Source: Antedon mediterranea (taxonomy: Eukaryota; Animalia; Echinodermata). From it: DNA of 64,000 nucleotides. Shown piece by piece: positions 1 to 64,000 of this stretch (its first letter is position 1; each line of letters opens with the position of its first letter). The stretch spans positions 17,109,648 through 17,173,647 of the forward strand of contig NC_092673.1 of assembly GCF_964355755.1 (NCBI RefSeq). Reading direction: 5' to 3'. A model generated the notes under the pieces. It searched no databases. It was not told where the DNA came from and saw only the letters and a list, made by a program, of their open reading frames with translations. The position numbers and the translations under genes were made by a program.

Positions 1-365
1 TTTGTGTTGATTGCCATTTATATCATATATTAGAGCATTAGCATCTCCCTTACCAATGACTACCCCATTTGTTTTAGTACCATTAGCCAATTCTATGAAA
101 TGGGTTTCTGGATTGAAGCTCTTATCAAGGTTTATAAATTTTGATTTATCATTTATGATATGGGATGTTGCCCCGCAATCTACTAATAAATTAACATTAC
201 ATAAATTACTATTAATACTTGCTTTGAATGCAACTTCAACTCCATCCAGATGGGCTAGCAGAAAATGAGTGGACCATAATTCATAATGTTCTGCTTCCCC
301 GTCAAAATAAAGTCGTTAGAGCTTGTGATGCTGGGCCCATAATCTGTTGTATCCAGCTCGGCCAT
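1..365 (-). mobile_element. Ty1/Copia LTR-retrotransposon fragment (gag N-terminus joined to protease; internally deleted, frameshifted)
   Basis: Minus strand from ATG at 365 reads MAELDTTDYGPS, then after a frameshift RLYFDGEAEHYELW (gag N-terminus-like). It continues in frame into LLVDCGATSHIINDKSKFINLDKSFNPETHFIELANGTKTNGVVIGKGDA, a Copia aspartic-protease D(S/C)GA motif. Runs off the left edge. Confidence 0.8.
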
Positions 366-3300
366 TTTAGGTTAAGTCCTAAGGACACCAACACTCAATT
401 GAAATTAATTGCAAAAATAGTATTTCTATGCTATGTACGCTATGTGCACAAAAGTGTGTGTGCAGTGCAAACAATTTTGTTATGCTCAAAATTAAAGGTC
501 TGCGAAATTGATTTTGAGCATTTTAACACACCATTTTTATTTTATAAAAGAGGCATTCCACAGTAATTGTGACATAAGCTGACAATTTTAAAATTGTGTA
601 TTGTGCTGTACATAAATTTGAACATATTCAGATTCAGATTTGATTTATTAAGTCATTCATCATCATACATAGTACAATGTTAATTGTTTTCTTGGCAAAA
701 AAACACAAACAAAACAATACACACATAATATTTACATTCATGATCAACATGGAACTAACAACTGATAAAGCAATATAAAATACAAATAACTTCATCTTAT
801 AAGCGGAGGTCCAATAGCTTGTTTAGAGAGCTCCCATTGCCATGTTTCTACACACTCAGCACACCAACTTTTTTTGATAGCTACTACCCTTAGACACAAT
901 AATCACGAGGTGTGCCGTTGCAAATTTACTGCGGCCATCTTGAAATCCAAGATGGCGGAAAAAATGGCCGCCATTTTATAGTGATGCACTTTATTGTTCA
1001 TAACTTAATAAATATTTGATGTATTTTGTTGACATTAATGTTGATTAATAGCTAATTACATTATCTATTCAGTAAAATATTTTTATTTCAACTTTATTGA
1101 AATTAAATTACTTTTTTTAAGCAAAAATGCAGAATTTTAGTAAAAAAATCAGCAAAATCTGTGATATACGATATTTATTATGTTAATTAAGGCAAGAAGC
1201 CATAATTATTTTTTTTTTCAGATATGCAAAAAAACTGACCCAATATATACTTTAAAAAAATGTGTAAACTACATGAGCTTGTGAAAAGGCAAACATAAGT
1301 TATTAACGATTACGTTTGTGTACTTGTAGCAGGGATTTAATAATGTTGAGTAAAATTGTGAAGTTGAGGGCGCTATTTAAGTAAGATACAGGTACTCTAT
1401 TTTCGGATGTAACTCATTAAATACTTAACCGATTATGATCAAAATAGATTTATTTTATAGATAATTAAACCTTCTTCCTTAATAGTTATTAAAAATTCTT
1501 GTTAGATAATAAATACATATGAAAAATGTATTATTTGTGTAAATCTAATTAAATTTTGTATCATCTTGTAAGCTAAAAAGAAAGGATTTGATTTTTTAAA
1601 TACAGTATATACTATACAGTATCAGTGTACCGTGAAACGAATGAGGATCGTGATGAGTTTGATAGAAAATTGATTGAACAATAAATAAATTTTAAACAAT
1701 ATTTTTTTTTTAAGTCATGCTTCTCTAATAGGACGTGACACCATGGAGGTAAAAAATACCTCCATGGTGACACTAACATATCTTTAGTTGGCCTTAAATT
1801 AGCACAATAAACAACTAAATATAACAAGCATAGTGGAGTCTGTTAGGGATAATTTGGTTCAGTTTTTTCCAAAAACACCAAATTTGGTATACAGGTTGCC
1901 CATCATATACGAATTCATTTTGATGGGCATCAAGCAAAATGACCCATTGGGTCACTTAATTTGCATAATTTAAAATGGCGAACATTTTCGCTTAAACACT
2001 CAATCTCTGAAACTACTGGGCATAGAGAATTGATTTTTAGCTCAAAATTTTCAGAACATAAACATTTCTAACTACTCTAATAAAGTATTTTTGAAAAAAA
2101 TGACCGGAAGTACCATTTTTAACCTTTGACCTTTATGGTGCAATTTCAAACTGCAATCAGGTTAATATCTTTTGATATCCATAAAACTACTTGTCATAGA
2201 GAGTTGAATTAGGTGTCAAAATGTTCAAAACATAAACATTTCTATTTACTATAATGAAGTTTTTTCTCAAATAATGACCAGAAATATCATATTTGACCTT
2301 TGACCTGTTTTTCAGGCAAATTACCATATCTCATTATTGGGTTGACGTGGATAGTTCATTTTGGTGTCAGATTGTTCACAATATATATGTTACTATTTTG
2401 CATGCTTAATAGAAGATTTGTTTAAAAAATGTGAGGAAGTACAGTTATTGACCTGTGACATATATAAAACTCTAAATTTATTTTATTTTGCAACCCACTT
2501 TTGAGCACTTGTCGAAGATGGCTACTTTCATGTGCAATTGAACGAAGTATACTGAATGAAGTTGAATAGATTGTCCTATTTGTAGTGAGTACTACTAGGC
2601 CTATTAGAGTAACGCAAATGAGAGAAATGTGTATAGACAAAAAATACCCAATTTCATTTAATGGAGTACTTGTGTTTATTTGGTTGTTACATTCAGGGTA
2701 TTTGTCCTATATTGCTGAGTATCATCTTTCTTTAAAGGGCCTTTAAACTGGGGTATATCAACCTACTAATTGAAAGTATGGACATTTTCGGAGGGTGCAC
2801 AATATAATAACGAGACTACCATACTTGCCATATCGCGAACCACAACTGAAGAATATATTTTTATCCAGACCTTGGTCCACCAAACTTTGCGGTTCTCAAA
2901 GATTTTTTTATTTAAAATCGTCATCTGGACGCAATTAGATGAGTAGTAACACTAACAGTTTTGTTACTCATGCCATGACACACCTTAATATCCTCTTTTC
3001 ATTATTACCCTTTTACTTGATTTTTGGTTGATTCATGAATTTTATTGTTGTTATATTCGAATTGGCAACAACTCTTGGCTTGTGCAACATAACGTTTTGA
3101 TGAGCTGTTTTAACGTAATTAACAGATTTACTTTTATTACTTTCATTTCTTTTACGTACATTTCAAAACATTGAATGATGTGCCCTTTCTCATATCGAGC
3201 ATTGGAAAATAATTGCTTATTCAACTTGAACAGTGGTTGGTTCAGTCAGCATAACCATATGTATGGTAATGGTAACATTTTCAGTGTTCTTTTAAATACG

Positions 3301-4456
3301 AAATGCCCCACTAGTTGGGGAGCCAGAAAGGGTTCATCTGCACCCTCTAGCAAACTATGTTAATGTTTTTTTTCTTCCTTATATCAATACAAATCAATTT
3401 TTGGAACATCTGAACAAAACAAACCTAAGTTCTTTAGAATTGTTAAATTATTAATGTTTAGTTTTAATTAAAATCACATACTGAGTAGTATGGTTAAAAA
3501 GGTTAACTGTACAATGTCATAACAAACATGGTAACCTTTTTAATTAATATTAGTTATAAATTATTATAAGTTAGTGATTTCAACAAAAAGGAGGACGAGT
3601 AAATAAACAATTTTCTTTATAACATAATATATAGTCATACTACAGTTACTTTGATTTGTTTTTATTGTTCAACTATGGTTTAAAAATATGTAACAGTATT
3701 ACTGTATAGCATTTACCTGAGTTAAACATTGCTAAACAGTGATTAGTTTGATTGTAACTATAATACTAAATATTAATAATTATCTTGGTGATTTAACTGT
3801 GATGTTATTCATTAGAATGAAGTATGTATCTACTTATGACTTCCGATACAAAGTATCCATAGTATACTGTAAATCCTGTAATAGTAACCCACACTCTAAT
3901 AATTTAAGATTAGTAACCCACTACTCTAGTAATAGTAACCATAATGGGGTTACTATTAGAATCACAAAAACTTATGATGCAGTCGTATTTAGAAAATAAG
4001 GAGATAATGCATGTTGATCTCGGGAGGCGGGGCGAGGATTGAGTGTTTTTGAGTTTATAAAATAAGTTGGAGTTCAACCTAATTTGTTTATTTGTACTGT
4101 TTTATTATTTTGCTATTAGACCGGAAAAGTTGGGGGTGGGTTAGTATTTTCAGGTGCCTAATTTAAGATTAGTAATAGTAACCCACTACTCTAATAGTTA
4201 CCCCACTTCTAATAGTAACCCACCCTAAAAAGCAATCAAAGAATAATAACCCAGGGTTACAATTAGAATATTTACGGTACCATACTCAACAGTCACTGAT
4301 TAAGCAAGACAATATTCGCTAGTTATTAAAACTGTAAGTTTCACACAAAAATGTTTGTACCAGCTATAGGTTAAATGTCAAAATAAGGTGTTTCTTAACA
4401 TTTTGTGTATTTCTGTTGTATTAGAGCAAATATAAATATATATTATATATATATAA

Positions 4457-5366
4457 ATCGTGGTGAATTTAACGCAGACCATGAAAGCGAAAGTGCTCGA
4501 TACAAAATGTAGAGCCAAATATAAATAAATGAAAGACGCTAGTAAATTACCAACTGAACATTTTATTGCACTACAGGCTGTTTCATGAGTATGAACTCAA
4601 TCTTCAGGTGCTTGGCTCTGAATGATAGTCACAAGTGAATACAAAAAGCTATAATGAAGTCTTAAGGCAAACTGTTTATGTGAACAATAGTATGCTAATT
4701 AGCGAGTACAACACATCTCTATTTCCTGGACAGTCTATTGTTAACCAAATTCTTATTATCTAAATTACTGATACTTTAGTAGAAACTTTCTCCTATGTCT
4801 ACATGCACTGACTAATTCGTTCCTATGGTTAAGTGAGCTGGTTTCAGGCTTGCATATAATATAATACTTCTCTTGTAAGCATAGATTACACCGTTTGTTA
4901 ACATTGGAATATGGTTTTTTTACACTTCTTTATTATTCGCCATTTAATGTTATACTTTATGTTATCATCTTTTAGCTTCCAGATGTACTGGCTAAGCGTT
5001 GTGCTGTTTTTGTATTTAACATTACGGAATGAACTATTGTGTGCGTTATATCTGCATTTAAATGTGTTTTCGGTTAGTCCGACATATGTTTCAACTTTAT
5101 CATCATCATTTGTTGTTACTGTAGCCTGATAAACAACACCACTGGTTAGGCATTTCCCATCTAATGGGCATTCATTTCGACAGTTGCATTGCTTGATGTT
5201 ATCACAGGGCATATCATTACGTAACACATTTTTGTAATCTATGCTTACAAGAGAAGTATTATATTATATGCAAGCCTGAAACCAGCTCACTTAACCATAG
5301 GAACGAATTAGTCAGTGCATGTAGACATATGAGAAAGTTTCTACTAAAGTATCAGTAATTTAGATA
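4457..5366 (-). mobile_element. Penelope-like retroelement, 5'-truncated (GIY-YIG endonuclease end and 3' region) with a short inverted segment
   Basis: Minus-strand ORF CNCRNECPLDGKCLTSGVVYQATV..TYVGLTENTFKCRYNAHNSSF (GIY-YIG). After a 1-bp slip in an A-run near 4915 it continues as [38 protein letters not shown]. ~5233-5366 is an inverted copy of ~4757-4890. Both ends abut (TA)n tracts. Confidence 0.9.
4568..4611 (-). ncRNA. Minimal type I hammerhead ribozyme in the Penelope-like element
   Basis: Minus strand GCAC-CUGAAGA-UUGAGU-UCAU-ACUCAU-GAAA-CAGCCUG-UA-GUGC. Stem I GCAC/GUGC, core CUGANGA, stem II UGAGU/ACUCA, GAAA, very short stem III, GUA cleavage triplet. PLEs are known to carry such minimal hammerheads. 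Confidence 0.8.
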
Positions 5367-7232
5367 TTATATATATATATATATATATATTGCGAATAAT
5401 TTGAGACGAAAATTATAACTTTCTGACTAGTGGTTGCTGAGATATTGATATGGCCATTTTCTTGACAAATGGTAAAAAAAAAAGTTTCACGGTCATTTTT
5501 GGCAAAAGTTGTCCATTAAAGTAAGTAGAAATATGTATCTTCTGAGTATTGTGACACCAAATACGACCATATCCACCCAACAATTTCTGAGATATGAAAA
5601 GGGTGTCCCAAAGGTCAAAATTAGGGGTTTATTGACAGTTTTATGATTTTTATTATATTAGAAAAAATATAAATATATACTTTGCGAGTAATTTAAGATC
5701 ACAATTATCACTTTCTGACCAGTGGTTGCTGAGATATTCATATGGCCAATTTCTTGACCAGTCAGAAAAGGGGTTTCCGTCCACTTTTGGCAAAAGTTTC
5801 CCATTAGAGTGAATAGAAATATGGGTCTTCTGAGTAGTTTTGCACAACAAATATTCCAATACACCCAGTAGTTACCAAGTTACGCACAGTCTTAACTTTG
5901 ATCATATTATTGACATTTTGGCCGCTGTACTGACCAAGCATCCCAATTTTTTTTCGGCCAACAGCAAAAAATTGTTTTGATATAAGGAAGCAAAAAAACA
6001 TTGTTGCCATAGTTTGCTAGAGGGTGCAGGTAACCCCTTTCTGGCTCCCCAACTACACCATGTTCTGAGTTGATATTGTTCTTTAGAAGGCTAATTTTTT
6101 TTTTGATTTTTGCACATTTTTAAAGGTATTTATTATCTAACATAACTTTCAAATAATTATTAAGGAAGAAGGTTTAATTATCTATAAAATAAATCTATTT
6201 TCATCATAATCGGTTATGTATTTATTGAGTTACAACCGAAAATAGAGTACCTGTATCTTACTTAAATAGCGCCCTCAACTTCACAATTTTACTCAACATT
6301 ATTAAATCCCTGCTACAAAGTACACAAACGTAATCGTTAATAACTTATGTTTGCCTTTTCACAAGCACATGTGGTTTACACATTTTTTTAAAGTATATAT
6401 TGGGTCAGTTTTTTTGCATATCTGAAAAAAAAAATAATTATGGCTTCTTGCCTTAATTAACATAATAAATATCGTATATCACAGATTTTGCTGATTTTTT
6501 TTGCTAAAATTCTGCATTTTTGCTTAAAAAAAGTAATTTAATTTCAATAAAGTTGAAATAAAAATATTTTACTGAATAGATAATGTAATTAGCTATTAAT
6601 CAACATTAATGTCAACAAAATACATCAAATATTTATTAAGTTATGAACAATAAAGTGCATCACTATAAAATGGCGGCCATTTTTTCCGCCATCTTGGATT
6701 TCAAGATGGCCGCAGTAAATTTGCAACGGCACACCTCGTGATTATTGTGCCTAAGGGTATTAGCTAACAAAAAAAGTTGGTGTGCTGAGTGTGTAGAAAC
6801 ATGGCAATGGGACATGTTAACGAAGCATCATTTTGGCACTTGGACCTCCGCTTATTACAAAATTTGCAATCATCTTAATTTGTAATATGAAACCTTTACT
6901 GGTCTAATGTTAGACACCAGTGTATTGATATACTGTAGGCCTATGAAATATTTTTGTCAAATACTAGTTTCTCATCTTTACCATTCCACATTATTCGCAT
7001 TATTGCCTCATAATTTAGAGTTAAATTTTGTTGTATCCTAATATTTGAGTAACATTTTATGTAAGTATTTCATTTTTTATTATTACAAAATATGTTCTCC
7101 ATACAGTATATAAGAATGAAGATTAGATTAATTATTTTGTTAGATGTATTTTATTCTACATAATTTACTACGATAGGCCTATTATTACTTTTGTAATTAT
7201 TTATTTAGCTTTGATATTTTGTCTATATACAG

Positions 7233-7787
7233 AATCATTTGAAGATTCTCCGACAAAACCAACATCTTGGGAAATGTCAGACTTACAAACCAAGTTCAAC
7301 AACCTCAAATGGGATCTTGGCAAACACTATGATGGGGAAAGATACCTTTGGCTAAAATGTTGCTTATTTGATGTTATTCCTAGAGCAGACCTCACACGTA
7401 CTGATTTCATAGCAACTGATCTGTTCAATGTGCTCCATGACAACAGTAAAATCAAACCGGATGATGTCACCATCCTTTTTGAGGTTGCCGAATTATCAGG
7501 TTTGCAGCTTGCTGTAGATCTTGTAAAGCAGTATATGGAAGATAACAACGTCAAAGGTACTGGTGACAAGTTATCCTCTTACCGGAAACTCTTATTTAGG
7601 GCTCTGAAAGAAGTTGGACCAGTCGAGTTAAAAGATGTCGTTGCTTATTATGACCTGCGAAGATTTGGTTTTCAAAACATGTGGGACATTGTATTTTACT
7701 TGGAAAGTGAATTACAGCTTGAGGATGAACCATCAAAATTAAATGCATTTGCAGATCGTCTTTGAAAAAGAGCGCATAATATTTTAT
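7233..7787 (+). CDS. Exon encoding tandem death effector domains (module 1), with an in-frame stop near its end
   Basis: KFNNLKWDLGKHY..LKCCLFDVIP..DLFNVLHDNSKIKPDDVTILFEVAELSG followed by KLSSYRKLLFRALKEV..WDIVFYLE resembles caspase-8/cFLIP-type DED1-DED2. Acceptor tatacag, donor gtaagt at 7788. CTT TGA AAA at 7760-7768. Confidence 0.75.
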
Positions 7788-10700
7788 GTAAGTATTTTAT
7801 TTTTTATTATTATGATAAATGTTTTTGTATTACTGTACAAGAATAAAGATTAGATTGATCACCAAGCTATGCTATGAAAACAGTTTTTCTTTCTATACAA
7901 CTATTCGTTTTGTATTTGATGCACAAATTTTACCTCTAAATTGTAGGTGCGTCTTTATATACACAGGTCACTTCCTCACGCACACCAAAAAGCCACACAA
8001 AGTTAACACTACAGCAGTAGCCTACAACAACTCTTACTGTAGGCCTAGCTAGTTAGTCTTTTTTTTTTTATTGCAAACATTTCTTGCCTAGAGGATCGAT
8101 CACCACATAGTATTAAAGAATTTTTTAATTTAACAGTAAATTTTCATCCTACGTATTAATTAATATTTACAGTATTTGCATGAGGTATTCTACCCAGGCC
8201 TTCACCTACTCTCTACTCCTCAGAACTCGTGCATGCGTAACTAGATCAGATACAATAAAAACACAATTATGGGAGGGTCCTTTAATTATGGTAATTATCA
8301 AATTTTAATTACACAATAAATAAATATGTCCCTTGATCACTGTGTTTTTATTGTTATAATTACAGTTTTATTGTATCGTCCTAGTTGACAGGAGCTGGTC
8401 AAGCACATCACAAGATGACAATTTTATTACTTTTGCCTTTCCGCTACACCCCTGTTATACTTATTTTTTTGTTATGTAGAAGATTGAAAATAAAAATAAA
8501 TAAATAAGATTTTCGTAAAATTAATAATGATATTGCTGGTTTATTATCAGCCCTCATCATTTAGATTGATTTAATAAAATGGTCATACCTACAAACAAAG
8601 TATATATTTAAATAATATGCTTAATTATGATTGTTAATAAATGTAGGCTAATAAAAGTAATTAAAGAAATGTGGGGATTTCTCTTTTTGTGGAAAGTTCA
8701 TTGAAGTAGAAGATGCCTGATACGATGTAATAAAGGCAATCAAACGAAATTACATCATCTTGATTCTAATAAATAGATCTGAAATATTATTGTTTTATAA
8801 TAAAATGTCATTTGTTGTATTCGATTGAGACTTTTACCGTTGAGTACAGTTTTTCCGTTAAGTACTTATTTAACGGAGTATTTTGAGCGTTGAGATTGTT
8901 CTTAACGAAAAACCTTGCGTTGTCAACGTTTTCTATTCGAATGAATTTCTGTTGAGCACAAATTTACAATTCGAATACAAAAAGTACTCAACGAATGTTT
9001 ATGTTAACAACGAAAGTTCCCATTCGAATACGACAATTGATATCATTGCTTTGATTGTAAAATCTTTTAATTTCGACCTAGAAATAAGTGTGTCATAAAA
9101 AATACTGATATTTCAGTCTCTTTTTGTATTTCATTATATGCTGTACCATTTTTGCTCTGTAGGCATGAGCTCATGGCCCAAACTGAAACACATATATTGG
9201 AAAGAATAAACTAAATTTAAAACAGCTTAACAAGTAACACAAATGTTATTTTTTAACTGCAAAATTAAAAAATCTTTTGGTTTAAATGTTATTACTAATT
9301 ATACTTGGTGAAGTAATTAATTTGACATCCAAGTCATTGCATTAAGATTCAAGAACATAATTCTTTATAGAGATAATAAATTATTTAATTCACAAAAACT
9401 GTAGAAAGAATCTAGATTTTTAGCTTTACATTCAAGTAGTGTAGATGAAGCTTGGTGGTTAACATGCTTGCCTTCCAATCCCAAGGTACGGGATTCAATC
9501 CTGACTTCCAATTCCACTCCCTGAGCCTCAAGTTTATCAATCCCGTAATAGGCGAGTTGCTTGCCGTTAGATGCGTATGAAATAAAAAAAAAAAAAAATT
9601 GGTGATTTTGCTTTATTGTTAATATTTTACTTTGTTCACTCTCACAAATGTGTTTCTTTAAATATTACTTTGTTATCAGTCGAAAAGGATATTCCATCTG
9701 CTATTGCTGTTCATGGTACAGACATTAAGGAAGCTTACACTAAGGCCTTGAAAGAGGGATCTGTCAAAATCAATCTCGGAATGCTTAAAGTGATTGGACA
9801 GGAAGGAGTAGGTAAAACATGCCTCATAAATGCCTGTCTTGGAAAGAAGTAAGTACTAGTTAAAGGACAGTGAAATGAACTATGAAATATGCGTGTTAAC
9901 TATTAAACAAGAAATATTTCTTACAAAAAACGCTGCTCGCTTATTGAAAAATATTTTTTATTTCAAATGTTTTTGAATGTGTCATTTTATTCTCACATAC
10001 TGTAATAGTTATTTTACCTGAAAAAATGTAATTTAAAGCAACAAATACTTAAATTGTCTGTCAGACAATGGTTTTTGGGTTTCTTTTCTTTTTTTATATG
10101 TGAATAAATATTATTTTTTTGTTACAGAAGTGAATACTCAATTTCTGTCACTTTAGTTAATTTTATTGCTAAGGTCAAATCTGGGGGTCACTAGGTCACC
10201 CTAGATATTTCAATTGTGAAGTATCCTATTACAAACACAAACTTTAATGGACTGTTTCGATAATAATTCAATGAATATCTGACAGTGAATATACCAGATG
10301 ACATGTCCTAATAGACTCTTTCCCAGACGTTTTTTGGGTCTACTGTAGCAGCTAGAATCAATAAGTCATAGTGGAGTTTCCATTTTCACAAAACTGTCTG
10401 TCCTTAGAACTATAACTGCTGCTTGCTTTAGCTTCTGATTGAGAAGTCCTAATGGGACGTAGCGGGCTAGAGCAGCAGCGTGAAAATTATGATTCATAAT
10501 GTTTACAGCACGTAAAATTGACCCAAGTTCAGTGTTGGTTTCAAATGATTTTCACTTCAGATTTAGCCCAAGCATAATGTTTACAGCACTAAGTGACTCA
10601 AGTTCATTATTGGTTTCAAATGATTTTCACTTCAGATTTAGCCCAAGCATAATGTTTACAGCACTTAAAAGTGACCCAAGTTCATAATTGGTTTCAAATA

Positions 10701-13700
10701 ATTTTCAATTCAGATTTAGCCCAAGCATAATCTTTACATCATTTAAAAATGACCCAAGTTCACTATTGGTTTCAAAATAATGTTCACCTCAGATTTAGCC
10801 CACAGCACTTAAAAGTGACCAAAGTTCACTATTGGTTTCAAATGATTTTCACTTCAGATTTAACCCAAGCATATTAATGTTTACAGCACTTAAAAGCGAC
10901 CAAAGTTCACTATTGGTTTCAAATGATTTTCACTTCGGATTTAACCCAAGCATAATGTTTACAGCACTTTAAAAGTTCCACATATTGATTTCAAATTATT
11001 ATACTTCAGATTTGAGAAGGAGCATAAAGTTACAGATGGCATAGCAGTGATAAGAACTGTAACCACAACATGGACAGAAGATTATGACGATAGTGGTAAA
11101 CATAAATTAATTTAGCTTTAGTATTTTTGTTATCCTTCTTGCAGTGAATTATGATAAACTATTAACAGATAAATTGGAGATCAATACCTCTACTGACATA
11201 CAGTAGTATATTGTTGGATACTGTATGTTGATATGAACAGTCAAGTAACTTGACTGATTTCTGCATGATTTTTTTTTCCATAATAAATATTAACATTAGG
11301 AACTCCCAGATCGGTAAAATTATTCCGTTGACTACCTAAATTTAAGTTTCAATATTAACCACTAATTGATGTTTAGTTCCATTCCAAAATTGTTTATATC
11401 TACTAAGCTATCTTCTTTGTTTTCTACTCTTACTCCACCCTCTATTAACCAACCTGAGCCACCTTTGTTTTTATTTCTTTTATTCCAGTATATATATTTC
11501 ATGCAATTTAATCATCAAATATCAAGTTATTCACTTAAATCAAACCTAGGGCATACAGAAATGGAAAACTTTGTTTTTTGTTTTTTTCAGGTAATCCCTC
11601 AAAACAGTATACAAAAGTTGTCGCTGACAAACTGAGAGCAAAGAAAACTGAAAACGTATGTCAACAACATTTTATTAAAAACATTAAAATAATACAAAGG
11701 GAATTTCTACCATTATTACTAGCCAAAACTGAAGGCTATATTTTGTTCATGATCAATGGGACTTTAAGTGGATAGTTTTCAATTCTTTTACAATCAAATC
11801 AAAAATAATGTGTTTTGGAAAGTAAATGTATTTTCTATTATATTAAGGTAAATTAGAAGAACATTAATATCTTCTGTGACTATTTATAAGTTTTGTGTTC
11901 ATTTTATGTGTTAGGTTGTTCAGAAACCCCATACAGATGATGTTGGGGTCTACGATGATGATGTTAATCACAACAATAATGATATTAATAGTGATGACAA
12001 CCACAACAATGATATCCAAAACAGTGATATCAATTACAACAATGGTGATAATGAAGACAACCACAACAATGATGACAACCACAACCACAACAATGATGAC
12101 GACAACCACAACAATGACGACAACCACAACAATGATGACAACCACAACAATGATGACAACCACAACAATGATGACAACCACAACAATGATGACAACCACA
12201 ACAATGATGACAACCACAACAATGATGACAACCACAACAATGTTGACAACCACAACAATGATGATGACAACAACCACAACAATGATGATGACAACCACAA
12301 CAGTGATGACAACCACAACAATGATGACAACCACAACAATGATGACAACCACAACAATGATGACAACCACAACAATGATGACAACCACAACAATGATGAC
12401 AACAACCACAACAATGATGACAACAACCACAACAATGATGATGACAACCACAACAATGATGACAACCACAACGATGAAAATGATGACAACCACAACAATG
12501 ATAATAATCATGAAAAACAGAGCAGTGGTAATGATTATTTTTTTGTAACTTTTTTAAACAATAGTTGTAAAAATGATGTAATATCGATGATAAACCTCTT
12601 TAATGACTGTAATATAACATGTGCAATCCTGGGAGTTAATTGGAAGGTAATACTGTATCAGCTGTATTAGAAATGTTATTGTTCTTTACAAGAAGTAATA
12701 ATTATTAGTTACAAATTAATTTGTATTTCTAGTAGAAGTATTTTATAACCTGACTAAAGGACTAAAGAATTTAATTGTATTTATATGATTAAATTCAAGT
12801 AAAATAATCACAACTGCTATACAATTTATAAAGAATGAGTACAACAGAGATAATGATAATTGTACGCACGCGCTCCAGAGATCAAATTGATACGCCCTTA
12901 ACTTTAAATATATGGATTATATATATGGATTTACAAAGCGGGATCTCAGGAGACATACTTTTACATATATAAACATCACAGGCACATAATAAATTCTAAA
13001 CAGCCCGGTGATATACTGAAATTTAATTAATTAATTTGAAACAATAAAGATGAGGAAATCTATGCATGATAAGGAGTGCATGTGGTGTATTTACAACAAA
13101 AATCTGTTTTAGCTACAGGTACTGGCATTCCTGTTGATACAGATCAGCAGTTAGATAAAGATGTAATTCAGGATATTGAGGAAAATAAGGAGGAAACCTT
13201 GAAAGACACGTTTAACATCTGGGATCATGGCGGACAATTGATATACCATGGTCTACATCGTGTAAGTTATGATATATGTATTTTTCTGTTTATTATACAT
13301 GGTATTCATAAACATAATAGTAACATTATTATTGATATGCAGCCATTGCTCAAATATCTGCACAAAGGCTCTGTAAGAAGTATTCAATTAGTTCAATACA
13401 AAAACTACAGTATGTTGGCAGTTTGACTGAGAAATGTAGTAACCTATGGAAATACAAATATACAGTTCATTTTAGTGAAAAAATCTTGCTAGTATTTACT
13501 TACTTGTCTTCTCATCTGCCACTTGGAAGGTACATGACAGTCGTCTTCCTCCACACTTCTATTTAGTGCTGCTTCTTTTAGTTCAGATTATGTATTTATA
13601 TTGTTTACTCTATCTAGAATATCTATCCTTTTCCTTTCTCTTCTTTTACCACCATATCTTTTCTCTCACAATTTTTAGTAGTCCTTTAATTCTATGTCAT

Positions 13701-16700
13701 ATTCCTTTGCTATCCTTTTTATTTGCCTTTCCTCTATCTCAATCAATATGTCATCATTCTCTTCTGTGCTGAGTATGTTGTGTTTTTAACATTTTTCTCA
13801 AGCACCACATCTCAAAAGCATTAATCGTGCATACTTCTTTATCTGTCGTCCTGTTTCACATCAATACATACTGCAGGTGACACACATGACTTTAGTTTTT
13901 CTATATTTGATATTTATTTAATAATTGTTTTATGCTTCATTTATTCTATCCATTAGTATTATTATTCTTTGACAATTCACTTTTAAAAGCTAGCCAAAAA
14001 TTGCTATTTACAGTAATCTTTTTATGAAAAATGATTTTGTTTTTAATCTGTACAAATTATAGTTTTTTAGGTGACTTATTGTATAGCTTTAGGAAAATTT
14101 ATGCAAAAATATTGTTTATGAATTTGTACCAGAGAAGAAGTGTTGCCTAGAAAGAGTAATACAAATTGTATTTATCAGTTTAATCAGTAAAATACTTGCT
14201 TCTTGCAGATGTTCATGACATTACAAGCACTTTATATTGTAGTGTTCGATCTCAGTGTAGACCTTGAGAAGCGTGCTATTGTCATTGATCCTAATGGAGT
14301 AAGTATTTCTAGGCCATGTAAAGTAATATATAGTATTGTAGTTATTGTGGTGGAAAAGTCTTCTTGAAAAAAGACATATTCTATACATTGCAAAGACTTC
14401 TGTTCAAATATTTTGTTACCAAGCTAATCGTGGATAAAATCATTAAATTGTGTGATTTTATTTTTTCAGGTTAAACGTGAACATCATTGGTCCAACCTCC
14501 AGTTCATATTATCTTACATCCTGTCAGTTTATTCTCATAGTCGTATTTTGGGAAAAAACAAAGCAAAGGGAGTTCACAAACCAACTATCCTTATTGTGGG
14601 TACACATACGGGTAAGCTTGGTAAGACTGAAAAAGAACAAAATGATGAGGTAATACTACTACTTCTATGTTTACGTTTACTGAAATTATTAACTAGCAAG
14701 AATACATTGCAGGTTTATAAGCAAATTAATGTAAAGAAACTGACAACTGGAATAGTGTATCAATTAATTTATATATATTATTATTTATTATAATTCATAA
14801 AGAAGTTTTTGAATATTAATTAGAATAAATTACAGTAAATTGACCCATGTCCTACATTTTTTATTATTAGTCAAAAAAGGTATTTAAAAAGCTTCGACAT
14901 GCACTTAGAGAGAAAGTGTATGAAGAACATGTCTACCACAAATATTTTGCCATCGAAAACAGTGAAGAAACAACAGATGATAGCTTTAGTGAACTGAAAA
15001 AGGTTATTGATGAGTTTATGTTAGATTTAGAAAAGCTTGTTCCTTTGAAGTGGATGCGTTTTCGATGTGACATACATAAACTAAGGAGAGAAAAACACTT
15101 TTCTTTGTGTCCTGTTGAAGAGGTAAATTTACGTTAGTGTTTTGTTTTCAGAATAGAAATGTGTTGAAAATAATGAAATCTAAAAAAGCATAAACAAGAG
15201 AATCTTCCCACAAAAACAATATTGATTGCTAATATGGTCCTAATCATGTCTGAAAGAATCATGAGCCAGACCACTTGTAATACCTGGAATATTCACTGCA
15301 ATGTTACCTCAGTGATGGCGCCAGGGAGGGTTAGTTGGCTACGGGGGCTCTAGCCCCTGGTCGGGGAGCCTAGAATATGCCCCAGCAACCACTACAGCAA
15401 AATTATGTTCACGATCTATTGTTTGTCTGTTCACCAATTTTTTAATTTACAATTAACCCTTGGAGTACCTAAAATACACATTTCACTGTATGCCTACATT
15501 TTTAAACAAAAAAAAACATTTTATTTTCGTTTAGCCAACATCTTTATTTAAGTTATTACATACTTACTTACATATTTCATTAACTTCTCATCGTACAATA
15601 TGGTACGCACGCATATACATCTTGGAAATAAACTGATTTCACCTATGGAAAATGGTCTATACTTGCGGATGCATTCCCCTCCAAATAAAAGCCAAATTGG
15701 CCACCTTTTTAGGCCTCTAGGCCTGATATTTTTTAAATATAAGTGTCATTTTTGTAGATTTGCAGCTCTAGTTTTCAAAATTTTCATTTCGTTTCATATT
15801 TCGAAGTATACAGTCAGTGCATTGTATAGGGACCTAAGAGCTCTATTTTTTTTTTTAGCTCAGTCCCAACCATGAGGTAGGGCTGGTCCTGGAGAAATAT
15901 ATATATATTTTATATAATCAAAAGATTTTATCCTGTAAAGGACAACAATGTTGTTACAAATGCATACCTACCTATGATTTCATATTTTATTTAAATCTGA
16001 ATAGTAATAACATTTTTCTTTAGCTTAAAATGCTAGCAAGTGAGAATGGTATTGCAGATGAATCAATCCTTCTTACCTTCCTGTATGATCTTGGTGAAAT
16101 TGTTTACATGCCTGACAACAAATTATTGACAGATAAAGCAGTGTTAGATCCAATGCAGCTAGTGGAAATTGTTACTGCTTTTGTAACAGTCATTACACCT
16201 GAAATTCCAGTAAGTAGGTTCATAAAAAATTTAATTCAGTGTTCCTTGGGGAATAGAGGTATATGTGAATTCCTATAGGCACTGTAGTATCAAAAGCAAT
16301 ATCTGACAGTTACATAGAGTGGTATATTGCATATTAGATGTGAAATATTAGATGTGTATGGGCTAAACTATGTCATTTCATCTATAAGTATTTATCCATA
16401 TTATGTTTTTTTTTAAACATAATTCCTGCATCCCCTTCAGATTCTAACACAAAATTATAAGTATGGCTAGTTAGTGGTGTTTTTTTTTAGCTTCCCATGT
16501 TTAGGAAAGCTTTTGACGATGGAAAGAATTTCAAGTTCCTTGTAGCACTGATGATTCAATTGGGTTTCATTTGCAAGAGGGAGACAACCAGCAGCCAAGA
16601 TAGGGCAAGTACATCTACAGTAGGTTTTGTTACCTTATCTTTTCTAACATGTTTTGCATGCAATATTATGTATAAATAATGATTTTTGGTATGATAAATA

Positions 16701-19700
16701 TATACATTCATTTCATTATTGAAATTTTACATAAAATTTTAAAACATTTTTAGGCTTCATAAATATTTTGATTAAACTTTCTGCTGAAGATTTTTAAACA
16801 TGTACAGGAAATGATCTTTAGTTTTCATTAAAATAATTGTAAATGACATTTTACAAATCAACAATTTCAGGAATCTGTTGGAAAGCGATCATTTTTTGTG
16901 CCACTACGCCTTGCTTTTAAGACATCAAGTGAAGTGAAAGCAGTGCCTGATAAATTTCCAGCTATCAGTATCTATTACGACTTTAAGGGATATCTGCCAG
17001 ATGTATTGTTTCCATACATGATTATTGATTTCCTCAACAAATTTCAAAAGGAAGGCGTTGACCCAATACTGTCATATAATCATGCTGCACTTTACTTCAA
17101 CCAAGATCATCATGTGACCTTATCTCTTGTCAAATTTGTGACTACAGAGGATGAAAGAAATTTCTTGTTAAAGGTATAGGCCTACTGTATCATATATTTT
17201 CTTGTGATTATGTCATAATTTAATCTAAGCATCTATATATAAATTATGGTTAATTCTGACATAGGCGAGCACAATGCAAAAACTTCTCTACAAATCTCCG
17301 CCTTGGATACCTACCTTATCTATCCGAGATGTACCGCCAAACGTAGATTTGATAACATTAGTGTGCACGCCGACGCTATTGTTCCATATTTATATCTTAG
17401 GAAGATATTATAAAGAGTTTTTTAACAACATTTATGATTTCAACATTGGATTTTCCTCTCAATTTCAATTCTTCCCGGTCAAAGTAATTTCCGGGTTTAA
17501 GATAAGTTCACCTTAGTTTCAAATATTTTCTCTCTTTTATACACAAGGGAGCAGTTAAAATAATAGATTTGACCCTAAAGGTGACTGGAAACAGGCACTT
17601 TCCATCAATCAATACAGTGTCCCTTTGGAAGACGAAAAAAAAATTGGCCATTAATCATAGCCATTTCAGTTTTTTGTTTATTTTAAAACATACCACACGT
17701 GTGTGAAGGTACAGTAGTTAAATAATAGGAATTGTACTGCAAATTAATAAAGATCAAATTAAATATACGCCATAAAGAATCAGAATATATTGTGGGGAAT
17801 AGTATTATAAAATTACATAGGGAGATTTGATAAGACATTTTTCGAGTGAAATCCCGATAGCTGAGTTTTATTGAGTAAGCTTGCAGGAATAACTGTAGGC
17901 TATCTTCCTGTGTCCCGTTAGGACCGAGATGTCTGCCCATGTTGCAAGCCGTAATGTCTTCTTTCTTGGGCCCACTCTGTCACGGCAGTTAGTTTCAAAA
18001 GATGATTAAATTAAATAATGTATTAATAATTATTAGGATGGTATTCATTTGAATAAACGCCTCTCCAATAAAACATCACTTTGAATAATAACCCCCCCCC
18101 CCCCCCCACAACCCAACTATCTAATAAACGTCCATCCACATATTTATAATAACACAATTATACTATTTGTAGTAGAATTCACCGCACTGTTATCTGCAAT
18201 TTACCAAGCATTTGTTATTCTTTTTTACCACTTTTCATATCTATGAGAGGATTTCATTTGATTATAAATGTTAACATATTATTAGAACTAAAAAATTTAA
18301 CATATATCCCTCGAATAAGCACCTCCCTCAAATGACCTCCGCCTCCCCAAAGGGCCCTACCAAACAATAAAAACTATACTTTAAAATGTTATTAATCATC
18401 TAAAACACTGTGAAACAAAGTAGTTCAGTTTTACGAATGTCAAGCATTTTCAATAATGGTAACCGACAGAAAATGTATAAGGAGAACATTATCATTCCGA
18501 GAACCATCGTCTACACTTCCTAGAGGGGGAGCGAGCGAAGCGAGCTCACCCTCTAGTAAACTCAAATTCAGATATCAAAACATACATTTTCTTCTTTTTT
18601 TTCAGGTGACTATTAAAAGAACAAATGCTCTTAATGAAACAAGTAATGAGGAACCCTCTTCTGAAGCATGTAAAGAGGTATTGTTTCATCAGTTTGGACA
18701 ACTATATAATTTTGTTATAGATATTGTTGTTGATATTTGGTTAATAAGTTAATAAAGTTAATAACTTTAATATTTAAAATCATTTTTGTGGAGTGCTTTT
18801 AGAGGTTTCGTTTTAATTTGTCATTGTATTTTGGTGTTTTCAATAATAAAAAACAGTCTATAGCTAAAATGAAAATCTACCACTTATAGAATTAAACTTG
18901 ATGTGTAATTTCAGTTATTAATAATTATAATATTAAATAACAATATTCAATAATAACAATTGATTTGTGGAAATTAAAAAAAAAAAAAAATTACAATGAT
19001 ATAATCTTAATTTAATATCAATTTAAAGTATGAATAACTTAAGGTACAGTTGTTAAAACTAGTTGCATTGGTTTTTCATTGCAATATAGATGCAGATCAA
19101 TAGCACAGCGAAATTGAATGAATATTTTATTTATCTTTGGTAATGATTTTATATGTACAATTTTGATAATTCACTTAAGATGTTTATTTCATTTATTGTT
19201 TTACTTTTCCCTCTTGTAGGCCTAACTGTTATTGTATGTAATATGAAAGTGTTAATGAATATTTTAAAAATGTAAATGTTGCTGATTCAAAAGTTGCTAC
19301 ATTGTGTTATTTTGGTCAATTGCTTGTTGTTGTCACTCAACATTCAATTTGTATTTGTAGGTTTTGTTAACAATCCAGAAGTCATTTGAACCTTCTAAAG
19401 ATGGTGGTAGAAGAGGGATTCAATATGAGAGATGCATACTTTGTGAATGCAGTAATACATCAGAAAAGAAGAACATTCAAAATCTTGGTGATTGCCAGCA
19501 TGAAAAGTTAACATGCTCCAAAACTGGCGTTTTTTTTACGATGGATGTTACACGTTACAAGCGGCTATTAGGAGGTAACTTAGAATAATAATAGTGACAT
19601 AAGGTTAGGAAGAGATTCAGCGGGGTAGTAGCAATAAATAATAATACAATTAGTGCCTGTTCACATGTAGGCGTGAACCTGACGTACGCCTTGCGTATCC

Positions 19701-22700
19701 TAGACAGTGGCGTTATTAAAGACAGCTGCATACCCACCTTAACTAGCACCATGGAGCTAACTCCAGTGATTTCAAGATATTTACCAATTACTTCATGTTT
19801 TTACTGTATCTATTGTAAATGTTATTGCTGCATACCCCACCTTAACTAGCACCATGGAGCTAACTCCAGTGATTTCAAGATATTTACCAATTACTTCATG
19901 TTTTTACTGTATCTATTGTAAATGTTATTGCTGCATACCCCACCTTAACTAGCACCATGGAGCTAACTCCAGTGATTTCAAGATATTTACCAATTACTTC
20001 ATGTTTTTACTGTATCTATTGTAAATGTTATTGCTGCATACCCCACCTTAACTAGCACCATGGAGCTAACTCCAGTGATTTCAAGATATTTACCAAATAC
20101 TTCATGTTTTTACTGTATCTATTGTAAATGTTATTGCTGCATACCCCACCTTAACTAGCACCATGGAGCTAACTCCAGTGATTTCAAGATATTTACCAAA
20201 TACTTCATGTTTTTACTGTATCTATTGTAAATGTTATTGCTGCATACCCCACCTTAACTAGCACCATGGAGCTAACTCCAGTGATTTCAAGATATTTACC
20301 AAATACTTCATGTTTTTACTGTATCTATTGTAAATTTTATTGCTGCATACCCCACCTTAACTAGCACCATGGAGCTAACTCCAGTGATTTCAAGATATTT
20401 ACCAATTACTTCATGTTTTTACTGTATCTATGGTAAATTTTATTGCTGCATACCCCACCTTAACTAGCACCATGGAGCTAACTCCAGTGATTTCAAGATA
20501 TTTACCAATTACTTCATGTATTTACTGTATCTATTGTAAATGTTATTGCTGCATACCCCACCTTAACTAGCACCATGGAGCTAACTCCAGTGATTTCAAG
20601 ATATTTACCAATTACTTCATGTATTTACTGTATCTATTGTAAATGTTATTGCTGCATACCCCACCTTAACTAGCACCATGGAGCTAACTCCAGTGATTTC
20701 AAGATATTTACCAATTACTTCATGTATTTACTGTATCTATTGTAAATGTTATTGCTGCATACCCCACCTTAACTAGCACCATGGAGCTAACTCCAGTGAT
20801 TTCAAGATATTTACCAATTACTTCATGTATTTACTGTATCTATTGTAAATGTTATTGCTGCATACCCCACCTTAACTAGCACCATGGAGCTAACTCCAGT
20901 GATTTCAAGATATTTACCAATTACTTCATGTATTTACTGTATCTATTGTAAATGTTATTGCTGCATACCCCACCTTAACTAGCACCATGGAGCTAACTCC
21001 AGTGATTTCAAGATATTTACCAATTACTTCATGTATTTACTGTATCTATTGTAAATGTTATTGCTGCATACCCCACCTTAACTAGCACCATGGAGCTAAC
21101 TCCAGTGATTTCAAGATATTTACCAATTACTTCATGTATTTACTGTATCTATTGTAAATGTTATTGCTGCATACCCCACCTTAACTAGCACCATGGAGCT
21201 AACTCCAGTGATTTCAAGATATTTACCAATTACTTCATGTATTTACTGTATCTATTGTAAATGTTATTGCTGCATACCCCACCTTAACTAGCACCATGGA
21301 GCTAACTCCAGTGATTTCAAGATATTTACCAATTACTTCATGTATTTACTGTATCTATTGTAAATGTTATTGCTGCATACCCCACCTTAACTAGCACCAT
21401 GGAGCTAACTCCAGTGATTTCAAGATATTTACCAATTACTTCATGTTTTTACTGTATCTATTGTAAATGTTATTGCTGCATACCCCACCTTAACTAGCAC
21501 CATGGAGCTAACTCCAGTGATTTCAAGATATTTACCAATTACTTCATGTTTTTACTGTATCTATGGTAAATGTTATTGCTGCATACCCCACCTTAACTAG
21601 CACCATGGAGCTAACTCCAGTGATTTCAAGATATTTACCAATTACTTCATGTATTTACTGTATCTATGGTAAATGTTATTGCTGCATACCCCACCTTAAC
21701 TAGCACCATGGAGCTAACTCCAGTGATTTCAAGATATTTACCAATTACTTCATGTATTTACTGTATCTATGGTAAATGTTATTGCTGCATACCCCACCTT
21801 AACTAGCACCATGGAGCTAACTCCAGTGATTTCAAGATATTTACCAATTACTTCATGTATTTACTGTATCTATTGTAAATGTTATTGCTGCATACCCCAC
21901 CTTAACTAGCACCATGGAGCTAACTCCAGTGATTTCAAGATATTTACCAATTACTTCATGTATTTACTGTATCTATGGTAAATGTTATTGCTGCATACCC
22001 CACCTTAACTAGCACCATGGAGCTAACTCCAGTGATTTCAAGATATTTACCAATTACTTCATGTATTTACTGTATCTATTGTAAATGTTATTGCTGCATA
22101 CCCCACCTTAACTAGCACCATGGAGCTAACTCCAGTGATTTCAAGATATTTACCAATTACTTCATGTATTTACTGTATCTATTGTAAATGTTATTGCTGC
22201 ATACCCCACCTTAACTAGCACCATGGAGCTAACTCCAGTGATTTCAAGATATTTACCAATTACTTCATGTATTTACTGTATCTATGGTAAATGTTATTGC
22301 TGCATACCCCACCTTAACTAGCACCATGGAGCTAACTCCAGTGATTTCAAGATATTTACCAATTACTTCATGTATTTACTGTATCTATTGTAAATGTTAT
22401 TGCTGCATACCCCACCTTAACTAGCACCATGGAGCTAACTCCAGTGATTTCAAGATATTTACCAATTACTTCATGTATTTACTGTATCTATGGTAAATGT
22501 TATTGCTGCATACCCCACCTTAACTAGCACCATGGAGCTAACTCCAGTGATTTCAAGATATTTACCAATTACTTCATGTATTTACTGTATCTATTGTAAA
22601 TGTTATTGCTGCATACCCCACCTTAACTAGCACCATGGAGCTAACTCCAGTGATTTCAAGATATTTACCAAATACTTCATGTTTTTACTGTATCTATTGT

Positions 22701-25700
22701 AAATGTTATTGCTGCATACCCCACCTTAACTAGCACCATGGAGCTAACTCCAGTGATTTCAAGATATTTACCAATTACTTCATGTTTTTACTGTATCTAT
22801 TGTAAATGTTATTGCTGCATACCCCACCTTAACTAGCACCATGGAGCTAACTCCAGTGATTTCAAGATATTTACCAATTACTTCATGTATTTACTGTATC
22901 TATTGTAAATGTTATTGCTGCATACCCCACCTTAACTAGCACCATGGAGCTAACTCCAGTGATTTCAAGATATTTACCAATTACTTCATGTTTTTACTGT
23001 ATCTATTGTAAATGTTATTGCTGCATACCCCACCTTAACTAGCACCATGGAGCTAACTCCAGTGATTTCAAGATATTTACCAATTACTTCATGTTTTTAC
23101 TGTATCTATTGTAAATGTTATTGCTGCATACCCCACCTTAACTAGCACCATGGAGCTAACTCCAGTGATTTCAAGATATTTACCAATTACTTCATGTATT
23201 TACTGTATCTATTGTAAATGTTATTGCTGCATACCCCACCTTAACTAGCACCATGGAGCTAACTCCAGTGATTTTAAGATATTTACCAATTACTTCATGT
23301 TTTTACTGTATCTATTGTAAATGTTATTGCTGCATACCCCACCTTAACTAGCACCATGGAGCTAACTCCAGTGATTTCAAGATATTTACCAATTACTTCA
23401 TGTATTTACTGTATCTATTGTAAATGTTATTGCTGCATACCCCACCTTAACTAGCACCATGGAGCTAACTCCAGTGATTTCAAGATATTTACCAATTACT
23501 TCATGTATTTACTGTATCTATTGTAAATGTTATTGCTGCATACCCCACCTTAACTAGCACCATGGAGCTAACTCCAGTGATTTCAAGATATTTACCAATT
23601 ACTTCATGTATTTACTGTATCTATTGTAAATGTTATTGCTGCATACCCCACCTTAACTAGCACCATGGAGCTAACTCCAGTGATTTCAAGATATTTACCA
23701 ATTACTTCATGTTTTTACTGTATCTATTGTAAATGTTATTGCTGCATACCCCACCTTAACTAGCACCATGGAGCTAACTCCAGTGATTTTAAGATATTTA
23801 CCAATTACTTCATGTATTTACTGTATCTATTGTAAATGTTATTGCTGCATACCCCACCTTAACTAGCACCATGGAGCTAACTCCAGTGATTTCAAGATAT
23901 TTACCAATTACTTCATGTTTTTACTGTATCTATTGTAAATGTTATTGCTGCATACCCCACCTTAACTAGCACCATGGAGCTAACTCCAGTGATTTCAAGA
24001 TATTTACCAATTACTTCATGTTTTTACTGTATCTATGGTAAATGTTATTGCTGCATACCCCACCTTAACTAGCACCATGGAGCTAACTCCAGTGATTTCA
24101 AGATATTTACCAATTACTTCATGTTTTTACTGTATCTATTGTAAATGTTATTGCTGCATACCCCACCTTAACTAGCACCATGGAGCTAACTCCAGTGATT
24201 TCAAGATATTTACCAATTACTTCATGTTTTTACTGTATCTATTGTAAATGTTATTGCTGCATACCCCACCTTAACTAGCACCATGGAGCTAACTCCAGTG
24301 ATTTCAAGATATTTACCAATTACTTCATGTTTTTACTGTATCTATTGTAAATGTTATTGCTGCATACCCCACCTTAACTAGCCCCATGTAGCAAACTCCA
24401 GTGATTTCAAGATATTTACCAATTACTTCATGTATTTACTGTATCTTTTGTAAATGTTATTGCTGATATAAAAACAAGCTACTCAGCTGCTCTTGGCACA
24501 TCGATCTGAAAGTGCATGAATTGTTTATGGTGAAATCAAAGTAAATAATGGCTAAAAGCAGTGACTTTCAGAAAAGAACTGAACTCATCAATTATAAATC
24601 ATGCGCTGACAATAATAAAGATAAAATGGTAAAAAAACAATGTCAGTGTAAAATCTTAAATAGGGACCCTGAGCTAGTAGTTTTAAACTTGTTTACAATT
24701 TAAAAAAAGGTTATTGTTGTTTACAATTTTTCATATATCTACTACTTTTTAAGATGGAAGAAAACCTCCAAAGAAAGAAGAATCAAACCAAGGTAAAGTA
24801 GACATTAATTATGTGTGCCAAAATGGGCATCAATTGTCTTATTCTTATCGAATAATATTCAAATATTAACTGGGTTTAACTGGTTCAAAGATCAAGGTGA
24901 TCAATTTCACAAATAATCACCAGCCATTGTCATTAGTTTAGAATAATGATAAACAAAAACAAACTGTTATAAACACGGAGCTACAAAAGAAATGGTCTAT
25001 ATGGTCTGTCTTTCGTAAATTTAATCAAAAAACCACAATTTGACTATTTTTATTCAGGTATAAATTATTTGGTTTTCAATCCAATTTTTGATCAAACTCA
25101 AAGTGAATAGCTATATGTGACATTAAAATGGCACAAAAAATGTTTAAACATTGTTTTTCAGACTAAATATCTTTAATAATATCTGTTTTTTTAAAGATCT
25201 TTTTAGAAATTGTTACTTCTTTCATTCTACTTGTAATAATATAGATGAAGCCTCTGACATTTTTGTGCATGTTTTTAAAACCTGAATTATATTGATTGTA
25301 TGTCTTTGCATAATATAGACATCTCAGATGAGGATTTCTGGCAACTGTTGACTGATACAGCAGAGTGGTATGATCGACTTGGATATCTCAAGAAATTGAA
25401 ACTTTTATACAAAGACCATCTGAAGAAATCTAGAGTGGAGGTGGAGAGAGCTAATAGTGTTTGGGATCTACTACATGATTTAACAGCCTCTGGAAATTTG
25501 AGTCCATCAAACCTTACTCTTCTATATGACACAATTAAGATAACCGAGCAATTTGGCTTTAGGTCAAATGTTGAGAATCAACCTTCAGAAGATATTAAGG
25601 ATCATGTGGTATCATCGATGTTGACACCTTTCAGACAGAATATTTATCAGCTGGGAGAAGAACTTAAAGAGGATGAAGTATCAAAACTTGATTTCCTCTA

Positions 25701-28700
25701 CAACAAACAATTTGTAAAGAGATATTCAGACAGCTGGAGTTTGATTATGGACTTTGAACATAAAGGGATCATTGATGAGGATTTCACAAAAATGATCAAA
25801 TTTCTTGATGTTTTAGAAAGAAATGGAATGACATGGGCCAGAAAGATTTTCTTTGATGGTTGGTTGGTTTATTTGTTTTTAGTTCATCATCATGGTTCAT
25901 TGTTAAAACATATAGTACATACTGTAGTACACTTCAATCAAGTAAAAGTATTGTAACCAATTAAACATTTTAGGCAGATTCAAATTATTATGATGTCCCT
26001 GTCTGTCTGCTATTATAGTTGATTAAGGATATCAACCAACATTCAGTTAAATGGCAATTAGGCTGAATTGAATGACAAGTTAGTAAAATAACAATAATAT
26101 GCTCAATGAGTCCAATGGAAAATGAACTGAACTGAAAAGTGTGTGTGTATTCCATGATATTATCCCTATACATCAGATTGACCCAAACCTTTGAAACATA
26201 ATAATCTGCATTTTAAATTTGTGAATGCCTCTAAATTCCTATAAAACCCAGTATACCATTTGAGGGTCAAATTAGTACCGACTCTGAGGCTGATTCAGAC
26301 CTTTACTAATGCAAGAGGATCATTAAGTTGTATAAGAAAGCCACAGGTTGAGAGCATACCCATCACCACCTCAGTGCCAATTTATGCAGCCGGACACTTA
26401 AACCATTATAAACTTTTTAGGCAGATTCAAATTATTAGGATGTCCCTGTCTGTCTGCTATTATAGTTGATTAAGGATATTAACCAACATTCAGTTAATTG
26501 GCAATTAGACTGAATTGAATGACAAGTTAGTAAAATAACAATAATATGCTCAATGAGTCCAATGGAAAATGAACTGAACTGAAAAGTGTGTGTGTATTCC
26601 ATGATATTATCCCTATACATCAGATTGACCCAAACCTTTGAAACATAATAATAATCTGCATTATAAAATTGTGAATGACTCATAATTCCTGTAAAGCCCA
26701 GCATACCATTTGAGGGTCAAAGTACCGACTCTGAGGCTGATTCAGACCTTTACTATTGCAAGAGGATCATTAAGTTGTATAAGAAAGCCACAGGTTGACA
26801 GCATACCCATCACCACCTCAGTGCCAATTTATGCAGCCGGACACTTAAACCATTATAAACTTAAGTTTAGATTATATGGCAGCATAAATGTTGTAAAATT
26901 ATAGAGATCAACACTTCTGCCTATCCCAGTTTATTTACATTTCCTAATTAAAAAAAAGTTTCTTTGTGTCAATGACAATTAGCTTACTGAAACACTTCTT
27001 TTAATCATCATCCATCCTACTGTAGGTGGATTGAAAAATCCAGAAGTCATCCAGTAGTCATACTCTACATAATTATATGTATTCTAAATGTATATGTCTT
27101 CTGGTACAGGCATGTCTTTTGGTACTGGCACATCTAGGTCTTATGATGCAAGTGTGTCTTCTGGTGCAGGCGCATCTTCTGGTGCAGGTGTGTCTTCTGA
27201 TGCAGGTGTGTCTTATGGTGCGTAAAAAAACAACATTTCCCGCACAATTTCACATAAATATCTGTATTCTGACAGATTTGCAAAATTTGTAGTTAACATA
27301 TTTTAGACAAACTTCCCAAACAAAAGTTGCGGAAAGAAGTATAAAGAAAAAAAAAGAAATCTTTATAATCACAATGGAACCAATCAAGTTGATGATATAA
27401 CTATTTATTACACCTAAGTATATTCTTGTCATTTTATTGAACAATTGGGTCACATGATGTAAAAATAACTGAACTAAATGTTATATACAATACATGTACT
27501 GCAATTTTGCGGTGGAAATTACTATTTAAATCTTTTTGCTATTTTAGGTTATTTAAAGTTGATGCTTATTTTTGCTTAACAATAAAAATGAATGAAATGA
27601 AAATTAATGTTGGGACTAAAAAATTGATGGTATATTTAACCGCTCTATACCTTTAGATTCAGACTTGCATCAAGATCACTATAGCCGACTGAAAAAAAAC
27701 ATAGCATCCTTAGGTTTAACAGAAAGAAAGAATGTTTCCGGAGACGGCAATTGCTTTTTCTATTGCATACAAGATCAATTGGAAAGAATGCAACTGCCTG
27801 TACAACCTGTAGCAAACATGAGAACTGAAATTGTAAACTTTTTGCAACAATTGGTGAGATTAAAACTTTATACAATACTATACAATAAATGTGCAATAAA
27901 ACATTACTATTATAGGTGTTAATTATTAAACTCTTTACATATTTCAGGATAACAACGACCCACTTAAGGAACATGTAAATGATCATTACCTACATAACCT
28001 TGAACAAGATGGAACTTGGGTTGATGAAGTTGCAGTGCGTGCAATGGCCAGGGTTCTCAAATGCAACATAAGGATAGTTACAAGCCAGAAACAAAGTTCT
28101 GAATCTGGATATTTGTTCAATGACATCAAAGGAAATTTGAACTCTGATGACCAGCAGCTTCTTCTTGGTCTGATAGATGAAGATCATTATGTTAGTTTAG
28201 GTAGGATATATGGACCTCTAGATCCCCCGAAATTGTTGTACTCTTATACTTTAAAAATGTCAGTACCATTACTATTTTGGGGTTATTGTCACCGGCTAGT
28301 CATCCATTCATAGAAGTACTAATGTAGTAGCCTACCTGTACGGTGACCATAGAATGTGACCCGAGGCATGACTAACTACGACTTTTAGATGATAGAAAGT
28401 TGAGAAAAAATGTTACGAGTAGTTGTACGACATGAAGATGTTTATGAAATTATGTCAATAATGTTTACACACTAGGCATACAATAGTAATATTCTTAAGG
28501 GGTCATGGTACAGGATTTGGCACTTAAGAATTACGTTTTCTCGGTGGGGTAAACGTACTTATTGTATTGCCCAAGGTTATATTGATGTACTCGATTATGC
28601 TAATTAAAATGTTAATTAGCGCTAATTAATGGCTTTCTTAAGTGGACTATAGGTACAGGAGTTGACACTTAAGAATGACGGATCTTCAATTAGACTCTAA

Positions 28701-31700
28701 AAATAAACATTTTTGCATTGTTTCACATGTGTACTCATTATGTTAATTAAGTCTAGGTGGGACATATATTGATCTTTGACCCTTTCTTAAGGGGTCATGG
28801 TACAGGATTTGGCACTTAAGAATTACGTTTTCTCGGTGGGGTAAACGTACTAATTGTATTGTCAAAGGTTTCATCGATGTACTCGACCATGCTAATTAAA
28901 ATGTTAATTAGCGCTAATTAGTGGCTTTCTTAAGTGGACTATAGGTACAGGAGTTGACACTTAAGAATGATGGATCTTCAATTAGACCCTAAAAATAAAC
29001 ATTTTAACATTGGTTTCATTTATGTACTCAATTATGCTAATTAAATCAAATTTTGGGGTATTTTGAGCGCCCCTCCCTAGAGTTGGTACAGGGGCGGGAA
29101 CTTAAGAACGGCCGTTTGATGGTCCCTGGACCCCACTTGACATATTCTATGCCTCAGACCTTTTGTACTCGCAATGCTAAACAAATCTTCATGGGCTCCC
29201 GGATTATACTAGTAGAATCATTATTGATAATCTATACGTTGTTACAACATGCTGTTATTAGCTGTGATATCTTCATTCCTCTTACCAGTAGTAGTACTAT
29301 CAGAATCATTATTGATAATCTATACATTGTTACAACATGCTGCTATTAGCTGTGATATCTTCATTCCTCTTACCAGTAGTAGTACTATCAGAATCATTAT
29401 TGATAATCTATACATTGTTACAACATGCTGCTATTAGCTGTGATATCTTCATTCCTCTTACCAGTAGTAGTACTATCAGAATCATTATTGATAATCTATA
29501 CATTGTTACAACATGCTGTTATTAGCTGTGATATCTTCATCCCTCCTACCAGTTGTACTAGCAATTTATAATTTATTTAATAATGTCAAGATAGTTAAAA
29601 TTAAAACAAATGTTAATGTTGGAAGTTCAATGTTTAAATAGGCCATATATTTATAAAAACATATTCTTATATTTTAATAGGTAATATATAATTTTATCTT
29701 TCAAAAACTTGTTTGTGTATTAATAGTTTTAAGTACAGTATTACAATAGTTTTTTCTATGGAAAGACTTTAATATGTGGATAAGGTTTGGATTATCACTA
29801 CAATGCAAGAACGTAGACACAACATAAGTAATTTGACCAATGACAAGTGAAGGATTGGATAGGTCTCATATTAGCTGTGTATTGCAACCTATATCTTTGT
29901 ATTGCATCCATGTGAGATGCTCAAGTGATTATAGTTAAACAATGTATGCAGTGGAACTGTCAATATTCCACCACAGACTGTACAATGGCATTGTGTACTA
30001 TAAACTTTTTTCTAATTAGTAAATGTACATCTCATTTTAATCATTTTTAGGCAGTGATGATAAGGACCAAAATGAAGGCACATCATCCAGTCACCAATCC
30101 ACACCAAGAGAAGGTAAGTTACTAGTGGATAAAGATTATGATATGAGAAAGTCTCTCAACCTTACAACTTTACTTCCTTTATGAAAACACATGGTGTACT
30201 GGTAACCTGACTTTACTAGTGTTTATTTGCACTCTGCACACCTTCAAACAATATATAATATAATAATAAAAACCTTTAAACAATATAATCATATAGTATA
30301 GTATGCAACACAAGAACGTAGGCACAACATAAGTAATTTGACCAATGACAAGTGAAGGATTGAATAAGCTCAGATGAGCTGTCACTTGTTGTAGATTACT
30401 CGCATAGCAATTTTATCTTTGTGCTCAAGTGATTAGATAGGTAAACATTGTATGCAGTGGATACCTCTTGTAAGTCCCCCCTCCCCCTATCAGCTGAATC
30501 CGTCATAAGCAGACACCTCTATAAAATACTTTTTCTGGACCCAAGGATGTCCACTTATAGAAGGTTAAACTGGAATATTTTTTATTTTATTTGCAGATGA
30601 AATTGGGCCAACGAAAAGAAAAAGAAGAAAAACAGGTCAAGGTGATTAATTGAAATTAGTATATTTAAACTAAATAGACATAATATACATAATAAACTAG
30701 TAATCAAGTATTTGCCTTTGTTAATGCCAATGACTAGTGCTTTTTATTTTAGCAAAAGATAATTTATCAATGTTCAAAGGCAACAACAGAACTCGCTGTC
30801 GACATAATTCAACAGCACAGACAATTGTAAAAAGGCATTGTGTACTATAAATATTTTCCTAATTTGAAATATACATCTTATTTTGATCCTTTTTAGGCAG
30901 TAGTGATAAGGACCAAAATGAAGGCACATCATCCAGTCACCAATCCACACCAAGAGAAGGTAAGTTACTAGTAGATAAAGATTATGATACGAAAAGAGTT
31001 TCTCAACCTTACAACTTTACTTCCTTTTGGAAACACATTTTATATACGCCTAACCTGACTTTACTAGTGTTTATTTGCACTCTATGCAAACCTTTAAACA
31101 ATATAATCATATATTATAGTGATGATGATATGATACTGACAAAGAAATTGATGTTTAAATGATGAATTTCTAGGATTATATTATTATATAATAAAAAGAA
31201 TAATACTAATTATTAACATAAGATAACAAAATAATGGGAATGGTATTTAGTTTTACTGTTATTTCTAAAGCTGATTATAAGGTTGTGCATGTAGAACATT
31301 ATTTCTATAAAAAAAAACAAGCGAGACAAGGTAGTTAATTCTCCACAATTTATTTTAACATTTTATCAGGTGATTATTTGATCACACCTGTGGTCAAAAA
31401 CGTTTGTGATCACATTTTAAAATAAACTACCTTGTACGTACTTTTTTTTTGGATATTACATATTTTCGTATGCAGCATCATTTATATATTATTTCATAAT
31501 ATTGGAACTTTTTTTCAACCATATAGATTTCTCAGAGGATGATTTTAGACAGTTGATTGCAGACTTTGCAAAATGGTTTGATGATCGTGGTCTCCTTAAC
31601 AGACTACAAGTTCTATTCATAGAAATGGTAGACGACATTGAAGAGTTGAAAAGGGTTACCAGTACAACTGAACTGTTAGCTCTTTTATCTGCGAATGGGC

Positions 31701-32035
31701 AATTGAGTCAAACAAATCTGTCTGTACTGTATGATGCAATAAAAGTAACTAAACAATTTGGCTTTCAGTCAGTCAATAGAGAAAAGCTTCATCCTTTCAA
31801 AAATATCAAGAAGCGTAAGGTAGCTTCATTTTCAGCACACACAAAAAAGATTTTTAATCTTGGAAAAAGTATTAGTGATTCAGATGTAAAAACTCTTGAT
31901 GGGCGATACAACTTCCCTGTCCTTAAGGGGTATACTGACAGCTGGAGTTTAATTTTGGATTTTGTTCCTCGAGGGTTGCTGAGTAAAGACAAAATTAAAT
32001 CTGTTAAGAAGATGTTGAAAGATGAGAAAAAGTAG
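7233..32035 (+). CDS. Multi-exon tandemDED-Roc-COR-tandemDED-OTU-tandemDED protein (ROCO-family GTPase fused to a deubiquitinase); may be a pseudogene or null allele because of TGA at 7763-7765
   Basis: Hand-spliced exons, all AG/GT with matching phases: 7233-7787, 9680-9848, 11010-11095, 11591-11655, 11915-12527, 13113-13261, 14209-14298, 14470-14649, 14871-15122, 16024-16209, 16491-16619, 16871-17173, 18606-18677, 19361-19574, 24754-24792, 25319-25858, 27110-27217 (uncertain), 27657-27853, 27948-28200, 30051-30113, 30597-30641, 30897-30959, 31527-32035 (TAG). Total 4,880 nt. Candidate ATG at 7274, but upstream exons may exist. Confidence 0.75.
8812..9036. mobile_element. Small MITE-like element
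   Basis: Imperfect TIR TTGTTGTATTCGATTGAGACTT / AAGTTCCCATTCGAATACGACAA with internal CGTTGAG/CTCAACG repeats. Confidence 0.5.
9446..9598 (+). mobile_element. tRNA-derived SINE
   Basis: tRNA-like head TGGTGGTTAACATGCTTGCCTTCCAA..GGGATTCAATCC (A/B-box-like), an unrelated body, then AATAAA and a poly-A tail. Confidence 0.6.
9680..15122 (+). CDS. Roc (Ras of complex proteins) GTPase domain exons
   Basis: G1 LKVIGQEGVGKT, G2 EHKVTDGI, G3 IWDHGGQLIYHGLHRMFM, ALYIVVFDLS strand, G4 ILIVGTHTG, G5-like YFAIEN, then VPLKW at the COR boundary. Confidence 0.88.
10312..10485 (+). repeat. Short dispersed repeat (second copy at ~60754-60925)
   Basis: Both copies start TAGACTCT..CCCAGACGTTTTTTGGGTC and end GGGAC.TAGC.GGCTAGAGC.GC.GCG.GAAAA. 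Confidence 0.7.
10495..11035 (+). repeat. ~78-bp minisatellite, ~7 units, ending on the acceptor of exon 11010
   Basis: Unit CATAATGTTTACAGCACTTAAAAGTGACCCAAGTTCACTATTGGTTTCAAATGATTTTCACTTCAGATTTAGCCCAAG. Confidence 0.9.
11915..12527 (+). repeat. Coding 18-bp minisatellite exon encoding (DDNHNN)n, ~27 units, inside the Roc domain
   Basis: Unit GATGACAACCACAACAAT. Exon bounded by gtgttag and gtaatg, 613 nt, phase 0 to phase 1, matching its neighbours. The D/N/H frame is stop-free and unit-length variants are multiples of 3. Confidence 0.8.
13496..13850 (-). mobile_element. Degenerate RTE-type LINE 3' fragment
   Basis: Minus strand INAFEMWCLRKML and ELKEAALNRSV, ending in a (TAAG)n-like tail; several stops. 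Confidence 0.65.
16024..19574 (+). CDS. COR domain exons plus Cys-rich C-terminal segment
   Basis: LLTFLYDLGEIVYM..AVLDPMQLVEIVTAFV, FLVALMIQLGFIC, SFFVPLRL and YYDFKGYLPDVLFPYMI are COR-like motifs. Last exon reads CILCEC..CQHEKLTCSK. Confidence 0.82.
18520..18557 (+). mobile_element. Helitron-like 3' end (hairpin ending CTAG|T)
   Basis: CTAGAGGG..GCGAGCGAAGCGAGC..CCCTCTAG followed by T. The same design occurs on the minus strand at 51666-51702. 5' end not located. Confidence 0.45.
19725..24465. repeat. Intronic 103-bp satellite, ~46 near-identical copies
   Basis: Unit GCTGCATACCCCACCTTAACTAGCACCATGGAGCTAACTCCAGTGATTTCAAGATATTTACCAATTACTTCATGTWTTTACTGTATCTATKGTAAATGTTATT. Period measured at 19827, 19930, 20033. 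Confidence 0.97.
25319..25858 (+). CDS. Exon encoding tandem DEDs (module 2)
   Basis: DISDEDFWQLLTDTAEWYD..KLKLLYKDHL..WDLLHDLTASGNLSPSNLTLLYD..LTPFRQNIYQLGEELKEDEVSKLDFLY..WSLIMDFEHKGII. Phase 1-1, 540 nt. Confidence 0.8.
25968..26861. repeat. Intronic tandem duplication, 2 x ~447 bp
   Basis: TTTAGGCAGATTCAAATTATTA..AAACCATTATAAACT occurs twice with few differences. Confidence 0.92.
27657..28200 (+). CDS. OTU-family cysteine protease (deubiquitinase) domain, two exons
   Basis: Cys box VSGDGNCFFYCIQDQL, central DGTWVDEVAVRAMARVLKCNIRIV, His box LLLGLIDEDHYVSL. 94-nt phase-0 intron at 27854-27947. Confidence 0.88.
28330..29210. mobile_element. Probable DNA-transposon fragment with two ~292-bp internal repeats
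   Basis: TTCTTAAGGGGTCATGGTACAGGATTTGGCACTTAAG at ~28492 and ~28784. Right end ..GGCTCCCGGATTATACTA (TAG terminus on the minus strand). No matching left terminus found. Confidence 0.45.
29207..29555. repeat. 88-bp minisatellite, ~4 copies
   Basis: AGAATCATTATTGATAATCTATACATTGTTACAACATGCTG..CTTACCAGTAGTAGTACTATC repeated. Confidence 0.9.
30456..30572. mobile_element. Degenerate Tc1/mariner-pogo-type MITE
   Basis: CAGTGGATACCTCT ... AGAAGGTTAAACTG imperfect TIR with ATAAG..GACAC subterminal motifs. Confidence 0.4.
31527..32035 (+). CDS. Terminal exon encoding tandem DEDs (module 3), paralogous to module 2
   Basis: DFSEDDFRQLIADFAKWFD..GQLSQTNLSVLYDAIKVTKQFGF..YTDSWSLILDF aligns by eye with the 25319-25858 exon (ISDEDFWQLL, GNLSPSNLTLLYDTIKITEQFGF, YSDSWSLIMDF). 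Ends in TAG. Confidence 0.8.
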
Positions 32036-32137
32036 AGGTGACTTTGGATTGGTTTATAGTTTACCATTAGTGCAATTGATATAACTATGCAAGCAAACAA
32101 TGGACTGCAATAACATAAATAATGAAAATAATAATTA

Positions 32138-32746
32138 TTTAGGGAACACTTGACAACTTTACACACTTCACATGGCCTATTGTAGCTAATGAGATTTAAA
32201 GCCATTCATGTTTACAGTTTTTATTTAGGGAACACTTTGACAACTTTACACACTTCACATGGCCTATTGCAGCTAATGAGATTTAAAGCCATTCATGTTT
32301 ACTGTTTTTATTTAGGGAACACTTTGACACTTTACACACTTCACATGGCCTATTGCAGCTAATGAGATTTAAAGCCATTCATGTTTACTGTTTTTATTTA
32401 GGGAACACTTTGACAACTTTACTCACTTCACATGGCCTATTGCAGCTAATGAGATTTAAAGCCATTCATGTTTACTGTTTTTATTTAGGGATCACTTTGA
32501 CAACTTTACACACTTCACATGGCCTATTGCAGCTAATGAGATTTAAAGCCATTCATGTTTACTGTTATTATTTAGGGAATACTTTGACAACTTTACACAC
32601 TTTACATGGCCTATTGCAGCTAATGAGATTTAAAGCCATTCATGTTTACTGTTTTTATTTAGGGAACACTTTGACAACTTTACACACTTCACATGGCCTA
32701 TTGCAGCTAATGAGATTTAAAGCCATTCATGTTTACTGTTTTTATT
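32138..32746. repeat. 87-bp minisatellite, 7 copies, just downstream of the stop codon (possible 3' UTR)
   Basis: TTTAGGGAACACTTTGACAACTTTACACACTTCACATGGCCTATTGCAGCTAATGAGATTTAAAGCCATTCATGTTTACTGTTTTTA repeated. Confidence 0.95.
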
Positions 32747-33004
32747 TTTTGGAAATATTAATCACTAGAAACTTTCCAAATTGAGCTCTCATTTCTTTAA
32801 CGATATAATTGTAATATTATTATTGAATAAGCAGCCGTTTCTTTAGCGATATAATGTCCTGTATTGTAATATAATGTATATGTATCGTACCTCAGTGTAT
32901 GTATTGTAATATCACAATGCAGGTAGTAAGTACACTATTGTCTGAGCAATGAGCAACCGTTTATTTGTCAATGTAATGTTAGCATATTTGTTTGTACAGA
33001 TACT

Positions 33005-33573
33005 AATAGTTACACCCTGCTTGTTCACGGAATACGGGAAATATCTACGTTCTGGTTCCATATTCCAAAAGGCCGAAGGCCGAATGGAATATGGAACCAG
33101 AACGTACATATTTCCCGTATTTTATCTCTTAGTGTACACATATAAGCAATTGGACAAGAGACAAAGAAAAAAAACAAATATATACAGTATCTTGTGTCAT
33201 AAATTTAATTAAACTTGGTCTAAGCTTCCGTATACAAAAAATTGTTCCAAACAGAAATCGACGACCTTTATTTCCATCCATTTTTACCTCTAGCTATCAC
33301 AACAACAATAGGGAGATTTCGACGATTACGATTAGCTTTTTTTACAGACCGTCGAATACGGGTTCATATTCGATGGTTGAAATCACAACTACGCATGCGC
33401 TCAACGATAAAAATACAATACATGAACAACGCGCGCGTAGAAACATCAAACAGGTAATACGGGATATATTACCTTTCTGATCTGCTTGACTGAGTAAATG
33501 GGCGTAATACGGAATTATATCTCATACATATTCACCAATCGGATTACAGAATTCACGTACACTAAGAGATAAA
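33005..33573. mobile_element. Unclassified non-autonomous element made of two abutting inverted-repeat pairs
   Basis: 37-bp stem 33031-33067/33085-33121 (one mismatch, loop contains GGCCGAAGGCC), directly followed by a perfect 17-bp IR TTTATCTCTTAGTGTAC at 33121-33137/33557-33573. Confidence 0.6.
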
Positions 33574-35520
33574 GTATAATATTATACATATTTTATGCAA
33601 CCGTAAGATTAAAGCTTTGCTTTTTTTTATTGGTTTCCATTTTATATTAATTTGGTATTTGTTTGTTTAAATGAATTTGAATAACATTAGCTATGTATGT
33701 GTTTAATCGCCCTTAACATTTTTTGGGAAATTGTTTTTAAATGAAAACAAACTAACTGCATAAAACGATAATGCAATATAGAATTCATTTTATGTTTACA
33801 ACTTCAACATTTCAATTTAGCACAAATGACCCACCATTTGTACCTATCTAGTGAGTAGCTCAACATTTAAAAGTTTATTTGGTTTAGATGCAGTTTATTT
33901 ATTTGTTGACCTTCACCTTTGAATCAGTGACACAAAAAGTGTTGCAGTCAAGTTTAAAAACAAACAGAAAATATGAAATTAAACAATGAAAAGGGAAAAG
34001 AAATTGGAAGTAAAAAATGTTAAAATTAAAGCTAATCAGAAGAAAATGACTTAAGTACTTTATTAATATGACAAAAATGACTTAAGTAATTTTATTATAA
34101 TAAAATTACTGGAATATTTAGAAGCAGCAATACAAGCAATCATTAGGATTTGTTTATTTTAATTATTTTCATTTTGTATATATATAAATAGTTCACTATA
34201 TAATATCTCTATACATAAAGTGATAAAGCTGTGAGTAAAGATTCTCAGCTATTTTGTTAGATTTTCCCAAAGTCTGTATTGTTTTTTTTTCTATTTATTT
34301 GTTTTTATTTCGACCGCGATTTTTGTCTGAAAATACACCAAACTCAAGTAATACATGTATGAAACGCCATATGTGCAAAAATATTTATATTTTTACTAAT
34401 ATTAAGAAAAAACTCCGTCTGGAGCCCAGACTACTATTTTGTATACATTTGTACATTACAGTGATAAAATATTACATAAAATGTAAATAAGATGATTTAT
34501 TTCTGTATAAAGAAAATTGTAACAATAAATAATTTATATTTTGATTCATTGTATCAGTCATTGTGTTTTGTGTGTATAGCAATATAAAGGATTATTTGTG
34601 TGTGTTACATTGTCTGCTACATTGATTTGTAACTGTAAAATACAGTCAACTCTCCAACCCAAAACATTTATGAAAACTCTTAACAAGTCCATTTTAAAGA
34701 CCAGAATTCCTTTCTTGCTTTTATAAAATGTTTTTAATAAATCATACTTTTTAGCTTGGATGAAGTGTGTCTGGCTTCAGGAAGGTTGGCTCTATACTTT
34801 AATTGATATAATAGATGTTATCTTGCCAGTTTTGTCTAGAATAAACATTTTGTTGTTTTCTTATTTTGCAATTATACATTTTCAGCCTTAAAATTGCTTT
34901 TTTTTCTACCCATAATACAAATATAAAACAAATCAATGCAAAATTTTGAGTAATAAGACTATAAAAAATAGAGAGGTAAAATATGCTGGAACTGGAATCT
35001 TACTGGAGGCTTACTTGTCTTGTAATCAAATTAATTTGTGTTATGTATATTGGAAAACAAAACAGGACAAGATAGAAGCACAAAATCAAATGTAAAATTG
35101 GAAATTACTCTTTATAAAAGAAAGATTATTTTGGAAGAGGTGATGTATTATATTATCATTGATGTTTGATAAGAAATGTAGGCCTATTACAATTTACAGC
35201 AATATAATATTTGTATCCATTTTACCATGAAGAAATAATCTTATTAACCCGGAGTTTCCCCTTGATTAGGTTTTTTTGATGCGACTGTGGCCAATGCTCT
35301 CCGATTTTGACATGGACCTATTCTAATTTATAGGTCCATGATTTTAGGATTTTAGAGATAAACATTGATTGCGCCCTCAATAAAGTATAGCCAACAATAA
35401 GCCAGCCAACAATAAGCCAGCCCACTTATTTTTTCCAGCCAACAATAACTATGAAACGCAGTTTGTGCATTCTTTACATTTTCATTGTTACTTATGGCTT
35501 TTATAGTATTAGGAATTAAA

Positions 35521-38500
35521 TATTTGTGAGAAAAACGGCGGATTGTTCCTGGGATTCACTTGGTGGGATTATACTAGGGTACCCCCTTAGTCGTCCAGTA
35601 TAAGTTAGAGTGGGACCACTGGTCCCGTTTACTCAGCCCTCATCTTTAAAATTTGAGTGTAACTCAATTACGATTTTTAAAATATAGTTAAATTTGAAAC
35701 TGTATTTGTGAGAAAATGGCGGATTGTTCCTGGGAGTCACTTGGTGGGATTATACTAGAGTACCCCCTTAGCCGTACAGTATAAGTTAGAGTGCGACCAC
35801 TGGTCCCGTTTACTCAGCCCTCATCTTTAAAATTTGAGTGTAACTCAATTACAATTTTTAAAATATAGTTAAATTTGAAACTGTATTGGTGAGAAAATGG
35901 CGGATTGTTCATGGGAGTCACTTGGTGGGATTATACTAGGGTACCTCCTTAGTCGTACAGTATAAGTTAGAGTGGGACCACTGGTACCGTTTACTGGTAC
36001 CGTTTACTCAGCCCTCATCTTTTAAATTTGTGTGTAACTCATTTACGATTTAAAAAATGTAGTGAAATTTGATACTGTATTTGTGAGAAAATGGCGGATT
36101 GTTCCTGGGAGTCACTTGGTGGGATTATACTAGGGTACCTCCTTAGTCGTCCAGTATAAATTAGAATGGGACCACTGGTACCATTTACTCAGCCCTCATC
36201 TTTTAAATTTGAGTGTAACTCATTTACGATTTAAAAAATATAGTGAAGATTGAGACTGTATTTGTGAGAAAATGGCGGATTGTTCCTGGGAGTTACTTGG
36301 TGGGATTATACTAGGGTACCTCCTTAGTTGTCCAGTATAAGTTAGAGTGGGACCACTGGTCCCGTTTACTCAGCCCTCATCTTTTAAATTTGAGTGTAAC
36401 TCATTTACGATTTATTTTAAAATATAGTGAAATTTTATACAGTATTTGTGAGAAAACGGCGGATTGTTCCTGAGAGTCACTTGGTGGGATTACACTATAG
36501 GGTACGTCCTTAGTCGTCCAGTATAAGTTAGAGTGCGACCACTGGTTCCGTTTACTCAGCCCTCATCTTTTAAATCTGAGTGTAACTCAATTACGATAAA
36601 AAAAATTAAAATAAAGTGAAAATTGATACTGTATTTGTGAGAAAATGGCGGATTATCCCTGGGAGTCACTTTGTGGGATTATACTAGGGTACCTCTTTAG
36701 TTGTCCAGTAGAAGTTAGAGTGGGACCACTGGTGCCGTTTACTCAGCCCTCATCTTTAACGTTTGAGTGTAACTCAATTACGATTAATATTTTAAAATAT
36801 AGTGAAATTTGATACTGTATTTGTGAGAAAATGGCGGATTCTTCCCGAGAGTCACTTGGTAGGATTATACTAGGGTACCTCCTTAGTTATTCAGTTTAAG
36901 TTAGAGTAGGACCACTGGTCGCGTTTACTCAGCCCATATCTTTAAAATTTAAGTGTAACTAAATTACGATTAATATTTTAAAATATAGTGAAATTTGATA
37001 CTGTATTTGTGAGAAAATGGCGGATTATTCCTGGCAGTCACTTGGTGGGATTATACTAGGGTACCCCTTTAGTCATCCAGTATAAGTTAGAGTGGGACCA
37101 CTGGTCGCGTTTACTCAGCCCATATCTTTAAAATTTAAGTGTAACTAAATTACGATTAATATTTTAAAATATAGTGAAATTTGATACTGTATTTGTGAGA
37201 AAATGGCGGATTATTCCTGGCAGTCACTTGGTGGGATTATACTAGGGTACCCCTTTAGTCGTCCAGTATAAGTTAGAGTGGGACCACTGGTCCCGTTTAC
37301 TCAGCCTCATCTTTAAAATTTGAGTGTAACTCATTTACGATTTTTAAAATATAGTGAAATTTGAAACTGTATTTGTGAGAAAATGGCGGATTGTTCCTGA
37401 GAGTCACTTGGTGGGATTATACTAGGGTACCTCTTTAGTCATCCTGTATAAGTTAGAGTGTGACCACTGGTCCCGTTTACTCAGCCCTCATCTTTAAAAT
37501 TTGAGTTTAACTCAATTACAATTTTTAAAATATAGTTAAATTTTAAACTGTATTTGTGAGAAAATGGCGGATTGTTCCTGGGAGTCACTTGGTGGGATTA
37601 TACTAAGGTACCTCCTTAGTCGCTCAGTATAAATTAGAGTGGCACCACTGGTACCGTTTACTCAGCCCTCATCTTTTAAATTTGAGTGTAACTCATTTAC
37701 GATTTAAAAAATATAGTGAAGTTTGAGACTGTATTTGTGAGAAAATGGCGGATTGTTCCTCGGAGTCACTTGGTGGGATTATACTAGGGTACCTCCTTAG
37801 TCGTCCAGTATAAGTTAGAGTGGGACCACTGGTCCCGTTTACTCAGCCCTCATCTTTAAAATTTGAGTGTAACTCATTTACGATTTTTAAAATATAGTGA
37901 AATTTGATACTGTATTTGTGAGAAAACGGCGGATTGTTCCTGAAAGTCACTTGGTGGGATTATACTAGGGTACGCCCTTAGTCGTCCAGTATAACTTAGA
38001 GTGCGACCACTGGTTCCGTTTAGTCAGCCCTCATCTTTTAAATTTGAGTGTAACTCAATTACGATAAAAATTTTTAAAATATAGTGAAAATTTATACTGT
38101 ATTTGTGAGAAAATGGCGGATTGTTCCTGGGAATCACTTTCTGGGATTATACTAGGGTACCTCCTTAGTTGTCCAGTAGAAGTAAGAGTGGGACCACTGG
38201 TCCCGTTTACTCAGCCCTCATCTTTAACCTTTGAGTGTAACTGAATTACGATTAATATTTTAAAATATAGTGAAATTTGATACTGTATTTGTGAGAAAAT
38301 GGCGGATTGTTCCCGGGAGTCACTTTGTAGAATTATACTAGGGTACCTCCTTAGTTGTTCAGTTTAAGTTAGAGTAGGACCACTGGTCCCGTTTACTCAG
38401 CCCATATCTTTAAAATTTAAGTGTAACTCAATTACGATTAATATTTTAAAATATAGTGAAATTTGATACTGTATTTGTGAGAAAATGGCGGATTGTTCCT

Positions 38501-41500
38501 GGCAGTAACTTGATGGGATTATACTAGGGTACCCCTTTAGTCGTCCAGTATAAGTTAGAGTGGGACCACTAGTCCCGTTTACTCAGCCTCATCTTTAAAA
38601 TTTGAGTGTAACTCATTTACGATTTTTAAAATATAGTGAAATTTGAAACTGTATTTGTGAGAAAATGGCGGATTGTTCCTGAGAGTCACTTAGTGGGATT
38701 ATACTAGGGTACCCCTTTAGTCGTCCAGTATAAGTTAGAGTGGGACCACTCGTTCCGTTTACTCAGCCCCCATCTTTAAAATTTGAGTGTAACTCATTTA
38801 CGATTTTTAAAATATAGTGAAATTTGAAACTGTATTTGTGAGAAAATGGCGGATTGTTCCTGAGAGTCACTTGGTGGGATTATACTAGGGTACCTCTTTA
38901 GTCATCCTGTATAAGTTAGAGTGTGACCACTGGTCCCGTTTACTCAGCCCTCATCTTTAAAATTTGAGTGTAACTCAATTACGATTTTTAAAATATAGTT
39001 AAATTTGAAACTGTATTTGTGAGAAAATGGCGGATTGTTCCTGGGAGTCACTTGGTGGGATTATACTAGGGTACCCCCTTAGCCGTACAGTATACTGTAA
39101 GTTAGAGTTCGACCACTGGTCCCGTTTACTCAGCCCTCATCTTTAAAATTTGAGTGTAACTCAATTACAATTTTTAAAATATAGTTAAATTTGAAACTGT
39201 ATTGGTGAGAAAATGGCGGATTGTTCCTGGGAGTCACTTGGTGGGATTATACTAGGGTACCTCCTTAGTCGTACAGTATAAGTTAGAGTGGGACCACTGG
39301 TACCGTTTACTGATACCGTTTACTCAGCCCTCATCTTTTAAATTTGAGTGTAACTCATTTACGATTTAAAAAATGTAGTGAAATTTGATACTGTATTTGT
39401 GAGAAAATGGCGGATTGTTCCTGGGAGTCACTTGGTGGGATTATACTAGGGTACCTCCTTAGTCGTCCAGTATAAATTAGAATGGGACCACTGGTACCGT
39501 TTACTCAGCCCTCATCTTTTAAATTTGAGTGTAACTCATTTACGATTTAAAAAATATAGTGAAGATTGAGACTGTATTTGTGAGAAAATGGCGGATTGTT
39601 CCTGGGAGTCACTTGGTGGGATTATACTAGGGTACCTCCTTAGTTGTCCAGTATAAGTTAGAGTGGGACCACTGGTTCCGTTTACTCAGCCCTCATCTTT
39701 TAAATTTGAGTGTAACTCATTTACGATTTTTTTTAAAATATAGTGAAATTTTATACAGTATTTGTGAGAAAACGGCGGATTGTTCCTGAGAGTCACTTGG
39801 TGGGATTACACTATAGGGTACGTCCTTAGTCGTCCAGTATAAGTTAGAGTGCGACCACTGGTTCCGTTTACTCAGCCCTCATCTTTTAAATTTGAGTGTA
39901 ACTCAATTACGATAAAAAAAATTAAAATAAAGTGGAAATTGATACTGTATTTGTGAGAAAATGGCGGATTGTCCCTGGGAGTCACTTTGTGGGATTATAC
40001 TAGGGTACCTCTTTAGTTGTCCAGTAGAAGTTAGAGTGGGACCACTGGTGCCGTTTACTCAGCCCTCATCTTTAACGTTTGAGTGTAACTCAATTACGAT
40101 TATTTTTTTAAAATATAGTGAAATTTGATACTGTATTTGTGAGAAAATGGCGGATTCTTCTCCGAGAGTCACTTGGTAGGATTATACTAGGGTACCTCCT
40201 TAGTTGTTTAGTTTAAGTTAGAGTAGGACCACTGGTCCCGTTTACTCAGCCCATATCTTTAAAATTTAAGTGTAACTAAATTACGATTAATATTTTAAAA
40301 TATAGTGAAATTTGATACTGGGATTATACTAGGGTACCTCTTTAGTCATCCTGTATAAGTTAGAGTGTGACCACTGGTCCCGTTTACTCAGCCCTCATCT
40401 TTAAAATTTGAGTTTAACTCAATTACAATTTTTAAAATATAGTTAAATTTTAAACTGTATTTGTGAGAAAATGGCGGATTGTTCCTGGGAGTCACTTGGT
40501 GGGATTATACTAAGGTACCTCCTTAGTCGCTCAGTATAAATTAGAGTGGCACCACTGGTACCGTTTACTCAGCCCTTATCTTTTAAATTTGAGTGTAACT
40601 CATTTACGATTTAAAAAATATAGTGAAGTTTGAGACTGTATTTGTGAGAAAATGGCGGATTGTTCCTCGGATTCACTTGGTGGGATTATACTAGGGTACC
40701 TCCTTAGTCGTCCAGTATAAGTTAGAGTGGGACCACTGGTCCCGTTTACTCAGCCCTCATCTTTAAAATTTGAGTGTAACTCATTTACGATTTTTAAAAT
40801 ATAGTGAAATTTGATACTGTATTTGTGAGAAAACGGCGGATTGTTCCTGAGAGTCACTTGGTGGGATTATACTAGGGTACGCCCTTAGTCGTCCAGTATA
40901 AGTTAGAGTGCGACCACTGGTTCCGTTTACTCAGCCCTCATCTTTTAAATTTGAGTGTAACTCAATTACGATAAAAATTTTTAAAATATAGTGAAAATTG
41001 ATACTGTATTTGTGAGAAAATGGCGGATTGTTCCTGGGAATCACTTTCTGGGATTATACTAGGGTACCTCCTTAGTTGTCCAGTAGAAGTTAGAGTGGGA
41101 CCACTGGTCCCGTTTACTCAGCCCTCATCTTTAACAGTTGAGTGTAACTGAATTACGATTAATATTTTAAAATATAGTGAAATTTGATACTGTATTTGTG
41201 AGAAAATGGCGGATTGTTCTCGGGAGTCACTTGGTAGGATTATACTAGGGTACCTCCTTAGTTGTTCAGTTTAAGTTAGAGTAGGACCACTGGTCCCGTT
41301 TACTCAGCCCATATCTTTAAAATTTAAGTGTAACTCAATTACGATTAATATTTTAAAATATAGTGAAATTTGATACTGTATTTGTGAGAAAATGGCGGAT
41401 TGTTCCTGGCAGTAACTTGGTGGGATTATACTAGGGTACCCCTTTAGTCGTCCAGTATAAGTTAGAGTGGGACCACTGGTCCCGTTTACTCAGCCTCATC

Positions 41501-43026
41501 TTTAAAATTTGAGTGTAACTCATTTACGATTTTTAAAATATAGTGAAATTTGAAACTGTATTTGTGAGAAAATGGCGGATTGTTCCTGAGAGTCACTTAG
41601 TGGGATTATACTAGGGTACCCCTTTAGCCGTACAGTATAAGTTAGAGTGGGACCACTGGTCCCGTTTACTCAGCCCTCATCTTTTAAATTTGAGTGTAAC
41701 TCAATTACGATAAAATTTTTAAAATATAGTGAAAATTGATACTGTATTTGTGAGAAAATGGCGGATTGTTCCTGGGAGTCACTTGGTGGGATTATACTAG
41801 GGTACCTCCTTAGTTGTACAGTATAAGTTAGAGTGGGACCACTGGTCCCGATTACTCAACCCTCCTTTTTAAAATTTGAGTGTAACTCAATTATGATTTT
41901 TAAAATATAGTGAAATTTGATACTGTATTTGTGAGAAAACGGCGGATGGTTCCTGGGAGTCACTTGGTGGGATTATACTAGGGTACCTCTTAAGTTGTAC
42001 AGTATAAGTTAGAGTGGGATCACTGGTCCCGTTTACTCAACCCTCATCTTTAAAGTTTGAGTGTAACTCAATTACGATTTGAAAATTATAGTGAAATTTG
42101 ATACTGTATTTGTGAGAAAACGGCGGATTGTTCCTGGTAGTCACTTGGTGGAATTATACTAGGGTATCTCCTTAGTCGTCCAGTATAAGTTTGAGTGTGG
42201 CCACTGGTCCCGTTTACTCAGCCCTCATCTTTTAAATTTGAGTGTAACTCAATTACGGTAAAATTTTTAAAATATAGTGAAAATTGATACTGTATTTGTG
42301 AGAAAATGGCGGATTGTTCATGGGAGTCACTTGGTGGGATTATACTAGTGTTCCTCCTTAGTCAACCAGTATTAGTTAGAGTGGGACCACTGGTCCCGTT
42401 TACTCAGCCTTCATCTTTAAAATTTGAGTGTAACTCAATTACAATTTTTAAAATATAGTTAAATTTGAAACTGTATTTGTGAGAAAATGGCGGATTGTTC
42501 CTGGGAGTCACTTGGTGGGATTATACTAGGGTACCTCCTTAGTTGTACAGTATAAGTTAGAGTGGGACCACTGGTTCCGATTACTCAACCCTCCTCTTTA
42601 AAGTTTGAGTGTAACTCAATTACGATTTTTAAAATATAGTGAAATTTGATACTGTATTTGTGAGAAAACGGCGGATTGTTCATGGGAGTCACTTGGTGGG
42701 ATTATACTAGTGTTCCTCCTTAGTCAACCAGTATTAGTTAGAGTGGGACCACTGGTCCCGTTTACTCAGCCTTCATCTTTAAAATTTGAGTGTAACTCAA
42801 TTACAATTTTTAAAATATAGTTAAATTTGAAACTGTATTTGTGAGAAAATGGCGGATTGTTCCTGGGAGTCACTTGGTGCGATTATACTAGGGTACCTCC
42901 TTAGTCGTCCAGTAGAAGTTAGAGTGTGGCCACTGGTCCCGTTTACTCAGCCCTCATCTTTTAAATTTGAGTGTAACTCATTTACGATTTATTTTAAAAT
43001 ATAGTGAAATTTTATACAGTATTTGT
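35521..43026 (+). repeat. ~181-bp satellite, left arm (~41 monomers)
   Basis: Monomer TATTTGTGAGAAAATGGCGGATTGTTCCTGGGAGTCACTTGGTGGGATTATACTAGGGTACC..; period measured at 35703 and 35884. Confidence 0.97.
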
Positions 43027-46000
43027 CCCACCGAGTGACTCCCAGTAACAATGCCCAATTTTTTCACAAATACAATATCAATTTTCACTATATTTTAAAA
43101 ATGTTATCGTAATTTTGTTCCACACAAATTTAAAAGATGAGGGCTGAGTAAACGGGACCAGTGGTCGCACTCTAACTTATACTGGACGACTAAGGAGGTA
43201 TCCTAGTATAATCACACCAAGTGACTCCCAGGTACAATCCGCCGTTTTCTCACAAATACAGTATCAAATTTCATTATTTTTTAAAAATCGTAAATGAGTT
43301 ACACTCAAATTTAAAAGATGAGGGCTGAGTAAACGGGACCAGTGGTCGCACTCTAACTTATACGGGACGATTAAGGAGGTACCCTAGTATAATCCCACCA
43401 AGTGATTCCCAGGAACAATCCCCCATTTTCTCACAAATATAGTTTCAAATTTAACTATATTTTAAAAATTGTAATTGAGTTACATTCAAATTTTAAAGAT
43501 GAGGGCTGAGTAAATGGGACCAGTGGTCCAACTCTATCTTATACTGGATGACTAAAGAGGTACCCTAGTATAATCCCACCAAGTGACTCTCACGAACAAT
43601 CTGCCGTTTTCTCACAAATACAGTATCAAATTTCACTATATTTTAAAAATCGTAAATGAGTTTCACTCACATTTTAAAGTTTTAAAGATGAGGGCTGAGT
43701 AAACGGGACCAGTGGTCTCACTCTAACTTATACTGGACGACTAAGGGTGTACCCTAGTATAATCCCACCAAGTGACTCTCAGGAACAATCCGCCGTTTTC
43801 TCACAAATACAGTTTCAAATTTCACTATATTTTAAAAATCGTAAATGAGTTACACTCAAATTTTAAAAAAGAGGGCTGAGTAAACGGGACCAGTGGTCCC
43901 ACTCTAACTTATACTGGACGACTAAGTGGGTACCCAAGTATAATCCCACCAAGTGACTCCCAGGAACAATCCGCCATTTTCTCACAAATACAGTATCAAA
44001 TTTCACTATATTTTAAAAATCGTAAATGAGTTAAACTCAAATTTTAAAGATGAGGGCTGAGTAAACAGGACCAGTGGTCCCACTCTAACTTATACTGGAC
44101 GACTAAGGGGGTACCCTAGTATAATCCCACCAAGTGACTCCCAGGAATAATCCGCCATTTTCTCACAAATACAGTATCAAATTTCACTATATTTTAAAAT
44201 ATTAATCGTAATTGAGTTACACTCAAACATTAAAGATGAGGGCTGAGTAAGCGGGACCAGTGGTCCCACTCTAACTTATACTGGACAACTAAGGAGGTAC
44301 CCTAGTATAATCCCACCAAGTGACTCCCAGGAACAATCCGCCATTTTCTCACAAATACAGTATCAATTTTCACTATATCTTAAAAATGTTATCGTAATTG
44401 AGTTACACTCAAATTCAAAAGATGAGGGCTGAGTAAACGGGACCAGTGGCCGGACTCTAACTTATACTGGACGACTAAGGAGGTACCTTAGTATAACCCC
44501 ACCATGTAACTCCCAGGAACAATCCGCCGTTTTCTCACAAATACAGTATCAAATTTCACTATATTTTTTTAATCGTAAATGAGTTCACTCAAATTTTAAA
44601 GATGGAGGCTTAGTAAACGGAACAAGTGGTCCCACTCTAACTTTTACTGGACGACTAAGGAGGCACCCTAGTATAATCCTACCAAGTGACTCTCAGGAAA
44701 AATCCGCCGTTTTCTAAAAAATACAGTATCAAATTTCACTATATTTTAAAAATCGTAAATGAGTTACACTCAAATTTTAAAGATGAGGGCTGAGTAAACG
44801 AGACCAGTGGTCCCACTCTAACTTATACTGGACAACTAAGGAGGTACCCTAGTATAATCCCACCAAGTGATTCCCAGGAACAAACCGCCATTTTCTCACA
44901 AATACAGTTTCAAATTTAACTATATTTTAAAAATTGTAATTGAGTTACACTCAAATTTTAAAGATGAGGGCTGAGTAAACGGGACCAGTGGTTCAACTCT
45001 ATCTTATACTGGATGATTAAAGAGGTACCCTAGTATAATCCCACCAAGTGACTCTCAGGAACAATCCGCCGTTTTCTCACAAATACAGTATCAAATTTTA
45101 CTATATTTTAAAAATCGTAAATGAGTTACACTCACATTTTAAAGATGAGGGCTGAATAAACGGGACCAGTGGTCCCACTCTAACTTATACTGGACGACTA
45201 AGGGTGTACCCTAGTATAATCCCACCAAGTGACTCTCAGGAACAATCCGCCGTTTTCTCACAAATACAGTTTCAAATTTCACTATATTTTAAAAATCGTA
45301 ATTGAGTTACACTCAAATTTTAAAAAAGAGAGCTGAGTAAACGGGACCAGTGGTTGCACTCTAACTTATACTGGATGACTAAAGACTTACCTTAGTGTAA
45401 CCCCACCAAGTGACTCCCAGGAACAATCCGCCATTTTCTCACAAATACATTATCAAATTTCACTATATTTTTTAAATCGTAAATGAGTTACACTCAAATT
45501 TTAAAGATGAGGGCTGAGTAAACGGTTCCAGTGGTCCCACTCTAACTTATACTGGACGACTAAGGGGGTACCCTAGTGTAATCCCACCAAGTGACTCCAA
45601 GGAACAATCCGCCATTTTCTCACAAATACAGTTTCAAATTTAACTATATTTTAAAAATTGTAATTGAGTTACACTCAAATTTTAAAGATGAGGGCTGAGT
45701 AAACGGGACCAGTGGTCCCACTCTAACTTATACAGCATGACTAAATAGGTACCCTAGGATAATCCCACCAAGTGACTCTGAGGAACAATCGGCCGTTTTT
45801 TCACAAATACAGTATCAAATTTCACTATATTTTAAAAATCGTAAATGAGTTACACTCAAATTTTAAACATGAGGGCTGAGTAAACGGGACCAGTGGTCCC
45901 ACTCTAACTTATACTGGATGACTAAGGGTGTACCCTAGTATAATCCCACCAAGTGACTCTCAGGAACAATCCGCCGTTTTCTCACAAATACAGTTTCAAA

Positions 46001-49000
46001 TTTCACTATATTTTAAAAATCGTAAATGAGTTACACTCAAATTTTAAAGATGAGGGCTGAATAAACGGGACCATTGGTCCCACTGAAACTTATACTGGAC
46101 GACTAAGGGGGTACCCAAGTATAATCCCACCAAGTGACTCTCAGGAACAATCCGTCATTTTCTCACAAATACAGTATCAAATTTCACTATATTTTAAAAA
46201 ATTATTCGTAATTGAGTTACACTCAAATTTTAAAGATAAGGGCTGAGTAAATAGGATCAGTGGTCCCACTCTAACTTAAACTGGACGACTAAGGGTGTAC
46301 TCTAGTATAATCCCACCAAGTGACTCTCAGGAACAATCCACCGTTTTATCACAAACACAGTATCAAATTTCACTATATTTTAAAAATCGTAAATGAGTTA
46401 CACTCAAATTTTAAAGATGAGGGCTGAGTAAACGAGACGAGTGGTCCCACTCTAACTTATACTGAACAACTAAGGAGGTACCCTAGTATAATCCCACCAA
46501 GTGACTCCCAGGAACAATCCGCCATTTTCTCACAAATACAGTCTCAAACTTCACTATATTTTTTTAATCGTAAATGAGTTACACTCAAATTTAAAAGATG
46601 AGGGCTGAGTAAACGGTACCAGTGGTCCCACTTTAATTTTTATTGGACGACTACGGAGATACCTTAGTATAATCCCACCAAGTGACTCCCAGGAACAATC
46701 CGCCATTTTCTCACAAATACAGTTTCAAATTTAACTATATTTTAAAAATTGTTAATGAGTTACACTCAAATTTTAAAGATGAGGGCTGAGTAAACGGGAC
46801 CAGTGGTCCCACTCTAACTTATACAGGATGACTAAATAGGTACCCTAGGATAATCCCACCAAGTGACTCTGAGGAACAATCCGCCGTTTTTTCACAAATA
46901 CAGTATCAAATTTCACTATATTTTAAAAATCGTAACTGAGTTAAACTCAAATTTTAAAGATGAGGGCTGAGTAAACTGGACCAGTTGTCCCACTCTAACT
47001 TATACTGGACGACTAAGGGTGTACCCTAGTATAATCCCACCAAGTGACTCTCAGGAACAATCCGCCGTTTTCTCACAAATACAGTTTCAAATTTCACTAT
47101 ATTTTAAAAATCGTAAATGAGTTACACTCAAATTTTAAAGATGAGGGCTGAGTAAACTGGACCAGTTGTCCCACTCTAACTTATACTGGACGACTAAAGG
47201 GGTACCCTAGTATAATCCCACCAAGTGACTTTCAGGAACAATCCGCCGTTTTCTCACAAATACAGTATCAAATTTCACTATTTTTTAAAATATTATTCGT
47301 CATTGAGTTACACCCAAATTTTAAAGATAAGGGCTGAGTAAACAAGATCAGTGGTCCCACTCTAACTTATACTGGACAACTAAGGAGGTACCCTAGTATA
47401 ATCCCACCAAGTGACTCCCAGGAACAATCCGCCATTTTCTCACAAATACAGTCTCAAACTTCACTATATATTTTTTAATCGTAAATGAGTTACACTCAAA
47501 TTTAAAAGATGAGGGCTGAGTAAACGGTACCAGTGGTCCCACTTTATTTTTTATTGGATGACTACGGAGGTACCTTAGTATAATCCCACCAAGTGACTCC
47601 CAGGAACATTCCGCCATTTTCTCACAAATACAGTTTCAAATTTAACTATATTTTAAAAATTGTAATTGAGTTACACTCAAATTTAAAAGATGAGGGCTGA
47701 GTAAACGGGACCAGTGGTCACACTCTAACTTATACAGGATGACTAAAGAGGTACCCTAGTAAAATCCCACCAAGTGACTCTCAGGAACAATCCGCCGTTT
47801 TCTCACAAATACAGTATCAAATTTTACTATATTTTAAAAATCGTAAATGAGTTACACTCAAATTTTAAAGATAAGGGCTGAGTAAACGGGACGAGTGGTC
47901 CCACTCTAACTTATACTGGACGACTAAGGGGGTACCCTAGTATAATCCCACCAAGCGACTCTCAGGAACAATCCGTCATTTTCTCACAAATACAGTATCA
48001 AATTTCACTATATTTTAAAATATTATTCGTAATTGAGTTACACTCAAATTTTAAAGATAAGGGCTGAGTAAACAAGATCAGTGGTCCCACTCTAACTTAA
48101 ACTGGACAACTAAGGAGGTACCCTAGTATAATCCCACCAAGTGAATCCCAGGAACAATCCGCCATTTTCTCACAAATACAGTATCAAATTTCACTATATT
48201 TTAAAAATCGTAAATGAGTTACACTCAAATTTAAAAGATGAGGGCTGAGTAAACGGGACCAGTGGTCCAACTCTAACTTATACTAGACGACTAAGGGGGT
48301 ACCCTAGTATAATCCCACCAAGTGACTCTCAGGAACAATCCACCGTTTTCTCACAAACACAGTATCAAATTTCACTATATTTTAAAAATCGTAAATGAGT
48401 TACACTCAAAATTTAAAGATGAGGGCTGAGTAAACGAGACCAGTGGTTCCACTCTAACTTATACTGGACAACTAAGGAGGTACCCTAGTATAATCCCACC
48501 AAGTGACTCCCAGGAACAATCCGCCATTTTCTCACAAATACAGTCTCAAACTTCACTATATTTTTTAAATCGTAAATGAGTTACACTCAAATTTAAAAGA
48601 TGAGGGCTGAGTAAACGGTACCAGTGGTCCCACTTTAATTTTTATTGGACGACTACGGAGGTACCTTAGTATAATCCCACCAAGTGACTCCCAGGAACAA
48701 TCCGCCATTTTCTCACAAATACAGTTTCAAATTTAACTATATTTTAAAAATTGTAATTGAGTTATACTCAAATTTTAAAGATGAGGGCTGAGTAAACGGG
48801 ACCAGTGTTCCCACTCTAACTTATACAAGATGACTAAAGAGGTAACCTAGTACAATCCCACCAAGTGACTCTCAGGAACAATCCGCCGTTTTCTCACAAA
48901 TACAGTATCAAATTTTACTATATTTTAAAAATCGTAAATGAGTTACACTCAAATTTTAAAGATAAGGGCTGAGTAAACGGGACGAGTGGTCCCACTCTAA

Positions 49001-50362
49001 CTTATACTGGACGACTAAGGGTGTACCCTAGTATAATCCCACCAAGTGACTCTAAGGAACAATCCGCCGTTTTCTCACAAATACAGTTTCAAATTTCACT
49101 ATATTTTAAAAATCGTAAATGAGTTACACTCAAATTTTAAAGATGAGGGCTGAGTAAACGGGACCAGTGGTCCCACTCTAACTTATACTGGACGACTAAG
49201 GGGGTACCCTAGTATAATCCCACCAAGTGGCTCCTAGGAACAATCCGACATTTTCTCACAAATACAGTATCATATTTCACTATATTTTAAAATATTATTC
49301 GTAATTGAGTTACACTCAAATTTTAAAGATAAGGGCTGAGTAAACGGGACCAGTGGTCCCACTCTAACTTAAACTGGACAACTAAGGAGGTACCCTAGTA
49401 TAATCCCACCAAGTGACTCTCGGGAACAATCAGCCATTTTCTCACAAATACAGTATCAAATTTCACTATATTTTAAAATATTAATCGTAATTGAGTTACA
49501 CTCAAACGTTAAAGATAAGGGCTGAGTAAACGGGACCAGTGGTCCCGCTCTAACTTATACAAGATGACTAAGGGTGTACCCTAGTATAATCCCACCAAGT
49601 GACTCTCAGGAACATTCCGCCGTTTTCTCACAAATACAGTATCTAATTTCACTATATTTTTAAAATCGTAAATGAGTTACACTCAAATTTAAAAGATGAG
49701 GGCTGAATAAACGGGACCAGTGGTCCCACTCTAACTTATACCGGACGAGTAAGGAGGCACCCTAGTATAATCCCACCAAGTGACTCTAAGGAACAATCTG
49801 CCGTTTTCTCACAAATACAGTATCAAATTTCACTATATTTTAAAAATCGTAAATGAGTTGCACTCAAATTTAAAAGATGAGGGCTGAGTAAACGGGACCA
49901 GTGGTCCCACTCTAACTTATACTGGACAACTAAGGAGGTACCCTAGTATAATCTCACCAAGTGACTCCCAGGAACAATCCGCCATTTTCTCACAAATACA
50001 GTATCAAATTTCACTATATTTTTTAAATCGTAAATGAGTTACACTCAAATTTAAAAGATTAGGGCTGAGTAAACGGTACCAGTGGTCTCACTCTAACTTA
50101 TACTGTACGAATAAGGAGGTACCCTAGTATAAACCCACCAAGTGACTCCCAGGAACAATCCGCCATTTTCTCACCAATACAGTTTCAAATTTAACTATAT
50201 TTTAAAAATTGTAATTGAGTTACACTCAAATTTTAAAGATGAGGGCTGAGTAAACGGGACCAGTGGTCCCACTCTAACTTATACTGAACGACTAAGGGGG
50301 TACCCTAGTATAATCCCACCAAGTGAATCCCAGGAACAATCCGCCGTTTTTCTCACAAATAT
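43027..50362 (-). repeat. ~181-bp satellite, right arm in inverted orientation (~40 monomers)
   Basis: Reverse complement of the same monomer. Orientation flips at ..TACAGTATTTGT|CCCACCGAGTGACTCCC.. with no spacer. Confidence 0.97.
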
Positions 50363-50931
50363 TTAATTCCGAATACCATAAAAGCCATAAGTAACAATGA
50401 AAATGTAAAGAATGCACAAACGGCGTTTCATAGTTATTGTTGGCTGGAAAAAATAAAAGTGGGCTGGTTTTTGGCTGGATTATTGTCATGTTGGCTAGCT
50501 TGACACAAGCCAACATCGAGGCATGCAACATCATAACAAATAATCTTTGACAACACGTGTGTGTACTGAAAACTAGTAGATATTTTTCATTAATTTTACC
50601 TTATTTATTAACTTAACAACGATATTATACGAAATTATTTAGAATGGCAGATTATATTCTTTGATTAGCATGGTTACACCTAGGCTATCTAGCCTAGGGC
50701 CAGGCCTAGGCTAGTAGGTAATTTGATATATCTAGTACGCTAGTACTAGCTAGGCCCTAGGCCTTAGGCCTAGAACTAGAGGCTAGGCCCTAGTACTAGG
50801 GAGTATGGTCGAAGCGGCCGCCAGTTTAATATCGTCATTTGTATGGAACGCCATATGCGCTTTAATCTTTGATTGTCGTTGTCAACGCCATGGCCTATGT
50901 ATGGCGAGTTGAGTTACAGCTAAATAAATAT

Positions 50932-52645
50932 GGTGTGTGACCGAAACGGCCGCCGACTGAAACGGCCGCCAACATTTTCTATGGGACGCCAATACCGCCG
51001 CAGCTACAACAAGCCAATGCAGTATTATAAACGTACAGTAAAGCCTATGAAACCGGTGAGAGAAAATAAATGAAACCAACCAATATATGTTTAAGAATAA
51101 AATCAAAGAATAAACGTATTTTTTAGTTAAGTTTTTAAAAAAATAATGTTTATTATAATAATTCACCATTCTAAGCGCAATATAAATTTATTTAACGTAT
51201 TCAAACAAATACTGTATCAATTATTGAAGTTGAAATAGGCAAAACAAATACAAATGTAGGCCTACTGTAATAATATTAATATATGTTATGTAGTAAAGCT
51301 ATTTATATTGTTACTTATTAGGTCTATAGTAAATTCAATAACATATGAAATTGTGGAATAATATTCAAACATTCTAACGTGCAAATAAAGCACTTTAAAT
51401 GAAGTTGTGTCCTATTGTTTTACTATTATGTGTATCAACAACACCTTCGCGGGGCTAATTGTTTTGAATTTATGTTAGATGTTAGCGCATTAACCGCGCC
51501 TAGTCACATTATCTGTGGAGCTCCGCGTATCGGCGTCATCTAACATTACATAAAGACAATAATCTATTATTTGCACAGAAATGCCACGCACTTTTTGGTG
51601 CTTGCGTTTTCCTTTAAAATGGAGTTTTTTCCAATTGAACATTACTTGTTATCAAATTATCAACACTAGATGGTACGCTCGCTTCGCTCGCGTACCATCT
51701 AGGTCGTGCCCACAGATGGTTCTCGAATACATAATAATTTCAGCGTTAAAAAACTGGCGATTTCAAATGTACGTACCGCAGGACAATAATACATGTCGTG
51801 TACAGGAACGAATAAATAGACACTGTGATTTATGTACTCAACTAAAATTAGCACCCTATTACTTCCGAAAGAGTAACTTGTCACAAAATAAGACCAATTG
51901 TTTAAGTCAAATTTAAACAAACTTAATTTGTGTTTTGTATGTAACATTAGGGTTGAGGGATGGGGAAGAGGATGGGTGCAAAGAGGAACAATGTTAAAAT
52001 ATATTCTTTATCCATTTAGTAACGAAATATTAATTGCTTTCATGTTTTACAAATAATATACCACTAAACACAGTAAAACATTGCGATGTAATACTTTGTT
52101 GAAACTATCACCGTCCTAGTCGATTGAAATAGTACAGCACATGTAACGATACATCACTACCACGTGTATATGTTTATAATATAATGTAAAACAATTTGTG
52201 AAAACCACCTCTATTCGGGGAAAATCATAAATTCGATTTAATCGTCAATAAATATTAAATTATCTAACTAGTACTAGGAAGAATTTAGATTTTAATATAA
52301 TAGTAATTATTTATCATTTATTTTGTCAAATTCCAATTCTTTTCCTTACACTTTTACTGTATAGGCCTACATTTAAAAAATATATAAAAAACCCAACTAT
52401 GTTTACACAACATTCATTATTATACATTAAACATAATAATACATAAATAATTAAAAAACATCTATCTGTTTAATATTTATTAAGTCACATACGTCTAAAG
52501 TCATTTCAATCTGAAAAAAAAGTAAAACAATTGTATTAAACCACACGTCGTTTTGTATGACAAACGGCACACGCGGCGTTTCATACATTTAATTGCGTTT
52601 CAATTGGCGGCCGTTTCAGTTGGCGGCCGTTTCGGCTGTAAACCC
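50932..52645. mobile_element. Related TIR element nested in the MULE-like element
   Basis: CCGAAACGGCCGCCGACTGAAACGGCCGCCAA at ~50941 and TTGGCGGCCGTTTCAGTTGGCGGCCGTTTCGG at ~52604-52635. TSD not seen. Confidence 0.55.
51666..51702 (-). mobile_element. Helitron-like 3' hairpin (minus strand, ends CTAG|T)
   Basis: Perfect 13-bp stem CTAGATGGTACGC/GCGTACCATCTAG around TCGCTTCGCTC. Confidence 0.45.
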
Positions 52646-52811
52646 GTAAGCCAACTCATGTACTATCAAATCTTTATATTTCTATAATAATTAAGTTTGC
52701 CTGCCGATTCTTACCTTTAGTGATTCTTACCTTTAGTGATTAAAAGAGGCTGTGATAAATCAATGTATATTTTATTTGTATTTACTATTAACTAATACAT
52801 ATATCGAAATA

Positions 52812-53870
52812 TATTTTGCCGAACCTTTATATCTCGTTTATATACTATTGAATCCTTATACAGTATTGCAATAATAATAATTTACGTACGGTATTGCCGA
52901 ATCTTTATATCTCGTTTACATACTATCGAATTTTATACAGTATTGCAATAATAATTTACGTACGGTATTGCCGAATATTTATATCTCATTTACATTTAAC
53001 TATCGAATTTTATACAGTATTGCAATAATAATTTACGTACGGTATTGCCGAATATTTATATCTCATTTACATTTAACTATCGAATTTTATACAGTATTGC
53101 AATAATAATTTACGTACGGTATTGCCGAATATTTATATCTCATTTACATACTATCGAATTTTATACAGTATTGCATTAATAATTTACGTACGGTATTGCC
53201 GAATCTTTATATCTCGTTTACATACTATTGAATCTTTATACAGTATTGCAATAATAATTTACGTACGGTATTGCCGAATCTTTATATCTCATTTTTACAT
53301 ACTATCGAATCTTTATACAGTATTGCATTAATAATTTACGTACTGTACGGTTATTGCCGAATCTTGATATCTCATTTGACATATGTACTAATTATTGAAT
53401 CTTTATACAGTATTACATTAATAATTTACGTACGGTATGGCCGAATCTTGATATCTCATTTGACATACTATTGAATCTTTATACAGTATTGCATTAATAA
53501 TTTACGTACGGTATTGCCGAATCTTTTATATCTCATTTTTACATACTATCGAATCTTTATACAGTATTGCATTAATAATTTACGTACGGTATTGCCGAAT
53601 CTTGATATCTCATTTACAGACTTAATCGAATCTTTATACAGTATTGCATTAAATAATAATTTACGTATACGGTATTGCCGAATATTTATATCTTGTTTAC
53701 ATACTATCGAATCTTTATACAGTATTTCATTAATAATTTACGTACGGTATTGCCGAATATTTATATCTTGTTTACATACTATCGAATCTTTATACAGTAT
53801 TGCAATAATAATTTACGTACGGTATTGCCGAATATTTATATCTCATTTACATACTGTACTATCGAATCTA
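52812..53870. repeat. ~75-bp minisatellite, ~14 copies
   Basis: TATTGCCGAATCTTTATATCTCATTTACATACTATCGAATCTTTATACAGTATTGCAATAATAATTTACGTACGG repeated with indels. Confidence 0.93.
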
Positions 53871-54840
53871 AGTTTTTATTATTAGTATTAGGGTGTGTTA
53901 TACATTTAAGTGTTATTCCATTGTAATACATTGTTTGTGTTTTCAATAAAGCAACATGGGACGCGCACCTAATGTGCAGCAGCACTATTGCTGGCCGTCA
54001 GTCGAGTTATTAGCAGAAATTCGCGTAATTAATTACCGTATCAAACAGACACTTTCATCTTATTTTAGTATTTAAAACTCATTTTCAATTGATCAATATT
54101 TAAATATCTAAAGTAATAAAATAGTGTAGGGATATTAAATAAATTGCTGTCATCATGTTATTGTAATTAAATTATGATTGCGAACACTACTAGTTACTTT
54201 ACTAATTAATTAATATACAATAACAAATATTTTTAATTATTAATATATTTATATATTTTGATATACTTTATTGATTGGTTTATTTATATATAATTCTTAA
54301 TAATTGGCTTATTATTATATTATATTAATATACAATATAAACACCACAATGTATTTTATAGACTTTATTAAACATATATAGGCCTATATCATTTAGAACA
54401 GTTAAAATAAGTAATCATCGATTCGCCATTTCGTTTAAAAGAACGTACGCGTATCACATTCAATCTGTAAAAAAAAGAGAATAAATTACATAATAATGTA
54501 GATTGTTATTTACGTCCGAGGTAAAGAAAACCTGTCGAAACAATGACAATCAAAAATTACAAAACAACGACAATCAAAGCGCACACGGCGTTCCATACAG
54601 ATTTACCGTTATTGAACTAGCGGCCGCTTTAGTTGGCGGCCGCTTCGACCGTAATCCAGTACTAGTAGGGCATTGGTGGTTGCCTGTCAGTGTCCGTGTC
54701 TGCTGTATCATATGGGTCTGTTCTGTATGTAGTAGTAGGCCTGCTTAGAGGCTAGTAGTAGTAGCCTATATAGAGGCCTGTACGAATACAGATTTGTGCA
54801 GTTGGGGGCCTAATAAAGTGTGCTCTGCCTGACACTGATA

Positions 54841-55897
54841 GACCCCATTTACACTTCATCGACGATTTCTTAGTCGGCCCGACGCCGGCTTCCTTTTTAG
54901 CCCGCAATGTGTTTACACCTACCCAAAAAGCCGGCCTCGGCCCCTACTATTGTGTTTACACTTGCTCTCGCGGAAGAGTGCTCGATGATACGATTTCGCT
55001 ACATTCACGTCATATCCGCTCATGTGCGCCCACCCACAGTCTTAAAAAGTTAATATTATTAAACGTTGTCGATCTACACTAGGCCTATTGAAATTTAGCA
55101 AAAAAGAATCAAATAACAGTATTTAATATGGATCAAAACAATTGTATTATTGCTTTACTACTAATATTTGCGTCTCGTTTTCTGAAGAATAGTAGTAGAT
55201 CAATACGCCTTTTTCGTGAAACGGAAGACATTTTCGATCGATGACAAATAATGCCGTGCAACGAAGCGTAACCAACAGAAATAACATAGCGTTTTCAGCC
55301 TATTTTCTGAGGACAAGTTACTCCGTTAATTCGTTACTCCTCAACGGACACCCGTATGGACAAAATTTTTACTGTAAAATGTTCTTTAAAGATTAGCCTA
55401 CATAACTGTGTGATTGAAAAAAATTAGAAAATTTGTTTTCACTTCAAGGCCATCGAAAAAAAAACACCACAGTGTATAAGCATAGGTGCCGCATGGTGTC
55501 CTGAAATCCCCTGAAAACGCTATGTTATTTCTGTTGGTTACGCTTCATTGCACGGCATTGTTTGTCATCGATCGAAGATGTCTTCCGTTTCATGAAAAAA
55601 GGCGTATACATCTTCACCAATTTAATTTCAATGAAGAATTCCCGTTCATCAGCAATAAGTTTCGTAAACTTTAAACTAATGGTTGACCCATAACGTTCAT
55701 TTTATGACCGCGAGTGTTTACGCTATACGAAGTGCCGGCCCGAAGCCTGCAATTGCTGGCCCGAAGCCTACTCTAGACTAGGCTAAAAATTGAGCCGGCT
55801 CGAGGCCGGCTCGGTTGTTCCCAGAGTGTTTACACTTGTGCACTTTTGGCTCGGAGCCGGCCTCGGGCTCGCTAAAAGCTGAAGTGTAAATGGGGTC
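54841..55897. mobile_element. PIF/Harbinger-like non-autonomous element
   Basis: TIR GACCCCATTTACACTTCA / TGAAGTGTAAATGGGGTC, subterminal GTGTTTACAC and GCCGGC repeats. Flanks ATA/TTA (imperfect TWA TSD). Confidence 0.7.
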
Positions 55898-58256
55898 TTA
55901 GTGTTATATTATTAATTTGGCCAGAAGGCCCCTGTCCTGCTTCCAAAGATAACCAGATAATCCACGACTGCGTTTGAAATTGGTCATGTTTCGAATTGGC
56001 TGCTTTTCGAATCAGTTAGGTACCCAATATATAATTTATTGATATTCTGGAAAAAATGATAAATAATAATGATATAGGCCTACATTCCAAAATTTATAAA
56101 TTTTATAAAATTCATATTAATTTCTCATTTTTGGAGGAATCTTCCCACATTTTATATGTTTTTTACTTGCTGTATCCCAACACTTGCATGTTTTGTTCAT
56201 AAATAAAATTAACAGTTGACAGAATATAAAGTGGATGTGTAAACAATACGCACCTCGTGAAAAGTGCAGGTAATTGTTTATTTGTTGAGTTTGTACGTTA
56301 CATCCTTATTGCGTCGCAATACTGGAGACCATTAACTGATATACGTAGATTTTAAAAGTGGAATCCATGGGCTTTGATCAGTAAAAACACATACGAAGAT
56401 GAACCAGCTGAAGTAGTCGAAATGTGCAGCTCATAAATCCGACATGAAAATGACATTGTTATTGTTATTGATACATTGCCCATGTATTTTGGTCACTGCA
56501 CCGCTTTTGCACAATTCAAAGTTACGAAAAGAATTCCTTGCTCAAATTGTAAATAATATTGCTGTGTTTTTTAATGAAGTTAAACAGCCTAAATAAATTG
56601 CACAAGAAAATCTGTTACACAACCTAATGAGGAACATACATGAAATCCCTATAATCGCACAGCCAACCACTTTACTTTCCAAACATGGTAAATGCTCCTC
56701 AACAAGAGGAGTTGTGTGTGATTTGTATGCAAGTCCTGGGTGAGCTATTGTACCATGGATGAGCTATTGCACCATTGGTGACCTTAAAATCTAAAACATT
56801 GGCATTGCTACTATACTAGTGATACAGTAACTCACTGCCAGTTAGTAATCTACAGTAAGTTCTGCAGACACTGGGCAACGGCAAAGTTTGTATCGTGAAA
56901 CATTTGAAGTGCCACAGGGTGCCTTGAGGGACTGAAAATATTGGAATCAGTAATTTAAGCCAGGCCGCTTTATTGGGTATTATATTAGTTGTATATTACA
57001 TTCCAGTTGATGAAGTAATTGGTGTTAATATACTAAATAACTAGATATCAATATCAATCAATATGTTATTACAAAATAGAACAAAAAAAGTAATTACAAG
57101 CATTTTTAAATAAATCAGTCTACCTTTAGGCATAATACTGTGCATGTTCACAAGTATTCCATGCATCAAGTACTTTAGTACACTTTGGACATCAACAATT
57201 TAATAATTATCATCGTCAAATTGACTTTCCACCTGCATTGAAATTAAATAATATTTTGTCAATTTTTAATTTTCTTTTTTTCTCTAAGTTCATGTCAAGC
57301 AATTTCTGTAACTATTTCATACACATCTGTCTAATGAGTGTTCTTTTTGAATTACTTATCCTAATTTAGTAATTTAGTCTAGGTTATTAGTAAAAAGATA
57401 ACTGGTATAGTAGTAGATCGGAATGCCCGATAATTATAAAAGGTATATCCACTGGCTTCTATTGTGCTGACTCACGCGAAGGCAGCAATCGTCAGGTTTT
57501 TATTCAATCAATGACAATCAGTAATTTCCATACATATTTACATGTGTGACTAATCACTACAATTGCCACAGTGGCGTTTCATACATAAAAGCACAAAATC
57601 AAAACGCTGACTGGTGGACTAACATAAAAAAAAAGAGAATAACTACAGACTTGGGGAAAGTTTAATATTAGGGCAACTAATCTTTGTTATATGGATATGT
57701 TGTAATAAAATGGTATTAGTATAAAGATATTCAAAGTTCATCCTATTTATTATCACTTTGGTACAATATTGACTGATTGACTATTGACAAAGTTTATTAT
57801 CACTGTGCGTAAATATAACCAAAAAAATGTAATTGTACCGAACAGTAATAAACTGCTGTGTTCTAGTAATACTATCTTTGTTGAACATTAGAATATCTCA
57901 TATTTCACAGAGCAATGTAGGCCTAAAGACAGAAATAAATAAATGAGTATTAAGGTCTATTAGTTAAAAACAAAATATCTCTTTATTATATGTTGAAGAT
58001 TCATACTGAAGACATTAGTAATACACTTTTTTTTTATAAGAAAGCACATTTATCAAATAAATAAATAAACTGCTGCTGTGTATTGACAAGTTTACTGTAT
58101 TCATTTTCACCATTCAAATATAATATCTCCATAATTAATGCATCATATCATTAGCATCACTTCCTAATATCATAATCACTATTATAATTATATACCGTAT
58201 ACCAAAATAGAGATTGTAGTGTTGTACAATGAAATCTGTGGTGTTTAATTGGAATA

Positions 58257-58570
58257 ATTAGTCATTGCATTATCTTTATTATCATTGTTGAACATTGAAA
58301 TACAATGCTTAAATTAAATCTCTAAGATTATCTGATAACAAATTGTGTAGCAGGAACTCAATAGATAATAATTATATAAATTTAAAAGTTAGTTTTCTGT
58401 ATAAATGCACTTATATTGAACTTGTTATAATTATCAACATAATCGGTTACTTTTAACTAATTGGATTCATTAATCATTGCATTATCTTTGTTGAACATTG
58501 AAATACAATATTAAATCTCTAGTTAAGATTTTTGATAACAAATTGTGTAGTAGCAGAAACTCAATAAATA
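58257..58570. repeat. Local repeat family (tandem copies here, another at ~61138-61335, inverted piece at ~61392-61464)
   Basis: Shared TCATTGCATTATCTTTGTTGAACATTGAAATAC and GTTAGTTTTCTGTATAAATGCACTTATATTGAACTTGTTAT blocks. Confidence 0.75.
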
Positions 58571-59225
58571 GATTACCGGGGCGTTTATTCAGGGGAGGCA
58601 TTTTTTTTTTTTTATGTAATTTGGTAATGTGTATAATCAAATAAATACCCCAGATATGAAAAAATACACCATGATTTATATAACAAGAAATATTTCTTAC
58701 AAAAAACGCCGCGTAACTTTTTGACTGGGCAGTTGTAAGAACACAGTCTTCATTAATCTAATATAATAGGTCGGCCAATCAAAACGCAAGTGAACAATTG
58801 GGACTTTACTTGTGATTTATGTCATTGGCCTGTCAGCACAGTCCTTTCTTTCTAGAATTAAACGCACAAACTTGTATTGGGAATAATGTATGTGGTTATT
58901 ACTATCGCATTTAGGTATTGATAATAATAATAATATGGCTTTTGAATATAATTACTGTCTGTAGAATAACATTTATACATTTTCGGTTCGCGATCAAAGT
59001 TATATGAATGGATTTGTAATAGGTATTTATAATAATAGTATATGGGTTGTATTATTGCTAAGCTATCACCAAATCGCTTTATAACATTATTTCTCAGGGT
59101 TTTTTGCACCATTGATCAATACCAAACGCGTATCGGTATTATAGTTTTTAATGAATCATTACATTAATAAAAATACCCAATTAAATCAATCGCGTCAGTC
59201 CAATTCCGACTTATGTTTCGATCAC

Positions 59226-59384
59226 ATAGTTCTGTGTCTACACTGTCCCAATTAGTTTAACAAAAAAAGTGTGATGTGCCCAAATATGGTAGTGATATGC
59301 CCGAATATCGTAGTGATATGACATCGTCATGTCTATATAATATGGGCACATCATATTTAGTTTGATAGTATAGACAAAGCTTAA
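59226..59384. mobile_element. Short MITE
   Basis: Imperfect TIR (TGTCTACACTGTC / GATAGTATAGACA) and an internal IR TGATGTGCCCA / TGGGCACATCA. Confidence 0.55.
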
Positions 59385-59404
59385 GGATTATATTTAAAAA
59401 ATGT

Positions 59405-59690
59405 TTTCTTACATTTTGAACGGAAGTATTTATTTGTTTATAAGCCCAATTTCCCAGTCTTAATTTTACATTTTGAAAAAAAGTATTTATTTGTTTATAA
59501 GCCCAATTTTCCAGTCTTAATTTTACATTTTGAAAAAAAGTATTTTATTTGTTGATAAGCCCAATTGTGCAGTCTTATTTTACATTTTGAACGAAAGTAT
59601 TTATTTGTTGATAAGCCCAATTTTGCATTCTTATTTTACATTTTAAATGAAAGTATTTATTTGTTGATAAGCCGAATTTTCCAGTTTAAT
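59405..59690. repeat. ~57-bp minisatellite, ~5 copies, partly duplicated with its flank at ~60230-60485
   Basis: TTTTACATTTTGAACGAAAGTATTTATTTGTTGATAAGCCCAATTTT..AGTCTTA repeated. Confidence 0.85.
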
Positions 59691-61802
59691 AATAATGACC
59701 CCTTCCACAGTGCTTATACCATATACATTTTACATGATATTGACCGTGGGTTCTTTACGCCTCTGATGCATTTGTTTTTATTGTACCTTTTTAATAAATT
59801 ATTATATGTTTAGGCCTAATCACACCCAATTTAATGAAACGGTCAGATTCCGATTTCAATTGAACGAAAGTAGTACTGTATTTATTATTCATTGATAAGC
59901 CAAGGGTCCCATGGCGTTAGCTGATATCTTGAGCATTTGACTCTTGTGTGAACCTGTAACACAAATCATTCTTCAAAATCTAAAGAAGGAACCTCACACG
60001 TCTTTTTTGTGAGTGATACACTATAGATATGCCCACGGAAATAATATGTGGACATTGCAAACAATCATAGGCCTACAGTAACAAACATAGAATGGCTAAT
60101 AAGCATAACATTCAGACTTGCTTGTTTTCTAGTGGATTTTTATTTACTTTAGCATGTAGAATAAAACTAGTAACAGTGGCTATATTAATAATTATACTGA
60201 TTATCCTTGATGTTATCGCGTCTAATAATAAAATATTTTGTTGTTGATAAGCCCAATTTTTCAGCCTTGATTTTACATTTTGAACGAAAGTATTTATTTG
60301 TTGATAAGCCCAATTTTGCAGTCTTAATAATGACCCTTCACAGTGCATTTTACATGATATTGACCGAGGGTTTTTACGCCTCTATAGCCACTGATCAATA
60401 CCATAATTAATGTACTTTTTTAAATGAATATTGAAATGTTTCAACATACCCAATTAAAAAAAACGGTCCGTTTTCGAGTTCAATCTTTTGATTAGAGAGG
60501 TTGGAGTTTCATTTTGAATTATAACATTGGCCTAGATTGACAGTCATAAAAAAGAAAGTCATTGTAAATACTTCCCTTTATGTTGACAGAGCCAAAATAA
60601 AGTTTTGACCATTATCGAATGATTATTTGACAGTGACTTATTATAATACCGGCCTGGTTGACAGCAAAAACGAAGTTATTATTTATTAAACAAGATTTTA
60701 CAGATTTCCGTCTACATCTCAATAATACTGTATTATCAACAAAGGCTTTCATATAGACTCTCTTCTCCCAGACGTTTTTTGGGTCCAGCAGCTACCTATA
60801 AATTATAGTCGAGTTTCCAAATTCACAAAACTGTCAGCCTTAGATACTAAAGCTACCGCTATGAAACAGCTTATTAATGAATGTGTCCTCCTGGGACATA
60901 GCTGGCTAGAGCCGCGGCGCGAAAAACTGAACTACACTAAAAATTGTATCAAAATGCTTGGTAAATTGTAGATCATGTCAATCAATGAATTCTACTGCAA
61001 ATATAAATGTGTTGTAGAACAACAATGCATGCAGCGGGGCGTTTATTCAAGAAAATAAATACCATATGGCATTTATTCAAGATGATGTTCTATTAATGTT
61101 TATTTAAAGCATGGCATATATTGGAATAAATAAATTAGTTAGTTTTCTGTATAAATGCACTTATATTGAACTTGTTATAAATGGTCACATCAGTGTCACA
61201 TTATCAATTTCATATCTCATAAATTTTTACTAATTGGATTCATTAGTCATTGCATTATCTTTGTTGAACATTGAAATACACTGCTTAAATTAAATCTCTA
61301 AGATTATCTGATAACAAATTGTGTAACAGAAACTAAAAATAATTATTTTATTAATTTCCTGATATAAAAATAATTGTTTTATTAGTTAATGTTGATACTG
61401 TGACACTAATGTGACCATTTATAATGATAACAAGTTCAATATAAGTGCATTTATGCAGAAAACTATCTGATAAATTTGAATAATGAGGGTTTGTTGAAGT
61501 AAACTGACAGATAGGGCGATATAATATAATTTTGTATTTAAACAGAAGATAAAGTAAATATCACCTGATTGTTTTACAACAGGAATAAGGCTATAAATGT
61601 TTGGTTTGGTGTTTTGATGTAGTACTGCAATATCAGACTGCTACTAGACCAGTGGATGGAAGAATCTTGAAATCCATAGCTGACAATTGTAATTTTTTGG
61701 TTACCAACAACTTTTTATAAATTCATTTGTGTGAGTTATATATTTTTTTTAAATTTCAGTAGATCCACCTGATTCCCAGTGCTGTATCTCCACATACTAT
61801 CT

Positions 61803-61949
61803 ATTTCCGAAGTATCATAGGAATATTTGGTAATACAGCATCACATGTGGTGCCTGTATCGTGTAAGGACGTTAAGGGTTAGGTTACTCTAGATACATGT
61901 GAAACACATGTGATGTTGTATTACAAAATATTCCTGATACTTCGGAAAT
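61803..61949. mobile_element. Hairpin MITE
   Basis: ~47-bp arms ATTTCCGAAGTATCATAGGAATATTTGGTAATACAGCATCACATGTG / CACATGTGATGTTGTATTACAAAATATTCCTGATACTTCGGAAAT; loop contains GGGTTAGGTTA. Confidence 0.65.
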
Positions 61950-62359
61950 CGATACAGTACCGAGAATCGGCTTGTAGATTAGTGATGTTAATTCTTGTTA
62001 CAACTATACATTATTTGGGCTGCTTTGTGAAATGCGTATTAGACTCAATACTCCAATATGCCTCTTCAAAGTTAGCTTGGATATCGCTCCTACTAGATGT
62101 ATGTTGATATAATGTATTAATCCTCAACAAGTAAACAAAAGCTGTTGGGTGATAATGTGTTTTGTATGTCATGATCTACTGTATAAACACTTTTACAACA
62201 GGCCTACGCAGTTAGTTAAAATATACTTTTTAAATCTAAATGCCCTGAAAAAATTATTTCAGACAGATATTTTAACAGGAGAGATTTAATGTTTAGCATT
62301 TTTGTTTTAAGAGAGGCATAATTGACTTGATTGGTAAATGAAGACGGTGTATTTTTAAA

Positions 62360-64000
62360 ATGGAGAGGTATGGTTTTTCAAATTTATTTAAAATACGAAT
62401 AAACTAACTTTCAATTATTTGTTGCTACTTATTTTACTTTTTTAAATTTCATTTTGATGGCGCTTTTAACAAAGTGTCAACAAAAAAATATATATCAAAA
62501 GACCATAGAGATGTATTGTCCTCCAAAAACATGACAAAATGAAGATTAATTAAATCAGACTTTGAATAGGTAGTTTTAATAAAGTAAATCTCTTCCATAG
62601 AAAAGAAAAACAAACAAAAAAATTTTTTCACTTACAAAATAAATGGTTAAATTTAACTAGAAACCTATTGGCTGGCTGCCAGCCAATTTGACTGTTTTTT
62701 GGTTTAAATTACAGTTGTTTCAGGTAAATAATGTTTTTTTCTATTCAATTGTGGATAACTATTATGTGACAATAAAATGGCATATTCAACAAAAAAATGT
62801 TTAGAATTATTTTTTCAGGGGGACAATACATCTTTAAGTATGAAAAAAATTCAAATTTAAACATGCAATCAGGCCTGTCATGAACACTGACATCATCTGG
62901 CATTCATTTGGTCATCTCACTTTCTAGATCTTAAGAGATCTTAAGTGGACTTTTTGAAAGTGTAAAGTTAGGTTGACTTACAGTAAAGGGCAATTTGTAT
63001 ATTATTTCAATATAGAAATAGGTAATTCCAAACCTTTTAGGATAATATAGAAGTTTATAACTTTCATTTTGACAGGAACAATTTAGAAAAAGCTTTGGTC
63101 AGGAATGATTTGGAAACAGTTGAACGACTTTGTAGGACGCAACCAGATCTTGTGAAAACTATCGATGAGGTATAACTAAATATAATCAGACTTTGAATAG
63201 GCCTTGGCAGTTTTAATAAGTTATTCACTTCCATAGAAAAAAAAAATTTTTCTTTTACTAAAAACCATTGTCTGATGGACAACTTGACGATTTGTTGCTT
63301 AAATTACAGTTTTAATTTTTTTTATGATCCAATTTTGGTCAAAGTGATTTGAACATTCTTTTAAATAAAATTTTATGAAATTCACATTTTTGCTATTACT
63401 ACTTGCCTTAATAATAGGCTTTTTCATTTTCCCTCTTGTCTTTTCTATATTAAAAAATTTGTATTTAAAGATGTATTGTCCCCCTGAAAAAAATTATTAA
63501 AACTTTTTTGTTGAATATGTCATTTTAATGTCACATAATAGTTATCCACTTTGACCAAAAATTAGATTAAAAAAATATATATTTACCTGAAATAACTGTA
63601 ATTTAAAGCAAAAAAATAGTCAAATTGGTGGCCAGCCAATTGATTTTTGGTTGAATTTAACCATTTATTTTGTCATTTTATTTAATTTTTTTTTTCTACG
63701 GAAGTACACAATAACCTATTCAAGTCTGATCTAATTAATCTTCATTTTTCATGTTTTCATGTTTCTAAACTTTACTTAAAATGACCTCGGTGATAATAAC
63801 TGATAATTTATCAATAAAGATGACAATTAAGATCATTTACTACAGTACAGTACATTATTTAATAATTGTTGTATTGACAGAAATCCAATTTCACACAATG
63901 TCTGTTTATGATTATGATTCCTTTACAGGATGGAAACATTCCACTGTATGTATATTTGAGTGGTGACCTAATTAACCCTACTTTAGCAATCATAAATTGT
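62360..64000 (+). CDS. 5' exons of a probable ankyrin-repeat protein gene (runs off the window)
   Basis: Exons 62360-62367 (ATG GAG AG|gtatgg), 63076-63169 and 63929-64000 splice in phase (2, 0) to MERNNLEKALVRNDLETVERLCRTQPDLVKTIDEDGNIPLYVYLSGDLINPTLAIINC, an ankyrin-like L..A...DLE.V..L....P......D.DGN.PL pattern. Confidence 0.6.
62509..62833. mobile_element. Kolobok-like MITE (further copies or fragments at ~63185-63350, 63469-63760 inverted, ~10010-10080)
   Basis: TIR AGATGTATTGTCC / GGACAATACATCT. TTAA abuts the terminus at 62834-62837 and at 63465-63468. Confidence 0.65.

What the first reader, a model, noticed from the sequence alone, without database searches (positions are those of the whole stretch)
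7233..32035. Single-chain DED-ROCO-DED-OTU-DED protein: a death-fold GTPase with its own deubiquitinase
Seen: the scattered ORF fragments join into one phase-consistent exon chain. A 39-nt phase 1-1 exon (24754-24792) bridges the 4.7-kb satellite intron between COR and the second DED pair. Established: Roc-COR proteins (LRRK, DAPK1, MFHAS1 types) are multidomain signalling GTPases; tandem DEDs build caspase-8/FADD/cFLIP filaments; OTU enzymes (A20, OTULIN) edit ubiquitin in death-receptor and NF-kB complexes. I know of no characterised protein combining three DED pairs, Roc-COR and an OTU protease. Inference: a lineage-specific innate-immunity or cell-death platform in which GTPase-controlled dimerisation gates DED assembly and local deubiquitination.
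Basis: partly seen in the sequence, partly recalled or inferred. Interest (0 to 1): 0.9.

Follow-up and report, generated by a model that had tools for sequence, protein, structure and literature searches.

The report
Broken crinoid death-domain GTPase-deubiquitinase gene
This gene, likely from a feather star, lines up exons for three pairs of cell-death adaptor domains, an LRRK2-type GTPase switch and a ubiquitin-cutting (OTU) domain, but this copy carries an early stop codon and an internal deletion, so it likely makes no full-length protein, and whether the OTU part is ever spliced onto the rest is untested.

Summary
The domains and the in-phase exon chain are real; the intact single chain is not. 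Twenty-three GT-AG exons read as DED pair, Roc, COR, DED pair, Ser/Gly, OTU, DED pair. Contigs of four runs mostly read GGA there; only run X1 also holds the T. COR also lacks 22 residues present in 21 of 21 covering relatives. Nearest proteins are from the crinoids Antedon and Anneissia, where DED-Roc-COR-DED is already annotated. None of 49 fetched relatives has OTU. A contig of a probable RNA run splices the 39-nt exon to DED2, but no joint into or out of OTU was shown, and the Ser/Gly exon can end in its own stop. Best reading: a recently broken, exon-shuffled copy of an expanded crinoid DED/ROCO family, whose intact form would be a nucleotide-switched death-fold scaffold, possibly with its own deubiquitinase. 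The scan's earlier notes hold no look-alike of this locus. New variant, moderate interest.

The parts
7233..7787 (+). DED pair 1 exon (phase 1 acceptor and donor; first Met 7274); contains the stop
   Evidence: Pfam DED E 0.052, below cut-off; 82-85% to P0047/P0040; starred clade
7763..7765 (+). in-frame TGA, codon 164; GGA (Gly) in other copies
   Evidence: T>G: X1 348.5 of 491.4, X6 69.5 of 69.5, X5 677.1 of 677.1, X9 14.8 of 14.8; 6 of 7 relatives Gly, 1 Thr
9680..15122 (+). Roc GTPase, 8 exons (9680-9848, 11010-11095, 11591-11655, 11915-12527, 13119-13261, 14209-14298, 14470-14649, 14871-15122); G1 GQEGVGKT, G2 TDGI, G3 WDHGGQ, G4 THTG
   Evidence: 70-78% to P0002/P0005/P0045
11915..12527 (+). 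exon with an expanded Asn/Asp/His microsatellite (12050-12502) between G2 and G3; G2-G3 spacing 281 residues against 105-149 in four relatives
16024..19574 (+). COR, 5 exons (16024-16209, 16491-16619, 16871-17173, 18606-18677, 19361-19574)
   Evidence: COR-A E 2.9e-5; 84% to P0005 over COR-B; relative P0005 folds like LRRK/CtRoco
16491..16619 (+). COR-A exon lacking 22 residues that relatives keep (a helix end, a strand and a helix in the P0005 model)
   Evidence: (21 of 21 covering relatives hold the segment)
19725..24465 (.). 103-bp satellite, 46 copies, inside the intron after COR
24754..24792 (+). 39-nt phase 1-1 linker exon
   Evidence: (X6 joint to 25319, GT..AG, depth 16.5)
25319..25858 (+). 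DED pair 2 exon (phase 1-1)
   Evidence: (Pfam DED 46.8 bits)
27110..27225 (+). Ser/Gly exon: either phase 1-1 with a weak donor at 27217, or terminal with TAA at 27223-27225 (AATAAA at 27581)
27657..28200 (+). OTU domain in two exons (27657-27853, 27948-28200), phase 1 in and out; Asp-Gly-Asn-Cys with Cys at 27752, His at 28185
   Evidence: Pfam OTU 33.3 bits; OTUD3 E 0.022; X9 contig on 27947-28176 with 11 other letters
30051..30959 (+). three phase 1-1 linker exons (30051-30113, 30597-30641, 30897-30959)
   Evidence: X6 joints 30113-30597 and 30641-30897; 89% to P0045
31527..32035 (+). DED pair 3, last exon, TAG 32033-32035
   Evidence: E 0.0015, below cut-off; 86.5% to P0044, 80% to P0045

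Best explanation
The locus holds in-phase exons for three DED pairs, Roc-COR and an OTU domain plus a stop at codon 164 and a 22-residue COR deletion, and it is likely a recently broken, exon-shuffled copy of an expanded crinoid DED/ROCO gene family that likely makes no full-length protein. Shown: every domain block enters and leaves in intron phase 1, and the three DED pairs sit in three separate clades, each beside a different Antedon gene, so the gene is a mosaic and not an internal triplication. Inferred origin: unequal recombination among phase-1 cassettes joined a P0047-type DED exon, a P0005/P0002-type Roc-COR-DED core, an OTU cassette and a P0045/P0044-type tail; two lesions then hit this copy, and the stop would send the mRNA to nonsense-mediated decay. 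Inferred working of an intact version: it has no LRR, ankyrin or other sensor repeat, so it would act as a scaffold, not a receptor. Nucleotide-dependent Roc-COR dimerisation would cluster its six DEDs to seed or cap caspase-8/FADD-type DED filaments, and the OTU cassette, when spliced in, would trim ubiquitin on the recruited complex.
For: Phases and stop. Stop present in X1 contigs and GGA in all listed contigs of X6, X5, X9. Gly in 6 of 7 DED1-type relatives. COR segment in 21 of 21 covering relatives and structured (pLDDT about 79-85) in the P0005 model. Mosaic: per-module best matches differ and the DED tree (33 rows, 1 short match dropped) places DED1, DED2, DED3 in separate starred clades. 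End branches 0.06-0.13 against a median of 0.28, so decay is recent. Family with swapped partners (NACHT, ZU5, HEPN, Roc-COR, ankyrin, Death), 11 of 15 hits on one 36.2-Mb contig. OTU keeps Cys and His, has strong acceptors (88th and 99th percentile among local AG), and a 95% identical copy occurs in a run labelled organism B. GTP-dependent dimer model for ROCO proteins: PMC4104024, passages.
Against: No joint into or out of the OTU exons, and none for 7787-9680, among the rows shown (15 of 20 joints shown; 15 of 37). None of 49 fetched relatives has OTU, and a direct search with the OTU exon found no longer protein (weak by the tool's own note). The Ser/Gly exon has a weak donor (72nd percentile) and its own stop. 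Contigs cannot separate the other allele from paralogs, so 'GGA elsewhere' does not prove an intact allele of this locus. The COR deletion was not checked in reads. G4 reads THTG or THKG in this subfamily, without the Asp that reads guanine in Ras-like GTPases (role of the Asp recalled), so the GTP switch is not assured. No function of any family member has been tested.
Confidence: 0.5

Rival explanations
1. Two units, not one: the transcript ends in the Ser/Gly exon (TAA 27223-27225), giving the already annotated DED-Roc-COR-DED type, and OTU-linker-DED3 is the remnant or separate end of another gene brought next to it.
For: In-frame stop 6 nt after a weak donor, AATAAA at 27581 before the OTU acceptor. 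In Antedon the same tail follows Roc-COR directly, without DED2 or OTU (P0045, P0044). 0 of 49 relatives have OTU.
Against: No start exon for a second gene was found between 25900 and 30050. The OTU acceptors are good and in the right phase. AATAAA is common in this AT-rich DNA (19 hexamer sites of two kinds in 25800-33000).
Confidence: 0.25
2. The copy is functional in pieces: the stop yields a 163-residue DED-only protein acting like a cFLIP-short type decoy, or an in-frame donor at 7706 splices around it, or translation restarts at Met 206 just before the P-loop; or the DED1 exon ends a separate upstream unit.
For: Donor 7706 is phase 1 and scores in the 91st percentile. Met 206 precedes G1. 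Annotated relatives begin at Roc (P0005, P0045) or carry the DED1-type exon after COR (P0040, P0047).
Against: Donor 7706 would cut 27 codons from the second DED. The COR-A deletion remains in any downstream product. No upstream coding exon matched in 1-7200. The stop replaces a conserved Gly.
Confidence: 0.13
3. The OTU exons are a transposon relic (Ginger or Helitron type) lying in an intron and unrelated to the gene's product.
For: Ginger1 transposases and some animal Helitrons carry PF02338 OTU, and Ginger genes can have GT-AG introns (PMC2836005, passages). A 29-nt inverted pair brackets the Ser/Gly and OTU exons.
Against: None of the 17 ORFs of 55 aa or more in 25900-30050 looked like an integrase or Rep/helicase by eye (3 of them scanned with Pfam, no relevant hit). 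Phase-1 splice sites fall at both domain edges. Such inverted pairs also occur in 4 of 8 control stretches, and one arm is ordinary duplicated intron sequence.
Confidence: 0.07
4. The stop is an assembly error or a recoded codon (selenocysteine, read-through) and the chain is intact.
For: All listed contigs of three of four runs read GGA.
Against: About 143 of 491 depth units in X1 carry the T (X1 may be the source library). Relatives have Gly or Thr, never Cys. The COR deletion is a second, separate lesion.
Confidence: 0.05

Closest known systems
Antedon mediterranea XP_071948801 (P0002), DED pair-Roc-COR-linker-DED pair, uncharacterised RefSeq model
   Same: 69% identical over 780 columns from Roc through DED2, same 13-residue linker; DED2 is its sister in the tree
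   Different: its first DED pair is another clade; no OTU, no third DED pair, no stop, no COR deletion; ends in a hydrophobic tail
Antedon mediterranea XP_071947399 (P0045) and XP_071948805 (P0044), Roc-COR-linkers-DED pair
   Same: 83-85% identical over the linker exons and DED3
   Different: the tail follows COR directly; no DED2, no OTU
DAPK1 and placozoan CARD/Death-Roc-COR proteins
   Same: Roc-COR joined to death-fold domains; lineage-specific expansion (at least 17 ROCO genes in Trichoplax, with CARD and death domains: PMC4104024, passage)
   Different: DEDs in three tandem pairs, no kinase, no repeat sensor, possible OTU
Caspase-8 / cFLIP / MC159 tandem DEDs
   Same: best fold matches of the DED2 model are these tandem DEDs, though weak (best E 0.017, none at 0.001)
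   Different: no caspase domain; DED pairs are single phase 1-1 exons reused across many genes
OTUD-type OTU deubiquitinases (OTUD3, viral OTU)
   Same: GDGNC Cys loop and HY motif; best solved-structure match of the Cys exon is OTUD3 (E 0.022); Pfam PF02338
Brown-algal ROCO expansions and amphioxus death-fold shuffling
   Same: exon-shuffled candidate immune genes with many pseudogenes (PMC11378527, passages); DED-NACHT and other new death-fold fusions (PMC2575513); death and DED domains enriched among dispensable lancelet genes (PMC12373286)
   Different: here whole domains (DED pairs, Roc-COR, OTU) are the shuffled units, not LRRs

Membership tests
ROCO proteins | Roc domain with G1, G2, G3 motifs | tested here: met
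   GQEGVGKT, TDGI, WDHGGQ; relatives at 70-78% pass Pfam Roc
ROCO proteins | G4 with guanine-reading Asp (THxD; consensus recalled) | tested here: not met
   THTG here; THKG or THKA in six Antedon relatives; THRD or THMD in three others
ROCO proteins | COR directly after Roc | tested here: met
   model of relative P0005 matches CtRoco, LRRK2, LRRK1 at E about 1e-12
ROCO proteins | intact COR-A fold in this copy | tested here: not met
   22 residues missing that 21 of 21 covering relatives keep
ROCO proteins | GTP binding, hydrolysis and nucleotide-dependent dimerisation | not testable with these tools
   needs biochemistry
Tandem-DED proteins | two DED profiles in tandem | tested here: met
   DED2: 2 stretches, 46.8 bits over cut-off 35.9; DED1 and DED3 below cut-off but homologous
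Tandem-DED proteins | death-fold structure | tested here: inconclusive
   model pLDDT 61, all helical; top Foldseek rows are caspase-8/cFLIP DEDs, none at E 0.001
Tandem-DED proteins | filament or caspase-8/FADD binding | not tested
   no complex job was sent
OTU deubiquitinases | OTU profile | tested here: met
   PF02338 33.3 bits over cut-off 23.3 for the second exon; both exons give OTU clusters at 0.94 in the Atlas
OTU deubiquitinases | catalytic Cys and His in their motifs | tested here: met
   GDGNC with Cys 27752, HY with His 28185
OTU deubiquitinases | ubiquitin cleavage | not testable with these tools
   needs an assay
Single-chain DED-Roc-COR-DED-OTU-DED protein | open reading frame through all exons | tested here: not met
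   TGA 7763-7765
Single-chain DED-Roc-COR-DED-OTU-DED protein | OTU exons spliced to DED2 and to the tail | tested here: inconclusive
   no such joint among 15 of 20 joints shown; contigs only
Ginger/Helitron OTU | integrase or Rep/helicase ORF and element ends around the OTU | tested here: not met

The most novel reading that the evidence does not exclude
Feather stars assemble death-fold signalling proteins from a kit of phase-1 exon cassettes, and intact alleles or paralogs of this locus express one 1,600-residue chain, DED pair-Roc-COR-DED pair-OTU-DED pair: a nucleotide-switched DED-filament seed carrying its own deubiquitinase as an optional cassette, with null alleles like this one segregating in the population.
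Probability: 0.3. Interest if true: 0.75.

Novelty: new variant of a known kind. Interest (0 to 1): 0.45.

Why it matters
If an intact, OTU-containing form exists, a ROCO switch, DED filament seeds and a ubiquitin editor, which vertebrates supply as separate proteins, would sit in one chain, and one could test directly what a kinase-less Roc-COR controls. Even without OTU, the locus points to an expanded crinoid DED/ROCO/NACHT family that the library searches did not find described. As it stands this copy is most likely a null, which is common in fast-turnover immune families and lowers its value as a reagent.

Tried and rejected
No whole genome is held, so paralogs in this assembly could not be counted. 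No RNA holder is on record; X6 is a guessed RNA run. In one search X6 shows no cover on 27552-28063 and X9 almost none, while the Ser/Gly and DED bins are covered; by the tool's own terms this is no evidence on expression and is not used. The T-bearing depth in X1 (about 143, against 200-260 for neighbouring contigs) may mean one haplotype, but summed contig depth is no copy number, so zygosity is left open. The OTU exon found no longer protein, no solved structure by sequence, and three metagenome loci, two of them chance matches to another protein and one an unrelated OTU-like ORF. The Ser/Gly exon matched none of the 49 relatives. Selenocysteine or read-through at the TGA rejected: relatives have Gly or Thr. 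The 29-nt inverted pair around the OTU block beat 100 of 100 shuffles but occurs in 4 of 8 real control stretches, so it was dropped. The variant rows were classed but are a cut, mixed-paralog list and give no selection test. The spliced OTU domain and the whole chain were not folded. A second fold search (VIA wide) did not complete. No complex prediction was sent.

Full report
1. Observation. Joining exons by coordinates gives 23 exons between 7233 and 32035, all 22 introns GT-AG and in phase. A contig joint moved one donor from 30635 to 30641; the final model has 1610 codons. The order is DED pair, Roc, COR, 39-nt linker, DED pair, Ser/Gly exon, OTU, three linkers, DED pair. DED2 and the second OTU exon pass Pfam cut-offs; single-exon pieces of Roc, COR-A, DED1 and DED3 score below them. 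The first OTU exon holds GDGNC and best matches OTUD3 among solved structures, weakly (E 0.022); both OTU exons give OTU clusters at 0.94 in the Atlas.

2. The chain has one internal stop, TGA at 7763-7765, codon 164, 22 nt before the donor. Contigs of four runs were laid on 7100-10480: at 7763 all listed depth reads G in X6, X5 and X9, and 348.5 of 491.4 in X1; the rest of X1 keeps the T. X1 may be the library the window came from, so this argues against a private assembly slip but is not independent. Six of seven relatives of this DED class have Gly there and one has Thr. A second lesion: exon 16491-16619 lacks 22 residues of COR-A. Of 25 aligned relatives, 21 passed a flank filter and all 21 hold the segment; two more show it but failed the filter, two do not reach it. 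In a model of P0005 it covers the end of one helix, a strand and the next helix at pLDDT about 79-85. It was not checked in reads. An Asn/Asp/His microsatellite widens the G2-G3 gap to 281 residues against 105-149.

3. Source and family. All 4 hits to DED2 and all 15 hits to a three-row DED profile are Antedon mediterranea models; the COR exon found 28 representatives, and the 11 of them looked up are Antedon or Anneissia. The window is therefore inferred to be a feather star, Antedon or close. The family swaps partners around single-exon DED pairs: NACHT, ZU5, HEPN, Roc-COR, with ankyrin and Death versions of the same Roc-COR; 11 of the 15 hits lie on one 36.2-Mb contig. P0002 (XP_071948801) is already DED pair-Roc-COR-13-residue linker-DED pair, 69% identical over 780 columns. 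P0045 and P0044 carry the same tail directly after COR, 83-85% identical. P0047 and P0040 carry the DED1 exon after COR, 82-85%. In a 33-row tree the three DED pairs fall in three starred clades with end branches of 0.06-0.13, median 0.28: a mosaic, recently intact.

4. Which junctions hold. Seventeen of 22 are collinear with P0002 or P0045; one lies inside OTU; four have no outside support. On 24480-32130, run X6 (RNA by guess) shows GT..AG joints 24792-25319, 30113-30597 and 30641-30897 (15 of 20 joints shown). None into or out of OTU was shown, but neither was 30959-31527, which P0045 supports, so the blank says little. X9 (organism B, kind unknown) has one contig on 27947-28176 with 11 other letters and 8 unaligned letters beyond the acceptor, so the OTU exon is not private to this haplotype. 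None of 49 fetched proteins has OTU. With a matrix trained on 18 local introns, OTU acceptors rank in the 88th and 99th percentile, while the donors at 25858 and 27217 rank in the 72nd; the Ser/Gly frame stops at 27223-27225 and AATAAA follows at 27581. Because DED2, Ser/Gly, OTU and the linkers are all phase 1-1, inclusion, skipping and early termination are all possible.

5. How it most likely works. Shown: modules, phases, lesions, mosaic ancestry. Inferred: this copy is a null, the early stop lying far upstream of later junctions and so inviting nonsense-mediated decay (own knowledge). Inferred for an intact version: no sensor repeats, so a scaffold. ROCO proteins are proposed to switch by nucleotide-dependent dimerisation (PMC4104024, passages); the P0005 model matches CtRoco, LRRK2 and LRRK1. 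Dimerisation would cluster six DEDs, whose weak best fold matches are caspase-8/cFLIP tandem DEDs, and an included OTU would trim ubiquitin on the complex. G4 lacks the usual Asp in this subfamily, so nucleotide preference is open. Odds: broken chimeric unit with an OTU cassette 0.50; transcript ends before OTU 0.25; functional in pieces 0.13; transposon OTU 0.07; intact as written 0.05.

6. What is known. Death-fold ROCO proteins are known from DAPK1 and Trichoplax. Exon-shuffled, pseudogene-rich ROCO sets are described in brown algae (PMC11378527, abstract and passages); new death-fold fusions in amphioxus (PMC2575513, passages); DED enrichment among dispensable lancelet genes (PMC12373286, passages); DED-based expansions in marine invertebrates (PMC8195603, passages, no occurrence of OTU in the main text); OTU in transposons (PMC2836005, passages). 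PMC5823876 was seen only in a listing. 'Roc-COR' with 'death effector domain' gave 0 papers; ROCO, DED, OTU, COR at 3 of 4 terms gave 2 papers, neither with OTU; searches listed none on this architecture by title or abstract start. The library lacks most subscription papers and no supplements were opened. Earlier scan notes show no look-alike; one search listed other ROCO fusions, unchecked.

7. Verdict. Observation partly confirmed, interpretation partly supported. New variant of a known kind: the DED/Roc-COR family sits in RefSeq but was not found described, and the OTU cassette is new and unproven. Interest 0.45; 0.75 if an intact OTU-containing transcript is found (probability 0.3).

Noticed in passing
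window 832-1525 and 6117-6812: About 700-bp inverted repeats, 94-99% complementary, enclosing 4.6 kb and ending 420 nt before the first exon: a likely foldback element at the gene's 5' end.
   Followed up: no
window 4898-5263, minus strand: 121-aa ORF fragment between 137-nt inverted arms (4754-4890, 5233-5369) that resembles a Penelope-type GIY-YIG endonuclease by recall; Pfam gave no hit.
   Followed up: partly
window 7050-7132: 78% copy of the first exon's donor region (7777-7859) just upstream of that exon, suggesting a lost tandem DED exon.
   Followed up: no
window 35521-50361: About 15 kb of 181-bp satellite that switches orientation at about 43026.
   Followed up: no
window 30051-30959: The 63-nt and 45-nt linker exons form a duplicated unit; X9 has a joint from 30959 back to 30597 and P0045 has two full units, so linker copy number varies.
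   Followed up: partly
window 14470-14649 and proteins P0002, P0005, P0008, P0009, P0032, P0045: An Antedon Roc subfamily has G4 THKG, THKA or THTG in place of THxD, which may loosen guanine specificity.
   Followed up: no
proteins P0049, P0046, P0040, P0001, P0048: The same DED-pair exons are fused to HEPN, ZU5, Roc-COR-ZU5 and NACHT(-LRR) in Antedon models.
   Followed up: partly
window 25955-26862: 447-bp tandem duplication in the intron after DED2; a contig of X6 has one copy only.
   Followed up: no
L003 4518-5597: 360-aa OTU-like ORF on an AT-rich metagenome contig sharing the short motif before the catalytic His; otherwise distant.
   Followed up: no
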